Of a DNA stretch of 64,000 bases, positions 1-64,000 are shown piece after piece. The notes beneath the pieces are model-generated. The model was not told the origin of the DNA, searched no databases, and worked only from the letters and a program-made list of their open reading frames with translations. This stretch comes from Patellaria atrata CBS 101060 (taxonomy: Eukaryota), in assembly GCA_010093705.1 (NCBI GenBank), contig MU006093.1, positions 1,323,301 through 1,387,300 of the forward strand. Reading direction: 5' to 3'. Numbering within the stretch: the first letter of the stretch is position 1; every line of letters begins with the position of its first letter. A program made the position numbers and the translations under genes.

Positions 1-106
1 GCTGGTGCAAACAAAATACTCGACGAGGCGACCAATCATTTCCCCGAAGCAAGACAACATACTGATATCGAGAAAACACATCGAAATAGGCGCCATAATA
101 TCTAGG

Positions 107-1141
107 ATGGATGATCCGCTTGAACAAGCTCCAGCGGCCCTTCAGCTGCAGAACTCCTCCACCCAACCGTCTTCCACGATTCCCGATAGCGAGATCCGCA
201 ACACCACCACCAAAGAAAACCTACAAGGAGCAGCCAAAGGAAACATTCGACAACCCATGGAAGACGACGCAGACAAAACAACACTCTTTTCACTGCGAGC
301 CCGTCCAACCCTCGTCACCATCCCTCCCGAAATCCACCACGAGATCCTCAACTACCTGCCCTCTCCCTCCCTCCACATCCTCTCGACCCTCCACCCCCGC
401 CTCCAAGCCCTCCACCACGCCCACATCCGCCACTTCCTCTCCCTCCCTTCACCCCTCCCCCACACGATCGCCCTAACCCTCGGCATCGAAACCGGCGTCC
501 TCGCCTACCGCGACTGGGACACCCAGCGGCGCTCCCCCTTCTACTTCAAATTCTCCTTCGGCCACGACCTCGAATGGTTCTTCCCGGTGCTTCCCTCCTT
601 CCACGTCACCGGCGCCCTCACGGAGAAGCTCCGGGCCCACGACCTCGACGCCGTCCGTCGCGTCTTCGCTGAGTGCGATAGGGCGCTGCATGTCGTCGTG
701 GCGAAGATGATGGCGGGGAAGCCGGACTGGACCTTTGCGAGCTTCGGGGATGAGACAAACGAAGACATCCGCGCTCAGGAAGCCGAGGCGCGCTTCTCGA
801 CCGACCAATTTGGACCTGGTGTGCCCACGCCGCCGGACTGGCGGGATGAGGAGGTCACCGGCGCGGACTGGGTCGAGACGCTGCGGTTGCTGAGGAAGTG
901 GTGTCGGTGGGAGTGCTTCGGACGGGTGTTTGAGGGCAAGACGGATAAGTGCGTAGGGGAGGGGGTGCATGAGAGGGAGACGTGGCTCGTCAGGAGGGAA
1001 TTGTGGCGGTGGTTTTGGGGGGATGCGGTTAGGGAGGGGCGGTTGGCTGGCGGGCCAAGGGGAGTGAGATCAGTTGAGGAGGGTCAGGGCCGCACAGGAA
1101 TGGTGGGGATGAGATACGGAGAGGGGGTTTTTTGGCTGTGA
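107..1141 (+). CDS. F-box domain protein, otherwise uncharacterised
   Basis: Single-exon ORF with first in-frame ATG at 107. Motif LVTIPPEIHHEILNYLPSPSLHILSTLHPRL fits the F-box consensus (L..LP.EI...IL.YL....L..L). Confidence 0.6.
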   Translation: MDDPLEQAPAALQLQNSSTQPSSTIPDSEIRNTTTKENLQGAAKGNIRQPMEDDADKTTLFSLRARPTLVTIPPEIHHEILNYLPSPSLHILSTLHPRLQALHHAHIRHFLSLPSPLPHTIALTLGIETGVLAYRDWDTQRRSPFYFKFSFGHDLEWFFPVLPSFHVTGALTEKLRAHDLDAVRRVFAECDRALHVVVAKMMAGKPDWTFASFGDETNEDIRAQEAEARFSTDQFGPGVPTPPDWRDEEVTGADWVETLRLLRKWCRWECFGRVFEGKTDKCVGEGVHERETWLVRRELWRWFWGDAVREGRLAGGPRGVRSVEEGQGRTGMVGMRYGEGVFWL

Positions 1142-1389
1142 AATTGTTGGACTAAGGTGATAAGACTATCTTAGAACTGCAGGACGGATTAAAGCTGGAA
1201 GTTTTATGTATAAGGTACTTGGTGCATAGACGAATAAAGGTTGGACAATGTATAGAAGTGACTAATTGGAATGTTCTATTGCTAAGCTAGCATGTACCAA
1301 AATGCGAATACAATAAATGTACACTATTGAGGTTTCTTACCCTCTCTAGTCCTTGTCCACCCCTTTTGTATACTTACATAGGAACGTTA

Positions 1390-3729
1390 TTAATCTACAA
1401 GTAAACTTTGAAGTCTAGCTTCCGTTGCAATGACCTATAGGAAGTTAGTTTCACATAAGAGAATAACATATTCTTCCCCAATGGCGACCCTAGCCAACTG
1501 TACGCTTATAAACTGTCACTCTGTATAGCAAGCGTCCAGTAACCTAGGAAAGCTAATGGGTGACCAACAAGTAAAGTAGAAAGAGGTACTTACATCAAGC
1601 GCCTGCTTAACTTCTAACACCTTCCTGCACTCTGCAACCCAGTCTCTACTTAAAGTCCTTGCCCAGCCGGTGAGCGAATTCATCTCCCTTGCCGCGTCAT
1701 CTAAATTACCCTCTTCTAATAACACCTCTGTTCGTGTTAGCACGCTCTCGACATCGTCTCCAACGGGTAGTCCCTTTTTCTTGAACATGACTTTGCTAAG
1801 CAACAGGCTGGCCGCATGTGATGCCACTCCCGCATCCTCGGGAAGCAGAGAAGCCTTGCGGACTTCGGTAGCAACCCGACGGAAGCGGTCGATCAGTTGT
1901 GCCGTGGTTGGAATGCCACGTTGATATGCTGAGGGATGGATCGATGCGATAGCAGCGTTGATGACAGGATCGTCAGATGCGATTTCCTTGAGCGCGACTA
2001 GCTCCTTGATGAAAGGGGTCGGGCGATCTGCGTGTTCAAGTGCGCTTTTCACACCCTCGACCGCAACATGGATGTATTGGGTTTTGAGGTTCGCGTCAAC
2101 AATCCGGTTCCATTCTCCCGTTAGTCTCTCCAGCTCTTCTACTTCTGATTGAAGCTCAGACAGCTTAGAGAGACGACCAGATCGCTCAGTCTCTACGCGA
2201 TCGCGGATCGAATCGGTAAAGTTGCGTTGAAGTTGGATAGACTGCTCGAGGAGCTGGTTTTTTAGCTTTTGTTCATATATCTTGTTGGCCGCTTCTATCT
2301 CTGCCGCAACTTTTTCTTGGTAAGATTTCGCGAGCTTCTCACGTTCAGACTCATATTCCTCCCTCCAGTGATTCTCCTGATCTTTCATCTCAACTTCTAG
2401 ACGGCGGACGAGTTCCTTAGCTGCATTGTCAAATTCCATGTGGCTATTGTGAATCTTGTCTTCTGCTTCTTTCTGTGCCGCCGACTTGAGCGCTGAGACA
2501 TCGGTTAGAATCTTGGATAAGCTCTCCTTAGCTTGAGATATAGTCAAAGAATATTTTCCAGACGCATTGTCCGCGTTGATGACCGTGATGATGTTATTTA
2601 GGACCTTGACGATATCTTGAACAACTGGTTCTTCTGCTTGGGGAATTTCTAGGTTGTCGATCAAAGGCGCAGGGGGTGGAGCGGGTTTCGCTTCCTCAAC
2701 CTTCTTCTCTTCAACTTTTGGGGTCTCAGTCTGTGGTAGAGAAGATTTCGGTAACAATTCATGTGATGACGATTTCTCCTCCGGTTTTGCACTTTCTTTT
2801 GCCTGTTCCACGGCCGTAATCTTCTTTGATGGTTCCGCTATTTTTGGATCCCCAGCAGCAGTATCTGCTTTTTGCTTACCCTCCTCTACAGCGCTGAGAT
2901 GTGGTGCGGCTGCGCCAAGGTCGGTCTTTCTATCACTGGTAGCGACTCTCGGAGCTAGCCCACTATGACTAGGAATAGTAACCTTGTTCTCTCCTTTAAC
3001 TTGTTCGTGGTGTTTTGTTGTGACCGGTTTGCTAGGAAAACGTTTACGGAACTCCCTGTCTTCGAAATAAGCGACAGCGTCCTCTCCATAGGGTATGTAT
3101 TCCGTGAAGAAGTCGTGGAAGTTATCCGAGATAAGTGAATAGTAGACGCCACCTGCATAGCCCAGGCCTGAGAGTATCAATAACGTGAGTAAAAAGGTAC
3201 GGAATCTGCGCGATTTCTTCTTTGGAATTGGTGATGGAGGTGTAGGCTCGTTACCCGCAGGAGGAGCTACAGTAGCTGTGCCTGTTCCAGTTGGGGGTAC
3301 TGGAGTCGGTGATGAGGTTTTAGGCGGTACTGAACTCGATGTGGTTGACTTAGATGCGGTTTGACCGGACGCAATTGAACCAGTTGTTTCAGGGCTGGGA
3401 GGAGACTTAGGAATGTTTTCCAGCGGTACGTTTGACGGGGAAACGGGAGAGGTCTGTAAAATCGGCGGTGGTGGGATATCATTGGGAGCTTTAGAGCTCC
3501 CAGTCCCCGGTATTAGAGTCTCATCTGCCCTCTTACCATCTGCAAGATACCTCTGTTTTCGCATTGACTGTTAGGACATTGATACGCGGCAGGGGTTGCG
3601 GGATAGATTTCGTACCTGGCCAAGGAACGAGAACGAAACTCGCTGCACAGGATGCCATTGAGATGTAGTCCTGGCTTTGAGAGCTCCTGTGGCGATACCT
3701 CTACTCCGTAAAAGAGGCGCGCGCAGCAT
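1390..3729 (-). CDS. MIC60: MICOS subunit Mic60 (mitofilin); exons 3729-3616, 3552-1594, 1434-1390
   Basis: Arg-rich mitochondrial presequence (MLRAPLLRSR...), single TM segment (FLLTLLILSGLGYAGGVYYSL), long coiled coil, mitofilin domain (LIDRFRRVATEVRKASLLPEDAGVASHA...GNLDDAAREMNSLTGWA). The spliced last exon gives the typical end VIATEARLQSLLVD*. Confidence 0.95.
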
Positions 3730-4042
3730 TATGTGCTGCTGGAGTGAGTATAGAGCTTCAGCAAGATTGGAGATGTTTTGGTCGTTGCGGAGGAAGCAGA
3801 GCAATGAGCGAAGCCCTGATGTTGGGAACCGCGTTACCAAGCATCACAAAAGATGATCGGGAACACCACAGTCTAAAAAGAATCTCATGCTAGAAGCTGT
3901 TCTATTCCCGCCATGGTTTTTAAATGTTTAAATATTATATTATCATTTATTCTATTTGCGCCTACGAAAGTGGTATCTCCAGAGGATTATGCTAGTAGCC
4001 ATGACTGAAGTAAGAGTACAAAGAGGAATAACAGACGACAAT

Positions 4043-6266
4043 CTATTCAATTCTCTTCTTACCTTCCTCGAGGTAGCCTAACCTCGCATCACTTCTACCT
4101 CTTTCGTGTCGGCCGGCGCCGACAAGAGGCCCAATCACGGCATTGCTACGTACAGAATCAAGTGCATCTTGATAGCCCTCATTCGCATAAGGTGGTGTAT
4201 TGAGTTTTGGCCAGTTAACCTGCTTCTCGTTAGATAGAACGATGGTAACATACAACGGTGTACTTACATAGAGAGTTCCATGTGTTAAAACAAAACGAAT
4301 ACAAACACCAGCTACCGCAAGGAAAACTAGCATTAGAACTCTAAGGGGCCAGACTGTTGCATCAGCTGGCCGTTGAGTGAGAGCTCCAATGAGTACGAAG
4401 AAGAGGCTTCCCGCAATGATGTACGGTATTGACTGGACGAATACCGGTCTACGATCAACGAACATGAAGTTGCTCCCGATATTGGATGTAGAAGGGAGAT
4501 ATGTACCAAGGAGAAGATCGAATGCATCTTGTCGAGGTCCGTCGGTAAAATTGTTGCGAACGTAACGGGTGCATGAATTGTTCAGGTCTTGGAGCATGCC
4601 AGCTCTGGTACGGTTTCCAGTACGAGTGAAGTCGGTTTTTAGAGCACCAGTACCCGAATAAGACTTAGATACAACATCTGCATTGTCTGCCCACACATTT
4701 CGAAAGAGGGTCTCGAATGCGGCATCATCCTGAGCGAGCTCCCCTTCCCGCAGAATACCGACATCTATCAACATCCTACTTAGAACGAATCTTCCAAGCA
4801 TGCTCTGCACGACATTGGTGCGATCCAGACAATCCATGCAATTAGTTCTAACAACTGCTCTTTGAAGGTTGCGGATTTCCGTTTTCCCAGGTGTTCCTGG
4901 CGTGTCAACACCACGGAAGTATCCGTGTTCCAAAATAGGTTTCTCCAGTTGCTCTAAAAGGAGTTGTGCACGATGCCATCTCAAGCCCTTCGTCTCATGG
5001 TGGAAGTCGAAGTATATATAATGTAACCTATCATATCTCTGCTTTTCCTTTAATGATTCTATCACCTTAAATTTCTCACTTGTGACCTGATCTCCCTCTC
5101 TTTCTTGTTCGGGCGAGGAAACTAAAATCTTGACCATCTGTTCATAGGCTTCCTTCACTCTTATCTCACGCCCTTTCTGATTGACAAGGTTCACCAACCA
5201 GTTGTCCCCATACAGCCTGATTTGTTCGTCAAAATGAAGCTTTGCGGCATGTACGGCGCTTTCTACTCCTCGAACCTGGAGTTTCGGGGTATACTTCAAA
5301 GTATTGATTTCAGCCCAATAGACAGGAACACTTCCTCTGGTCTGTACATATGACAGAACCTGAGAGTCTGGACCCGCAGCTTTGGATTTCTCATCTTGAA
5401 AACCTCCATCACCAGCAAAGCCCACAAGACCAGTTGAGGAGTTATCATTAAGGATGATGGCCTGCTCGGTCTCATTGTAATTGGCTACGTGGCCTTGCTC
5501 GTCTACCCCACGGGTAAAGTAACGGGTTCCGGCACGATGTCTGGATCTTCTGGTTATGAGAATAAATGTCAACGGCGCACCCTTCACGGAGGTATTTGTA
5601 ATACGCAACATTCCAAACATGACGGGGAGTATATAGGGATCAACTTCAGATTGTGTCCCTAAGGATTGTCGTCCAAAGCCGGTCCCACCACCGCTCCTAA
5701 AGTCTATGAGGTCTGTTTGGATGAACCTATTCCAAAAGAATCTATCGTCCGCTCGTTTCCACAAAGGGAGACTTGTATCACTCTGGATTTGCCGTTGGAA
5801 GCTATTCGTAATATCAAAAGAGTAAGAAAAGTACATTGGGCCGGTCTTGAGCAGTGTCTTGATCAATGACAGATATACATCTTCGTCAGGATCGTGAAGT
5901 GGGCGCTCTCGGAGAGGGAGCAATTCTGTGGAGATAACCTTGTATATCATATGGCCTTTCAATCGTCCCATGGGTTGTCCCTTGGTGATGACAATGATAT
6001 ATTTGTCTATCGAGTGTACATGAGCGTAACGTGGGGCAAGTTTGTGGAATATTGTATCTACCTAATCGCAACTTGATTATACCCAATATGCCCGCGACGC
6101 TCGAGACGCGCTTAGCTCCCAGCATCTTGTCATAATTCAATCGCAGATCGCCCGAGGGCCTGTCTACCACCAAAGTAGGCGCCGAGGGCGAAGAGGGCGA
6201 CGAGAAGGCATAGTAAGAGGGCGAGGCATGGACATTGATGTCTCTAAATGGAAGAACGGCGGCCAT
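4043..6266 (-). CDS. SAC1: Sac1 phosphoinositide phosphatase (3 exons)
   Basis: Catalytic CX5R motif RTNCMDCLDRTNV, RRSRHRAGTRYFTRG and YSGTGALKTDFTRTG motifs, two C-terminal TM helices. GT-AG introns at about 6061-6007 and 4269-4221. Confidence 0.96.
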
Positions 6267-6703
6267 TGTAGCGCGTCCGACGGGACGTATCGAGAGATAC
6301 TTCGGTGTTGCAAGTAATTATACGTAGCCAAATGAATGTTGTGCCGGATAAGTCTCAAGAACGGGGTGTTCAGAGTGAAAATCGTGCCAATAGGTTTAAG
6401 ACACAAAGTTGCACTTTTTAGAATTTGGAGTTGTCTGTTTGGCCGGGGGGCAAGGGCTGTGACGACGACGGGAGGTTTGAAGGTGGCTGAAATCATCACT
6501 CACGCGCGGACCCCAAGTTCAACTTCTTTGACCTCAACTACAACAACCTTGAACCCTCACATCCCCAGTAATCAACTTCTGTTAGATAGACCTAACATCT
6601 ACACCAAAGAAGCATACTCAACTCCGCAACACCCACAGCGATTGTTTGACTCTTCATCTCTCGAGTCCGCGATACCGACTTACACATCTCCCGACTTTCC
6701 GAT

Positions 6704-7587
6704 ATGGCTTCTAGAGTGCAGCAAGGCGGGCGACCTGGCGGGTCACGGTTCTCTCAGTTCAAGTTAGTTTTACTAGGTATATCAGCTCTATCCTCTCATT
6801 CAGAGTTACATACTAACGTCACTCCAGGAGAGTCCGCGGTTGGGAAGGTTCGTTAGTCTACTCCAAGGCAACAAAGCTAGCAGTACTGATACAGCTTCTA
6901 GAGTTCCCTTGTTCTACGATTTGTTAAGGTAAGCATGTCTAAAGTGGTTCAACCTTCAGCAGTACCCGTGATTATTGACACGGGTTTGCGCAGGATCAAT
7001 TCGACGACTACCGGGAATCTACGATTGGAGCCGCATTCCTGACGCAAACCATCGCCTTAGACGAGACAACGACGGTAAAATTCGAAATATGGGACACAGC
7101 TGGTCAAGAGCGATATAAATCCCTCGCTCCCATGTACTACAGGAATGCGAATTGCGCAGTCGTTGTATATGATATTAGCCAAGCGGTATGTGCCGCTGGA
7201 AGTAGTGAGCGTCGTCAAGTTGGCTAACGGGTGGTACAGTCTTCATTGGACAAAGCCAAAGCTTGGGTAAAAGAGCTTCAGCGTCAAGCAAATGAGAATA
7301 TTATCATCGCTCTGGCGGGAAACAAGCTAGATCTCGTCACCGAGAACCCCGACAAGCGCGCGATCCCTACCGCGGACGCTGAACAATACGCAAAGGAAGC
7401 CGGTCTCCTCTTCTTCGAGACATCTGCTAAGACATCCGAGAATGTCAAAGAACTTTTCACTGCTATAGCGAAGAAATTGCCACTGGACCAAGGAGGACCA
7501 CGGAATATCAGGTCTGGACCTAGGCAAGGGGTTGATCTTCGACCAGAAGCGTCAAGCACAGTCGGCGCTTCTGGATGCAACTGCTAG
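6704..7587 (+). CDS. Rab5-family small GTPase (Ypt5/Ypt52-like), 5 exons including two micro-exons
   Basis: Spliced product [59 protein letters not shown]...[18 protein letters not shown]...GNKLD...ETSAK, ending in the CXC prenylation motif GCNC. Confidence 0.95.
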
Positions 7588-8233
7588 ACTATCGTCTTTC
7601 ATTTCCTGTCCTTTCTTGGTGGCCCAAAGCCGGAGTTCGATCCTGCTCTAAGTGTAATTTTACCTACGCTAAGGGCACATCTAAATGGAACCTGTTGTTG
7701 GCGTCAGATCAAGGCTGGGTTTATAGTTTCCATTCGTCCTTCTTCCGTTTATCATTTTCCTCGGTGTTTTTGGCCCGTGGATATGTCTTATAAGATTTTG
7801 AATATACTAATGATTACCCAGACCGCGATTACTTTGTGCTAGAATGCTCAATTGTTTAATATCTCTAACATGCATTTTTCATACAGTTGGAGATTATATA
7901 ATGTACACTTTGCTGTCACATCACTATGGTATATCAACTATATGCCTCATTGAATGCTCCGCTGTTTGCCAACTACTGCGCCATACCTCAGTTTCCCATG
8001 CTCCTATGTTCATTATGCCAAACTCGCTACTCGTACATGAAAGTATATGTACAGTGGACATGATCCAAACTCTGGTTTTGCCGACTCACGGTTCGGATGA
8101 AATGTATAAAAACCTGTGCGTAGGTGCAGTCCTATGCAGCCGCATCATCCTGCAGTTCTAAAACTGTAGGAACAAGTAGTAATGACGTTCAGATAGAAGA
8201 GACTGAATGCTCCCACTGTTCGAGATCCTCGAA

Positions 8234-8778
8234 TTACTTTTTCTTCTCTGCAGCTTCTTTAACCGCGTCTAACACACCCACCGTCTTTTCCTCAAATTTC
8301 TCCGCCAACTGCTTTTCTCGCTTCTCCTTCGCCGCCCTCCTTAAGGACTTGATCTCTTGGTTCTCCCGATCTCTTGCCTCCAACTCCGCAATCCACTTTG
8401 CATGCTTCTCCCTATCCGCCTTCTCTTTCACCACCGCCTCGAACTCCTTCCGCTTCACTCTATCGCTTTGCCAGTAAAAGCTCCCTGCGACAATCGCTAC
8501 CAGCGTGAAGCCTTGTGCGTATATTCTTCGTCGGAACATGCGGTTTGTCTGGTGATGGTCGCCTTTGCGCATCGCCTTTGAGGCGCCGATGAGAGCCCAT
8601 ATTGTTAGGGCGCAGCCGAACGGGATGAGGGGCTCTTCCCGGAGACGCCGAATGAGCTTTTGGGGGCGAGATTCTTCATAAAAATCACTATTTCACGGTT
8701 AATACGGGGTCAAGTGGAAGGGGGATGGGAGGCGAACTGGTTGTCGTCGAAGGACGAGGGTAGGGGAACTTCGGACAT
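8234..8778 (-). CDS. RCF1: Respiratory supercomplex factor 1 (HIG1 domain)
   Basis: MSEVPLPSSFDD | DFYEESRPQKLIRRLREEPLIPFG...MFRRRIYAQGFTLVA, the HIG1 signature; one intron. Confidence 0.93.
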
Positions 8779-9088
8779 GATGATAGCACCAGATTGAGGT
8801 ACTTTCGAATCGAACGAGCAGGAGGTTCAGTGAACAGATCGAGGAGAATGCGGTTAAATTATAGAATAGAGCTTTATTAAGTGGTTTCAACGAGGGGGGA
8901 TGTTAAACATCCCTCGTCTTCTTCCAGTTCTGACAAACTCATGAACTCATAGAAGCACAGACATCTTGGCAGTGCGGCCAATCTTTCTGCCGGCACTTTG
9001 CATTTTGCATGCAGATATTGTGAACTTTTTGCGCCGCATTACAGAAAGGCCCTTCCGTTCAAAGGAATAGCTTGACACTGCAGATATT

Positions 9089-11214
9089 ATGACAAAGATA
9101 AAGAAGAAGGGTATACGGCGCAGAATCACGATGAGTTCTTTTACAGCTAACATTTCCATAGGAACCTCAGGCCAGGCCAAAAACTTCATAACCAGAACGC
9201 AAGCTGTGCGCAAGCTCCAGATCTCGCTGCCAGACTTTAGAAGGTTGTGTATTTTTAAAGGTAGATTGCTGCTTGTCCTAAGGACTAATTTGTAATTCTA
9301 ATCCTCTTTCAAGGCATATATCCCCGAGAACCTCGAAATAAGAAGAAGGCATCCAAGGGTTCTACGGCGTCTGTCACATTCTACTATACGAAGGACATAC
9401 AATATCTTCTCCATGATCCGCTCCTTAATAAAATCAGGGACCATAAAGCCCTATCAAAAAAGATTAGCAGAGCGTTGGGAAGGGGTGAGGTAAAAGATGC
9501 TGCCCGGTTAGAACGAACACACACTCCGAAGATTACGCTCGATCACATCATAAAAGAAAGATACCCCACATTTGTCGATGCTCTACGAGATCTTGACGAT
9601 TGTCTGTCGATGTTATTTCTCTTTGCTAATCTACCCTCTACAACCGCGGTTCCTCCCAAAACTATCGCGTTGTGTCAACGGTTATGTACCGAGTTCGAGC
9701 ACTATCTTATCGCCTCACACTCACTCCGAAAATCTTTTTTGTCAATAAAAGGGATATATTATCAAGCAACAGTTCAGGGGCAAGACATACTTTGGTTGGT
9801 ACCATACAAGTTTGTCCAAAGAGTTACGGGTGATATTGATTTCCGGATAATGGGGACGTTTGTAGAGTTCTATACAACGTTGATCGGATTCGTCAACTTT
9901 AGGTTGTACACATCTATAGGGTTGGTTTATCCTCCTAAGTTCGACCAGAAAAGTGATGACCGAGGGGGTGAACTTGGAGCTTTCACTTTAGAGGGAAAAG
10001 CTATCGGTGTAGACCACCTGGCTCTTCCATCTGTGCCCTACACGAATGGGCATGCTCCAAACGGGACGGTATCTGAGGCTGCCCAAGCACAAGCAGATAA
10101 GATAGCGGCACTCCAAATTGATAATGAAGAGCAAGAAGAGCGAACTGTGCAATCGGAACAGGAGGCGGACACCGTAGACGAAAAGACAGACACCTTTGAT
10201 CCAATTAGTCAAGATGCAGATATTCTACCCCAACCGCAAATATCGAGCTCTGAAGCCTCTACACTTTTCTCGAATTTCACTTTCTACCTCTCCCGCGAAA
10301 CTCCACGCCACGCCCTCGAATTCATCCTCAAAGCTTTCGGTTGCAAACGTGTCGGTTGGGATGCGGTACTCGGCGATGGAGCATTCACATCGGACGAGTC
10401 AGATCCCACGATCACTCACCAGGTAGTCGACCGACCGAACCTACCGCTTCCTCCCATCCCCGCACCCGAAAACGGTGGCTCTGGCTTCAGCAAGTCGTTG
10501 AGACCAGGCACACGCGTCCCCGGAAGGACATATGTGCAACCGCAGTGGATCTGGGACTGCGTCAACCAGGGACGGTTATTGAGGCCCGATCTCTACGCAC
10601 CAGGGGCGACATTGCCTCCTCACTTGAGCCCATGGGTTAAGCCTAAGAAGGGCGAGTACGACCCTACTGCGCCACTTGCCGAGCAGGAACAAGAGGGAGA
10701 GGCTGAGGCTGCGGAGTTGGATGATGAGGCGGAGCTAGAAGATGAGGAAGATGCGGAAGAGAGTGAAGACGATGTTGATGGTCAACCGAATAGCATAACC
10801 GAAGAGGAGAAGGGTATGATAGTTGCTCTCGCCGAAGAGGACGATGATGATGAGGATGAAGCGCTTGGCGAGGAATGGAGTGGCGTCTCAGACTCTGAAG
10901 TAGAAACCGATGATGAGATGGACACCGCTAACGTTGCGAATCTCCAACACCAGCGCGAGTTGGAGGCAGAAGCAGCAGGATTGCCATTCTCAAATGTAGA
11001 TAGTGCTGGTAGTACGCCTGGCAAAGCCCTCAAGGCAAAGAAGCAGATGGCGAAGAAGAAGAAGGGTGAGGAAGAGGAGCTGGAGAGGCAAAAGATGATG
11101 ATGAGTCGCCGGAAAAGGAAGTTGCTGGAGAAAATAGTGTATTCGAATAACAAGAAGGAAGATGACGCCGCCAAGTTGAGGGCGAAGAGGAGAAAGATGG
11201 AAAACGCATCTTAG
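9089..11214 (+). CDS. NOP7: Pescadillo homolog, 60S ribosome biogenesis (PeBoW complex)
   Basis: [46 protein letters not shown]-terminus, [19 protein letters not shown] region ([12 protein letters not shown]...LPPHLSPW), acidic/basic tail; two 5' introns. Confidence 0.96.
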
Positions 11215-12081
11215 GGAAAAGGGCATGGGGTTTTGGTGTATTTCATAGGGTGCATATCCACCGACAATCATGAATTGCGTAACATGCTAGTTCAGCTTAA
11301 ACGTCTATCACAAGTCTACTCGTCTTCATACCTTTGACATGATATCTCTTCTCCTGTCACAATTTCTATTCCTTGACCTCTATTTATTTGTTGAATCTCT
11401 TTGGTACCCTGTGTATGTAAGCTTCAAGAGAGGTCCATAATTTATTCAGGAAACTGAAACAGTACGCTTACGAACTCCCAACTTTCTCATATTAGGGATC
11501 AGTTTACTGTACAACAGCAAACCATTGTTGCAACACCACACTATCATTATTCTGGATGCATACAGTAGTAGAGCTACTACTGTAAGAAAAGAAAAAACAT
11601 GAAACATGATTCCCAGGTTTTAATTATACGATCCCCCGGCCTTATATTTACACATTATTGGACGGGAGGGCTTAAGACGATCTTCTAGAAAATTAATTTA
11701 ATATGGGAAAAGAAGCCGTACTCCTCTTGACACCTCGACTTTTGCACCTTTTTGACACAAAGCTTTGATAGACCATCTCAATGACTCTCCTCCGTATGGG
11801 ACAGATATACCAAATGATAATTAGCAAGCAAGTTATGCGTTGCAGGACAAGTATACCCTTTCACGGGCGCATATGCCACCTAGTATATAAGTCGAAACAA
11901 CGGTAAGTACAAATATTTCCAGCATTTCTTCTACTCCTCGATTGCTCCATTCGATAGTAGAGTTTCCCTCTTCTCCTACACGTACGTCCATCCTCTACAT
12001 CCTCGATACGCGTGCTCACGACACGCGTTCCCTCCACCAAAACCCCCCTCATCAACTACCTCCACTCACCTCTCCTCCGCA

Positions 12082-13013
12082 ATGTACGCCCTATACACCC
12101 TCCTATCCCTCCTCCCCCTCTCCGCCTACGCCATCGACGGCCGCCCCAACGGTCCCCCGGCCAAACCCGCCCCCACCGTCCCCGAAACCTTCCACTGGAC
12201 AAACCCATGGGGCGAAGACGTCTCTCCACCCATCGACCTCGAGCCAGCCTGCGACGTCATCGCAACCTACAAGCTAAACCAGCACCTCCTCTACGACGTG
12301 CCGATCATGCCACCGCTAGGTTTCCAGCCCTACGCCAAACACATGAAGGCCTTCTTCGGCTCGGCGGAGTACCCGGGCGGCTGGGAGGGCCTCGACCCGC
12401 ACGGCAGCGACCGCGTCCTGCTCGCCATGAACTGGACCGACGTCCCGAACGCCGTCAAGGAGTGGGTCCTCGAGAACGAGGCCGTGTATGATAGCTTTTG
12501 GGACCGGCTCGGGGAGAAAGTCGAGGGCGGTAGGAAGGGCAGGGGGTTGTATAGTGTGTATAAGAGGGCGACGGGGTTCGAGGAGGAACCGGATATCTTA
12601 CCCGCTCATGGTGTTTGGGAGCATGATTTGTTTATGGTGTTTAGCCCCGGCGCGATCTATGAGATTGCGCCGCTTTGGGTCGCGAATGAGNNNNNNNNNN
12701 NNNNNNNNNNNNNNNNNNNNNNNNNNNNNNNNNNNNNNNNNNNNNNNNNNNNNNNNNNNNNNNNNNNNNNNNNNNNNNNNNNNNNNNNNNGGGTTTCGGT
12801 TATAGCAACTTGCTGACGATTGTGATAGATGCGTTCCTGGATCTCTCTCGGTATAGCTCCGAATGGAAGGACGGCGGTGTTCTCGCGTGGCCTGTTGACC
12901 ACGGCCCGGAACCGGATCGGTTCAAGAAGGAACGCCAGATCGAACTTGCCGTGCAGGGACAGGTGCTCAAGAAAGTGGTGGACGATTACCCGGAGGGGAA
13001 AGACGAGCTCTGA
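12082..13013 (+). CDS. Secretory-pathway protein of unknown function with C-terminal KDEL; interrupted by the assembly gap
   Basis: Signal peptide MYALYTLLSLLPLSAYA. ORF is open up to the N-run. After the gap, branch point GCTGAC and acceptor TAG (12828) lead to an exon ending ...YPEGKDEL*. Confidence 0.75.
12691..12790. other. Assembly gap (100 N, true size unknown)
   Basis: Run of exactly 100 N. Confidence 1.
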
Positions 13014-13310
13014 GTAACCTGACGCGTTTGATGATCACCTCGCGGAGGAATTGTACGATAAAAAGCATGGACTCATTGCGGTATTAGAATGGATGGATGG
13101 CGTTGGGGGTGGTATGCCCACACTCACAGCATAGTTAGCTGTGCTTTTTTCTTCTTATTATCACGAGACCGTTTTTGTACATATCAATTCGGATTCAAAT
13201 CGGTCGTCCACATACTTTTCCATTTCCTTCATGATATGCAATGTAATAACGAAAGCCTGTGTGCCCAAAAATCCCTCCAGCCTTACATCGTACTTTCTGC
13301 AATCCAGGTT

Positions 13311-14924
13311 CTACTCTCCCCTAAAAAACCCAGCGACCAAGAATGCTAACTCAAGCGCCTGCTTCTCATTCAAGCGCGGATCACAGTACGTCGTATAATT
13401 GAGGCTCAAGTCCTCCTCCACCAAGCCCTCACTACCGCCCAGACATTCCGTCACCGCATCACCTGTCAGCTCAAGGTGGACCCCACCGAGGAAACTTCCG
13501 TGCTGCTTATGAATTGTGAGGGCAGAGGAAACCTCGGAGAGAATGGAGGTAAAGTGCCTAGTTTTGAAGGCCAGAGCCGTAGGTTTGGTGTTGCTGTTTA
13601 TTTATTAGCATCCTCTAACCTTACAATAACCAATTTAAGGGACGGGAGCCAGAGCTATGGGGTAGGATAGGAATGATACACTCACCCATGCATCGGATCA
13701 CACTGCCAAACGACAGTATGCCCACTCCCCTTAACCGCCTCGATATGCCCACCCAACAACTTCTCCACTTTATCCTCTCCATACCTTGTGATCAGCGTTA
13801 CCTTCCCGATCTCCTTATCCGGATTCACGATATCGAGTAACCGCACCAATTCGTCGTTCTGCATCGATGGGCCTACTTTTATCCCGATCGGATTTTCGAT
13901 GCCCCGGAAGTACTCCACATGCGCACCGTCGAGGTCCCGCGTGCGGTCCCCAATCCAGAGGAAGTGTGCGCTAGTGTTGTACCAGCCCTTCCCGTCTGAG
14001 GTGGATCGAGGGGAAGCGGTATATGTTGAAGGATGCTTCATGTGCCGTGTCAGATTTTGCTCATAATCGAGCACCAGACCTTCATGGCTCGTGAATAGAT
14101 CGACGGTGTGCAGAGCTCCGGCGGTATCAGCGCCGATGGTATGCATGAAGCGGAGGGAGTCGCGGATACTGTTCACAATGCGGGAGTACTTCTCCTTGAT
14201 CGCCTCTTCTTTCACGTGCCCGAGACCCCAATCGAGGGGGTTATGCAGGTCCGCGATCCCGCTGGCCAACTGAGCACGAACGTAATTGCTCGTTGCCGCG
14301 GAGTGGAAGTACGCACTCACCAACCTACTTGGGTCCGGTTCGCGGTGAGCCGGGTCATACCCGTTCAAGATATCACCTCTAAAGCTCGGAACTTCTTCCC
14401 AATTAATAACTTCCATTGGGCTCGAGCGCGGTTTGGCGTACTGGCCTGCCATCCTTGCTATGCGGACGACGGGCTTGTTGATGCCCCAGATAAGCACGAG
14501 CGACATTTGCAAGAGGAGCTTGATCTTGGAGTCGATGGAGGAGTCTTCGCAGTAGGAAAAGAGCTCGGCGCAATCACCGCCTTGGAGGAGAAAAGCTTTG
14601 CCGAGAGCTACATCGCGGAGGCTGTGCTTTAGTTTAATGATCTCAGTGGGGGTGACGATAGGGGGTAGTGTAGAGAGTTGGGCGAGCGAGGATTCGAGGG
14701 CCACCGGGTTGGAATAAGATACGACTTGTTTTATTGGTTTGGAGCGCCAGGCTAGAGATGGTCAGTTATATTCTATAGGGAGAGGGGTATATCCACGTAC
14801 AGGATGGTGACCAAGATAGGGGGGAGGGAGTTGAGGGAATCATCTTCTCTAATGCTTCCGTGTCTGTGTCTCCATTGATTCGTCTTGCATGATCAACGAT
14901 TTGTTGATCTGTCATATGATCCAT
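13311..14924 (-). CDS. Class II DAHP synthase (3 exons; start may instead be the downstream ATG of MIPSTP)
   Basis: WSPSSWRSKPIKQ, FLLQGGDCAELF, RMAGQYAKPRS, LFTSHEGL, HFLWIGDRTR, NPIGIKVGP, WQCDPMHG and YCDPRLN motifs, diagnostic of the AroA II family. Confidence 0.95.
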
Positions 14925-15272
14925 AGCTTTGGTCCTTGATGAAACAAGCTGAGAAGTTTGCTGTTAGTCAAGTTCATTGCGAAATTTCAAATCTTTTTGT
15001 GACATATGGGTCTTATGAGAAGTAAAAGAGATTCTATAGCCAAGTTCCTTAATTGTTCAAACGGTTATTAATCTTTCTTGTATTTTTATAGATTTTAGTA
15101 TTTGAGGTGACACTAGGATGAGATAAAAGTAGAGAGAGAATAGGTAGAACAAGAAACGAACATAAAGAACCCTACCTACCGCAGAATGAATTGTAAAACT
15201 TATTCAACGACTCAATTTTTAAAAGAAGTGGATGAAATAGTAATATAGTAGATCTTAAAGTTGGTATAAGTA

Positions 15273-15279
15273 TGAGTCA
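15273..15279. promoter_or_regulatory. Gcn4/CpcA (cross-pathway control) element TGAGTCA upstream of DAHP synthase
   Basis: Perfect TGA(G/C)TCA about 350 bp 5' of the DAHP synthase ATG. Confidence 0.5.
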
Positions 15280-15975
15280 AGATTCCAAGGACATCTTGCT
15301 TCGGAGAAGTCCAATATTATACCAATATAATGCCACCCACGAAGTGATCATACATTCATATATCCAATCAGCTACAAAGACCGAGTAATCAGACTGATAT
15401 GGATAGTTTTCGACTTTTCAAGAGAGAATTGATCCATTTTTTGCCGCAGAGACTCGCTACTAATGAGCATACCCACCGAAGAAACCCCGATCACAACCCT
15501 CATGTTGAACTTTGCGATTCGTAAGAACTAACGTACTACTCGATGTCGCCCTGAATACAGACCTTGGCTCCAACTTTGACAGTATGGTTCATATATTCTA
15601 GTTAGCTGAGTCTCTAGTAAACCATTAAAGTGGTCATATTCTGAAAGAGAGGAGAAATAAAGACAATCCAGCAATCCATGGACAGTGTGATTGATCCAGC
15701 ATACCATGTCCCAAAATCGATATAGAATGGTATGATAGCTCCAATATTCGATACTTAATCCTTAAGCTATATTTCATAAGATTTTCCATAGCAATTAAAT
15801 GTGACTTGTATTCTCATTACGGAGTACTCCCACTGCTCATAAATAATACTGTACGATACGGTACCTGCATCCCACACTTTACCCCTCCCAGGCTAGTCCC
15901 CCACAATACAATCCTCCCACCAACCTCAACCGACCTCAGACCCTTTCCTGTTCCCCAAAAGCCACACAACCCACA

Positions 15976-16448
15976 ATGGCAGAAGAGCCACAGCCCTCGA
16001 ACATAACTGCAGGAGCGGAAGACACACCCTCCCTCCCCTCCAACGCCGAAGACCGCAAAGCGGCAGCCGCTCTCTCCGCGCTCGACACGCGCGGCGCCGA
16101 CGATGACGCGGGCGAGAACAGGAAGAACGTCGACTCCGAGGCGCTGGGACAGGCGATGAAGAATCTCGATCTCGGAAAGGAGGGGAAGAAGGATGAGGAG
16201 GTCAAGAAGGTCGTCAAGGTCGATGCGGGGGATGTAAAACTGTTGGTAGGTTTTGTTGGCTTTCCTCTTGGTTTATGGAGGGGGGTTTGGATAAGGATGG
16301 AGGGAGCCGGCGTAAAATTAAAGAGCTGATTTGATTGGAATAGGTCGAGCAGCTTGAACTTTCCAAGGTGAAGGCGACGGAGTTGTTGAAGGCGCATGAT
16401 GGGCATGCAGTTAGGGCTATGGTTGCCTTTGTGCAGGCGTCGGCTTGA
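15976..16448 (+). CDS. HYPK-like protein (C-terminal UBA-like domain), 2 exons
   Basis: AEDRKAAAALSAL...VKVDAGDVKLL|VEQLELSKVKATELLKAHDGHAVRAMVAFV matches the HYPK UBA pattern; intron GTAGGT...TAG. Confidence 0.85.
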
Positions 16449-16963
16449 ACAGATATGGTATATTGCAAGAATGTGGTTGCGTTGTGCTTGAGGGCTTCCT
16501 GGTGCATGAGTTAAGGGAAATTGAGCAGAGGACTTGAGTGTTGGATCAATTCACCATAGGATGTCACCTGCGCCAGCTTTCCTCGATTCACCTTCAGACG
16601 ATATTCGCACGAGAACGATCGTCCGATATCGGGATTGGAGAGCATATATGCCGAATGTCTTGCTCTCTCGGGGGAAGAGGCCATGAAATCAAGCAGGGGG
16701 CAATGGGACCGCTATGTTTGGTGTTCGTACCAGTATTGAAATATCACGGCGAAACAAATCAAGAGAACATGCTTTGGATAATCGTCGTCTCAGTTTATCG
16801 TCCTACATATCCAGATGCCCAACACCACATGATCCACTACCCCAGCTAATTAAATCCGTACTCCATTAATGTTCAAACACCTCCGGACGCTCTCAATGCA
16901 GTCTAATCGTTACTCATTTATGCACAAGATTTCACAATTCATGTAACAATCTGAGAAAAGACT

Positions 16964-19900
16964 CTAATCCCAATCCATCGTCTGCCCCAAGGTCACACCC
17001 AAACTTCTCCTCTTCCCGAAGTCCAACTTTTTGACCGGACTCTTCTCTTCAAAAAATCCCTTCCTAGTCTGTTTTGGTGGGCAGGTCATCTGGACAAGAT
17101 CACCCTTAAGATAGTAGGGGGTACCTGGACTGTCACCAAAGCATGACGCAACAGTGAAGTTCTCTTTGTCAACACTCTTTAGGGAAGCTGGTGTCGTATT
17201 TAACACCAACTTAGGCGTCTTGATGCCAGAAAACGGTGTTGTAGGAGCGGACTTCGCAGTCTGCTTCACGGAGCTTGAAGTGAACGGGGTAAACCGCACT
17301 GGAGAATGAGTAGGTGTTGTGTTTGCGGAGAGTGTGGCCAGGGGTTGGGTGGTGCTGGGTAATGGAATGAGATAACCGGATTCAGGAACGTGAGCATTTG
17401 CTCTCTCGCATCTATCGTTATTGTTAACACATGGTTCGCAACTAAAAGTGTTGGAAAAAAAACTTACGCCATAGCCCAACCTATATTGACACACTTGATC
17501 GCACCGTTGCTGAATGCTACTTTGTCAAGGGTACGCTTGCTGCCATCTTTGAACAATACATGAGTGATACTCTGGTTATCATTCAACCAATGAGATACGA
17601 CCCTAGCGCCTAGGTCAAGAAGGAGAGGGATGAAGAGATTACTCGCGTCCCTTCCATCATTCTCGTTTACGTCGACGTAGACGACTGTACCAGTCAAGAC
17701 ACCCTTCGTCATGGCCTCAGAAAGTGGTGTATTTGTCTCTGCGTCCCAAGAGACGTTCTTCTTCGGTGATTGCTGAGCATTCTTGCGTGGCGATCGTAGA
17801 GATGATTTCCGAGGCGAGATAGAAGGACGAGCCCCGGGAGTGACAGCTACCGGTTCTAAAATGATCGGTTGGAGTCGCAGCTCTGGAGTCTTTGAAACAT
17901 CATCAGATGTAGATTCGTATGTGTGCTCCTCTTCCATCTGCACCGTACGTGATAACCCTGGAGTCTTGACTGGGGACACATTTGCAAAATCCATAATTGC
18001 GATTTGTTCCTCGAATTCATGACCTGCAATCTCCGGAGTATCGTGCGGAGTTCCGGGAACGAGAGAGAACAATTGAGATGCATGTGTCTCCACGGCTTTC
18101 GAAGGCGAGGCTGGAGGTGTGGTGCTCTCAAGCTCCGCGTTTTCTTGCTGTTGTTCTTCTGTTTCTAGGCACACTTCTTGCTCTACCTCCACTTCCATTG
18201 ACTCATTTTGCCCTTGAATGTCTGACTCAAGCAAAGCTTCCGCTTGAGCATTCAGGAGAGACCTTTGAAGTAGGCTCTTCCTACCCTTTAACGGTCCACG
18301 GGCAATTTTGGCGGGGGATGCCGTGCGCAAGATCATCTGCATATCTGCCCGGGCTCTACGCGGAGATGCCTTCACTAAGGAGGTCTTGAACGGACTATTG
18401 TAATCCTCAACAGTAGGTTGAAGCTCCCTTCTAGAAGCTCTTTGGCTAGCGATGTTGATCTTACGTGGAGAGCTTCTCATGAGAGTGGCCTTGAACATGT
18501 TGAGTCCGTCATCCGTGAAGAGCGCTCGAGATGGCTGAGATGAAGAGACTTTCGGAACAATAGGTGCCTTGCGAGGGGAAGTTCTCAAGAGAGAGTGATT
18601 GAGAGCTGGTGCGTTCACATCTGCCGAGAACACCGACTGTGACGGAGTATTCCTGGCGTCGACTGCAGCTTTGCGAGGGGAGTGCTGCATAGGTACACTT
18701 CCTTCGGCTTTTACAGCTTTTACAAGAGAATAAACAGCTTTACGGGCCTCTGCTGGTGGTTTACGCGGCGAGGTTTGTAGCAGAGAGCCTTTCATCTGAG
18801 CTGTTGAATCCGAAGGATGTGTAGAGCCCATTGGTGCTAGTTTCAGAGTGGAAGAAATAGCAACCTTACGTGGGGATAGCCGAAGTAACGATGGACCGAA
18901 CAGGGAATTCTTATTGGGGGAAACCAGACTGGATGCCTTGAACGGCGAGCAAGGCACAGATGCCTCTAACGTTGGAAGGATAGGCGCGAATGCTTTAGCT
19001 GACGGTGGAGGAGGTGCCGTCAACGCTGAACTGTGTTCCAGAGGTGTCATAGGTCGTTCACTAGTTGTAGTTCCTAGAGTTTGTAGAGCAGGCTTCGTTG
19101 GCGAAAGTCGCACTGATGCTTCGAATGCGTTCCACGCTGGGGTTTTTATAGCAACAGTGGTTTCCACTTTTGTGGAGACCACCTCGATCACTTCAGGCGG
19201 ACTGCCAATAAGATCATCAGTGGCTGTTTCATGGTGCGCGTCTACCATTTCCAAGCCCTCTGAGGACTCAACTTGTGAAACTTTCTTTGCCTTTGTAGAT
19301 GCCTTGATCGTCTTCTTGACTGAGGCCCTCTTAGTAGTCTTCTTTGCTGCTGAAGCAGCAGTCTCTTTTGCCAAAGCTCCTCGGGTTGAAGTGACCGGTG
19401 CTGGCGGTCCTTCAACTCCGTTCTGTCTAGTAGATCGCGTCGTTGCTGGAGCTGCTTTAGCCTTTGTCGCCATCCTCTTTGCCGCAGGCGCAGCTGGTGG
19501 AGGTTCTTTCGCAGCACGTTTCCTTGTAACCGGTGGTAGGGATTGTAAACGCTCCTCCTTTTGGATCTTTTCCGCTTCCTCTTCGAATGCAACCTTCTTC
19601 GACGATTTAGTACCGACCTTCTTCGTCGGTGCTGTCACCACGTTCTTTTTCAGTTTCGTCGTCTCAACCACAGCAGCTGGTTTTCTTCCTCGCCTTGGAG
19701 GCGCTTTCAGCGGTTTTACTTCATCTGTTGTCGAATCTTTTGGCGCTCCTCGGGTTGTTCGAGATCTCGTTGTGGTCTTCGCTGGGAATTCTTCTTCCTC
19801 TGCCTCTAGAGCTGGTGCAGGGATCACGACCGACACTTTCCCGGCCTTCTTCTTTGACGCGCCTTTCTCTTGTTTTGCGCTGGTAGAATGGGATTCTTCG

Positions 19901-20007
19901 AGCTTTTCCACCATCTGCTGCTTGCGGGAGAGCCCAGTAAGTGGGATGCCGCGATCTTTGAGCAAGGTGCGAAGGTTCGCGACGGTCATAGACGCGTAAT
20001 CACTCAT
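16964..20007 (-). CDS. SAP-domain and BRCT-domain protein with a long disordered SPxK-rich linker; intron 17467-17412
   Basis: N-terminal SAP (YASMTVANLRTLLKDRGIPLTGLSRKQQMVEKL). C-terminal BRCT (LTGTVVYVDV...LLDLGARV...ITHVLFKDG...CVNIGWAM|ACERANAHVPESGY). Confidence 0.8.
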
Positions 20008-20422
20008 ATTGCAATATTAACGTGTAAAAACTTGCGAAGGTGCATCAATATATCGATCGTTGGTGATGTCGTTGTGGATGTAAGGATAGTGTATTGGAGC
20101 TACGTTTTGTTGTGGTTTTGAATCCGGATTGCAATACGCGGTTGTTGCTCCTGGCAACAGGCTATCAACCATTTCTGATTCGCTGGCTGGGCCTACGCCT
20201 TTAATTTCAAGATAAGATAAGATCTGACGTGCTATATCAAAACTTCAACAAACACTAGATGCTCCCTTCTGCTCCATTAGGTATTCTGGTCATCAGATGA
20301 CAAAGTAATTGGTCATATTTAACATGTTAAGGTATCTCTATGTTCGCTTAGTTCTCCTTTGTCTTTCTAACCTTATTGGAGACTACAACAAACGAATCAA
20401 TTCATCCAGCCCCTTTGTCACG

Positions 20423-23400
20423 TTAGCCCTCCTCATCGCTTTCATTCCCGCCTTTCAACAATCTAGTAAAACGCTGTTTCTTTCTGTTCAGTTCATCGAA
20501 GCTTCCCTCTTCCACCACCTCTCCCTTCTCTAGCATGATGATTCTGTCCGCAATGCGCATCATATCCCTCTCGTGCGTAATGGCGATGACTGTAGTTCGC
20601 ACTCCATCCTTTCTCCTGTCTATCAAGTTCGTGATCGCCTCAGCGATAACGCGCCTACTCTCCGCATCGAGTGCGGATGTTGCTTCATCTAGTATTAAGA
20701 CCTGGGGCTTACGAACAAGCGCGCGCGCAACGGCAATCCGCTGAGCCTGGCCTCCGGAAACACCCACGCCGTTGTCCCCAAGGAGCGTTTCATATCCTAA
20801 AGGTAAGCTCATTATAAAATCATCTATGCCTGTTGCTTTAGCCGCAGCTCGTATATTCTCCATGGATCTCAACGGCGAAGAATCGTGTATGCCATAAAGT
20901 ATGTTTTCGGCGACGCTGATAGGGAAGAAGTATGGAGTTTGCGGTACAACCGAGATTAATGTACGTAACGTAGGTGTATGTATGCGCCGGATATCCCGAC
21001 CAGCAACTTCAATCTCAGCCTTCTGTCCCATCGCCGTTGGACGAGTAGGATACAGTTTGAGAAGTAGTGAGGCTATGGTAGACTTCCCGCTGCCGGTGGA
21101 TCCAACGATAGCAGTAAAGCTACCCGAAACGAAGTACAAACTAACGTTGTTGAGAATTAATTGGTCTGGTCTACTTGGGTACCGAAAGCTCAGACTATTC
21201 AGGGAGATATCTCCAAGTTTTCTTGGACGTGTGGTTCCTTCATGTTCATAAGAGGTTTCCGGAAGCTGCGCAAGCCGCAACAAACGGTTTGCAGATTCCC
21301 TAGATGATCCAATCCTAGGTATAGAAGCCAGAATCCCGCTAGCATTGGCGAAAGCTGTAAGGAGCATAGTGAATACCTGGACGATCTGGTTCACGCTGTA
21401 TCTCCCTGACACTAGGAGTTCACCACTGTACCAGACTAGGAGTGCGATACCAAAGAAAATGAGACCAGATGAGAGTCCGAAGAGAAAGCCAAAATAGAAG
21501 GCCTTCTTTGATGTGGTCCGAAATGAGGATTGGACTGCTTGTTCATGCTTCACCTCGAATATTTCTTCCAAAGTGAGTAATTTAACCGTCTTTATGTTCC
21601 CAAAAGTTTCAGCGAACACACCGGCTGTGGCCTCAACTGCATCGTTAGTCAACCTTTCAAAATATGATGTCAGACGATTCAAAACGTTTGTAGTTCCATA
21701 TATCAAAGGAGTGAAAGAGATGCCAACCAGGGTAAGTGCCCAGCCGATCGAGAGTGACCAGACAAGAGAGCTTATCATCATCAACACGAGGATCAGAATA
21801 GGTATAACGATCTTGGCTATAATATTCTTAGTGTTCTCTGCATGGTTGTCGAAACATGCCATCAACTGAGTAACACTGTTCTCTTTGCCGTCGAAGAAAC
21901 TGCGCGGTTGGTTAACGACGCGCTTCATACATTCAGCACGAAGTCTGTTGACCCAGATCTCGGCACACCCATCAAGCAGAGCATACGTAGCATATAATGA
22001 TATGCCACCTACGACAGCTAATCCTATTATAAGTCCAGAATACATCGCTGTTTTACGTGCACGATTCTCGGTAAGGTTAAATGTGCCTAATAGTTGTCCT
22101 AACAACCATCCGAAGGCTGATCGGGTTATGGCTTGCACAATGAGTGCTAATAAGCCAACAAGCAACATTAAACGTGCTGAAAGTCCTAACCGTGGCCATA
22201 TTGTCTGCATAATTTGCAACAACGATAATGCGGAATGCTCCATGGATAGACGAGCAGATGAAACGTCATGCTCTGTCCAGCCCGTTCTTTTCTCGTCTGC
22301 TGCTGCTAGAATTTGTTGAACTTCTTCGCTGACCTGGAGAGAAAAGATTGAAGGCTGTGTGATGATTGAATTCGCTCGAAGCACCCTCAGTTGTCCGTGG
22401 TTAGTATAGGTAGAATGGCGAGGGCTTAGCATCATCTGCGCAACAGAGTTCGCATCCTCAAGATTCTCAAGCATTTTAACGCTTTGAATACTTAGTCGAT
22501 GATTCAAAGTCTCGGGTTCTGAGTGCAAAACCTCTAGTGAAACCGCAGACTTGAGGTTGTGAACAGATGAAAAAAGAGATATCCTTCTACGTCGTTTTTC
22601 AGCGATGACATCAGAAAAATGGCCATCATTTCCATGCAATGAAGGTTCAATTATATTATCAGAGTCCTCAGGGTCCGCTAAAGGCGAGAATTTAGGCGAC
22701 AGCGGCGATGTGGAGTGGTGATTGTGCAATTCCAGTGCGCTCTGGTATCCTTGCTTGATAATACAGCCGTTCTCAACCACATAGACAAAATCTTGAGGTG
22801 CTATTTGGGACGTGTCGTGGGTAATAACAATTGTTGTTTTGTTTTTCCGCCAGGCCCGTACTGCTTTCATCATGGCAATCCGGGTAACATAGTCCATGGC
22901 GCTTGTTGACTCATCGAGAATTAGGATGGGTGAATCTCGAATTCTTGCTCTTGCTAATGCAACGCGTTGTTTTTGGCCACCGCTAAGGGCATTTCCATTC
23001 TCCCCCACGGTCGTTTCGAGACCTCTAGGCATATCACTCAAAGCTTGACCAAGAACCGCAAATTCAGCGGCTTTTTGCACGTCTGTTCTTGTGACTGGTG
23101 GACTACCATGACTCCCGTAAGCTATATTCCTCCATATAGAATCATTAAAAAGAACGCTATGTTGTTCAACAAGCGTGATTCTGCTTCTCAACCATACGAG
23201 GTCAAGTTTCTCAAGCGGATAGCCGTCCAGATCAATTAAGCCGTGAGTACAGGGATACAGGCGTGTAAGAAGCTGGCCGATAGTGGTCTTGCCTGAACCA
23301 CTGCTGCCAATGATAAATCTCATTTCCCCGGCTGGGAATGACATTGAGGCGCTCGCGAGGACGGTTTGATCTGGTCTGGAAGGGTAAGAAAATGAAACCT

Positions 23401-24921
23401 ATAATACCGTTAGACCGTAGACTAACCCATGCCCTCAATCATTGTGGCACTCCTAGGCTGCTGTACGTTTATTCGTGGGAGCAAACTCAGACTCCGCTGT
23501 ATCTTAAGAATCAGACAAACAGAAAATTGCAGCTGCATGAACGCTTACACTATAGTACATGACTTATAAAGCTATAAGGATCTGAGGTTTGGGTGTCTTT
23601 GTAGATTATATAGCAAATGTGTGGAAATAAATGCCAACCCCGATAAGGGAAGAGATCAATTGCTAACAGAGTACATACCTGCTGCATGTGAATACTCCTA
23701 GGCTCATGGCGGAGATGCGGTTTGAGTGGTCCCGAGCGTTCGAGGAACTCATCTGAACAGTCGAGGAGGTTTCTCAGTTTAGATGCTGCTGCTTGACCTT
23801 TGTCAAGAATATTGAGTTGAGGTAGGAAGTCGTTCAAAGCATCAATCATTTGCAGGGATGCCCAGACAGTCATGAAAATCTGTCCTGCATTAACCTTACC
23901 TGCAAATAATAGGGTACTACCATACCAAAGGCCCTGGACAAATAAGACGAAACTCGAAAATTGCACCAGCGAAAACTGTAGGGCTACCCAATGTCCCTGT
24001 CGATTATAGAGTTCTCCAGCACCTTTTACCGCCTTGATATACCTCCATATTGCCGACTGTTGTCCATTGAATATCTTGATCGCATCTATGGACGAGAAAG
24101 CGTGTATAGCGTGACTTCCGGCCTCGGATAGCTTCTGGTCGTAAATTTTTAGAACCGGCTGTTGTCTAGACGCGATCCATGCGAATAAACACCCAATAAT
24201 CGGAATGCCGCAGATCGTGACTAATGTGATCTTCCATGAGGAGTACATAGAAAGACCAATAGAAGCTAGGCATGCTGTAAGACTCTTAAATGCGGTACCT
24301 ATACTTTGAGAAGTTGCATTTCGCAAATCAAGGACGTTGCTAGGGTGCAATCAGCGAGATATCTTAAACTCATTCAATAGATACTGACGTTTGTAGACGA
24401 GGAGAGAAGGACCTAACACCATCCTCTTGCGTATCAAACCAGGCCATACTTTTCTTAATGAAAGCATGAAACAGCGCCCTTCGGGCACCCCGCGCTTGCA
24501 TTTCACCAAAGAATGCCCAAAGAGCGTAGAGAGTTCCTTGGAGAACCCAATGTAAACATCCAAGTCCTACTGAATATACACAGTATATCGTCATCTTATT
24601 CTTCAACTCATCTTTCTCCAACATGCCTGAAGCATACTTGCTTAGAGAGTCAAATATCTTGCTGAGTAAGTACGCTTCTGTGAGTTCAAGGACACCCGTA
24701 ACGATTGAAAGGCAGATGGCAGGTATCAAGACGAACAGCTGTCGTCTAGTCGTAAAATAAAAAAGGTGTCTCCAGTTAGGCGAACTCGCAGTCGTACTCT
24801 CATCAACAAGGCCAATTTTGGTTTCATGAATGCTCAAGCGAGTAGTTGATTCGACCGTTCTGGGCGGCGTTTTCGTTTTCGAGTCAAGGTTAAGACCTTG
24901 ATGTCCTGCCGATTGCTGCAT
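20423..24921 (-). CDS. STE6: Full-length ABCB transporter, STE6/Mam1-like lipopeptide pheromone exporter; exons 24921-24389, 24339-23679, 23398-20423
   Basis: TMD-NBD-TMD-NBD layout. Walker A GSSGSGKT and GSTGSGKST, signatures LSGGQKQR and VSGGQAQR, Walker B ILILDE. ARARIRDSPILILDE and ITHD features resemble the fungal a-factor exporter subfamily (family recall, not a search). Confidence 0.8.
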
Positions 24922-25447
24922 CTAATACTAAAGACTAGGGTGTCCATGGATCGCTGGCAATACTGAGGACACAATATATCTGTATATTTCAAAAAAGTGT
25001 GACTGGGGTATTGGACTAAGAAGACTCGACAAAATTTTTACGCAGGAAAAAAAGTGTAGAGACTAAGATATTGATAATCCGGAATGTTCATTATTGATGG
25101 TGTAGCACAAGGAATCTCGCTACATATTGTTCTTATCGCCTTTGAACTCCTATTGTTCTACCCTGGCCAACCTTGATCAAAACCAAAGCCTATGAAGACT
25201 ATGATACTGCAAACATACAATAGGTCAATCGGCTAGAGTATCCAATGCCGGGGTTTTAGTCTGTGGGGCGAAGTAAAGGACGAGTGAAAGAGACATCCCA
25301 AGTCATAGCGTTTCTAAGATGAGAGATGTCGCAACGTCCAGTCGATAGAGGTTCCACTTGGCGATATATCTTATAGAAGTCGGATGGTAATGGCAAACCC
25401 GCCTTGGGGCTCCGAGAAGGTTTATGAAAGCTGTTTTCTGCTCAGTT

Positions 25448-26156
25448 TTACTGATTCTCCTTCTTCTTGATCTCCGGATGCGCTTTCTCATACACCCAGT
25501 CGTTCAGCCCTGCTCGATTCCTATAATACCATGAGAAATGTAGCATCGAAGGCGAATAATTCATCCATAACCTACCGTGCAATCTCAATCGCATAGAACT
25601 GCATACGCACCACTAGGAGTCCAGTTCAGCAGCATTCTATTGGCTAAAGCGCAGAATCTTTCTACCCACCGAATATAGTCTCTTTCTCCCCATATTCAAA
25701 CTTCGGATTCGATCTCATCATTGTTCCAAAATTAAAATCATCAACTTTCTTCTCATACTGGTTTATGAAGTTACGCCAGCGTTCCTTTCCCTCCTTGCTT
25801 TTCATCTTGTCTTCATCTATCGTCTCAGCAGGATCAAATTCGGGAAATTCCGTTTTGAAATGCTCGTATATATCGTCGTCCATACGCGTCAGTCGCAACT
25901 CGGATCCTCGCCGTAACTGAAGAAGTGACCAGTAAGTTTCGAGATGTTGAACAACTGGATGACCGATCAGCAAAACGACATAACCACCCACTTAGACATC
26001 TCAGTGAGTGACCCGTACCTTTGACCGCAAACTGCCTTTCCATCTTCACTCATTAGCGACAGAGCCTCCACAATTATAATATCCTGTACATACATCCTCA
26101 AAGTTATCCGCCTGCTCCGGGGTAAGGCTTGCGCCTGGGGGACCTAAGGATGCCAT
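25448..26156 (-). CDS. PBDC1/YPL225W-like protein (Polysacc_synt_4 family), multi-exon
   Basis: ADNFED|MERQFAVK|VVQHLETYW...LRLTRMDDDIY...MKSKEGKERWRNF...DFNFGT...|VRMQFYAIEIAR|NRAGLNDWVY, the family signature. Confidence 0.92.
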
Positions 26157-26635
26157 ATTGATAGTTTGTTATAGTCTATAAGTTCGGCAGATAATGTACG
26201 GTTGGGAGAGAAATCCTGTGTTGCGAGAAGAGTGAGAAAAGTATTTATTTGGGGTAATTTCTTCGAGGACATTTTAAGAGCCAGAAAAAAAAGTTCGTCA
26301 TAGTTCTACAGTAGAACTCATTCGAGTGCCCCGCATGTCCTTAGTCTAGAGAACACCATTCTATATTAGAAAAGTGAACCCTGAAGGTTATCGCCATCTT
26401 ACTCAGGTCCCATCATCTTCATGAGAAGATGATGTGATAAACCTGGAAGATCGCATTTCGGCCAATAAGACTCTATATATATACCGGACGTCAGTTTAAA
26501 CACTCCGTTAACTTTATTCAATACCTAGGACTCTTCCTTAAGAATCAAACACAAGAGCAAACTTCCGATGTCCTTTGTCATGTTCGATAACTGTGTTAGG
26601 TCCAATCATAAGATATCTTATACAGATAGCAGGAG

Positions 26636-27226
26636 TTATAATTCATGCGCTGATCGGCTTCTCGCCCTCTTGCGCCTTCTGCGAACCAAACCTCTCGGAC
26701 GGATAGACTGAATTTCAATGAAACCGGTCGTATTATCGAGGCTAAAGTCCTCGAACAAGTTTTTAGAAGCCTTATCGGCGGAGTATAAGTCCTCGACTTT
26801 ATTTGGACGGCCTAGGTGGTTACCATGTCCTTGTACAAGCGTATTCAGGGCTCACGACAGACAGGCTCTTGGCCGGAGAGCAGTGAGCTCTCTACGAATT
26901 CACGTCCTAGACTAAAATTTCCAGGGGTTCCAATTGGTATGGCCAATACTCTTCAAGGTATGAAATCTAACTTACCTCGAATTGTTCAAGTAGTAGGACT
27001 GGTTATGCGTGAGCGTGATCAACCGCTCCTGTAGACTTCGGAACTGCGTGTCCATGGCTAGACCCTCAATGCCACGATAGGCGTTCCGGAGAATCGTCAT
27101 GGCTGATGAGTCGTAGTCACCACCGCTTTTCGGCCGATGGAAACGGTTCTCGATGAAGTTTACGCTCCCAATACCGTTGCTAGGACGGAGTTCGACCAAG
27201 GTGGTGACGATCTCGATACTACCCAT
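26636..27226 (-). pseudogene. Possible degenerate or orphan gene fragments
   Basis: 84-codon ATG ORF ends at a perfect GTAAGT donor (about 26975). The downstream open frames cannot be joined without meeting a stop. No recognisable domain. Confidence 0.2.
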
Positions 27227-27932
27227 GACTTTGCCTTCAGGGTCCCAGAATTTTTATGAGTATACCTTCACAAAGTGGACCATAACATTGTTGGACTTGT
27301 CTATAAGTAAAGTGTGTATCTAACAGCCTGCTGGAAATACAACTCTTCAACAAATCCCTTTTGTACATCTTTGATTACCATCTTTTTGACAAAAACACTC
27401 AGAGGCCTTCATCTCTACAGAAAGTGATTTCTCTTACTGCCTGATGTTAGCGAGGAAGAAAATATCATGTCGCCCTCAATGAGGCATCGCGGAATAGTGC
27501 TGGTATTGAATTCGCCTATTAATATGTTAGCTGCATTGTCTGTTGATTTATGCTCAAACCTACCTGAAAAGGCTGAGCAAGCATGTCCTTGCACCATTGT
27601 AGCACCAAAAAGAGAATAAAATATGATTAGATTATGGAGAAAACCAGCGTGAGACACTCAAGATCCAGCATGAAAACTTATATCCAAAAAGAAGGATATA
27701 TTGGAGGTCAATTGAGATTATGAGCATCGTGTTTGTTAATAACGACTGCTACCTTAGGTTGTATGACCGATAATAAATTACAACAAGGGTCCATGGTAGG
27801 CCAATCATACAGCTAAAGGTAGAAACGGTACGGTACTGTATCTTAGGTACTTTGTACCTTCAAAGATCTCCTTGCGGTAGTCAGAGATTCAAGTCTTCTC
27901 TATGAATTCGAGCACCACTGGGGTCCTCAGCA

Positions 27933-29727
27933 ATGCCGTCCAATCCCCCTCCCTCTCCGGCTCCATCAATACAGGATGCAACTAATATCCCCCCTAAAAG
28001 CGGAGCAGTTGACGCACTCAACAAGGCCAAACAACCCCCTCCCGAAAGCAACGAGACCCTGTGGACGCGACGGCTAGTTATTCTCTCCTTTTGGGCTGTC
28101 GTGATTTGTCTAGGGATACCAATATGGTGGAAAACCACAACTGTCTATCGGGCTGTTCTGCCTCTCCAGGCAATGATGGATTGGTCAGACGGGAAGGTAT
28201 CGTCATATCTTTCGTCCAATTTTTAACGTATTCATTGCTAATTGTAATTCCTAGATCTGTCGACCCGTATTCCCGCTTCAGATATTCATTGACGCGCCTT
28301 TCCTTCTTCCAGCGGATGCACAGAATCTTATACGGACGACACAGCACGCGTTGGACGATTTAAACGATTTTTCGGCCCATCACCTTCGTCTACTACTATC
28401 CGAGCCCCGGTCGACTTCGAACTTTTCACAGGATATTGTACAGACGACATCGATTAAGGGACTCGGCGATGAGACTCATGATAGAGAAGACATAGCTCTC
28501 AAAATCAATCTCATACCAGGGCAGAGCGGGAGTGTTCCCCGGTCAGAGTTGCAACCATACGAATCCAGGCTAGATGTGTTCTATACTCCGAACCAGATCC
28601 CCTCTTCCTCCTCAACATCCTCACCTCTAGCCACATTCATAGCAAACAAGCTACAATTCATATTCGCGGAAGAACAAGCATCGTTGGCGTATTTGCTGTC
28701 CCAGAGCAACACCGGTCAACAGACACAGATCAAGTCCATGTCGCAAGAGACAGCCGCCTCTCTAGCACGACAATCTACGAGATCATTCAAGTATGCTCCC
28801 ACATACCATCTGACTTTCTCTCTCTTCACACCCACCTCAATTCCTACGGAATGGGATATTGAAGCCGCTCTCAAGGAGTATATGCAACCCTTACTGGCAA
28901 GTCTATCCTCAATCAGCGAATTCACCGTCGATACTCAACTCCAGCTATACGCCACCTTTTCCCCATCCGTTCAACAACCAGAGGAGGATCCTACGACCGG
29001 GACCTGGCTCCTACGAAAAGATGATCTCAGCGGTTTCGTCAACGCAGCCGAGTGGCCCCTAAGTCCAAGCATCGGCAAGGGTCCCACCGTCAACTTCGTC
29101 CTCTACGTCCCCACAGCCGACCAAGCACCTCTCGTCGTCAAAGAAAACCGCGGAAACAGCTGGCTAGTCCCTCAATGGGGTGGCGTCGTGATCCTCAACC
29201 CACCCTACGGGGAAAAAACCAAAACACCCTCGACACTCACAAAAAATGACTTGCAACCAGCAATGCTCACCTTCTCAAACCAACTCCTCTCCCTTCTCGG
29301 CCTACCACAATCCCCTGCATCCCTCCCCCTCCGCATCTCAACCCTAACCCGCGTCCGCGCCGCCTCCCTCCTCTTCTCCGCCTCCTCAACCCTCGGCGCC
29401 CTCGCCAGACTCACCCAAGCTCTCGAATCAATCGCCATCCCCGACACCGTCGCCCACTCCGTCGACCAGACTATCAGCCGGCTCCACACCGCCTGCACCG
29501 ATCTCCGCGAGGGCAGGTTCCACAGCGCACTCGCCAACGCTCGCATCGCGGAGCTGGAGGCCGAAAAGGCTTTCTTCGAGCGCTCCATGGTCGGTCAGGT
29601 CTACTTCCCCGAAGAGCACAAGGTCGCGGTCTACCTGCCGCTGTTAGGCCCCGTGAGCGTGCCGCTGATCATGGCGGCGTTGAAGGAGGTTAGGAAATTG
29701 AGGGCGAGGGCGCAGGCGGGTGCTTGA
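27933..29727 (+). CDS. GPI17: GPI transamidase subunit PIG-S
   Basis: N-terminal TM followed by GIPIWWKTTTVYRA; FKYAPTYHLTFSLF, FVNAAEWPL, WLVPQWGGVVILN and AEKAFFERSMVGQVYFPEEHKVAVYLPLLGP motifs; one intron. Confidence 0.95.
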
Positions 29728-30519
29728 AGTATTCGCTATCTGAGACCTGAGGAGCGGATACTAAGATTGTACATACGAAAGGCGTGTCGTGGGATAGAGC
29801 GATGTTGTCACTTCCCCTGTCTCGGTGTTGCGAGTCTGCCGTACATTCACGGATAAGCAGGTTTCTGACGCATCGGTACGAGAGAGTGGAAATCGTACGG
29901 ATGACCCTGGGAGTACGTAGGACATGACCGTACGGAAAGTAGACGCGATTAGTACGCATGATATGGTAGGCTCCTGATAGTTATGCGGTAAGCGTACCGA
30001 GAGCGGTGGATGTCAATTTAGCAGGGGAGATGATGAGAGGTGCTGCCAGAGGTGACATCAGGGTGAAGCTAGATGCGGACGTCGATACAAGGACGGGCTG
30101 TGAGCGATATGTCTATTACGACGTATGCATATGTGTAAGATTGAGGAAGAGACGCTGTACCTCTACCTTGGGACTGTGGATGTCCATGATCCCAACAGGA
30201 TGAGGCATTACAGCATAGCAACCATCTAGGAAGAAACATACAAATTTGTCACCCCAAACGCAGAAACCAGGTGTACAATAAATATACCTACTTCAATGTG
30301 ATGTACTATATACCCACCACCTATTTGATTCCAAAGAAAAGAAAAGAAAAAGAAAAATATCAATCTAGAGGTATCATATCCCGTATCCCAAAAATGCCCT
30401 ACCGCGCCAAATGCAAAATCACCCATTCCCCCCTTCAACGAATCGTGCAAGCGTATCTCCCAGAACCCGAAGAACCTCGCCCACAACGGGCGACGTGATA
30501 ACCAAGTCCCTCATCCTTC

Positions 30520-33052
30520 TCACGCCGCCCCCTCAACCCCCTTCAACCTCCCCCCCGCCTTCTTCCTCAACACCATTCCCCTAGTCCCCGAAATATCAAC
30601 CTTCAAATCCAGCCCGCTTTTCCGACTCCGCAGCGGACCCTCCGGCACGTCGTCGGAAAAGTCGGGCGCTGTGTAATCAGCCCTCGAGGCCTCTATCGCG
30701 GACTGTGAGTGAAAGATTTTTTTATAGCGGAGCTCCGGCGACGACGGGCCTGCTGGTTTGACATTTGAGATAGAGGTGGTGAGGGGAAGCGGACGGCCGG
30801 GTGTTATGTGGACTGGGGGACGAGCGATGCTGGGGGTGGCGGGTTGGGAGGCGTGGGGGAAGAGTGGGCGGGTTGAGGGCCAAAGGGTGGGGAGGGGCGA
30901 AGGCGGGGAGTCCAGAGGTGTGGTATCGTCCTCATCGTCGGACGAGGCGGTGGAGTTGAGACCATCGTCCGCGTCCGAGGATAGGGCGTCGGAAGATGAA
31001 AATTTGCGTGCTGCGTCCTCTGTGGGTTTGCGAAGGACAGGGAGGTGGACGGAGTTGGCGGTGACCGGAAAGCGGAAGTCTTTGAGCGGGAAGGAATTGT
31101 ATGTTGAGCCGAAGTGTGTGGATTTGTGCTTTGATAGTTTGCGCCGTTGTGAAGATTCGCGCTTTTCTCCTTTCTCTGATCCTGCGCGTGAACTGGGTCT
31201 ACTCATTGTGTTGAGACGTAAATCGACCTGACTCGGACTGAAGACGACTCTCGTTCTGAGTTTCTGAACTGCATCGTCAAGGGCCAGCTCAATCGCACAG
31301 TGATTCCGGATCCTGCTTATCTTTGGCCATGTGGCTCTTTCACCAGCAATTGTGGCTTGGAGCATGAATTCAGTGGTAGGATTAGATAATACCCGGGGAA
31401 ACTGAGCATAGGAGATCTCGGGAAAGATGGTGATATCTCCAGAGTATCGCTGACTAAGAACCGATCTAGCCTTGGTGACAAGATTAGGGAATATCCCCAT
31501 CTCAGCTAAGACGTGCATCCGGTGCAAAGCCTCATCCTTTGCTAGGTTTGCCATCGAGTGTAACCACCCAGGGCCAGCTGCGAAGGCAGACGTAGACTGC
31601 TGAGCTTCAGCAGAAATGAGTTCTTCTTCCTTCTTCAAGAAGGGAACAACATGAGGATTAACCTGGGAGACTATAAAATGATTGACATTGAACATTTCAG
31701 CCAACCTGGTCATAGGTAGATCGTTATCGACGGAACCGTCGATCCAACGCTGTGGGGAAGGATCCCAAGGGACCTCCTTTCCAGTCTTTGGGTCCTTTGC
31801 CAGCAGCGAAGCGGCTGAGAAAACAAATGGTACCGAACACGAAGCAGCTCTACAGACTAGAGTTAGTATGTTACATATGCTATATGTAATATAGGGGTTA
31901 AACTTACACTGCGGACCAAATGATAACATTGGGCGCCGTTACGTAATTCAAAAGTCGAGGTAGCTCATAAATACTTGCACTGCTAACGCAGATATTCAAG
32001 ATTCTCCTGGTGCGGTTGTAGGCTTCTTGAAATGTCATATCACCAAGCAGATCACGCATGACCCTGATCAGATTGGAAATGTCGAAAATTGACCCGTACT
32101 TGAGGAATCTAGCGACCTTAGTCATGACACCTTCCCCATCGCCCTCCTTTTCGAATACGGCAAGATCACCGTAGCAGAAACTTTCTAAAACTTCAGGGAT
32201 CTCGATATCGGTCTTGGTGCATAGAACTGCGCAGACGATGCTACCAGCAGATGCTCCTGAAATGATACGGGGTAGGAGTTTATGTTCCCAAAGGGTTTTG
32301 ACAACACCAATGTGATTCATGCCAAAAGTCCCTCCTCCTGAGAGAAGTAACGCACTCCTTCCGAAAGCTTGGCGAGCGGCGAGAAGCTGATCTAAAACGT
32401 TTCTGGAATCCAGTGAATGGTTATGCTGTTTGGAGAGAATGGAGAGGAGAGCATCTAAAGTCTGCTGAGCGGAGTCTATATACTGTTCAATCAATCTTTT
32501 CGTCCCAATGTGGGAATGTTTGTACAGCCGTAGATCGCCCATGTTCCCAAGGTCGCGTGTAAGAGCTGTACGAATCTGGACAAGCATTCGTGCAGGATCA
32601 CAGCTAATACGTGCTTCCTCAAGTTCCTGCAGACGTCTTTCTACCAGACAAACATTATATTCAGCGCATTCCAGCTCTTCTTTCCAGGCGTCGTTGCCCT
32701 CTAGCTGATCCAGTTCCATAGCGGCAGCTCTCCATTCTTGGAAATTCAGGGCCTAAAGCAGAATTGTCAATAAGCGTTTCTGTTCACGGTATTCTTTAGT
32801 ATTTACCTCCTTCATGCGCAGATACAGAATCTGCCTTCTACTATGGTTCGCATCTACCAGCGATGCATCGCTGGCATTGTTCAAGGTAGTGGCAATGCCG
32901 TCAAAGGTATCGCCTGGATGCAGGACCAGCCGCACCAAAGGTGACAAAAGGCCTCCATAGCTCTTGGACTTGCGAACTTGTCTATGTTGTTGATTTATCG
33001 AAGCGGTGAGCCGAGAAGTGCCAGGCAGTATGATGTCGTCGAGCAAGGACAT
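30520..33052 (-). CDS. Patatin-like triacylglycerol lipase (Tgl4/Tgl5-like), 3 exons
   Basis: LLLSGGGTFG oxyanion loop, ISGASAGS nucleophile (GxSxG), WIDGSV catalytic Asp, TFQEAYNRTRRILNI, IVSQVNPHVVPF. Confidence 0.93.
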
Positions 33053-34736
33053 GAGGTACGTGACGCCATGCGCAGGCGTGCGACTGTGCTTGGGCGTCTG
33101 AGGCCAGTTTCAATATATTCTCAATATCCAGTGTATCATGAAGAGGGCGTAAGACGCGAATAAGGAAACAAAGCTGTTTCCAGCTCACGGAGGAGCGGCT
33201 CTCATGTGTCTCGTAAAGGTATGGGGAGATTTTGTACTGTAAGAGCACTAGATGCAGGTCACACGCGCAGAGAACATCCACTTCAGATCTACGAAATCGT
33301 AGCGTGTACGGAGTACTGTACTGTACGGTACGGGTACTAAACTAATGCCGTATCTTTTCCGCGGTAAACGCTGAAAATATCGTGGATCGTCGAATTCCTT
33401 GTTCAAAAGTTCTATGATGCAGTGATGGTGCTGTACAGTAAATGCAAAGTCGTCCTAGACCAGAAACAATCGGCCGTGTCCAACGTCAGCTCAAGGCATC
33501 AAACTCATCTGCGAACAAAGGGAAGTCCAAGTATCATCAACTCCACTATTTTTGATGTACAGTATGAGTTACGCAAAAATGATTCAGGTGTCATGGGGAC
33601 AGCAGTAGTTTAGTGAGTAACACGCTTTCCTGCATCATCTCAACACCAGATTTTTCTAGCTGCAGGGGAAAAGCAAAGATACAGGTATCTTAATATACGC
33701 AGCAACTTTTCATTCGTCCCATTCTCCCACCATCCAGGAACGCTGCAACAAGAAGACTCGACTCTAATTTGCGCTACTGTTGTACAGTTTATACGAGCAC
33801 CAGTGAAGATGGGCATGTGAGACGTTGATCAACTATCTACTTCGTTCGACATATCATTTTTTGAACACTTTACTACGGAATTAATATCACCGATCATGAA
33901 TCAGCTAAGGACGCCTATTTCCTCTTCAAGAGTATACAACAACTCAGTAATACCGCTTACCATTTATGGTACACTTCCGGTTGGGACTGGACTTTCACAT
34001 GCATAGCTTCAGCTCTCACTAGACACCTTCGCAACCAGGAAATTATAAGACGCCGTTCAACACCAGTCTCACCGCTTGGATACCTACCAGCTACCATCCA
34101 ACAGGACCAGCTTTTGGTTCGTGGGAGATAAGAATATGCCCATGCTCCCACCGTCTATACACGTGCAACTGACGTATAATTCGTGGATACCGATATCAGG
34201 ACCCTTTCCAAGGCAAGCCAGGAACCGGTACTTGACATAGACCGGTATTCGACAATATAGTGCTCCATGGAAGGAATCAAGGTTGGGGAAGAACGGTATA
34301 AGTCGTCCAATTTATCTAACCGTTAACCAAAGCACAAGCAAGTATACTCCTCGCTTGAGACCGAAATATGGAAAGGAAATATGATCTCGCAGCTCTTCGC
34401 CATTCTTACGCTCTCATTGCATTCCCAGACTACAGTATACTGACCCCAAAGCCGAACTCCAACTTTACTGTACAGATCATGGAGAGTCCACAATGGGCCG
34501 AAGTTGATACTTCGTCAGTACCCGTACAGCAACTTCACAGCGATCGAGAAATGTCGATATAGCTAAAGGGACCGGTCATTTCTCACATTATTTTACTCCC
34601 CCTATAGATCTAAAAATTTTAACATCGCGGTACTCAATACAGGAATATCAAAACGGCCAAAACTGGCCGTCCACCACCATGTGTACTTAACCGTACATCC
34701 CCCCAGAAACACTCCCCCAACAAACCCCAACAAACC

Positions 34737-35352
34737 CTACCACGTCTTACACCCCGTCCAAACCTCTACCTTATTCGACCACTTCCCACTCCCCAAATCA
34801 AACGCCTGCACATAAGAAACCTGCCCAAACCCCCTACAATCCACAACCTCCGCCCTAACACTGAACGCCGGCCCGCCCACCGTACCCGCCCACACCCTAT
34901 CACTCCTCACCGCGCCCCTATATATCACCACCTCCACGCTGCCCCCGTTGAACCCGCTCCCGTGCACCTCGAATCGCGGATATCCGTCGTCGGACGTCGT
35001 GCTGCACGTGCTCCCCGAACACACCGGCGCCGGATACCACGATGACAGCCAGATGTTGCCCAGAGCGGGATTCGGTGCGCCGGGCTTGCAGAGCCCGTTG
35101 CGTGGGTTGCAGGCTTGGTCTGCGCCGCAGCAGGCGCGCGGGCAGAGCACGAGTGGCCATTGGCAGTTATCTGGGTCTATGTGGTCGGGTGGTGCTGTAG
35201 GGCGAGGGAGTCAATATTGACACTTTCGAGCTGGATCGAATCGACTTACCGCGTGTCACGAGCGCTGCGGCGCTACTGAGGGCGACGATGCCTAGGAGGA
35301 TGAGTAGGAGGTGAGAAAGCCGTGCACTGAGAGGATAGGAGGAAGAGGCCAT
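34737..35352 (-). CDS. Small secreted cysteine-rich protein (10 Cys), 2 exons
   Basis: Signal peptide (LSHLLLILLGIVALSSAAA). GTAAGT...CTACAG intron joins in frame to APPDHIDPDNCQWPLVLCPRACCGADQAC...WTGCKTW*. Confidence 0.8.
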
Positions 35353-35361
35353 GGTTTTTGA

Positions 35362-35381
35362 GGTACGGTACGGTACGGTAC
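35362..35381. repeat. (GGTAC)4 microsatellite in the 5' leader of the small secreted protein gene
   Basis: ggtacggtacggtacggtac seen directly. Confidence 0.9.
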
Positions 35382-36120
35382 AACGGTAAGTTCGAATTTG
35401 TTCTTCTCCAAAAGAATTAAATTTCCTATCCTTTAATCTCCAAAAACCCACTCTTCCCCCCTCCTCTTCATATATACCCTCTAGACCCTATATCCTAACC
35501 AGCCCCCTTTCCACCCGGGACAACTCTTCCCCCCGCCTTACTACGCCAAAATGCAGCCTCGGAGCCCAAATCTCCCATAACCAAACTCCAGAAAATCTAC
35601 TCTTTATATTTATATTCGCTTTCCCCGGTCTTGGCGACATCGCTGGCAGTCGTGCTGCGGCTGAAGCCGGGTGGCTTAAGGCTGTGATGCTCGCCACCCA
35701 ATCGGGGGACTCGCACCATCGGTCAATACCTTAAGCACACATGTAGGATGGTAACTGTCACTCGTAAGGTAAGATAAGGGAGGTGCCCAAAAAAAAAAAA
35801 AAAGTTGTTAAAAAGTTGATGTTTGCGGTACTCGAAATTTCACTCCGCGTATTTCGACCATTGTCTTTGCCCTACGTAACGTAGTCTAACCAAACGAAAA
35901 AGCAAGCGGGAGGAACATAAAAAGTAGCTAATAGATGTAAAAAGACGCAAAAGGAGAGGATATATATCAAATAGAACTGGAATTCCAAACATAGATAAAA
36001 GAAAACAATATAGTCCCAAATCGCAACCGAACTTATATCCCGAGCTCCCAAAGATAAGATAGTAACAAACCCAACGCCCGTTACCATTCCAATCCATTCC
36101 AATCCATCAATCATATCGAA

Positions 36121-36150
36121 CTATCCTATCCTATCCTATCCTATCCTATC
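36121..36150. repeat. (CTATC)6 microsatellite in the 3' flank of the kelch gene
   Basis: Six perfect copies, preceded by degenerate CCATT/CCAAT units. Confidence 0.95.
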
Positions 36151-36173
36151 AACATCAACAACTTCTCCTCCCC

Positions 36174-38819
36174 CTACGCAATACCCAACCCCTGCCCCTC
36201 CCCACCACCACCACCACCCTCAGGCCTCTGACCCCGTTCCCTAATCCTCCGTCCCTCCATCAACCCCCTAAGTCCCCGTTTCTGCAACCCAACAACCGCG
36301 CTAAGCTCACCCATCCAAACCTCCCGTTCCCCCAGCACACTGACGCTCGCCGCACTCCACTCCTCATCCCTGCTCGTCGCGCTCGTCGCACTCGATGCCT
36401 CCTCCTCCAGCGCGGCCCCATTCGGATGTCCATTCGCGCCGACGTTCGTATTAATCCTCAACCCCTGCAGGCCCACCACGACAGAGGCATCGGTGGGGAC
36501 ATCGTGGGTCTGGCTAACCAGCGCCGGGGTGCCAGGCACGCCGAGGGATTGGGGGTTGAAGGAGATGCCGTCACCGGCGCCGGCGGCCATGGCGGCAGCG
36601 TTGAAGATGGCGGCTGTGTTGCGCCCGTCGAGGACTGTGTGGAGGCGTTCGACGAGGGCTTCGAGGAGGCCGTCGATACGGTAGGGACGGGCGATTTGGA
36701 GGAGGGAGCAGAGGATTTGGGGGGTGCAGAGGGGGGAGTGGGTGGCGGGGAGGGCGGAGGTGTAGAGGTAGTGGATTAGGGCTTGCACTGTGAGATGAGT
36801 GTGTGGGAGATACAATGTGCGGGGTCTGGTGCTGGGGTTTGCTCGGGCGGGACTTGGGGGTTCGTATGGCGACGGGGTGTCGGCGGTGTTGCTGCTGCTG
36901 CTGCTGTTGTTGTTGTTGTTGTTGTTGGTAAGTGTGGTTGCGTTGGAGTAGGCTGTGATGGTCGTCTTGATGCTGGGTGTGATTGTGATGCTTGAGTTCC
37001 GGCTTGGGTGGCCGATGGTGCCGGGGTGCAAGGTCGCGGTATCGGTGCCGTCTTGTGTTGCGATGTCGTTCTGGAGCAGCTGGTTGAAATATGGGCCCCA
37101 GCGGCGTGCGATGAGACGAGAGTTTACCGGGATGCGTTCGCCACCCATGCACATGAAGTCCATATCCGCCAATTCGCGTATGCCCAACGCCATCGCGCCG
37201 AGCTCGTGCGCAGCGGGTGAGAGAGTACGGCCGCCCGCAGTGAGGTCCAAAAGATCTACTTGCGCCGGCGAACTCGTCGACAGATACGCGGAGGTCGGAC
37301 TGAGCTTGCGGGGGTTGTCATACAAGCCATACGCTTCGAGCTCAACCATACATACATTCGAGAAGTTAATGCGGCGATGGTTATAATCGTCAACCAGACT
37401 CCTCTTCCTATTTCCAAGTATGACGAAGGTGTTTCTCCTATTCCAGAGGACGCCTCGGTTCCAGCTTCCCTGGGTGAAGATGGTACCACCTGCATCTATC
37501 CGGCTCCAGGTCAGCGTGCGCAAGTCCAGAGCCCAGAGCGCATATTCTTGTTTCGAGGACGTGAGGAACGTGCCACTGACGACAAAGTGATTTGCGATTA
37601 TGCCTCCGTTAGGGAACCGTAATCCTGGAGGCGAGAAATTTCCGTGCATGGGTTTCTCAGTGAGGGAACCGTCCGGATGTCGGACCTGAAGCTCCAGCTT
37701 CACATCCAAGAAGTTGTAGTTCGAGTATATGAGCATGGAAGCGGCCGGGGGTACATCCGACTGGTCTTCCTCCCCTTCTGTGCGTCTGTGACCAGCTCCT
37801 ATCTTCGATGCATCCATGGAGACCAGTGGTGCTACAACGCTTCGGTATGCTCCGCAGCTTCGGCCTAGCGGACTCGTTTCGGTCCATTTTAGGCTCCTGA
37901 GGTTGAACACACTTATCTGTTCAATATAGTGATTTGCACTGTCCTGTCCACCGACGACTATCATTTCAGCGCCTCCAGCCCCATCTACCGAAACACCAAT
38001 TGTGCCCTGATTGGGGTTTTGGGATGCTGGGTTGTGATTGATTGCTGATAGTGGTGCATTCGGGGAAGTAAACGCTGCTGACGATGGTAATATTGCAGCA
38101 CAGTGAGCGTATCGGCCTTGCGGTGCTTCATCCACGTTGATCTTCATCCAAGCTGCTGTAGGTACATCGAACAGATGAATATCTGACATTACCACAACTT
38201 CGGGCTGCGGATCTTGAGGATTGTATGGTACTCCACTCCCTTGCGCCGGTGACATGCCACCATAACAGACTAATGTCCTGTCCCCTAATGCGCATACGCT
38301 GTGGAAATAGCGTGGAGGAGGTATTGATCCGGTCGTCTCAAGTTTCGTCCAGTGCCTTCTTATCAAATCCAACTCATACATATCGTTGGTAAGTTGCGGC
38401 CTGGTTCGAGAGAGCCTTCGACCGCCAAAAACGTAAAGTTTATCTCCAACGATTGTTGTAGACGCACCCACTAAAGGATGTGGCTCTCTGCCTGTCGTCC
38501 GGTGAACGTTACACACCAGTCCTGATAGGCCGGTTGATGTGCTCGACGCATTGAGCCCAGCCGTTTGAAATACTGCAGGAGATGGTCCTGCAGATTGTGT
38601 TCCAGAAGCAGGTGTTCGTGCGCTTCCAGGATCTTGATCCCCATTCGAACTCTCTTGCGTGTTGAGCCTATGGAGGCTGGTTTGACTGGCATTCATACTG
38701 GACAAATAAGCGTTCGATCCACTTCTGCTCTGATTTGAATAGAGCTGGGCTGGAGATGGAGCTGATGTCGTAGAGTCCATCGTATTTGCTCGACTCGTAT
38801 TAGGTGTCTGCCTAGCCAT
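36174..38819 (-). CDS. Kelch-repeat/BTB-like regulator of the Ral2/Mds3 family (in-frame upstream ATG at 39389 is an alternative start)
   Basis: Kelch repeats (LVGASTTIVGDKLYVFGG, PPPRYFHS, PQGRYAH), PPGLRFP, DDYNHRRINF; BTB-like segment ADMDF...RIPVNSRLIARRWGPYF...RTLYLPHT...LIHYLYT. Confidence 0.88.
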   Translation of the reverse strand: MARQTPNTSRANTMDSTTSAPSPAQLYSNQSRSGSNAYLSSMNASQTSLHRLNTQESSNGDQDPGSARTPASGTQSAGPSPAVFQTAGLNASSTSTGLSGLVCNVHRTTGREPHPLVGASTTIVGDKLYVFGGRRLSRTRPQLTNDMYELDLIRRHWTKLETTGSIPPPRYFHSVCALGDRTLVCYGGMSPAQGSGVPYNPQDPQPEVVVMSDIHLFDVPTAAWMKINVDEAPQGRYAHCAAILPSSAAFTSPNAPLSAINHNPASQNPNQGTIGVSVDGAGGAEMIVVGGQDSANHYIEQISVFNLRSLKWTETSPLGRSCGAYRSVVAPLVSMDASKIGAGHRRTEGEEDQSDVPPAASMLIYSNYNFLDVKLELQVRHPDGSLTEKPMHGNFSPPGLRFPNGGIIANHFVVSGTFLTSSKQEYALWALDLRTLTWSRIDAGGTIFTQGSWNRGVLWNRRNTFVILGNRKRSLVDDYNHRRINFSNVCMVELEAYGLYDNPRKLSPTSAYLSTSSPAQVDLLDLTAGGRTLSPAAHELGAMALGIRELADMDFMCMGGERIPVNSRLIARRWGPYFNQLLQNDIATQDGTDTATLHPGTIGHPSRNSSITITPSIKTTITAYSNATTLTNNNNNNNSSSSSNTADTPSPYEPPSPARANPSTRPRTLYLPHTHLTVQALIHYLYTSALPATHSPLCTPQILCSLLQIARPYRIDGLLEALVERLHTVLDGRNTAAIFNAAAMAAGAGDGISFNPQSLGVPGTPALVSQTHDVPTDASVVVGLQGLRINTNVGANGHPNGAALEEEASSATSATSRDEEWSAASVSVLGEREVWMGELSAVVGLQKRGLRGLMEGRRIRERGQRPEGGGGGGEGQGLGIA
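36891..36926. repeat. Coding (GCT)5(GTT)7 microsatellite encoding N7S5 in the kelch protein
   Basis: Seen directly. Confidence 0.95.
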
Positions 38820-40764
38820 GGTAGGCGAAGCGGGTGGCGACGTCCGCGGAGGGACAGATACTCCGACACTGGATCTATTGCTCGTAGGGCTGGTGGGGGT
38901 ATTTGGGAGTGTTTGAACAGGTTGAGCCCAGTCAGGTATTCGAATCCTCACATGCCTTGGTTTTCTCGATCCAGAATCAGTAGACCTCTTAGGCTGCGAG
39001 AAACGGCGGTCCGAGGAGCTGGAACTACCACTAAGAGCGCTATTAAAGCTATCGTGTAGACTAAATTTTGCTGAGTAAGGGAGGCTATCAAGGACTACAA
39101 TAGGCACATAATTGGGTATAACAATAGGAATATGCTTTGGTCGAGTTCGAGCTACTGGAAGGTGAAATGAGCCAGGAGAACAGATGTTAGGGAGAGCTTG
39201 AAGTTTATCAACAGATTGGGATTGCCACGCATCGGGGACCGGTACAGGGCGTGGAACTGGGCGTTCTTCTTGCGTAGCCTCAGCCCTTTTGGCCGTTGGA
39301 AATTGGGGGTTTCTCCAATAACGAAGCCACCTGTGAGATTCGTCCGGCAGACCAGCTGCGTGATGTGTAAAATCTCCTATTTGAAGCATCGTTAGTTCGA
39401 AGAGATTCGTTTTTGAAGAGGTATCAGCGACGGGAAGAGAATCAAGAGGAGAAAGAGGATGCCCACTTGAGGTCTCGCGCTATTCAAGTACCTCCACCTC
39501 AGCCGATGTCTTCTCAATCAATCCCGACAAAAATGTGTGTCATTGGAACGGCTTGTCGGTAGAGATAGTTTCGGGCGGCAGCAGCAGTCTTGCAGGAACA
39601 GGTAACGAGACACGACCAGGTCGCCGCGTAAAGTGAGATTTATGGAGATGAGATGCTGTGCAACTGTGGGGAATGACGGAGAGATGTCTTGAAAGTTGTG
39701 CAGAGGAGATGCAGAGACGCCAGGAGAAGTAGAGATGTGCTTCACGAAAGGAACGCGAGGGATAGAGGTACAAAGAAGCGGTGGTTTTCCTTTCTTACCT
39801 TTCCTCCTTCTGGATGCACACGGTACGTATACCTTACAAACTCAACCCAAGGATAAGGTTAAGGATGGGTTGTTATTAAAACCTTAAAAGGCTTATCAGA
39901 AAAATTGCCAAATAGCGAAAAAAGAATATAAGAAGTAAGGATTATTGAATTAATGGGATTAGAGGATTCATGCTGTTGGACGCACAGGGCTGAAGAATTT
40001 TTGGAAATTATTTTGCGGACAAGGGACAAACTTTCGATTACTACGGGTCAAAAATTCGAGCCAAAGGAGTCGATGTGGAGAGTTTTTAGCATAAGGGAGC
40101 CCTTGGAGATTCCAGAACACTGAAAATTGAGGTGTAGCCGCCGTACTATTACGCTAACACTTCCGTTTTATTGTGGGTTTGTATCGCCACTTTTCCTCAT
40201 ACAGTTAAAACATACGATTTCCCTATATTCCGTACCAGTCGCTTAAACTCCTTTCGGAATTGAACACCGTAAAGTAATATAAATAACCTTTCTCTTCCCG
40301 TCCTAGGTAGCCACCTCTCAATCCCCAAAAGCCTCCTTCCCGCTGCTCTGGATTCTCGACGTTTGCAACTGTTTTGGTACCACCAAAAGCCCAACCCACA
40401 AAAATAAAAGAAAAAGATCATTAATCTCCGAGATCCAGATTTCTAAAAAAAAATTGATACGACGGATAAAGTGGTCAGTCGTCACATATACAATATATAA
40501 CATGAGAAATATTTATTTGCATTGTATACCAGATTTATTGCTATTGCTACTCAGGAGATGACCGCGTCGCCTGCTGTCGACCCGCGTCGTCCTCTTCTGT
40601 AATAGCCGCATTGAGCCGCCGCGCATAACCGATCTCACGGCCTCTCGGGCGGTGTTTGCACCGTTATTGTCTTTAAATTGCCATGTCCATGCCATCATCA
40701 GCTTTAAACTCTCGATCCCGCACCCGGCAACCCCAGCCTACCGGTAATTCGTTTGCTGTCCTGC

Positions 40765-41539
40765 TTAAACATTCGCGCTAGTCTTCTCCTTAGGAAGTGG
40801 CGTCGTTCGGAGGTACGGCTTGATGATCTTGAACTCTGGGAAAATCTCCTTTGCCTCCTCGTTCTTTACTGAAGGGTGAACGATAACATCATCTCCTGGA
40901 ACCCAGTTAATCGGAGTGGTGACACGGTGTTTATCACCTGTCTGGAGCGAGTCGACCACACGGAGCACTTCCGCAGTGTTTCGTCCCGTCGAGGCGGGAT
41001 AGGAGAGGATCAAACGGATCGTCTTCTTCGGGTCGATGACGAAAACAGAGCGAATGGTGAAAGCGATACCCTTAGAATCCACGTTGGTGGTATCTTGGTA
41101 GTCAAGCCTTTCGCGAGACACGTCAGTTTGCTTTTGTTCCTTATGCATGAAGCGCGATGAGGCGCAATGATCCAAAAGGGGAAACGTACATGTCGTAAAG
41201 ATATGCGATCTTCCTCTCCTTGTCACCGATGATGGGGAACTTCAAGCTGGTATTTGAAATCTCATTGATATCCTGAATCCAACCTCCATGGCTTTCGATT
41301 GTGTTGGCTGACAGACCGATCAACTTGACGCCGCGTTTGGTGAACTCAGGTTCAAGCTTCGCGAAGGCGCCCAGCTCGGTTGTGCAGACAGGAGTATAAT
41401 CCTCAGGATGGGAGAAGAAGACGACCCAGTTGTCGCCAATGAACTCGTGGAAATTGATTGGACCATTCGTAGTGTCAGCATCAAAGTTTGGAGCTTTGCT
41501 TCCTAAACGGAGAGGCGCTGGTCGGTTCTCTTCTGACAT
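40765..41539 (-). CDS. PRX1: 1-Cys peroxiredoxin (Prx6 class), 2 exons
   Basis: FSHPEDYTPVCTTELG active site, TIRSVFVIDP, YPASTGRN, TPINW, KPYLR. Confidence 0.96.
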
Positions 41540-41768
41540 TATGGCTAACTGTAGGGAGTAATCAATTGCTGAATCTCACTAAATTAAAAGAACACACAAT
41601 AGGCAGCATCGGATGTCACTAACATTGATTCTGATTGGTAAGTTGTTTCGTTTGTCTTTGATCTCTGAGTAAGGTACTACTCAATTTTTCTCAATCAGTA
41701 ATATTGAAAATGGGGTATCTTTGAGAAGAGAAGAATGTCATGAGAAGGGGCGGGGCACATGAGGGTGA

Positions 41769-41774
41769 TTTATA
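41769..41774 (-). promoter_or_regulatory. Putative TATA box of PRX1
   Basis: TATAAA on the minus strand about 230 bp upstream of the ATG. Confidence 0.4.
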
Positions 41775-42506
41775 TGCTCCTCAGTACATCTCCTGGTGAA
41801 AGAATGCATCATTCTGAGTTCTTGGGCGATTGCGTGCTCGACTGCCCTGAACTTTTTTCACACCCTCTTGATTACTACTCCAAGCCGCCTCATCCACCAG
41901 TACGGCCTGGGTCGCCGTGGGACTCTACGGACATGGTGGGGTTGGTGGGGTGAAGGCTGAGGAAAGGACCTACTACATCCTATTTTGGAAGGCGGTGAAC
42001 CGACTACACCACTGAGGTGTACTCATCCCCCGACCCCTCTATAGAAAAGAGTAGATGCAACTCCAAGGTCGCTTACGGTACTATTCATAGACAGAACTTT
42101 AAAGAGCAGTATACTTCATGATCAAAGTATCAATTGCCTTACCGAATTCTAGTCTTCAAGGAACGAGGGATGACTCTTTGGTGTGTCCATTCTGATAGTA
42201 GTTCTGCTATAGAGATGTATCAACGCCAATCTAGTTCTACAACAGCTGCATACATTAGCCTAATTCATTTATGATGGTCAGTTAGATTTTCTTGCACATA
42301 CACATACATACCGTACCTCTATACGCCGAGACAATTAAAAAAAACTAGCCGATAACAGTGGGGAGAGCTAACAACTACGGTATCAATATTTTACTGTATT
42401 CATATTCATACCTTGGAAGTCCAAGATCGAGGACCATTATTTTGTTACTTTCTAATTCTTCAGAAGTCTACCCATTGTCTACACCACACTTATTCTTATA
42501 CTTTCT

Positions 42507-44084
42507 CTAAAGTCCTTGAAACCCCTTATTCACGCATATAGCGACGTCCGCAAAACTTACGATCCGATTATGGCCTCCATACGGGAGCAATTCAAACTCA
42601 ATTCTCACACCATCCGCTACGAATCTCTCTAAAGTCCCGTCTCCTTTCTTGATAACTTCTTTTCTCGACTCGAATTGGAAATTTGAAAGGCCTTCAAAGG
42701 AAGTTGCGTTGGCGGTGATCCGCAGGAGCTGCCCCGAGTTTCTTGGTGAAATGTTATAGTCATTTCGAGCATGAATCAATTTGAGATTTAGCTTTGGCCT
42801 AGATGACTTATTATGTGCAATATCTAGTTGAACCATTGCTTCATAATCTTCTTCGCCATCAAATGAGGCATGGTAGGCGATGCCTTTGTGTTTGTGTGAT
42901 ACCAGAGACACAAGCGCTTTCAGACGGGATTCAGTCTCCCATGTATCCACAATCATCCTTCTGAAAAAGGACTGAATCCGTGGGTATGGTCGTAACGAGG
43001 AAAGAATTGGAATGATTCCGGCGATGCGGTAGCTTCCCATGAGATCAGGCATGCTCGTGAAAGGAGCTATTAAAATTACGCTGGCGAAATCAGTCCCTTC
43101 CAAATTCATGACCCCCTTTTCAACCCCAGTCGGTATCAGGCCGGTGGAGTTGTCCGGATCCGCGAAAGATAGTGCAACGGCGCTCACAACAGCTGTCCCC
43201 AGCGACTGACCGAGGAGTATGATTCGCGATGCGGGTACATGGAGCGTGTCTATCGCATAGTTCACGAGGGCGATCCCGTCAGTGATGAGCCCAGCTTCGG
43301 TAGGACTGCCTGTGGAGTGTCCATAACCTCTGTAATCTAGAGCGAGTACATGAGTTTTAGGAAGTGCAGTCAAGGAAAGATAAGAAGCGGTGCGCCATCC
43401 TTGAGCGACATGACCAGCATTCTAAGAAATGTTAGAAGTGCAATTCGAGCGCGTAAAATATCGACATTCCCATGCAAAATTCTTGGGTCTGATTCTTCCT
43501 CACAACATCGCCGATGTTTCGAAATAAGGGGATGATGACGGGATAGAAACCTACTCCATGAAGATCGATAACCAGCCGGGCTCTAGGATCATCACTCAAA
43601 AAACGTAAATTGCTTGCAATGGACGAAAATTCCTCATCCTCATCGATTGGTGATGATTTAGACTCCAGAATCTCCTGTTCGTTCTGGCCGTATGTGTCTA
43701 GGGAGAGTACGTGCCAGGCTGAGAGAATCTCTCCGTCGGGCGTGCTGACATTGAATGGTGTGACTTGTTTGCCTGATTAATATTTTTAGCCCTTGGAGGT
43801 CCTTTGTCCTAACGTCTATCTCATCTCTAATTTAACCATACTTGCGAATCCAAAAGCTTCAGGTCTTGCATAATTAACCCACCACCCACTAAAGAGCTTG
43901 TGGGCGTACAAGGCGCTGTCGAGCGGATGAGTATCAATGCCTAATTGAGACTTTATACGGCTGAGGTATCTTACTGGCGCTGTATCCATGTATTCGACAG
44001 AGCTGATAGAAAAATTATGTACACTGCACCTACACCAGCAAGTGTCCAATAAGCTTTCTTTATTATGGGGCTGAGAGCTACCAT
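42507..44084 (-). CDS. ABHD12-like membrane-anchored alpha/beta hydrolase, multi-exon
   Basis: N-terminal TM (MVALSPIIKKAYWTLAGVGAVYIIFLSAL), PEAFGFA, TPDGEILSAWHVL, DYRGYGHSTGSPTEAGL, nucleophile GQSLG, C-terminal GGHN. Confidence 0.88.
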
Positions 44085-44902
44085 TGTTTTACTTCATCTG
44101 GACGGATATATACTGTACTGAGGTGTACAATAAGCCCGGATGTTGCGGGATCCACGGGCAAGAGTGCAATTGTGTCTGCCTTTTGTCAAGATACCTTGAT
44201 AAAGCCCACTTGTGAAGAAATTTTCAAGGATAAATTTAGGGTAAAAAGTATTCGAATCACGTAACTAAAGAAAGGGTTGATAGTTTTTGAGAAGAGTTGG
44301 GATGATGATGAACAAGAGTGAGATTTGTTGTAGTGTTGAGGAAGCATGGCACAGCTGCCTGATAAGGTAAAGTGATGTGCATATGAATATCACCATACGA
44401 CGGGAGAGATGGGATGGATAGAGACAAGCTGAGATGACAATAACCAAAATTTCTACAATTGGATTTTTATGAGCTTATTATTTTCACCATGTCTGTAGAG
44501 GATAGTACCATCCACCTTGCAGGAGACCTTAATATCTTAAAGCGATATCTTTCTATTTGGGTGCGAATCGTACCTTATATGTACTGTAACGCGCCTCGAT
44601 TCATCCCAACATGTCGGCCAATAATCTCCAACTCCCACCTCATTCACTAATTTTCGCCCGATATTACCTGGAGTCTTGCTTCTTACCTTTGCCGAGCACT
44701 TCTTGAAAGCTGTGCCTCGTTCACCTTCCACCTCAGCCACCTCACCTGTCACCGTTTCCCATCTCCAACCCTCTTTGGAGGTTAACTTCCTACCGTCATC
44801 CAGCAACCCACCTTACCGTCCGTATTGTGCCACCTTCTCCAGTCCACGTTTATACGATACCGTTAGAAGAGATATTTTGTTATCCGTTACGGAAACTTTA
44901 TC

Positions 44903-46573
44903 ATGACTGGGGAGAAGCGTAGAAGCTCTAGGTCGTTACGAGACCGAGGAGAGCCACCAACAAAGAAGCGAAGCACAACGCCAGTGAAGGCAACACTAGT
45001 AAAGGAAAAAGCGAAAGACCTAGAGCCAGAGACGCCTGTACCAGAACCTATAGTTGTCAAGGATGTTGTACCTACGCTACCTACGAAGGTTGTTGAGGCC
45101 AGACCCATCCCTACAGTGGACGAACCGCAACCAGTAGATCTGTCTCCAAAAGACTATCAATCATTTGCTCAGAGGTAAGACATGCGATCCCTATTCAATT
45201 GGCCTGCGTTGACATTTGCTACCTCCAGTCGTGTCTTATCCTCCGCTTTGGAACGTTCCCGCGCACGATGGGCTGTCGACGGTATCTTCGAAAAATACGT
45301 GACCAAGGTGCCTCACAGGAAGAAGACCTTCACCCCAGAACAAGAGGAAGAATGGAAGACCGCCAAAGCTTTAGAAAAGGAACTATGCGGGTCTATGAAA
45401 AAGCTAGGGGATTGTCAGCTTACCATTGAGCCGCACGTCTTCAGCGTAACTCTATATCAAAAGAAACCGGAGGATCTCAAAAAGTCCCTGTCACATCACA
45501 ACGCACGCACAACAGATGGACCGGTAGTGCAATACAGTGCGCCCCCGTATCAAAGTTCATACCCGTATTCGCAGACACCGCGATCACAACAAGTTCCACA
45601 ACAACCTCCAGCAGGTCAGCCAGTCTCAAATGGGCCAACCTCAATTCCGGCCAGCACACCGCAACACGCTCTTGCACCAGCCGCATCAACCGCGTCCGCG
45701 AACGCTCCCCCAGCTCCAGACCCAGTAATCCATATGCTCGCCCAGCGCGCCACTACCGACCCAGAGCTCAAATATGTCATGAAAATCGTCGCCGCAGGTG
45801 AAGCCACCGAGAAGCAACTGAAATATTTCCAAAAGCACATCGAAGAATTCACTGCAGTGCTCAAATCCCGCGAAGCCGCCGCATCTACCGCTCCTCCCCA
45901 AGTTCCCCCAAGCCCCGCGGACACCGCATCTCCTGCACCGTCCGCCCGTCCTGTCACCTATCGCCCCGTGCAAGTTCCTCTTCCATCTCCGCAACCTTCC
46001 CTACAAACTCAGCCGACACCACCACCTAAACCAGAACCGAAGCCCCTCTTCATCGAATTCGTCCTCAATGGGGACCGCTTCCTCTTCCCCCGGTCTTCCA
46101 TCCTTGAATACCTCCCTGACCGCACCGTTCTGGCTTCATTCCTCGTCGTGCTCCGCGGCTCCAAATCCGCCTCTCCCCACTACGACCCCGAAACAGACTA
46201 CTACCAGCCCGTCACCGTGCGCTTTGCCGCCCAGGATCCCGGTATCCTAGGTTGTTTAGCGCAAGCGGTCGATCCGGTAGAGGAGGTAAGGAGGTATATG
46301 GATGGAGTTATGGACGGATGTAGGAGAGCGGAGTATGTGTGTTTGGCGGCGAGGTTGCCACTGAAGGGGGATGGATTAGAGGAAGAAGATGCGGAGGCAG
46401 TTGGGGTGAAGGGAAAAGAGAAGGAGAAGGAGAGGACAGGGACGCCTGTTACAGGGAGTAATTCTGCAACTCCCATCGCTGGGGGGACTCCGGTGTCGGT
46501 GGGTCAGGGTGAGAAGAGAGAGAAGAGGAAGTATGTTAGGAAGACTCCCTTGAAGGTGGAGCAGACGGTTTAA
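44903..46573 (+). CDS. SWC3: SWR1 complex subunit Swc3-like, 2 exons
   Basis: PQPVDLSPKDYQSFA|..VLSSALERSR...GIFEKY, DPVIHMLAQRATTDPELKYVMKIVA...FQKHIEE, GDRFLFPRSSILEY, YYQPVTVR match Pezizomycotina Swc3 as recalled. Confidence 0.75.
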
Positions 46574-47227
46574 GTGGGCTGGGACTAGAAAGCCGGCAGT
46601 ATGATCACGTAGAGTTGGAAGGTATTATAGGGTTATGTATGGGTTATTAGGTTTTCTTCTAGGCATGGGGACATTATGGTTGCATCACTGCATGTACGGA
46701 CGGAATGGGAAAAAGGGATTTGGGTTGATACCACCGCCGACGGGGACCCTGCAGAGGGAGGTTCCGTGTCGGTTTCGTCATGGCGCATCTTTTTCACTTC
46801 TCCGCTTTGTATTCGAATACCGTATTTGGTGCTTAGGTTGGAGTAGAGAGACCCTTTGTCACACCACACCGGTCATCATCGTAATACGAAACAGAAATTT
46901 GCCTTCATGGCCCCTTGTTACTCTTCGAGAGGCCTCCTGTCCTTTGTGTAGCTATTATCAGAAAGATCATGAAGTCATGGAGGTGAAAAAGAACCATGAA
47001 GTGGAGAAATGCCTTCCCGTCCCATACCTACCCCGTCCAAGCGCCTAAAAGACCCCCTTACATCCAGAGAACCAATAACTTATTACCCACGTTAAACCCC
47101 ACTTCTAAACCTCTATTCCATAAGTTAGTAAAGAACGTAGATCCAACCCGACTTATTCCCCACCACCTAATCTTCGAGCATCCAACACAGCGCACCCATT
47201 CCCGTCCCGGTCACCGAAAAAAACACC

Positions 47228-49297
47228 CTACCCCATACTCCCACCACTCCTCTCCCCAATCAACCCCGCAAGCCTCAACAACTCCCTATCCGTCTCCCTA
47301 TCCCCGGTACCGAGATTAACCCTCCTCCTCCTCTCCGCCTCCCGCTCCTCCCAGTCCCAAACCCGCCGCTGCAGCTCCGCCGCCTCCTCCCCCCCGAGCC
47401 CCCAAACCTCCAGCTCTTGTACCTCAAAGCGGTCCTGCCAATCCCCCTTTCCGGAATTTTTGCGACGGGGGAGTTTCGACGGGGAAAACGACCCCCCACC
47501 CTCGGCCCGGTGCGTGAAGACGGCGAACTCGAGCGCGGAATCGATGTGCAGGCTCACGGGGCCGAGGGGCACGAAGGGGGAGACGTGGGCCGTGTGGCCG
47601 GGGACCGGGGAGCCAAAGCCCAGGCCGGGGTGTGGGGAGGGGTGTTTGGCGAAGTAGGCGTATGCGGGGGTCGGGTGGTGGGGGATGGCGGGGAAGAGGT
47701 CGTGGGTTGGGGCGAGCTGGAAGAGGAGGGTCGAGGCGTCGGAGAAGGGGTGTTTGGGGGTTGTTTTCCAGGGGCCGGGGATGTAGGCGCCGTATGTGAC
47801 TGTTGCGGTTGAGGAGTGGGGGAGACGGGAGGGCGGTAGGGAGGAGGTGAAGGGGCGGGTTGAGGGAGTGGTGGGGTGGGGAGGGAGGGTAGTCCCAGTT
47901 ATGAGGAGGAAGGTTGGTTCACGCCAGTTGAAGACGTGCTTTTCGAAGGAGCCCATGCTGAAGCCGTGGGTGCTGCCGGCGTAGAGGGGGTGGAGGCGCC
48001 GGAAGAGGGAATGGTTGGGGAGGATGAAGGAGAGTTGGCTTATGGTGCTGAGGTTTAGGATCTCGCCTGGGTTGGGGAGGACGGGGCCGAGGGGCATGGG
48101 GTTGTCGGCTGGCCACTTGATAGATGTGTTTGAAGCTGTGCGTTTGGGAGGACCGAAGTTGTCGGACATTCTTGATGACGCGGTTGAGGATCTTCGTCTT
48201 GAGAGTGGGAACTCGGGTAGCCTGTTTGATGCATTTGAGGACCGACGGCTTGACCGTTCGAATCGTTCGAGATCGTTTTCTCCCCTAGGTGGCGTAGATG
48301 ATCGGGAGTTCTTCCGTCTGGAGAGGTCGAGATCTTTAGCGAAAAGGAAGTGCTCGAATAGGGGCCGAAGTGCGTCGAATAGACGAGGCATTGCTGCTGA
48401 AACGACTGCATCAAAAACTTTGAATGTAGTACCAGGGACATTCTCCACCTCAAAAGATGAAAGGACGTGTTGAGCCGTCTCTCGAAGCTCCTCGATTCTT
48501 CTAGGAGATAGTTGTGAGGTATAAGTGGCTATATCTTCCACCGGCTCCAAAGGTGCAATTAGAAGGATGAACTCGATTAGTCTTAACAGGTTGTCCGTAG
48601 GAACAATGGAATGGTGTACATTCGTTTTTTCTCCAAGTTTAAAGACTTCGTCTATATCCATCATATTCAGGTTGGCCAGAATCAAGTCGTCTTCATCATC
48701 TTCCGCTCCTTCTTCACCAGCGGCAGCATCCACTTCGAATCTCAATTTCGAGTCGTTGCGTCCATCTATACGCTCCGTACCTGCACTCGTTCTATCTTGA
48801 GTCTCATCTGCCTTGTCGTCTACGTTCTTATCATAGACAGCGAGACTACGGTATATCTCCCTATGCCATGCTCTTTTGTTTCTCTTGCTAACGACTTTGC
48901 CCCATCGCTCGGTTAAGATGGTAACAACCTTGATTAAGGCATCGTTGGTCAATATTGCTGGTGCTTGACTAGGGAAAGGAAATGCACCTAGGTATCCTGC
49001 CATCTGGAAAATGACAGGACCTACTGCAATGGCATCTGGAAGCTCTAGGAACTTGCATAATGTGCTTTCACTCCAATATCTCAAGCCAGATTCAGTATCG
49101 CAGAGAGACCTGAATACCTCCTTGAAGCAATAGAGCTCAAGGGGAGTGTAGCATTTCGTTGCGAACGCCTCGCTAAGATGGCGTGAGAGCTGCTCTATTG
49201 GAGGTCGTCAGTTTCACATGTTTGTACCTCTGAAGCTTTAGGTATATTTACCAGTTGAGAGCTGCTGCGGCTTTTCTACAGATGGACCTTGTCCCAT
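47228..49297 (-). CDS. RTC5: TLDc-domain protein Rtc5, 2 exons
   Basis: Myristoylation-type start MGQGPS, FATKCYTPLELYCFKEVF, YLGAFPF, TLDc motifs LYAGSTHGFSMGSFEKHVFNW, LFQLAPTH, LEVWGLGG, WDWEEREAERRR. Confidence 0.9.
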
Positions 49298-49806
49298 TGT
49301 TACGGTGAGCTTTTCAGAATTTGGACTAACTTGGAGTTCTCGGATAAGACGGAGCAGGTCGAAGGCATTTCACAGTACAATGGTGAATATAAAGTTCAAT
49401 GATGGTGGGATTGGATGAAGATCTCATAAAGCTGTAGGCAGTAGCTGCCCCTCCAACGTCTTCTGTTCATTGGCTTAATTACGCAACCTTAAAGCTACTC
49501 GGATATACATTCTATCTAGAGATCAGGTGTAACATTCTACTGCATATGCCTTTCTATATCTTTGTATACTTGCATGGCGAGTTTCTAGATTTCTTATCCC
49601 CGCCTTCACGACGAGATGGGAATCTAATAACCTATACATAAACGCTCATGAGACCTACTTGTTCTTTAGCGCCAACCATGACTTCTACAGTATCGTCAAT
49701 AGAAATGCCAATCACTTATTCATACAATCCTTCTCTCATCTTCAACCAGGGGAAGATTTGAGATATTGAAAATCCTACATGCGGAGACTTTCTATCTGAG
49801 TATTCC

Positions 49807-50373
49807 TTATCCTTGTCTAAAGTTTTTGTAAGCTTCCATATGAAAGTTGGGAGCCAAGAGGATAGGCACCAACCTTTGCTTGTGCTTTGGGTTTTTACTG
49901 CATATTATGTAAACATATCTACCACCTTTCCGTCGTACACTCTAATTCTATTGTAAGCTCCTGGTTCCACGTGGAAGTTGGTGACGAATAACGTACCTTG
50001 CAACCATCACACAGTTTCTTGACAGAACTTCGAACCTAAAGGAACCATAAATCAGCAAGCTATTCGACGACATATATACTCCAACAAACAAACAGCGAAA
50101 ACAATATCCCGGGCTGTGTTCGCGTAATACCAGCGGAATGGTATTGCTATGCTGAAATATGGAATATGTGCGAACCTTCATTCCTCTTGACTGCTCGAAT
50201 TTTTGCACCTGGGAAGCAATTGATGTAATAGCTGGGCGCCGACTTAATAATTGTGATCCTGTCCATGCGTGAGTCTGCAATGGGGCCCTGATTGTCGCGA
50301 AAGACCGCATCGCAGATGTTTGTAGACGAAAGATTCTTTGGCGTAACGGTAGGAATACGGTTCGGGAAAGCAT
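49807..50373 (-). CDS. RTC6: Mitochondrial ribosomal protein bL36m, 4 exons
   Basis: Presequence MLSRTVFLPLRQR..., then RGMK|VRSSVKKLCDGCK|..VRRKGGRYVYIICSKNPKHKQR|QG*, the L36 zinc-ribbon signature. Confidence 0.92.
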
Positions 50374-50851
50374 CTCTACTCGTGAATTATAGTAAATTTC
50401 GGGATGATTAGGGTCCAAGGATAGTTCGTAGAGATGTCAGATACGGTGAATAGCAAGATTGGCTTCTCGTATGATGAATTATGGTAGGATTTCGCGTTCG
50501 AAGAAGCTCGTATGCGTTGAGAGTATGCGATACTGTCAGTCTTTAGCAGTTGCAACTAGCTTTTCGGTGCTCGGTGATTTTATTGATGCGGGCCTTGTAT
50601 GGAGGTTAGAGGTAACCGTCTGGTTGATCTTCGGGCGGTCGAAAGCCCAAGTTGGCTCTTTCTAGGCACTCTGTCACTCTCTGAGGGTACACAAGGGCCA
50701 ACCTGTTTGGCTCCTTCGCACATGGTTACAGCAATCTATTGGCAACAAGCTATACGGGCACAATTGCAACACCCTACAACAATACAGTACATGTACCATG
50801 GCCGTCTGTTTACCTTGGACGTTTTGTTTCCTAACGGTGCTCTCTCCTCCG

Positions 50852-50888
50852 CGGCGTGTACGGCGTGTACTTCGTGTACTCCGTGGGC
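50852..50888. repeat. Degenerate 9-bp tandem repeat (CGGCGTGTA, about 4 copies)
   Basis: cggcgtgta cggcgtgta cttcgtgta ctccgtggg. Confidence 0.75.
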
Positions 50889-52155
50889 TGAAATTCGGCG
50901 GCAATGTTCACAACAAGACCGCTTGATAAAAGGAGCACACGAATATTCGGCCAATGAAATTCATAGGCAAAGATCATTCGTGAGGTGATGTGAAGCGATG
51001 ACAAACTGCTTTCCCTTTGATGCTTCTGAAGGCTTCGTGTACAAAAATGACAGAAATGAAGACGGACATTTTTCTGACTCCATTTGGCGAAACTACAGGG
51101 CCGGCATGATCGTTCGCGTATTGTTAAATCCCGCCACGGCTTCAGCTCATTCGTGGCAATCCTTATGGAAAGTTTAAGGCTTAGACTATCAGCTATAAGA
51201 GTACCAAAAAAGCGACAAAAAGCGACTTTGTTCAGGGGCCTGCAGGATCCCAAGTCAGCAACCAAGCTAAATGGAAACCGTAACCAAAATCAAAGGTGCA
51301 AATGCTGGGTGGAGAGAGCGTCAGGTCACGTATTTCACTTCCTCTCAGAGAAACAAGCAATTCTAAATTCCTCCAAACACGAGCTGGGGGCACATTTACG
51401 AAGGCAAGCTTCCTAAAGAGCGAGCGCTAGACCTGGATACGCCTGATGATATGGGACGAAACGGCAGGGGAGACTCGGGACACGGCGTGCACGGCAGAGT
51501 CGGAGTGAAAATCCAATCCGCTTATGCACATCTGAGACGCGGCATTGGGTTGAAGGGTCGCCATAGCCTCAAACTTGTTCAATTCAAGCTCTACCGTGGC
51601 GTCCGTCGAAATGAAGAGTGCGTAAGGTATCCAGTGAGGGTCGGTCTAAAAGCTGTTAGGCTCTGTTGAACACGCTGAAGGACTCGTTAGGGAACTTAGG
51701 GGGCTCCTGGGGCCCTTAGGGGCATCTCAGCATGCCTTGTTCCTCCAGTCAACTCTCACCAAATCCCCACAAACCGCCGACGCTGGCCAAGAGATCCCCG
51801 AATGAGAGTAAGCCAGTAATAGCGCGCCTACACAGCAGGGCCTCATTAACCCCTGAACCCAAATATATAGAACAAATGCGAGCGCCCTACCCACACCTCT
51901 TTCTTGTCCCTTCCTCTCAATCACCTGCACTCGTCTGCATCGTATTTTCTATCGATGCGTATTGACAACTCTCTCTTTATTTAGTCAGGTTTTTTCTCAA
52001 ACCATCTTTTAGACCAGAAGCTTGCCTTCTTGGTCGTGCCACTCGTTGAAAACCAAAAGCTTTATATTCTTTATTTTTACATCTCCTCTGTCTTTCAAAT
52101 CTTCACATTTAATTGACACTAGTACCTTTGCTTGCGTACCGATTTTGGATTCAGC

Positions 52156-54529
52156 ATGTGGTCTAAACCAGCTGTTGGCCTTTCATGGCTGTTTACCATT
52201 CTCCTGATCACTCAGAGTGTTATCGCCAGCGCCGGTTTCCATGACGCCCCAGCTGAGGTCCATGACGCGATTAAGAGAGAGGTTGAGGCCCGCCAGGCTG
52301 ATTTAGATGCCGAACATGAGAACCTGTTTGGCAAGAGACAGAGTGGCTTCAAGGCCGTCACTGGTGTTAGGAGCGGTATCTACCCCCGTCTGGAGATCAG
52401 AGAACTCGAGAGGAACGCCGACCAACTCACCCTCTACACTCTTGCCCTGCAGCGGATGATGGAGCGCCCCAATAGCGACAAGTTCTCTTACTATCAAATC
52501 GCTGGTAAGTATTGAAAGTCATTTCTTGAGTAGCTTCATCTCATGTATCATAATAGGTATCCACGGTCGTGAATTTCAAATGTGGGATTCCGTTCGCGGT
52601 ATCAGGTCCTCTGGTGGCTACTGCCCTCATTCTGCAAACATCTTCCTGCCTTGGCACAGGCCTTACCTAGCTCTTTTCGAGCAACTGGTCATTGGTTGGG
52701 CTAATACGATTGCGAATGAGTATCCCTCAAACGTTCGCGCAAGATACCGAACCGCTGCGAGCACTCTCCGTATGCCATACTGGGACTGGGCGGCGGCACC
52801 AGCCAACGGCAACACTGTTCCAAACATTGTCCGAGCGAGCACCATCCGCTTGAACACCCCGACTGGATCCCGTGTCATTAACAACCCGTTCTTCTCATAT
52901 CGTTTCACCCAGAGACCCGCTGCGCTTGGTAGCTCCCCCTTCAACCAACGTATGAACACGCTTCGTCACCCTACCAGCAATGCTGTCAATGCTGCGAGCA
53001 ATAACAACGAGTTCCTGTCTGATATGAACCGCAACAGGGTCGGTCTCCGTGACCGTCTGTACAGACTTTTCACCCAGCCCTCGAACTTCATGTCCGTCGG
53101 TACTTCTTGTGTTGGTAACAACTGCGGCAACACGCAGTCTCACGACAGCTTCGAGTCTACCCATGACGCTATCCACGCTATCTCTGGTGGTTCTTCCGGT
53201 GGTCACATGTACTACGTTGACTTCTCTGCCTTCGACCCAATCTTCTGGCTGCATCACACTAACGTTGACCGACACTTCGCCATGTACCGCTATCTCCAAC
53301 CCAACAGTTATGTTACCAACGGCGCTCTGACCCAAAACAACTATGTCTGGAACCGTGGCGACGTGAAGAATGCCTTCAGCGATCTCCTCCCCTTCCACAA
53401 GGATACTCAAGGTCGATTCTGGAACTCTCAAGATGTTGCTGGAACTCGTATCCTCGGTTATGTCTACAGGGAAATTTCTGGAAGCGCAAATGCTGCTAGC
53501 GTTCGTAACGATGTCAATCGTCTCTATGGACCCAATGCTAGCGGACGTGTCAGGAGGCGACAGATTCCTACGACCGGCTATTACTATGGTGGTAACAGCA
53601 CGTACGGCAACAACACTAGCTGCAACGCCACCGAACCGATCAAGGATTACACTGCAGATTTCATCGCTGATAAGCACGCCATGGGTGGTTCTTATAACGT
53701 CTACGTCTTCCTTGGTAACTATAGTGCTGAGGTCTCTCAATGGTTCGGCGAGAAGTCCTACTGCGGTCTCTATTCCGTCTTCGCTCCCCTTAGCGGTGGA
53801 GACTCTGGAGTGACCGTTACTGGCCAAATTCCTCTCAACACAGCTCTCATTTCTGCTTACGACGCTGGCCAACTTGACTGTTTGGATGACGCCTCTATTA
53901 CGAAGTACATCAAGGAAAACCTTCACTGGGAGGTCGTCAAGGTAAATAGCTCCCTAACTCGTCTTCCTCATTGGACTGTCGATTAACATTCTCCATAGGC
54001 TGGTTATGAAGTCGTTCCCCCGACATCTTGCCCAGGTCTCGAAGTTGCCGTTTCCCGTCAGGCCTATACCCCTTCCCGCGGCACCAGCGACTTCCCCATC
54101 TATCACGGCATTCCTGAGGTGGTTCCTGACTGCACCAGCGGCAAACCTGCGGGTTACAGCGGTCCCAAGCGTGGCCGTGGTTACTTCGATTACTCTAAGC
54201 CCTCCACCGCACCCCCCGCAGGCTATCCTGAGTATGCCCCTCCCCCGGTTGACTACCCTATCCACTACGAAAATGGCCCAGCCCCCGTTGACTATAATAA
54301 TGGCCCTGATTCTGAGTGGCATGGCGAGTACCCGTCTGAGAACCCACCTCCCTACGATGATGACGAGCCTGATGCGGGTGAGCCGACTGGTACATACACC
54401 TACTCCGAAGCTTACCCGGCTCCAACCGGCTTCTGTGCGGACGAGTGTGGTGAGACCGTTATCAAGTATGTTGACGAGCACGGCCAATACCTCTACGAGG
54501 AGATGCAACCATCGTATGGAAAGATGTAA
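52156..54529 (+). CDS. Secreted tyrosinase / type-3 copper oxidase; exons 52156-52504, 52557-53941, 53999-54529
   Basis: Signal peptide and propeptide ending KR. SYYQIAGIHG, CuA YCPH...FLPWHRPYL, LRMPYWDWA, CuB ESTHDAIH...SAFDPIFWLHHTNVDR, YxY motif (LGYVY), C-terminal shielding domain, extra Tyr-rich tail. Confidence 0.95.
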
Positions 54530-55855
54530 TGGGGTAATGGAGCTGTCAATAGGAAGTGGGTGGTTGAATGTAGAATCTGTTTAGAGGTCGAGTTGGATTC
54601 TGACCAGGAGATGTAATTGTAAGGGAATCTACGCGAATACAGTCGTATGTTGATAACCACACCACACGCTCACTCACATAAAGCTTGCATTGGGAACGGG
54701 TATACCCAGAGAAATCTTCTCTTCACGACTATGGGATCATTAGGGGCTAAGGCTTATTGCTTCTGTTTTTGTTCGGTATCATATCCTCTAATTCGTACTC
54801 ATTGTAGATACAGCCGCATGAGGGTTTGGATCTGCTGGGATTTTTGCTGGCATCTTTTGTTTAATTCATGACTGTTCTGGGATTTCTAGGTGGTGAGGAT
54901 TGGAAGATTATTTTGTAGTCAACGATTGTGAATTTTTATTCAATACTTCTTCCTGCCTCTTTTTCTCACCTCTCGGCTTCAACGTGAATGAAACCTCCCC
55001 ACGAAACACATGATCTTCGATCTTACGGTGTAAATCTTTTAAGGAGTAGTAAGCCAATAACTCTGATATAGTTAGTGCTCAGCCGCACTTTTATGGGGAC
55101 CAATTACGGATGTTGGCACATCGTAGATTCGTAATTTGTGAATCAGGATAGCGGCACTGACTCATGAAACGAGTTCAAGATTACTGTTTCTTGATTTTTC
55201 CTTTTGAAGGCATGTTTCTGCTGCTTTTCCTCGTACCTGGTCGGCCTTGATATAATTATCCTTTTTTGGATGTTATAGGATAGTAATATGAACAGATAAC
55301 AGAGGTCAAAAATCATGTCACAACTCACAACCCGTATTACAGCAACAAGCACGAGCGAGAAGTGCGTTGCTTTCATTTTTCTTGAGTGGAGTTTACCGCC
55401 AAACTCCACGCTTTCCTCGGGTTACGAAACGCTATTGTTTTCAATTTTGGTTAAATAGTGGAGACTTTCCTTTTTCTACTTTGAGGCTCACAGCCTCGTG
55501 GCCTCGTGGCCTCACCTGATGATTTTCTTAGTTCCCTTGGAGTCGTTCTTGATTCTTGACTCCTCGGGATCTTCCATAGTTCGGAAGAAACAAACACGGG
55601 ATACTGTATCAGTTCTTTGGTATCATGACAGCTGTCGGTTTGTAACTTCTCACGTGAAGGGTGGGATGGAGGAATACAAGTACGTCAAGAATGAAGAAGT
55701 AGGAGGTAGTTCTACGGTACTGTACGAACGAACTCAGTCTATCAATATTTTCCAATACTTTTACCCTTTTACATCGTATCTTTCTTACCACCATCCACCT
55801 CTTCAACCGTCCCATCTCCCCTTCTTTGTCGTCAACTCCACCCTTTATCCATCTC

Positions 55856-56770
55856 CTACGCCTCCTCAACTAAAACCCCCTCTCCAGGCAGCATGGTCCC
55901 ATTGTTTATCGCCGCCGCATGTGCCCTCGCCAACATCCCATAGACCGGATAATAAGTATCCAACCAGGGAATCACCTCCAGCGCACCAGGCGTGTTCCTC
56001 CAATCCCGCATCAAGTCACAGACGATCGCGAACAAGGACACGACCTGCACGCCAGCCGAGCGCATCCAATCGTTCGCGCTGTCCCGGATCAGCTCGGTGG
56101 TGGTGCCGGACGCTTCGACGTTAGCCCAGACGCTGTAGCCTTCGGCGCGCAGGGAGAGAGCGAAGAACGCGGTGCCTGAGACGACGTCAGTACCCGTCAC
56201 TGGGCTTGATGTTTGGGGAGGAGGGAACACATACAGACGTCCGTCACGATGCCGCCGATGATGATCTGCTTCTTCCCTGTGGCGCGGATGGCATCGCGAA
56301 CCTCAGTGTTATCCCAGGCGTTGACTTCGCCGCCGCGCATGATGAGAGGCGCGTCGGGGTACATTTCGAGCATCTCTTTTGGAAGAGGGCCGTTGGGACC
56401 TGTGATGTAGCCGTCAGTTATACGTTTATTCAGACATAGGTAGATATTTTTTTTCGGTGGAGAGAGGCTTACCCCATTCGGCAGATGTGGTCAGGATGGT
56501 TGGGATGTCGAATAGCTTGCCGATGGCTGCGTGTGCCATCATGTTGTTCTTGTATAGCGTGGCGTCGAAGTCCCGGACGAGGTTGTAGAGCCCGACTTGT
56601 TGATCGAGGATAATCAGGACGGAATTGTTCTTGTCTAGACGCTCCCAGGGGACGGCTGTTCGACTGTTAGTACTGATAGTGTCGACAGCGCCAGAATGGA
56701 ACATACCATCAGCGAAGACGGAGCTCAACAGGCCCAAAAATGGGATCAAGCTTGATAAACTGAATTTCAT
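55856..56770 (-). CDS. Isochorismatase-family (YcaC-like) cysteine hydrolase with signal peptide, 3 exons
   Basis: MKFSLSSLIPFLGLLSSVFA; ERLDKNNSVLIILDQQVGL, PTILTTSAEW|GPNGPL, RGGEVNAWD, KKQIIIGGIVTDV|CTAF, NVEASGT, ELMRDWR-like motif. Confidence 0.9.
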
Positions 56771-56865
56771 CTTGAAGATCGGATTTAAAGTCTCTTTGAA
56801 CGAGGAGCTTGAATGTTGTCTTCTGGTCTACTTCTGCTCCCTTTTCCTCGCGCGAAAACGCTCCC

Positions 56866-56871
56866 TTTATA
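56866..56871 (-). promoter_or_regulatory. Putative TATA box of the YcaC-like hydrolase gene
   Basis: TATAAA about 100 bp upstream of ATG 56770. Confidence 0.45.
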
Positions 56872-58009
56872 CACCCCATACGAAGCTCTATCTATCACCA
56901 ATTTCCATGTCACCGATACAAACATCGCCTACACAATCACGCATATTCTTTTCTTCCCCGCCCCACGAGCATTATCATATCCTGTTTACGGTAAGTCTCG
57001 CCGTGCAGATCGAGCTAGTAAACAAACTCATAGCTCCTTTCGACTCTATCGGGCACTATTGAAGCTCTCGGACATTCATACCCCATATCCCAACGCCTCC
57101 CAAGCAAGCGAAACAACGAAAAGTAAAATTGCGGTGCCGCGGCATCGTGGCAGGCATCGTGGGTACAATATTGGAGCAGACATTGCAGTCGCTGGATGAA
57201 TAACAGCTAAGTCAGCCGTTCGTTCTCGCCAAGCTTGCTGACATGCAGGTGTCCTACCGGGAGATATAGAAGGTTAAACACCAACCGCCCAATGATCTCT
57301 TCGGAAATATATTAACCTAGATTTTGAGGGCGTCACAACGTTGCACTTGAGATCCGTGACCTTGGCGGGTCGGGCCTTTGGTATCGGTGGGTGGTTGCAG
57401 CCCTGAAGCTTGATCAGGGGCGATGCTGGATTGCTCAGCTCCTAATCAGCGTCGACAAATGCAGCTTTTGGTGGCGAAAGAACCTCAGATGCGGGCACAG
57501 CTCACAAGGCTGAACCTACCTGGGTAGAGTGAACGAATGAAACATGAGAAGGGAGCAATGTGCATAATAGACGTTATTGGTAAATGCACGACACGGGGAC
57601 TCTCGCTCACCGCTGACGGGATACGATAGAGCTACAGTTTATTTGAGACACAATGGGCGACCTAAAAGTGACTTTGACTGATTTAAAATCTATGATTCAG
57701 GATTTAGTAAAGAGATTTGCGGGTTGAGAATGAAGAACTTTGACTACTGAATGCAAAGAGCGAGTCAAGCATAACTCAAGAAATTAGGTAAAACAAGTTC
57801 GATTTTTACTAATTGAAGATAATTCAAGGAGTGTGCTTTCTTGTTGTTTCTGTACAAGTACGATTCCAAAGATCCCTCAGAGAAAGTAAAGCTGACATTG
57901 AACGAGTTGTATCTTGTCTCCTAAGACATCCATCCGCGCTGTTTTGTTAGTCAATGTGTTGATATACTTTCTTAACATAAGGGATCTTCTTTACCTCATA
58001 TCATTGCTC

Positions 58010-58384
58010 TCACATACACTGTGGGTAAATCCACAACTCCTCACAATTCGGTTGCTCACACAGAGTGTCGCACGCCACTCCTGGACGAACAAACACCCTG
58101 CCTTCCTGTGTGGCCCACGGTAGACGCCATTGAGCAGCAGGGTCTGCTCCCACTTCTCTTGGATTCGCCTTGTAGCCTGCCCTACAAGCGCAGTAGTTGG
58201 GACCATTGAGACCATCATGGCCCCAGTTGTAGATGCAAGAGGTCGTGATATGACATTGGTTCTGCTCGGGAAACGGAGAGCACGTCATGCACTGTACTGG
58301 CGCATGTTGTCTTTCGAAGATTCTTGATGGACGAGCGGTTGCTGAAGTCGCAAGGACACCAGCTATGAGATAGAAGAACTTCAT
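58010..58384 (-). CDS. Small secreted cysteine-rich protein (124 aa, 10 Cys)
   Basis: Signal peptide MKFFYLIAGVLATSATA; CACRAGY...QWRLPW..QEGRVFV.PG..CDTLC pattern; TATAAA at 58488-58493. Confidence 0.85.
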   Translation of the reverse strand: MKFFYLIAGVLATSATARPSRIFERQHAPVQCMTCSPFPEQNQCHITTSCIYNWGHDGLNGPNYCACRAGYKANPREVGADPAAQWRLPWATQEGRVFVRPGVACDTLCEQPNCEELWIYPQCM

Positions 58385-59435
58385 ATTGGATCGTAGAAGA
58401 CGATCTATTGACTAAGACTTATAAAAGTAGTTGGATGTATTGAATGGAGAGAGGACTGATACTGAAAAGTCGCTTCCATACCACCGCTTTATATTCACTG
58501 AATGAAAATCCTTCTTTATCCTTACCGTAGAGCCAAACCCTACGCTGGTTGGAGAGGGTGACTACGTACAACGTATGGTGAAGTGTGATCAGCAGCTGTA
58601 TCATTTGATTGAAATTGTCTTTCACAACTGAAGACACAGCTCCACCGCCACATAATTATCTCATAGTTAACGAGGTGAACGCGAGAAAGCGAGAAACAAA
58701 GCGGAGAGCCTTAAAATTAGTTTTATGTATCCGGGATAGCCGAACCGAAGATTGCTGGTGTGGCAAGAGTGACTTGTGGGCTATTTATAGAAAATGCGAC
58801 GAATAAGTCTGTCTATAGAAAGGAGCAGCAAGAAATTTAGAAAATGCGGAATAACATAAACGTTTGTGAGTGGTTACTGGAATACGAATACGACCAATAA
58901 GCACTGTGGCTGGAGAAGAAACGAATAGGGCCCTGGAAAATGCTCACCGGAGCTGCGATGGAACTTAAGTCATGCCAGCAACATGTGAGAAACGTGGAAG
59001 ACAAACAACGACGGCCAGTTTGAATTCGAAAGTGGTATGCATTATCTGATGGAAAATCAATGACGACGTTTAGCGAAGTTAGAAACAGTGGTTAGGGTTG
59101 TATTTCATAGCGGTTGAAACGTTAGTTAACAGGAGATCATCAAATACTTCCTGTAAAAAACTACTAATGGTAGAGCAGAATCGTACAAGCTACAATAAAT
59201 CGTGAGGAGCACAACAAAATCTTAATAGAGCGCTTCTATTCCTTCCCTCGAAGCACAGAGTGAAGTCACAACTGAAATGAAAGAAATTCGATAGGTAGAG
59301 AATACCTTGATTTAGAATCTGTGAAATTATGGTTCGCAAGGAGTAGATTTGCGCTCGCGCTTGATACACAAGCAAAGATATCACTATAGGTAGGTTAACT
59401 ATACGGTGGGTCAGGTATATCCAACAGATGAAGGG

Positions 59436-60380
59436 TCATAGGGACCACGACAAAACATCAATATTCTTTTGCGGCGGCCTTAGTACTCCCCGATCATCTG
59501 GAGTTCCTAACGCGCCGTTCACTGCTTTCAACCCGGAGAAATACCTGAAGTATTCTTTCAGAGGATTATTATCTGCTTCAACAAACTGTCGGTGCGACGC
59601 ATCGACATCATTACGAGAAGGTTTAGCTGATGTAAAAACAGTAGCCGTCTTGGATGCCAGAATGGGCTCCGGTGTTGTTATCTGCTGGGCGTGTTTTGCC
59701 GCTGTATATGGTGTTTCGCCCCTCCGGCTAAATTTTGTCTGTTGTAAATTCGTTGCTCGATCATGGCTTTTACTTAATGGCTTCGGGGCGCTGTGAAGAG
59801 TTTCAAGGAATAGGGGTTGCTTACGTGTTCCACTCCCTGTCCAGGGATGTCTACTAGAGGTGGTTGCTGATCTGGAGGGGGTAGATGGATGGGTTGCAGA
59901 GGTGAATTCGGGTAGCGATGCTTGATCAGAGGCTTTGAGCGGTCGCCCCGGTGATTTCTCTTTCTGAACTACATCAGTAGCCATAATTTGAGATGTAACA
60001 CGTCTCGTCCTCGGTGATGATCGATCTGGGAGTCTTTTATGGAACGACGAAGTAGTCTTTGGTCGATTGTTGCTAGAATGCGACGGCTCACCAATCTCTT
60101 CACGGTCTCGGTGGGGTTGATCTGAGCTCTTGGGTTCGGTGGAGGCGTTTCCGAAACTCGGGTGGCTTTGGTGCGTTCTCTCGTCACCCACGGCCGAGGA
60201 TTGACGTTGAAGCATGATATATCGGCTCCCCGAAACAGATGTAGCTTGCTTGTCGTTGGGAAGGATGTTATCGGGAGCAGAAAGTGAACCATCAGCCGGA
60301 GTCATCATTTTAGATGGCCCGAAAGATTGGAGATCTGCATTGATACAATCAGTCAACGAGTATGCTTCAATCTCTGACAC
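59436..60380 (-). CDS. 314-codon S/T/P-rich ORF, probably the C-terminal part of the TPP1/Est3-like gene (junction unresolved)
   Basis: Same strand and about 150 bp downstream of the TPP1-like ORF. Disordered composition ending in an ordered-looking DNNPLKEYFRYFSGLKAVNG...IDVLSWSL. Confidence 0.55.
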   Translation of the reverse strand: MSEIEAYSLTDCINADLQSFGPSKMMTPADGSLSAPDNILPNDKQATSVSGSRYIMLQRQSSAVGDERTHQSHPSFGNASTEPKSSDQPHRDREEIGEPSHSSNNRPKTTSSFHKRLPDRSSPRTRRVTSQIMATDVVQKEKSPGRPLKASDQASLPEFTSATHPSTPSRSATTSSRHPWTGSGTRKQPLFLETLHSAPKPLSKSHDRATNLQQTKFSRRGETPYTAAKHAQQITTPEPILASKTATVFTSAKPSRNDVDASHRQFVEADNNPLKEYFRYFSGLKAVNGALGTPDDRGVLRPPQKNIDVLSWSL

Positions 60381-60461
60381 TTCTCATCTTTACGGCGCGA
60401 GTACACTTTGGGACGTATTTTAGAAAGAAGGAAAACTGAGAGAGATATCAGAGATATCATA

Positions 60462-63418
60462 TTACACTATACTTGCACCACTATCCAGATTGAACGCTGC
60501 AGAGGAGGGGTATACTTGAGTTAATGCACTGAATTAAGAAAATTGCTCACTATCAAGACCCATGATCTCCCAAATGCTCTTTGGTTCGACCACATGTTTC
60601 ACGTACTTCGGCTCGCCAATTTCAACTCTATAGTACTTTTCATAATCGATCGGATCCTCTCCTTGATCTGCGCATTCCTCGAGATAAGGCTTATAATCAG
60701 TTTTGTGTCGAATGATGAAATCGTCCCAGTGCGATATCTGCTGCACGGTTCCTGCTTGCTCAAGCAGCGCAATCTTTCGGCAAAGTCCCAGAAAGTGGTT
60801 TAGGTTTCCTCCGTATTCTGGATATGTATGCAAGAATCTTTCGAATAGAATTTGGGCTTTCTGCAGTAGGGAAGTTGACATAGAGTTTATGGATGGTGGA
60901 ATACGTGGTAAAGGCATTATTGACATAGGAACTTGGCGAGCGACTTCTGCACCTTCTTTGGGCTTCATAATGACTTCGGGTGGAGAAGTATTTCGGTCCA
61001 ATTCTGCTAGCTTGTTCATGTATTCTGTACGATGATGCTCGACATATACAGAGGGATCCTGAGAAACTGGGACGTCCTGGCTGAAACCATACTTTGCTGC
61101 ATGCTTTTTCAACCTTTTGAGGTCTCTAGTAGGTGTTAGAGGTTTCATTGCTTCCCTCTTGTTCCGATTTGAGAACGCCGCGTGCGACCCGGAATTATTC
61201 TCGTGCGTCGAGGGAGATTTCTGCGTATCTCTGATCATTACCGTTGTGCTTTGCTGATTGTGGCCTGGTTGTGATGGGGCATCCATTAATGGTATTTGAT
61301 CAATGCTCCTTTGTGAGGCTTCAATCATCTCACCTTCGATTTGTTGTTGTACTGGATCGACGTCCATAATCGATGGAAGATCATCGTTTTCAGCAGCTAC
61401 GGAAGTACTGGGAAGAATTTGATTTGATGCTGAAATGTTCGCCGAAGAGAATTCCAGAACAACTTCAGTGTCAGAAGCAATTTTACTTTGTTCTTTAGCC
61501 CCCGAATTGAGAAGATTTGTTTTGTGTTTTGAACTTGGAGTCGCTTTAACTTCTAGTTTAGACGCCGGTTTTACCTTGGTAACTAAAGATGGGACAGGTG
61601 TGGTACCAAGTCGAGAGCTAGGAGAATTACGTAGAGCGTGAGGCACTGATATTTCCAGCTCGGAATCAGAATCGTTCAACGCTTGTGAACTGAAATTCTG
61701 TGAAAAGCGGTTGCGGTTTCGCTTATCTATCGAAGAGGAACCGAAGTTCTTGACCATATCACAAACCTCATCTTCGCTATCAGGTGGCAGTACCTCTCTC
61801 CGGTTAGTTACGCGGGGTGGTGATGGGCTCCAAGAAAGGCGCTGTGACGAAGGAAGCTCTTCTAATGATGATTCAATAGCTCTTACTTCAGACTGATCTA
61901 AATCATCGGTATCACTGGTTGACACCGATACGGAGGAATGATTTGTTGCTCTGTTCTTTCTTCTCTCCCAAATTTTGACAAACTTCCGCAGTTCATCCAG
62001 TACTTTTACTGGTATATGAGGTCCGTAAGGACGTACACCTGGTTCCGGGGGTACCCAAGACTCTGGCCTGTCAAGGAGTGATTTTTGATCTTTAGGTATA
62101 ATGGTGATTGAGCGAGTTATCAAAGGGGGCCATTTATCTTGAAGATCTTCTGTTGGGACATTAGGGCTACTCCCTGTACCTTCGCCGGTCTGTTCGAATT
62201 CTGGTTCTGCGCCACTCTGACCCTGAACTAGAGGCTCTGCAACAGCGACGTCCATGCCCATTTGGGTATCTTCGTTATAGCGCTCCATGGGTTTGATGCT
62301 CTCAGAGTCATTGGCGGGAGACTTTGGCTCTTCTGGCTCCTTACTAAGAACATCAGTCATTTGCAAGTCGTTTGACAATTGTGGTTCTTTCTCTGAATCC
62401 TGTTTATCTTTGGCGCGTAGAATATCCAAAAGAGCTTCATGCCTCGTTCTGTCTGAAGGTCTGGCGGCATCTCCAAACCCAGACACGGAGTCGCGAGAGC
62501 GACTGGCTCGTACTGGTGCAGCAACGTTGATCCCTTGGATTAACTCGACTCGTGAAGCGATAACTCCCCGCTTCGGACGTGGGAATTGAGTCGAAAATGA
62601 TATTTGACTTTCTACCAGATTCTCATCGATGCTTTGCTCCGGAGAGAACGAGGTTGGTCGCGGGGGGATGGAGGATACCGCACGTGATGAATGCCGGTTC
62701 CTGAAATCGTTTATGAACTCGGCCTCCTCTTGGATTTCTAACGGTACTGGGCGAGATGACTCCATCTGTTGGAACTCCTCAATCAACTGTGATGCGCGTT
62801 CTCGCTCCAAAATGTGACATGGTGTCTCCTCTGGACCTGAACTGAGCACACCTTGCCATTGGAACCTAGTTATAAGAAGAGACAGATGTGGTGGCCCGAG
62901 TGGTGTAACCACAATATCGAACGTTTCCAGATCCAATAGACCTCCTTTACCCTCCGTCAACCGTTTCCCTTTCTCAGATTCATATTTTTGAACAGCGGAA
63001 GAAGAAATTGTCGCTTGAACGGTTGTAAATCCATCGGATATCTCGGCTTTGATTGGATTTCTGAAGGTTAAAAACTTTGTTGAGGTGGTTAGCACCGGTT
63101 CCCGGTCAGGTTCACAGATAGAAGTGCAAATCATCTGGGACATACCTTCTGGACACGTACGATCCGCATCTCACCGACATGATATTTGATCTTAATGCGA
63201 AGATTACTCCCATCTTCTTCAAATAGACCGCTCAGTTTCGCAACAGAGAACTTTTTGCGCGCCGGTGTAGGAACAGCAGTGCTGAACGCTTCGTCGTCCG
63301 AATGCGGCTCGGTTTTGATGATAGTCTCTTCCTTAGCTTTGAACTTTTTCCATCCTAAAGCTAGCTTGACTTCTTCTTCTACGAAGTTCCCAAGCCAATC
63401 CTTCATAAGTGCGGCCAT
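60462..63418 (-). CDS. TPP1/Est3 (Tpz1-like) OB-fold telomere protein; 3' end uncertain
   Basis: N-terminal MKDWL...EEDGSNL...VQK|FLTF...AEISDGFTTVQATISSSAVQKYE...LTEGKGGLLDLETFDIV...LSLLITRFQW resembles the TPP1/Est3 OB fold. A long disordered linker precedes the helical block FERFLHTYPEYGGNLNHFLGLC...WDDFIIRH. Confidence 0.72.
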
Positions 63419-63597
63419 TTCAGCGGGTTAGGTGTGTCTCGCGGGGCGAGTTGTAGGTGTTGACATGACTTGGGTTTCTGACTGTTCATTCGGGAGTAAG
63501 GTAGTGCCAAAGTTTAAAGTTCGCAAATTTGAAAAAAAAAAAAAGAGGTCCCGATGTGTGAAAGTAGTTGTAAACTATCTTAGAACTATATCAGTAC

Positions 63598-63608
63598 ACG
63601 CGACGCGT
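63598..63608. promoter_or_regulatory. Tandem MCB (MluI cell-cycle box)-like sites ACGCG-ACGCGT
   Basis: ACGCGACGCGT about 185 bp upstream of the TPP1-like ATG, next to an A13 tract (63532-63544). Confidence 0.5.
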
Positions 63609-64000
63609 CGTTTGACTGCGGGACAGCGGGAGGAAGTGGAGAGGGGAAGCCGCGGAGGAGAACGACAGAAGCAAATAGAGCAAACAAAATCGTCATCCCG
63701 AGACATCACCTTCACGAGACATGTGCAGACACCACACCGCCCCTAAAGCAATGGCGAATGATTTTCCTGAGTGACTATATCTCTAACTACTAACAGCGGA
63801 GAAGTCTATTTATCCTTCCATGCCTTCTACTACAAATTTAGGGCTCCACAGCCTAGTATCCTGCGCATACGGCGCATTTCTTGCTCGTCGCCTTTGATAT
63901 CTACACCTCACTCACTAGTCATTCCCTCCCCTTCCCTCAATCCACGAAATAAACTGTTTCTACACCAGTAGTATTCTCTACCTCAGTTCGCAGCTGTCAG

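Follow-up and report, generated by a model that had tools for sequence, protein, structure and literature searches.

Fungal genes have been described as having a C-biased coding strand that turns G-biased at the 3′ end, with the G bias running on into the UTR (McLean and Tirosh, 2011; BMC Genomics 12:638; PMC3315797). In the available parts of that paper, whose data set has two Dothideomycetes among its species, the skew is seen at fourfold sites, alters amino-acid usage and occurs in many but not all genes, with its cause left open; AT skew is uniform and positive, and GC skew and GC content show a negative correlation. Fujimori et al. (2005; PMC555766), again as far as the accessible text goes, reported for plants and fungi a C-skew around transcription start sites. 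A search of the open-access literature turned up nothing closer than these two papers, judged from the parts of each that were available. No description of discrete mirror-image islands of skew, or of conservation of such a feature at an orthologous codon, was found in the open-access literature.

GC-skewed, R-loop-prone 3′ ends are reportedly found in human genes, more commonly where genes are closely packed (work ascribed to Ginno et al. in 2013 and Skourti-Stathaki et al. in 2011). The human genome is also said, from work by Touchon et al. in 2005, to contain skew domains with skew jumps at replication origins.

Strand-skew islands in the window

The window, meaning the whole 64-kb stretch of DNA that was analysed, was scanned with a switch score defined as (C−G) over the 400 nt to the left of a position plus (G−C) over the 400 nt to its right, with peaks of at least 120 taken as strong. 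Eleven such peaks were found, at 670, 8505, 12363, 16138, 29653, 30704, 34976, 36484, 46249, 47509, and 56135. The highest score was 286; in 200 shuffles within 2-kb blocks the scores topped out at 110, with no peak at or above 120. All eleven switch points listed in a first-pass annotation of the same DNA (680, 8550, 12480, 16100, 29600, 30700, 35050, 36500, 46250, 47520, and 56100) were recovered to within about 120 nt. Skew at the switches was −0.35 to −0.62 in the left, C-rich arm (C-arm) and +0.19 to +0.59 in the right, G-rich arm (G-arm). The AT skew of the arms bears out the annotation here as well, with A exceeding T in the C-arm and T exceeding A in the G-arm. Arms are 164–1126 nt long, with skew near zero or reversed beyond them, and the density of islands is one per 5.8 kb (11 in 64 kb). 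The GC content of the 800-nt switch windows is 0.50–0.64, compared to 0.484 over the whole 64 kb, and the switch score rises with GC (r = +0.37), a positive correlation where the accessible text of PMC3315797 gives a negative one. Visual inspection of the 120 nt surrounding each of the 11 switches, once refined, showed no motif in common. The sample as a whole consists of this one 64-kb window and 42 loci.

An assembly gap (12691–12790) falls in the G-arm of the island at 12363, as had been noticed at first reading, and independent contigs break and read depth dips within two islands, as might be expected if the islands were an artefact or some repeated element (misassembly, a hairpin or foldback, or a CpG island). 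Contigs reassembled from public reads that are probably of the same sample are nevertheless identical to the window over six islands, with no base or indel differences, and the islands encode conserved protein; an artefact is scarcely credible. Two public read runs contain a 9.9-kb query in full, along with its intergenic parts, and have the character of DNA reads. Candidate structures were rejected individually. There are no long inverted or direct repeats (the best inverted arms are 32 nt at 72%), and the arm-to-arm pairing energy is near that of separately shuffled arms (z from −0.6 to −3.1), leaving no foldback or hairpin. For a CpG island or methylation footprint, the observed/expected CpG ratio is 0.80–1.08 in islands and 0.91 for the window.

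Islands lie at the ends of genes

Each of the 11 switches lies 74–650 nt upstream, in the sense direction, of one among 24 mapped stop codons. Positions in this range make up 26% of the window, giving a binomial P of about 4e-7 for 11 of 11; five of ten weaker switches (score 70–119) are also 101–533 nt before a stop. Since the reverse complement of “C-rich then G-rich” is the same pattern, islands look alike in plus- and minus-strand genes. The first-pass description of them as ignoring gene orientation was right in this trivial sense; it fails in that every switch precedes a sense stop codon. This answers to one half of the condition under which the annotation would have its own reading refuted, switch points predicted by distance to transcript ends; the other half is the lack of a link to origins or hot spots.

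Four small genes are covered whole. On the plus strand, a gene for a small secreted, KDEL-ended protein (ATG at ~12082, stop at ~13013) lies in the island at 11658–13154, with its switch at 12363 and distances that are approximate because of the gap inside it, and a small HYPK-like gene (ATG 15976, intron 16246–16343, stop 16448) lies in the island at 15707–16593, with its switch at 16138. On the minus strand are a small RCF1/HIG1 gene (ORF 8234–8692; island 8170–8921; switch at 8505, 271 nt before the stop) and a gene for a small cysteine-rich secreted protein (ORF 34737–35210; island 34335–35386; switch at 34976, 239 nt before the stop).

The other islands are at the 3′ ends of genes. The first, on the plus strand at 1–1290, is in an F-box-like gene (ORF 2–1141, stop at 1141) with its switch at 670, 471 nt before the stop, and has its C-arm truncated by the window edge. 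Two convergent pairs follow. In PIG-S (last exon 28255–29727, plus strand; island 28527–30185) the switch at 29653 is just 74 nt before the stop and the G-arm runs 457 nt past it, while its convergent neighbor, a patatin-like lipase gene on the minus strand (last exon 30520–31938; island 30209–31203), switches at 30704, 184 nt before its stop. SWC3 (ORF 45179–46573, plus strand; island 45425–46800; switch at 46249, 324 nt before the stop) is likewise convergent with the RTC5/TLDc gene (ORF 47228–49207, minus strand; island 46946–48467; switch at 47509, 281 nt before the stop). The remaining two are on the minus strand: a kelch-repeat gene (ORF 36174–39479; island 35987–37130; switch at 36484, 310 nt before the stop), with a fourfold skew of about −0.09 in the remaining 5′ part of the ORF, and an isochorismatase (YcaC-like) gene (last exon 55856–56302; island 55719–56299; switch at 56135, 279 nt before the stop), which has the weakest of the 11 islands.

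G-arms are fairly uniform in length (335–791 nt, median 532) and end 63–457 nt past the stop codon; even in PIG-S, with its late switch, the G-arm is 532 nt long. Averaged over a metagene of 22 genes, sense skew is −0.16 between −600 and −300 (negative in 17 of 22), +0.22 in the last 300 nt (positive in 18 of 22) and +0.20 in the first 200 nt past the stop. Only about 11 of the 24 mapped genes have a strong island; for the genes in this DNA as a whole, the share is about a third. The non-island genes have a fourfold skew near zero and a fourfold GC of 0.32–0.55, so islands are not a uniform trait of 3′ ends. Islands are found at eight of 12 convergent 3′ ends and two of nine tandem ones, a difference that is not significant (Fisher one-sided P = 0.056).

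A whole-gene skew gradient does not hold in long genes, whose ORFs have a fourfold skew of −0.29 to +0.04 outside the island. The pattern here is one of discrete islands of ~1–1.5 kb, with fourfold skew around zero in the rest of long ORFs, in contrast to the gradient along whole genes in the accessible text of PMC3315797. The C > G bias on the coding strand is shared with the fungal genes of PMC555766, but the anchor is the start site in the available part of that paper and the gene end in these islands. The only strong G-to-C switch outside islands, at 44442, is in the divergent promoter between an abhydrolase gene and SWC3, as the pattern in that part of PMC555766 predicts.

On the plus strand the islands are C/A-rich left of the switch and G/T-rich right of it. 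This polarity is shared with the skew jumps at replication origins in bacteria and human, and bidirectional origins with a G/T-rich leading strand were the explanation preferred in the first-pass annotation. Polarity alone fits. Asymmetry from replication forks should extend as far as the following termination zone, over tens to hundreds of kilobases in the known cases, whereas the arms here span hundreds of bases before skew vanishes or reverses. There are 11 islands in 64 kb; each is centered within coding sequence, 74–650 nt before a stop codon, and the center of one of them, in RTC5, is at a single codon across distant fungi (see below). Replication skews are also far below the amplitudes of 0.4–0.8 found here. 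The islands are tied to gene ends, and an origin explanation is very improbable.

Skew at silent and noncoding sites

When nine islands were pooled, all eight fourfold-degenerate codon families favored C in the C-arm and G in the G-arm. For alanine (GCN), counts go from G14 C71 A28 T14 in the C-arm to G57 C4 A8 T9 in the G-arm, and the fourfold sums are C498 A142 G116 T95 and G219 T71 C61 A40, respectively, making the two arms compositional mirror images at these sites. In the rest of the same ORFs the fourfold counts are G125 C157 A195 T187. Twofold sites behave similarly, with C294:T61 and G54:A102 in the C-arm and C57:T83 and G196:A37 in the G-arm. Seven of the nine island genes have a fourfold skew between −0.36 and −0.83 upstream and between +0.24 and +0.83 in the last 300 nt; the exceptions are PIG-S, with −0.26 in its last 300 nt (its switch being so near the stop), and YcaC, with +0.09 and +0.20. 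Fourfold GC is 0.6–0.83 in the islands, as against 0.36–0.48 in the rest of the same ORFs. The noncoding parts of the G-arms have a pooled GC skew of +0.35, and the HYPK intron (16246–16343), which is inside a G-arm, has 36 G and eight C. Skew is thus present at both fourfold and noncoding sites, in line with the earlier remark that synonymous codon choice is shifted and that the skew runs on past coding DNA.

Codon positions 1 and 2 are skewed too in islands, and the RTC5 peptide turns from P/T/S/H-rich to G/E/R/W-rich. Amino-acid composition as the cause was rejected: skew at positions 1 and 2 predicts fourfold skew weakly (r = 0.21, 167 windows). Among windows with a fourfold GC under 0.5 this correlation is −0.31, and among those at 0.65 or above it is +0.80; the 5′ part of PIG-S has a position-2 skew of −0.53 but a fourfold skew of +0.10. 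The skew acts at the DNA level, not through protein. The first-pass annotation had held that neither protein sequence nor transcription direction explains the islands, and had proposed a symmetric, locus-centered mutational process. Protein is indeed excluded by the fourfold sites, the intron and the 3′ flanks, and both the DNA-level effect and the mirror-image arms stand; the supposed independence from genes does not, given the 11 switches before stop codons.

Sign, extension into the UTR, effect on fourfold sites and effect on amino acids are all shared with the pattern described in the available parts of PMC3315797. Compared with that description, the fourfold skew here is very strong (0.4–0.8) and goes with high silent-site GC, and instead of being uniform the AT skew flips between arms (A142:T95 to A40:T71), giving the mirror image.

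The rise in silent-site GC could also be a product of long-lived meiotic recombination hotspots at gene ends. At such sites GC would climb over ~1 kb through GC-biased gene conversion, and the skew would stem from break-repair steps that are strand-specific. An island size of ~1–1.5 kb is within the range of conversion tracts, and the signature is symmetric about a center. These centers, however, are inside coding sequence, ~300 nt before stop codons, whereas hotspots in other fungi map to nucleosome-free promoter or terminator DNA. Polarity raises a second difficulty. Strand-asymmetric mutation around breaks is documented in humans, where, in the accessible text of Hinch et al. (2023; PMC7615360), the strand exposed on the left side of a meiotic break is the forward one, and loses C and A. 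This is a kilobase-scale mirror-image asymmetry about a center, as in the islands, but of reverse polarity: by analogy across kingdoms, it would give a G/T-rich left arm. If the human asymmetry applies, the break-repair alternative in the first-pass annotation predicts the opposite of what is found, and hotspots appear quite unlikely.

Orthologues and possible causes

The RTC5 island was compared with 19 distinct orthologue loci from metagenomes, with 41–58% amino-acid identity in RTC5. Mean fourfold skew over the 19 loci is −0.45 between −900 and −300, +0.28 in the last 300 nt and +0.03 elsewhere, and 18 of them, pooled, have the same twofold signature as here. The third-position switch is at a median of codon −93 from the stop (interquartile range 80–106), compared to −95 here, and often at the same peptide, ALEF..F|TH. 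In 27 other long ORFs from relatives the pooled fourfold skews are −0.08 and −0.12, with five of the 27 island-like, and in one relative (L037) the pattern is absent from both RTC5 and SWC3. Judging from these loci, the RTC5 island is conserved at one orthologous position in distant fungi. As far as the text of PMC3315797 could be compared, a switch at one codon across distant species is found only here.

Persistent selection on the nucleic acid itself would explain how the RTC5 island has stayed at the same codon although its silent sites must be saturated. A G/T-rich last 500 nt might aid termination in a compact genome, through pausing, RNA-DNA hybrids or four-stranded G structures, and a C/A-rich stretch before it might keep the message unstructured and make antisense RNA G-rich and termination-prone. 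An adaptive reading is one of two hypotheses in the accessible part of PMC3315797. The higher frequency of islands at convergent than at tandem 3′ ends points the same way but is not significant, and 14 of 15 G-quadruplex motifs are inside islands, always on the strand heading away from the switch, but would follow from composition. Most genes, moreover, terminate without an island, and C or G fills 56–59% of fourfold sites over hundreds of codons in the arms, which is much for scattered motifs and more like a regional pressure. Selection seems unlikely as the source of the islands.

The islands are, with reasonable probability, a strong, GC-enriched, gene-specific form of the fungal C-then-G pattern, the likeliest cause being a strand-asymmetric bias of mutation or repair that is tied to transcription. 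From the position of the islands alone, we infer transcription as the most likely cause, and with it which strand is exposed and by what chemistry. An island corresponds to the last 1–1.5 kb of a protein-coding transcription unit, or to the whole unit where the gene is shorter than ~1 kb. Its sense strand is C(+A)-rich for ~400–1100 nt and then G(+T)-rich for ~500 nt, changing ~300 nt before the stop, with the G-rich part continuing through the stop into the 3′ flank. The bias would act on DNA, dragging amino-acid composition along. In each arm, the strand running 5′ to 3′ away from the switch gains G, then T, and loses A and C, as would be expected if exposure or damage befell it repeatedly. 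Over the last 500 nt the exposed strand would be the non-template one, in keeping with a polymerase that slows or pauses, or with RNA-DNA hybrids, close to where transcription terminates. Upstream of the switch it would be the other strand, in keeping with antisense or convergent transcription from the 3′ side. A G-rich non-template strand across the end of the unit (G219 to C61 at fourfold sites, +0.35 in the flank) is shared with the R-loop-prone 3′ ends of human genes and makes R-loops a candidate here by composition, but the human case is without a paired upstream C-rich arm in coding sequence.

Mirror-image arms are not what a lone sense transcript, taken by itself, would predict, and the GC enrichment at silent sites (0.6–0.83) is a feature that a transcription-tied bias leaves over.

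A more specific proposal, which we offer as speculation with a small chance of being right, is that islands could be mutational scars where sense polymerases meet antisense or read-through ones, the switch being their usual meeting point. Mirror-image arms would result because each stream marks its own strand, and the scar in RTC5 would have stayed at one codon for hundreds of millions of years, reshaping protein composition, because gene order and expression are conserved.

Since 2011 the C-to-G skew of fungal genes has lacked an explanation, and this window supplies three constraints on one. The effect is packed into discrete, GC-enriched islands of ~1–1.5 kb, present only where some of the genes end; the arms are mirror images at neutral sites, with G > T > A and C on the strand leaving the switch; and the RTC5 switch is at one codon across distant fungi. 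For those working with such genomes, islands skew the statistics of codons and the make-up of proteins in amino acids, give rise to spurious long ORFs on both strands, are hard to sequence (a gap, contig breaks and depth dips) and can be mistaken for replication origins. If they do mark the meeting points of opposing polymerase streams, antisense transcription and termination zones would be readable directly from the silent-site skew of fungal genomes.

Skew islands and gene ends

The window comes from the nuclear genome of a filamentous ascomycete. With a switch score defined as C excess in the left 400 nt plus G excess in the right 400 nt, it has exactly 11 peaks at a score of at least 120 (maximum 286). 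Each lies within about 120 nt of a C-to-G switch reported in the first-pass annotation, and shuffling within 2-kb blocks, repeated 200 times, never gave a score above 110. Skew is -0.35 to -0.62 in the left arms and +0.19 to +0.59 in the right arms, and GC is locally raised. Strong switches of the opposite sign are outer edges of these islands in eight of nine cases. The ninth, at 44442 (score -122), lies in a divergent promoter (44000-45000) between an abhydrolase gene (-) and SWC3 (+), both C-rich in sense at their 5' ends, an arrangement that agrees with the C-skew already described for start sites in fungi.

Contigs built from public reads had no base or indel differences from the window across six islands. 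The reads probably share their sample with the assembly, so this excludes assembly error yet adds no independent biology. These contigs break within islands, where depth dips and the loose ends are homopolymer G or C. Inside the two strongest islands the breaks are at 36750-36937, 47224-47362 and 47859-47873, with a depth of ~260 as against ~400-440 elsewhere (read run X2). Sequencing through islands is evidently difficult, in agreement with the assembly gap (12691-12790), which does sit in another G-rich arm, as had been noted. Inverted repeats were ruled out as their basis: pairing between arms was not convincingly better than between separately shuffled arms (z -0.6 to -3.1, mononucleotide shuffles). 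CpG islands were likewise ruled out as their identity.

Stop codons were mapped for 24 genes in the window from Pfam matches and ORF inspection. Once oriented by gene, all 11 switches are upstream of a stop: in the genes for F-box (switch at 670, 471 nt before the stop), RCF1 (8505, 271 nt), KDEL protein (12363, ~650 nt), HYPK (16138, 310 nt), PIG-S (29653, 74 nt), lipase (30704, 184 nt), small secreted protein (34976, 239 nt), kelch (36484, 310 nt), SWC3 (46249, 324 nt), RTC5 (47509, 281 nt) and YcaC (56135, 279 nt). The 700 nt that precede each of the 24 stops together make up only 26% of the window, so that 11 of 11 has a binomial P of 4e-7. The argument that the islands ignore gene orientation fails on logic: a C-rich stretch followed by a G-rich one reads the same once reverse-complemented, so the pattern looks identical for genes on both strands.

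Downstream in sense, the G-arm measures 335-791 nt (median 532) and extends 63-457 nt beyond the stop; the C-arm, upstream in sense, measures 164-1126 nt (median 646) and exceeds the G-arm in length in 7 of 11 islands. RCF1, the KDEL protein, HYPK, the small secreted protein and the last exons of YcaC are wholly within their own islands, and in the long genes (kelch, RTC5, PIG-S, lipase, SWC3, F-box) the 3' part alone is affected. Weaker switches (score 70-119, n = 10) are divided evenly, five at 101-533 nt before a stop and five in gene interiors or unannotated DNA. Averaged over 22 genes, sense skew is -0.13 and -0.16 over -900 to -300 nt, +0.22 in the final 300 nt (positive in 18 of 22) and +0.20 over the first 200 nt past the stop.

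Composition of the arms

For the nine islands whose reading frame is secure, codon families were compared between the C-arm (the 600 nt leading up to the switch), the G-arm (from switch to stop) and the rest of the ORFs. All eight fourfold families favor C in the C-arm and G in the G-arm and are even in the remainder. The summed counts are C498 A142 G116 T95 in the C-arm, G219 T71 C61 A40 in the G-arm and G125 C157 A195 T187 elsewhere. Twofold sites give C294:T61 and G54:A102 in the C-arm, and C57:T83 and G196:A37 in the G-arm. Both kinds of site thus make the arms mirror images of each other: on the strand that leads 5' to 3' outward from the switch, G is far more frequent than T, and T more frequent than A or C.

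The skew does not derive from protein. Apart from fourfold sites, it is found in the 98-nt HYPK intron in the G-arm (G36 C8), excision of which yields an uninterrupted HYPK-like protein, and in the non-coding parts of G-arms generally (GC skew +0.35, AT skew -0.12), which bears out the view that protein sequence is an insufficient cause. Skew at codon positions 1 and 2 is a poor predictor of fourfold skew (r = 0.21 in 167 60-codon windows); r is -0.31 in windows with fourfold GC under 0.5 and +0.80 in those with 0.65 or more. Inside islands there is therefore a regional force on all positions, and outside them amino-acid composition does not drive silent sites. Fourfold GC is 0.6-0.83 in the arms of island genes, in contrast to 0.32-0.55 with fourfold skew near zero in non-island genes; islands are thus discrete features that only certain genes have. 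The first-pass proposal of a mirror-symmetric process at the DNA level thus stands, on fourfold sites, intron and flanks; its independence from genes does not, given the anchoring to stops.

Stop codons are scarce in the skewed, GC-rich arms, and islands generally therefore contain spurious ORFs of 120-250 residues, in several frames of both strands, for example 47171-47812 (+) and 47424-47918 (-). An unannotated stretch at 53950-54800 (GC 0.59) has ORFs of 208 residues on each strand, together with a weak switch from C to G at 54431 (score 89), and may be a small gene with its own weak island. The tyrosinase gene (52460-53986, +) is unlike every other gene in the window, with fourfold sites strongly pyrimidine-rich over its entire ORF (G7 C31 A10 T44 at -900 to -300 nt, G2 C19 A5 T27 in the final 300 nt). 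In the SAP-domain gene (-), at 19200-20000, AT skew of the + strand reaches -0.50; the sense strand there is very A-rich, with little GC skew.

The RTC5 island in relatives

ORF 47228-49207 (-) encodes an RTC5/TLDc protein whose best database match, RTC5 of Patellaria atrata CBS 101060 itself, is identical in all aligned blocks and differs solely by one annotated intron; the next-best matches are from Dothideomycetes (~54% identity). The public model drops as intron 47 residues (~48150-48290, -) that are in frame, open and Ser/Arg-rich, and one homologue (P0074) has residues there; the model may be mistaken in calling an intron, or splicing may be optional.

A single search of metagenome contigs, made with an RTC5 alignment, gave 42 loci. 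In the 31 matched to the C-terminus, raw skew averages -0.35 at -600 to -300 nt and +0.46 in the final 300 nt. With duplicates and loci with too little ORF removed, 19 distinct loci have mean fourfold skews of -0.45 at -900 to -300 nt (negative in 18 of 19), +0.28 in the final 300 nt (positive in 14 of 19) and +0.03 in the rest. Pooled twofold sites (18 loci) follow suit, with C710:T249 and G177:A271 upstream and C144:T265 and G431:A95 downstream. The third-position switch is at a median of codon -93 from the stop (interquartile 80-106, range 2-135), at the identical peptide in several loci, and at codon -95 in the window; the island is thus at a matching position in orthologues, which the first-pass annotation had suggested as a check. 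Other long ORFs from the same loci (n = 27, chosen by length alone, so that some may not be last exons) have pooled fourfold skews of -0.08 in the final 300 nt and -0.12 at -900 to -300 nt, and just five are island-like. Against these, the conservation in RTC5 indicates that its island is gene-specific, gene-anchored and old. The pattern is found in two of four loci with SWC3 orthologues, and is absent from both RTC5 and SWC3 in the organism of locus L037.

In many relatives (RTC5 loci L003, L005, L010, L015, L018, L020, L040) a small convergent gene lies 250-900 nt downstream, its product ending in ...MKVRSSVKKLCDGCK..., probably the motif of mitochondrial ribosomal protein L36. In the window the convergent neighbor is instead SWC3, which in four more distant loci is upstream of RTC5 on the same strand.

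Comparison with known skews and possible origin

In most fungi the coding strand is C-biased and turns G-biased near the stop, a skew that, in the part of McLean & Tirosh (PMC3315797) consulted, is described as extending into UTRs, present at fourfold sites, altering amino-acid usage, significant in only part of genes and without established cause; the hypotheses raised there are a mutational regime set by transcription phase and adaptive avoidance of C. The islands are this phenomenon at high amplitude. They differ from that part of the text in being discrete, in being tied to high silent-site GC, in the flip of AT skew and in conservation at one codon. That they are anchored to gene ends and identical in kind to the published skew is very probable.

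Replication origins, the reading first proposed, agree with the islands in polarity alone; scale, density and position all disagree, and this reading is not supported. Break hotspots had been offered as an alternative. There, according to the portion of Hinch et al. (2023, PMC7615360) consulted, the exposed strand left of the break is the forward strand, which loses C and A, so that the left side should be G/T-rich; the islands show the reverse.

Overall, a transcription-linked, strand-asymmetric bias of mutation or repair, tied to the transcription unit's 3' end, is the probable explanation; a mutational rather than selective cause is proposed tentatively, at somewhat under even chances. The outward-running strand would lose A and C through deamination or loss of bases, with its gaps filled by C opposite. 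G above T above A and C is the profile expected of such a damaged, gap-filled strand. Over the final 500 nt, the outward-running strand is the non-template strand of the gene; before the switch it is the opposite one, which suggests antisense or convergent transcription. A weak hint in the same direction is the excess of islands at convergent 3' ends, 8 of 12 as against 2 of 9 tandem ones (one-sided Fisher P = 0.056, leaving out three genes with unknown neighbor). The islands are a further instance of a known, unexplained fungal pattern, to which the window adds some new descriptive constraints.
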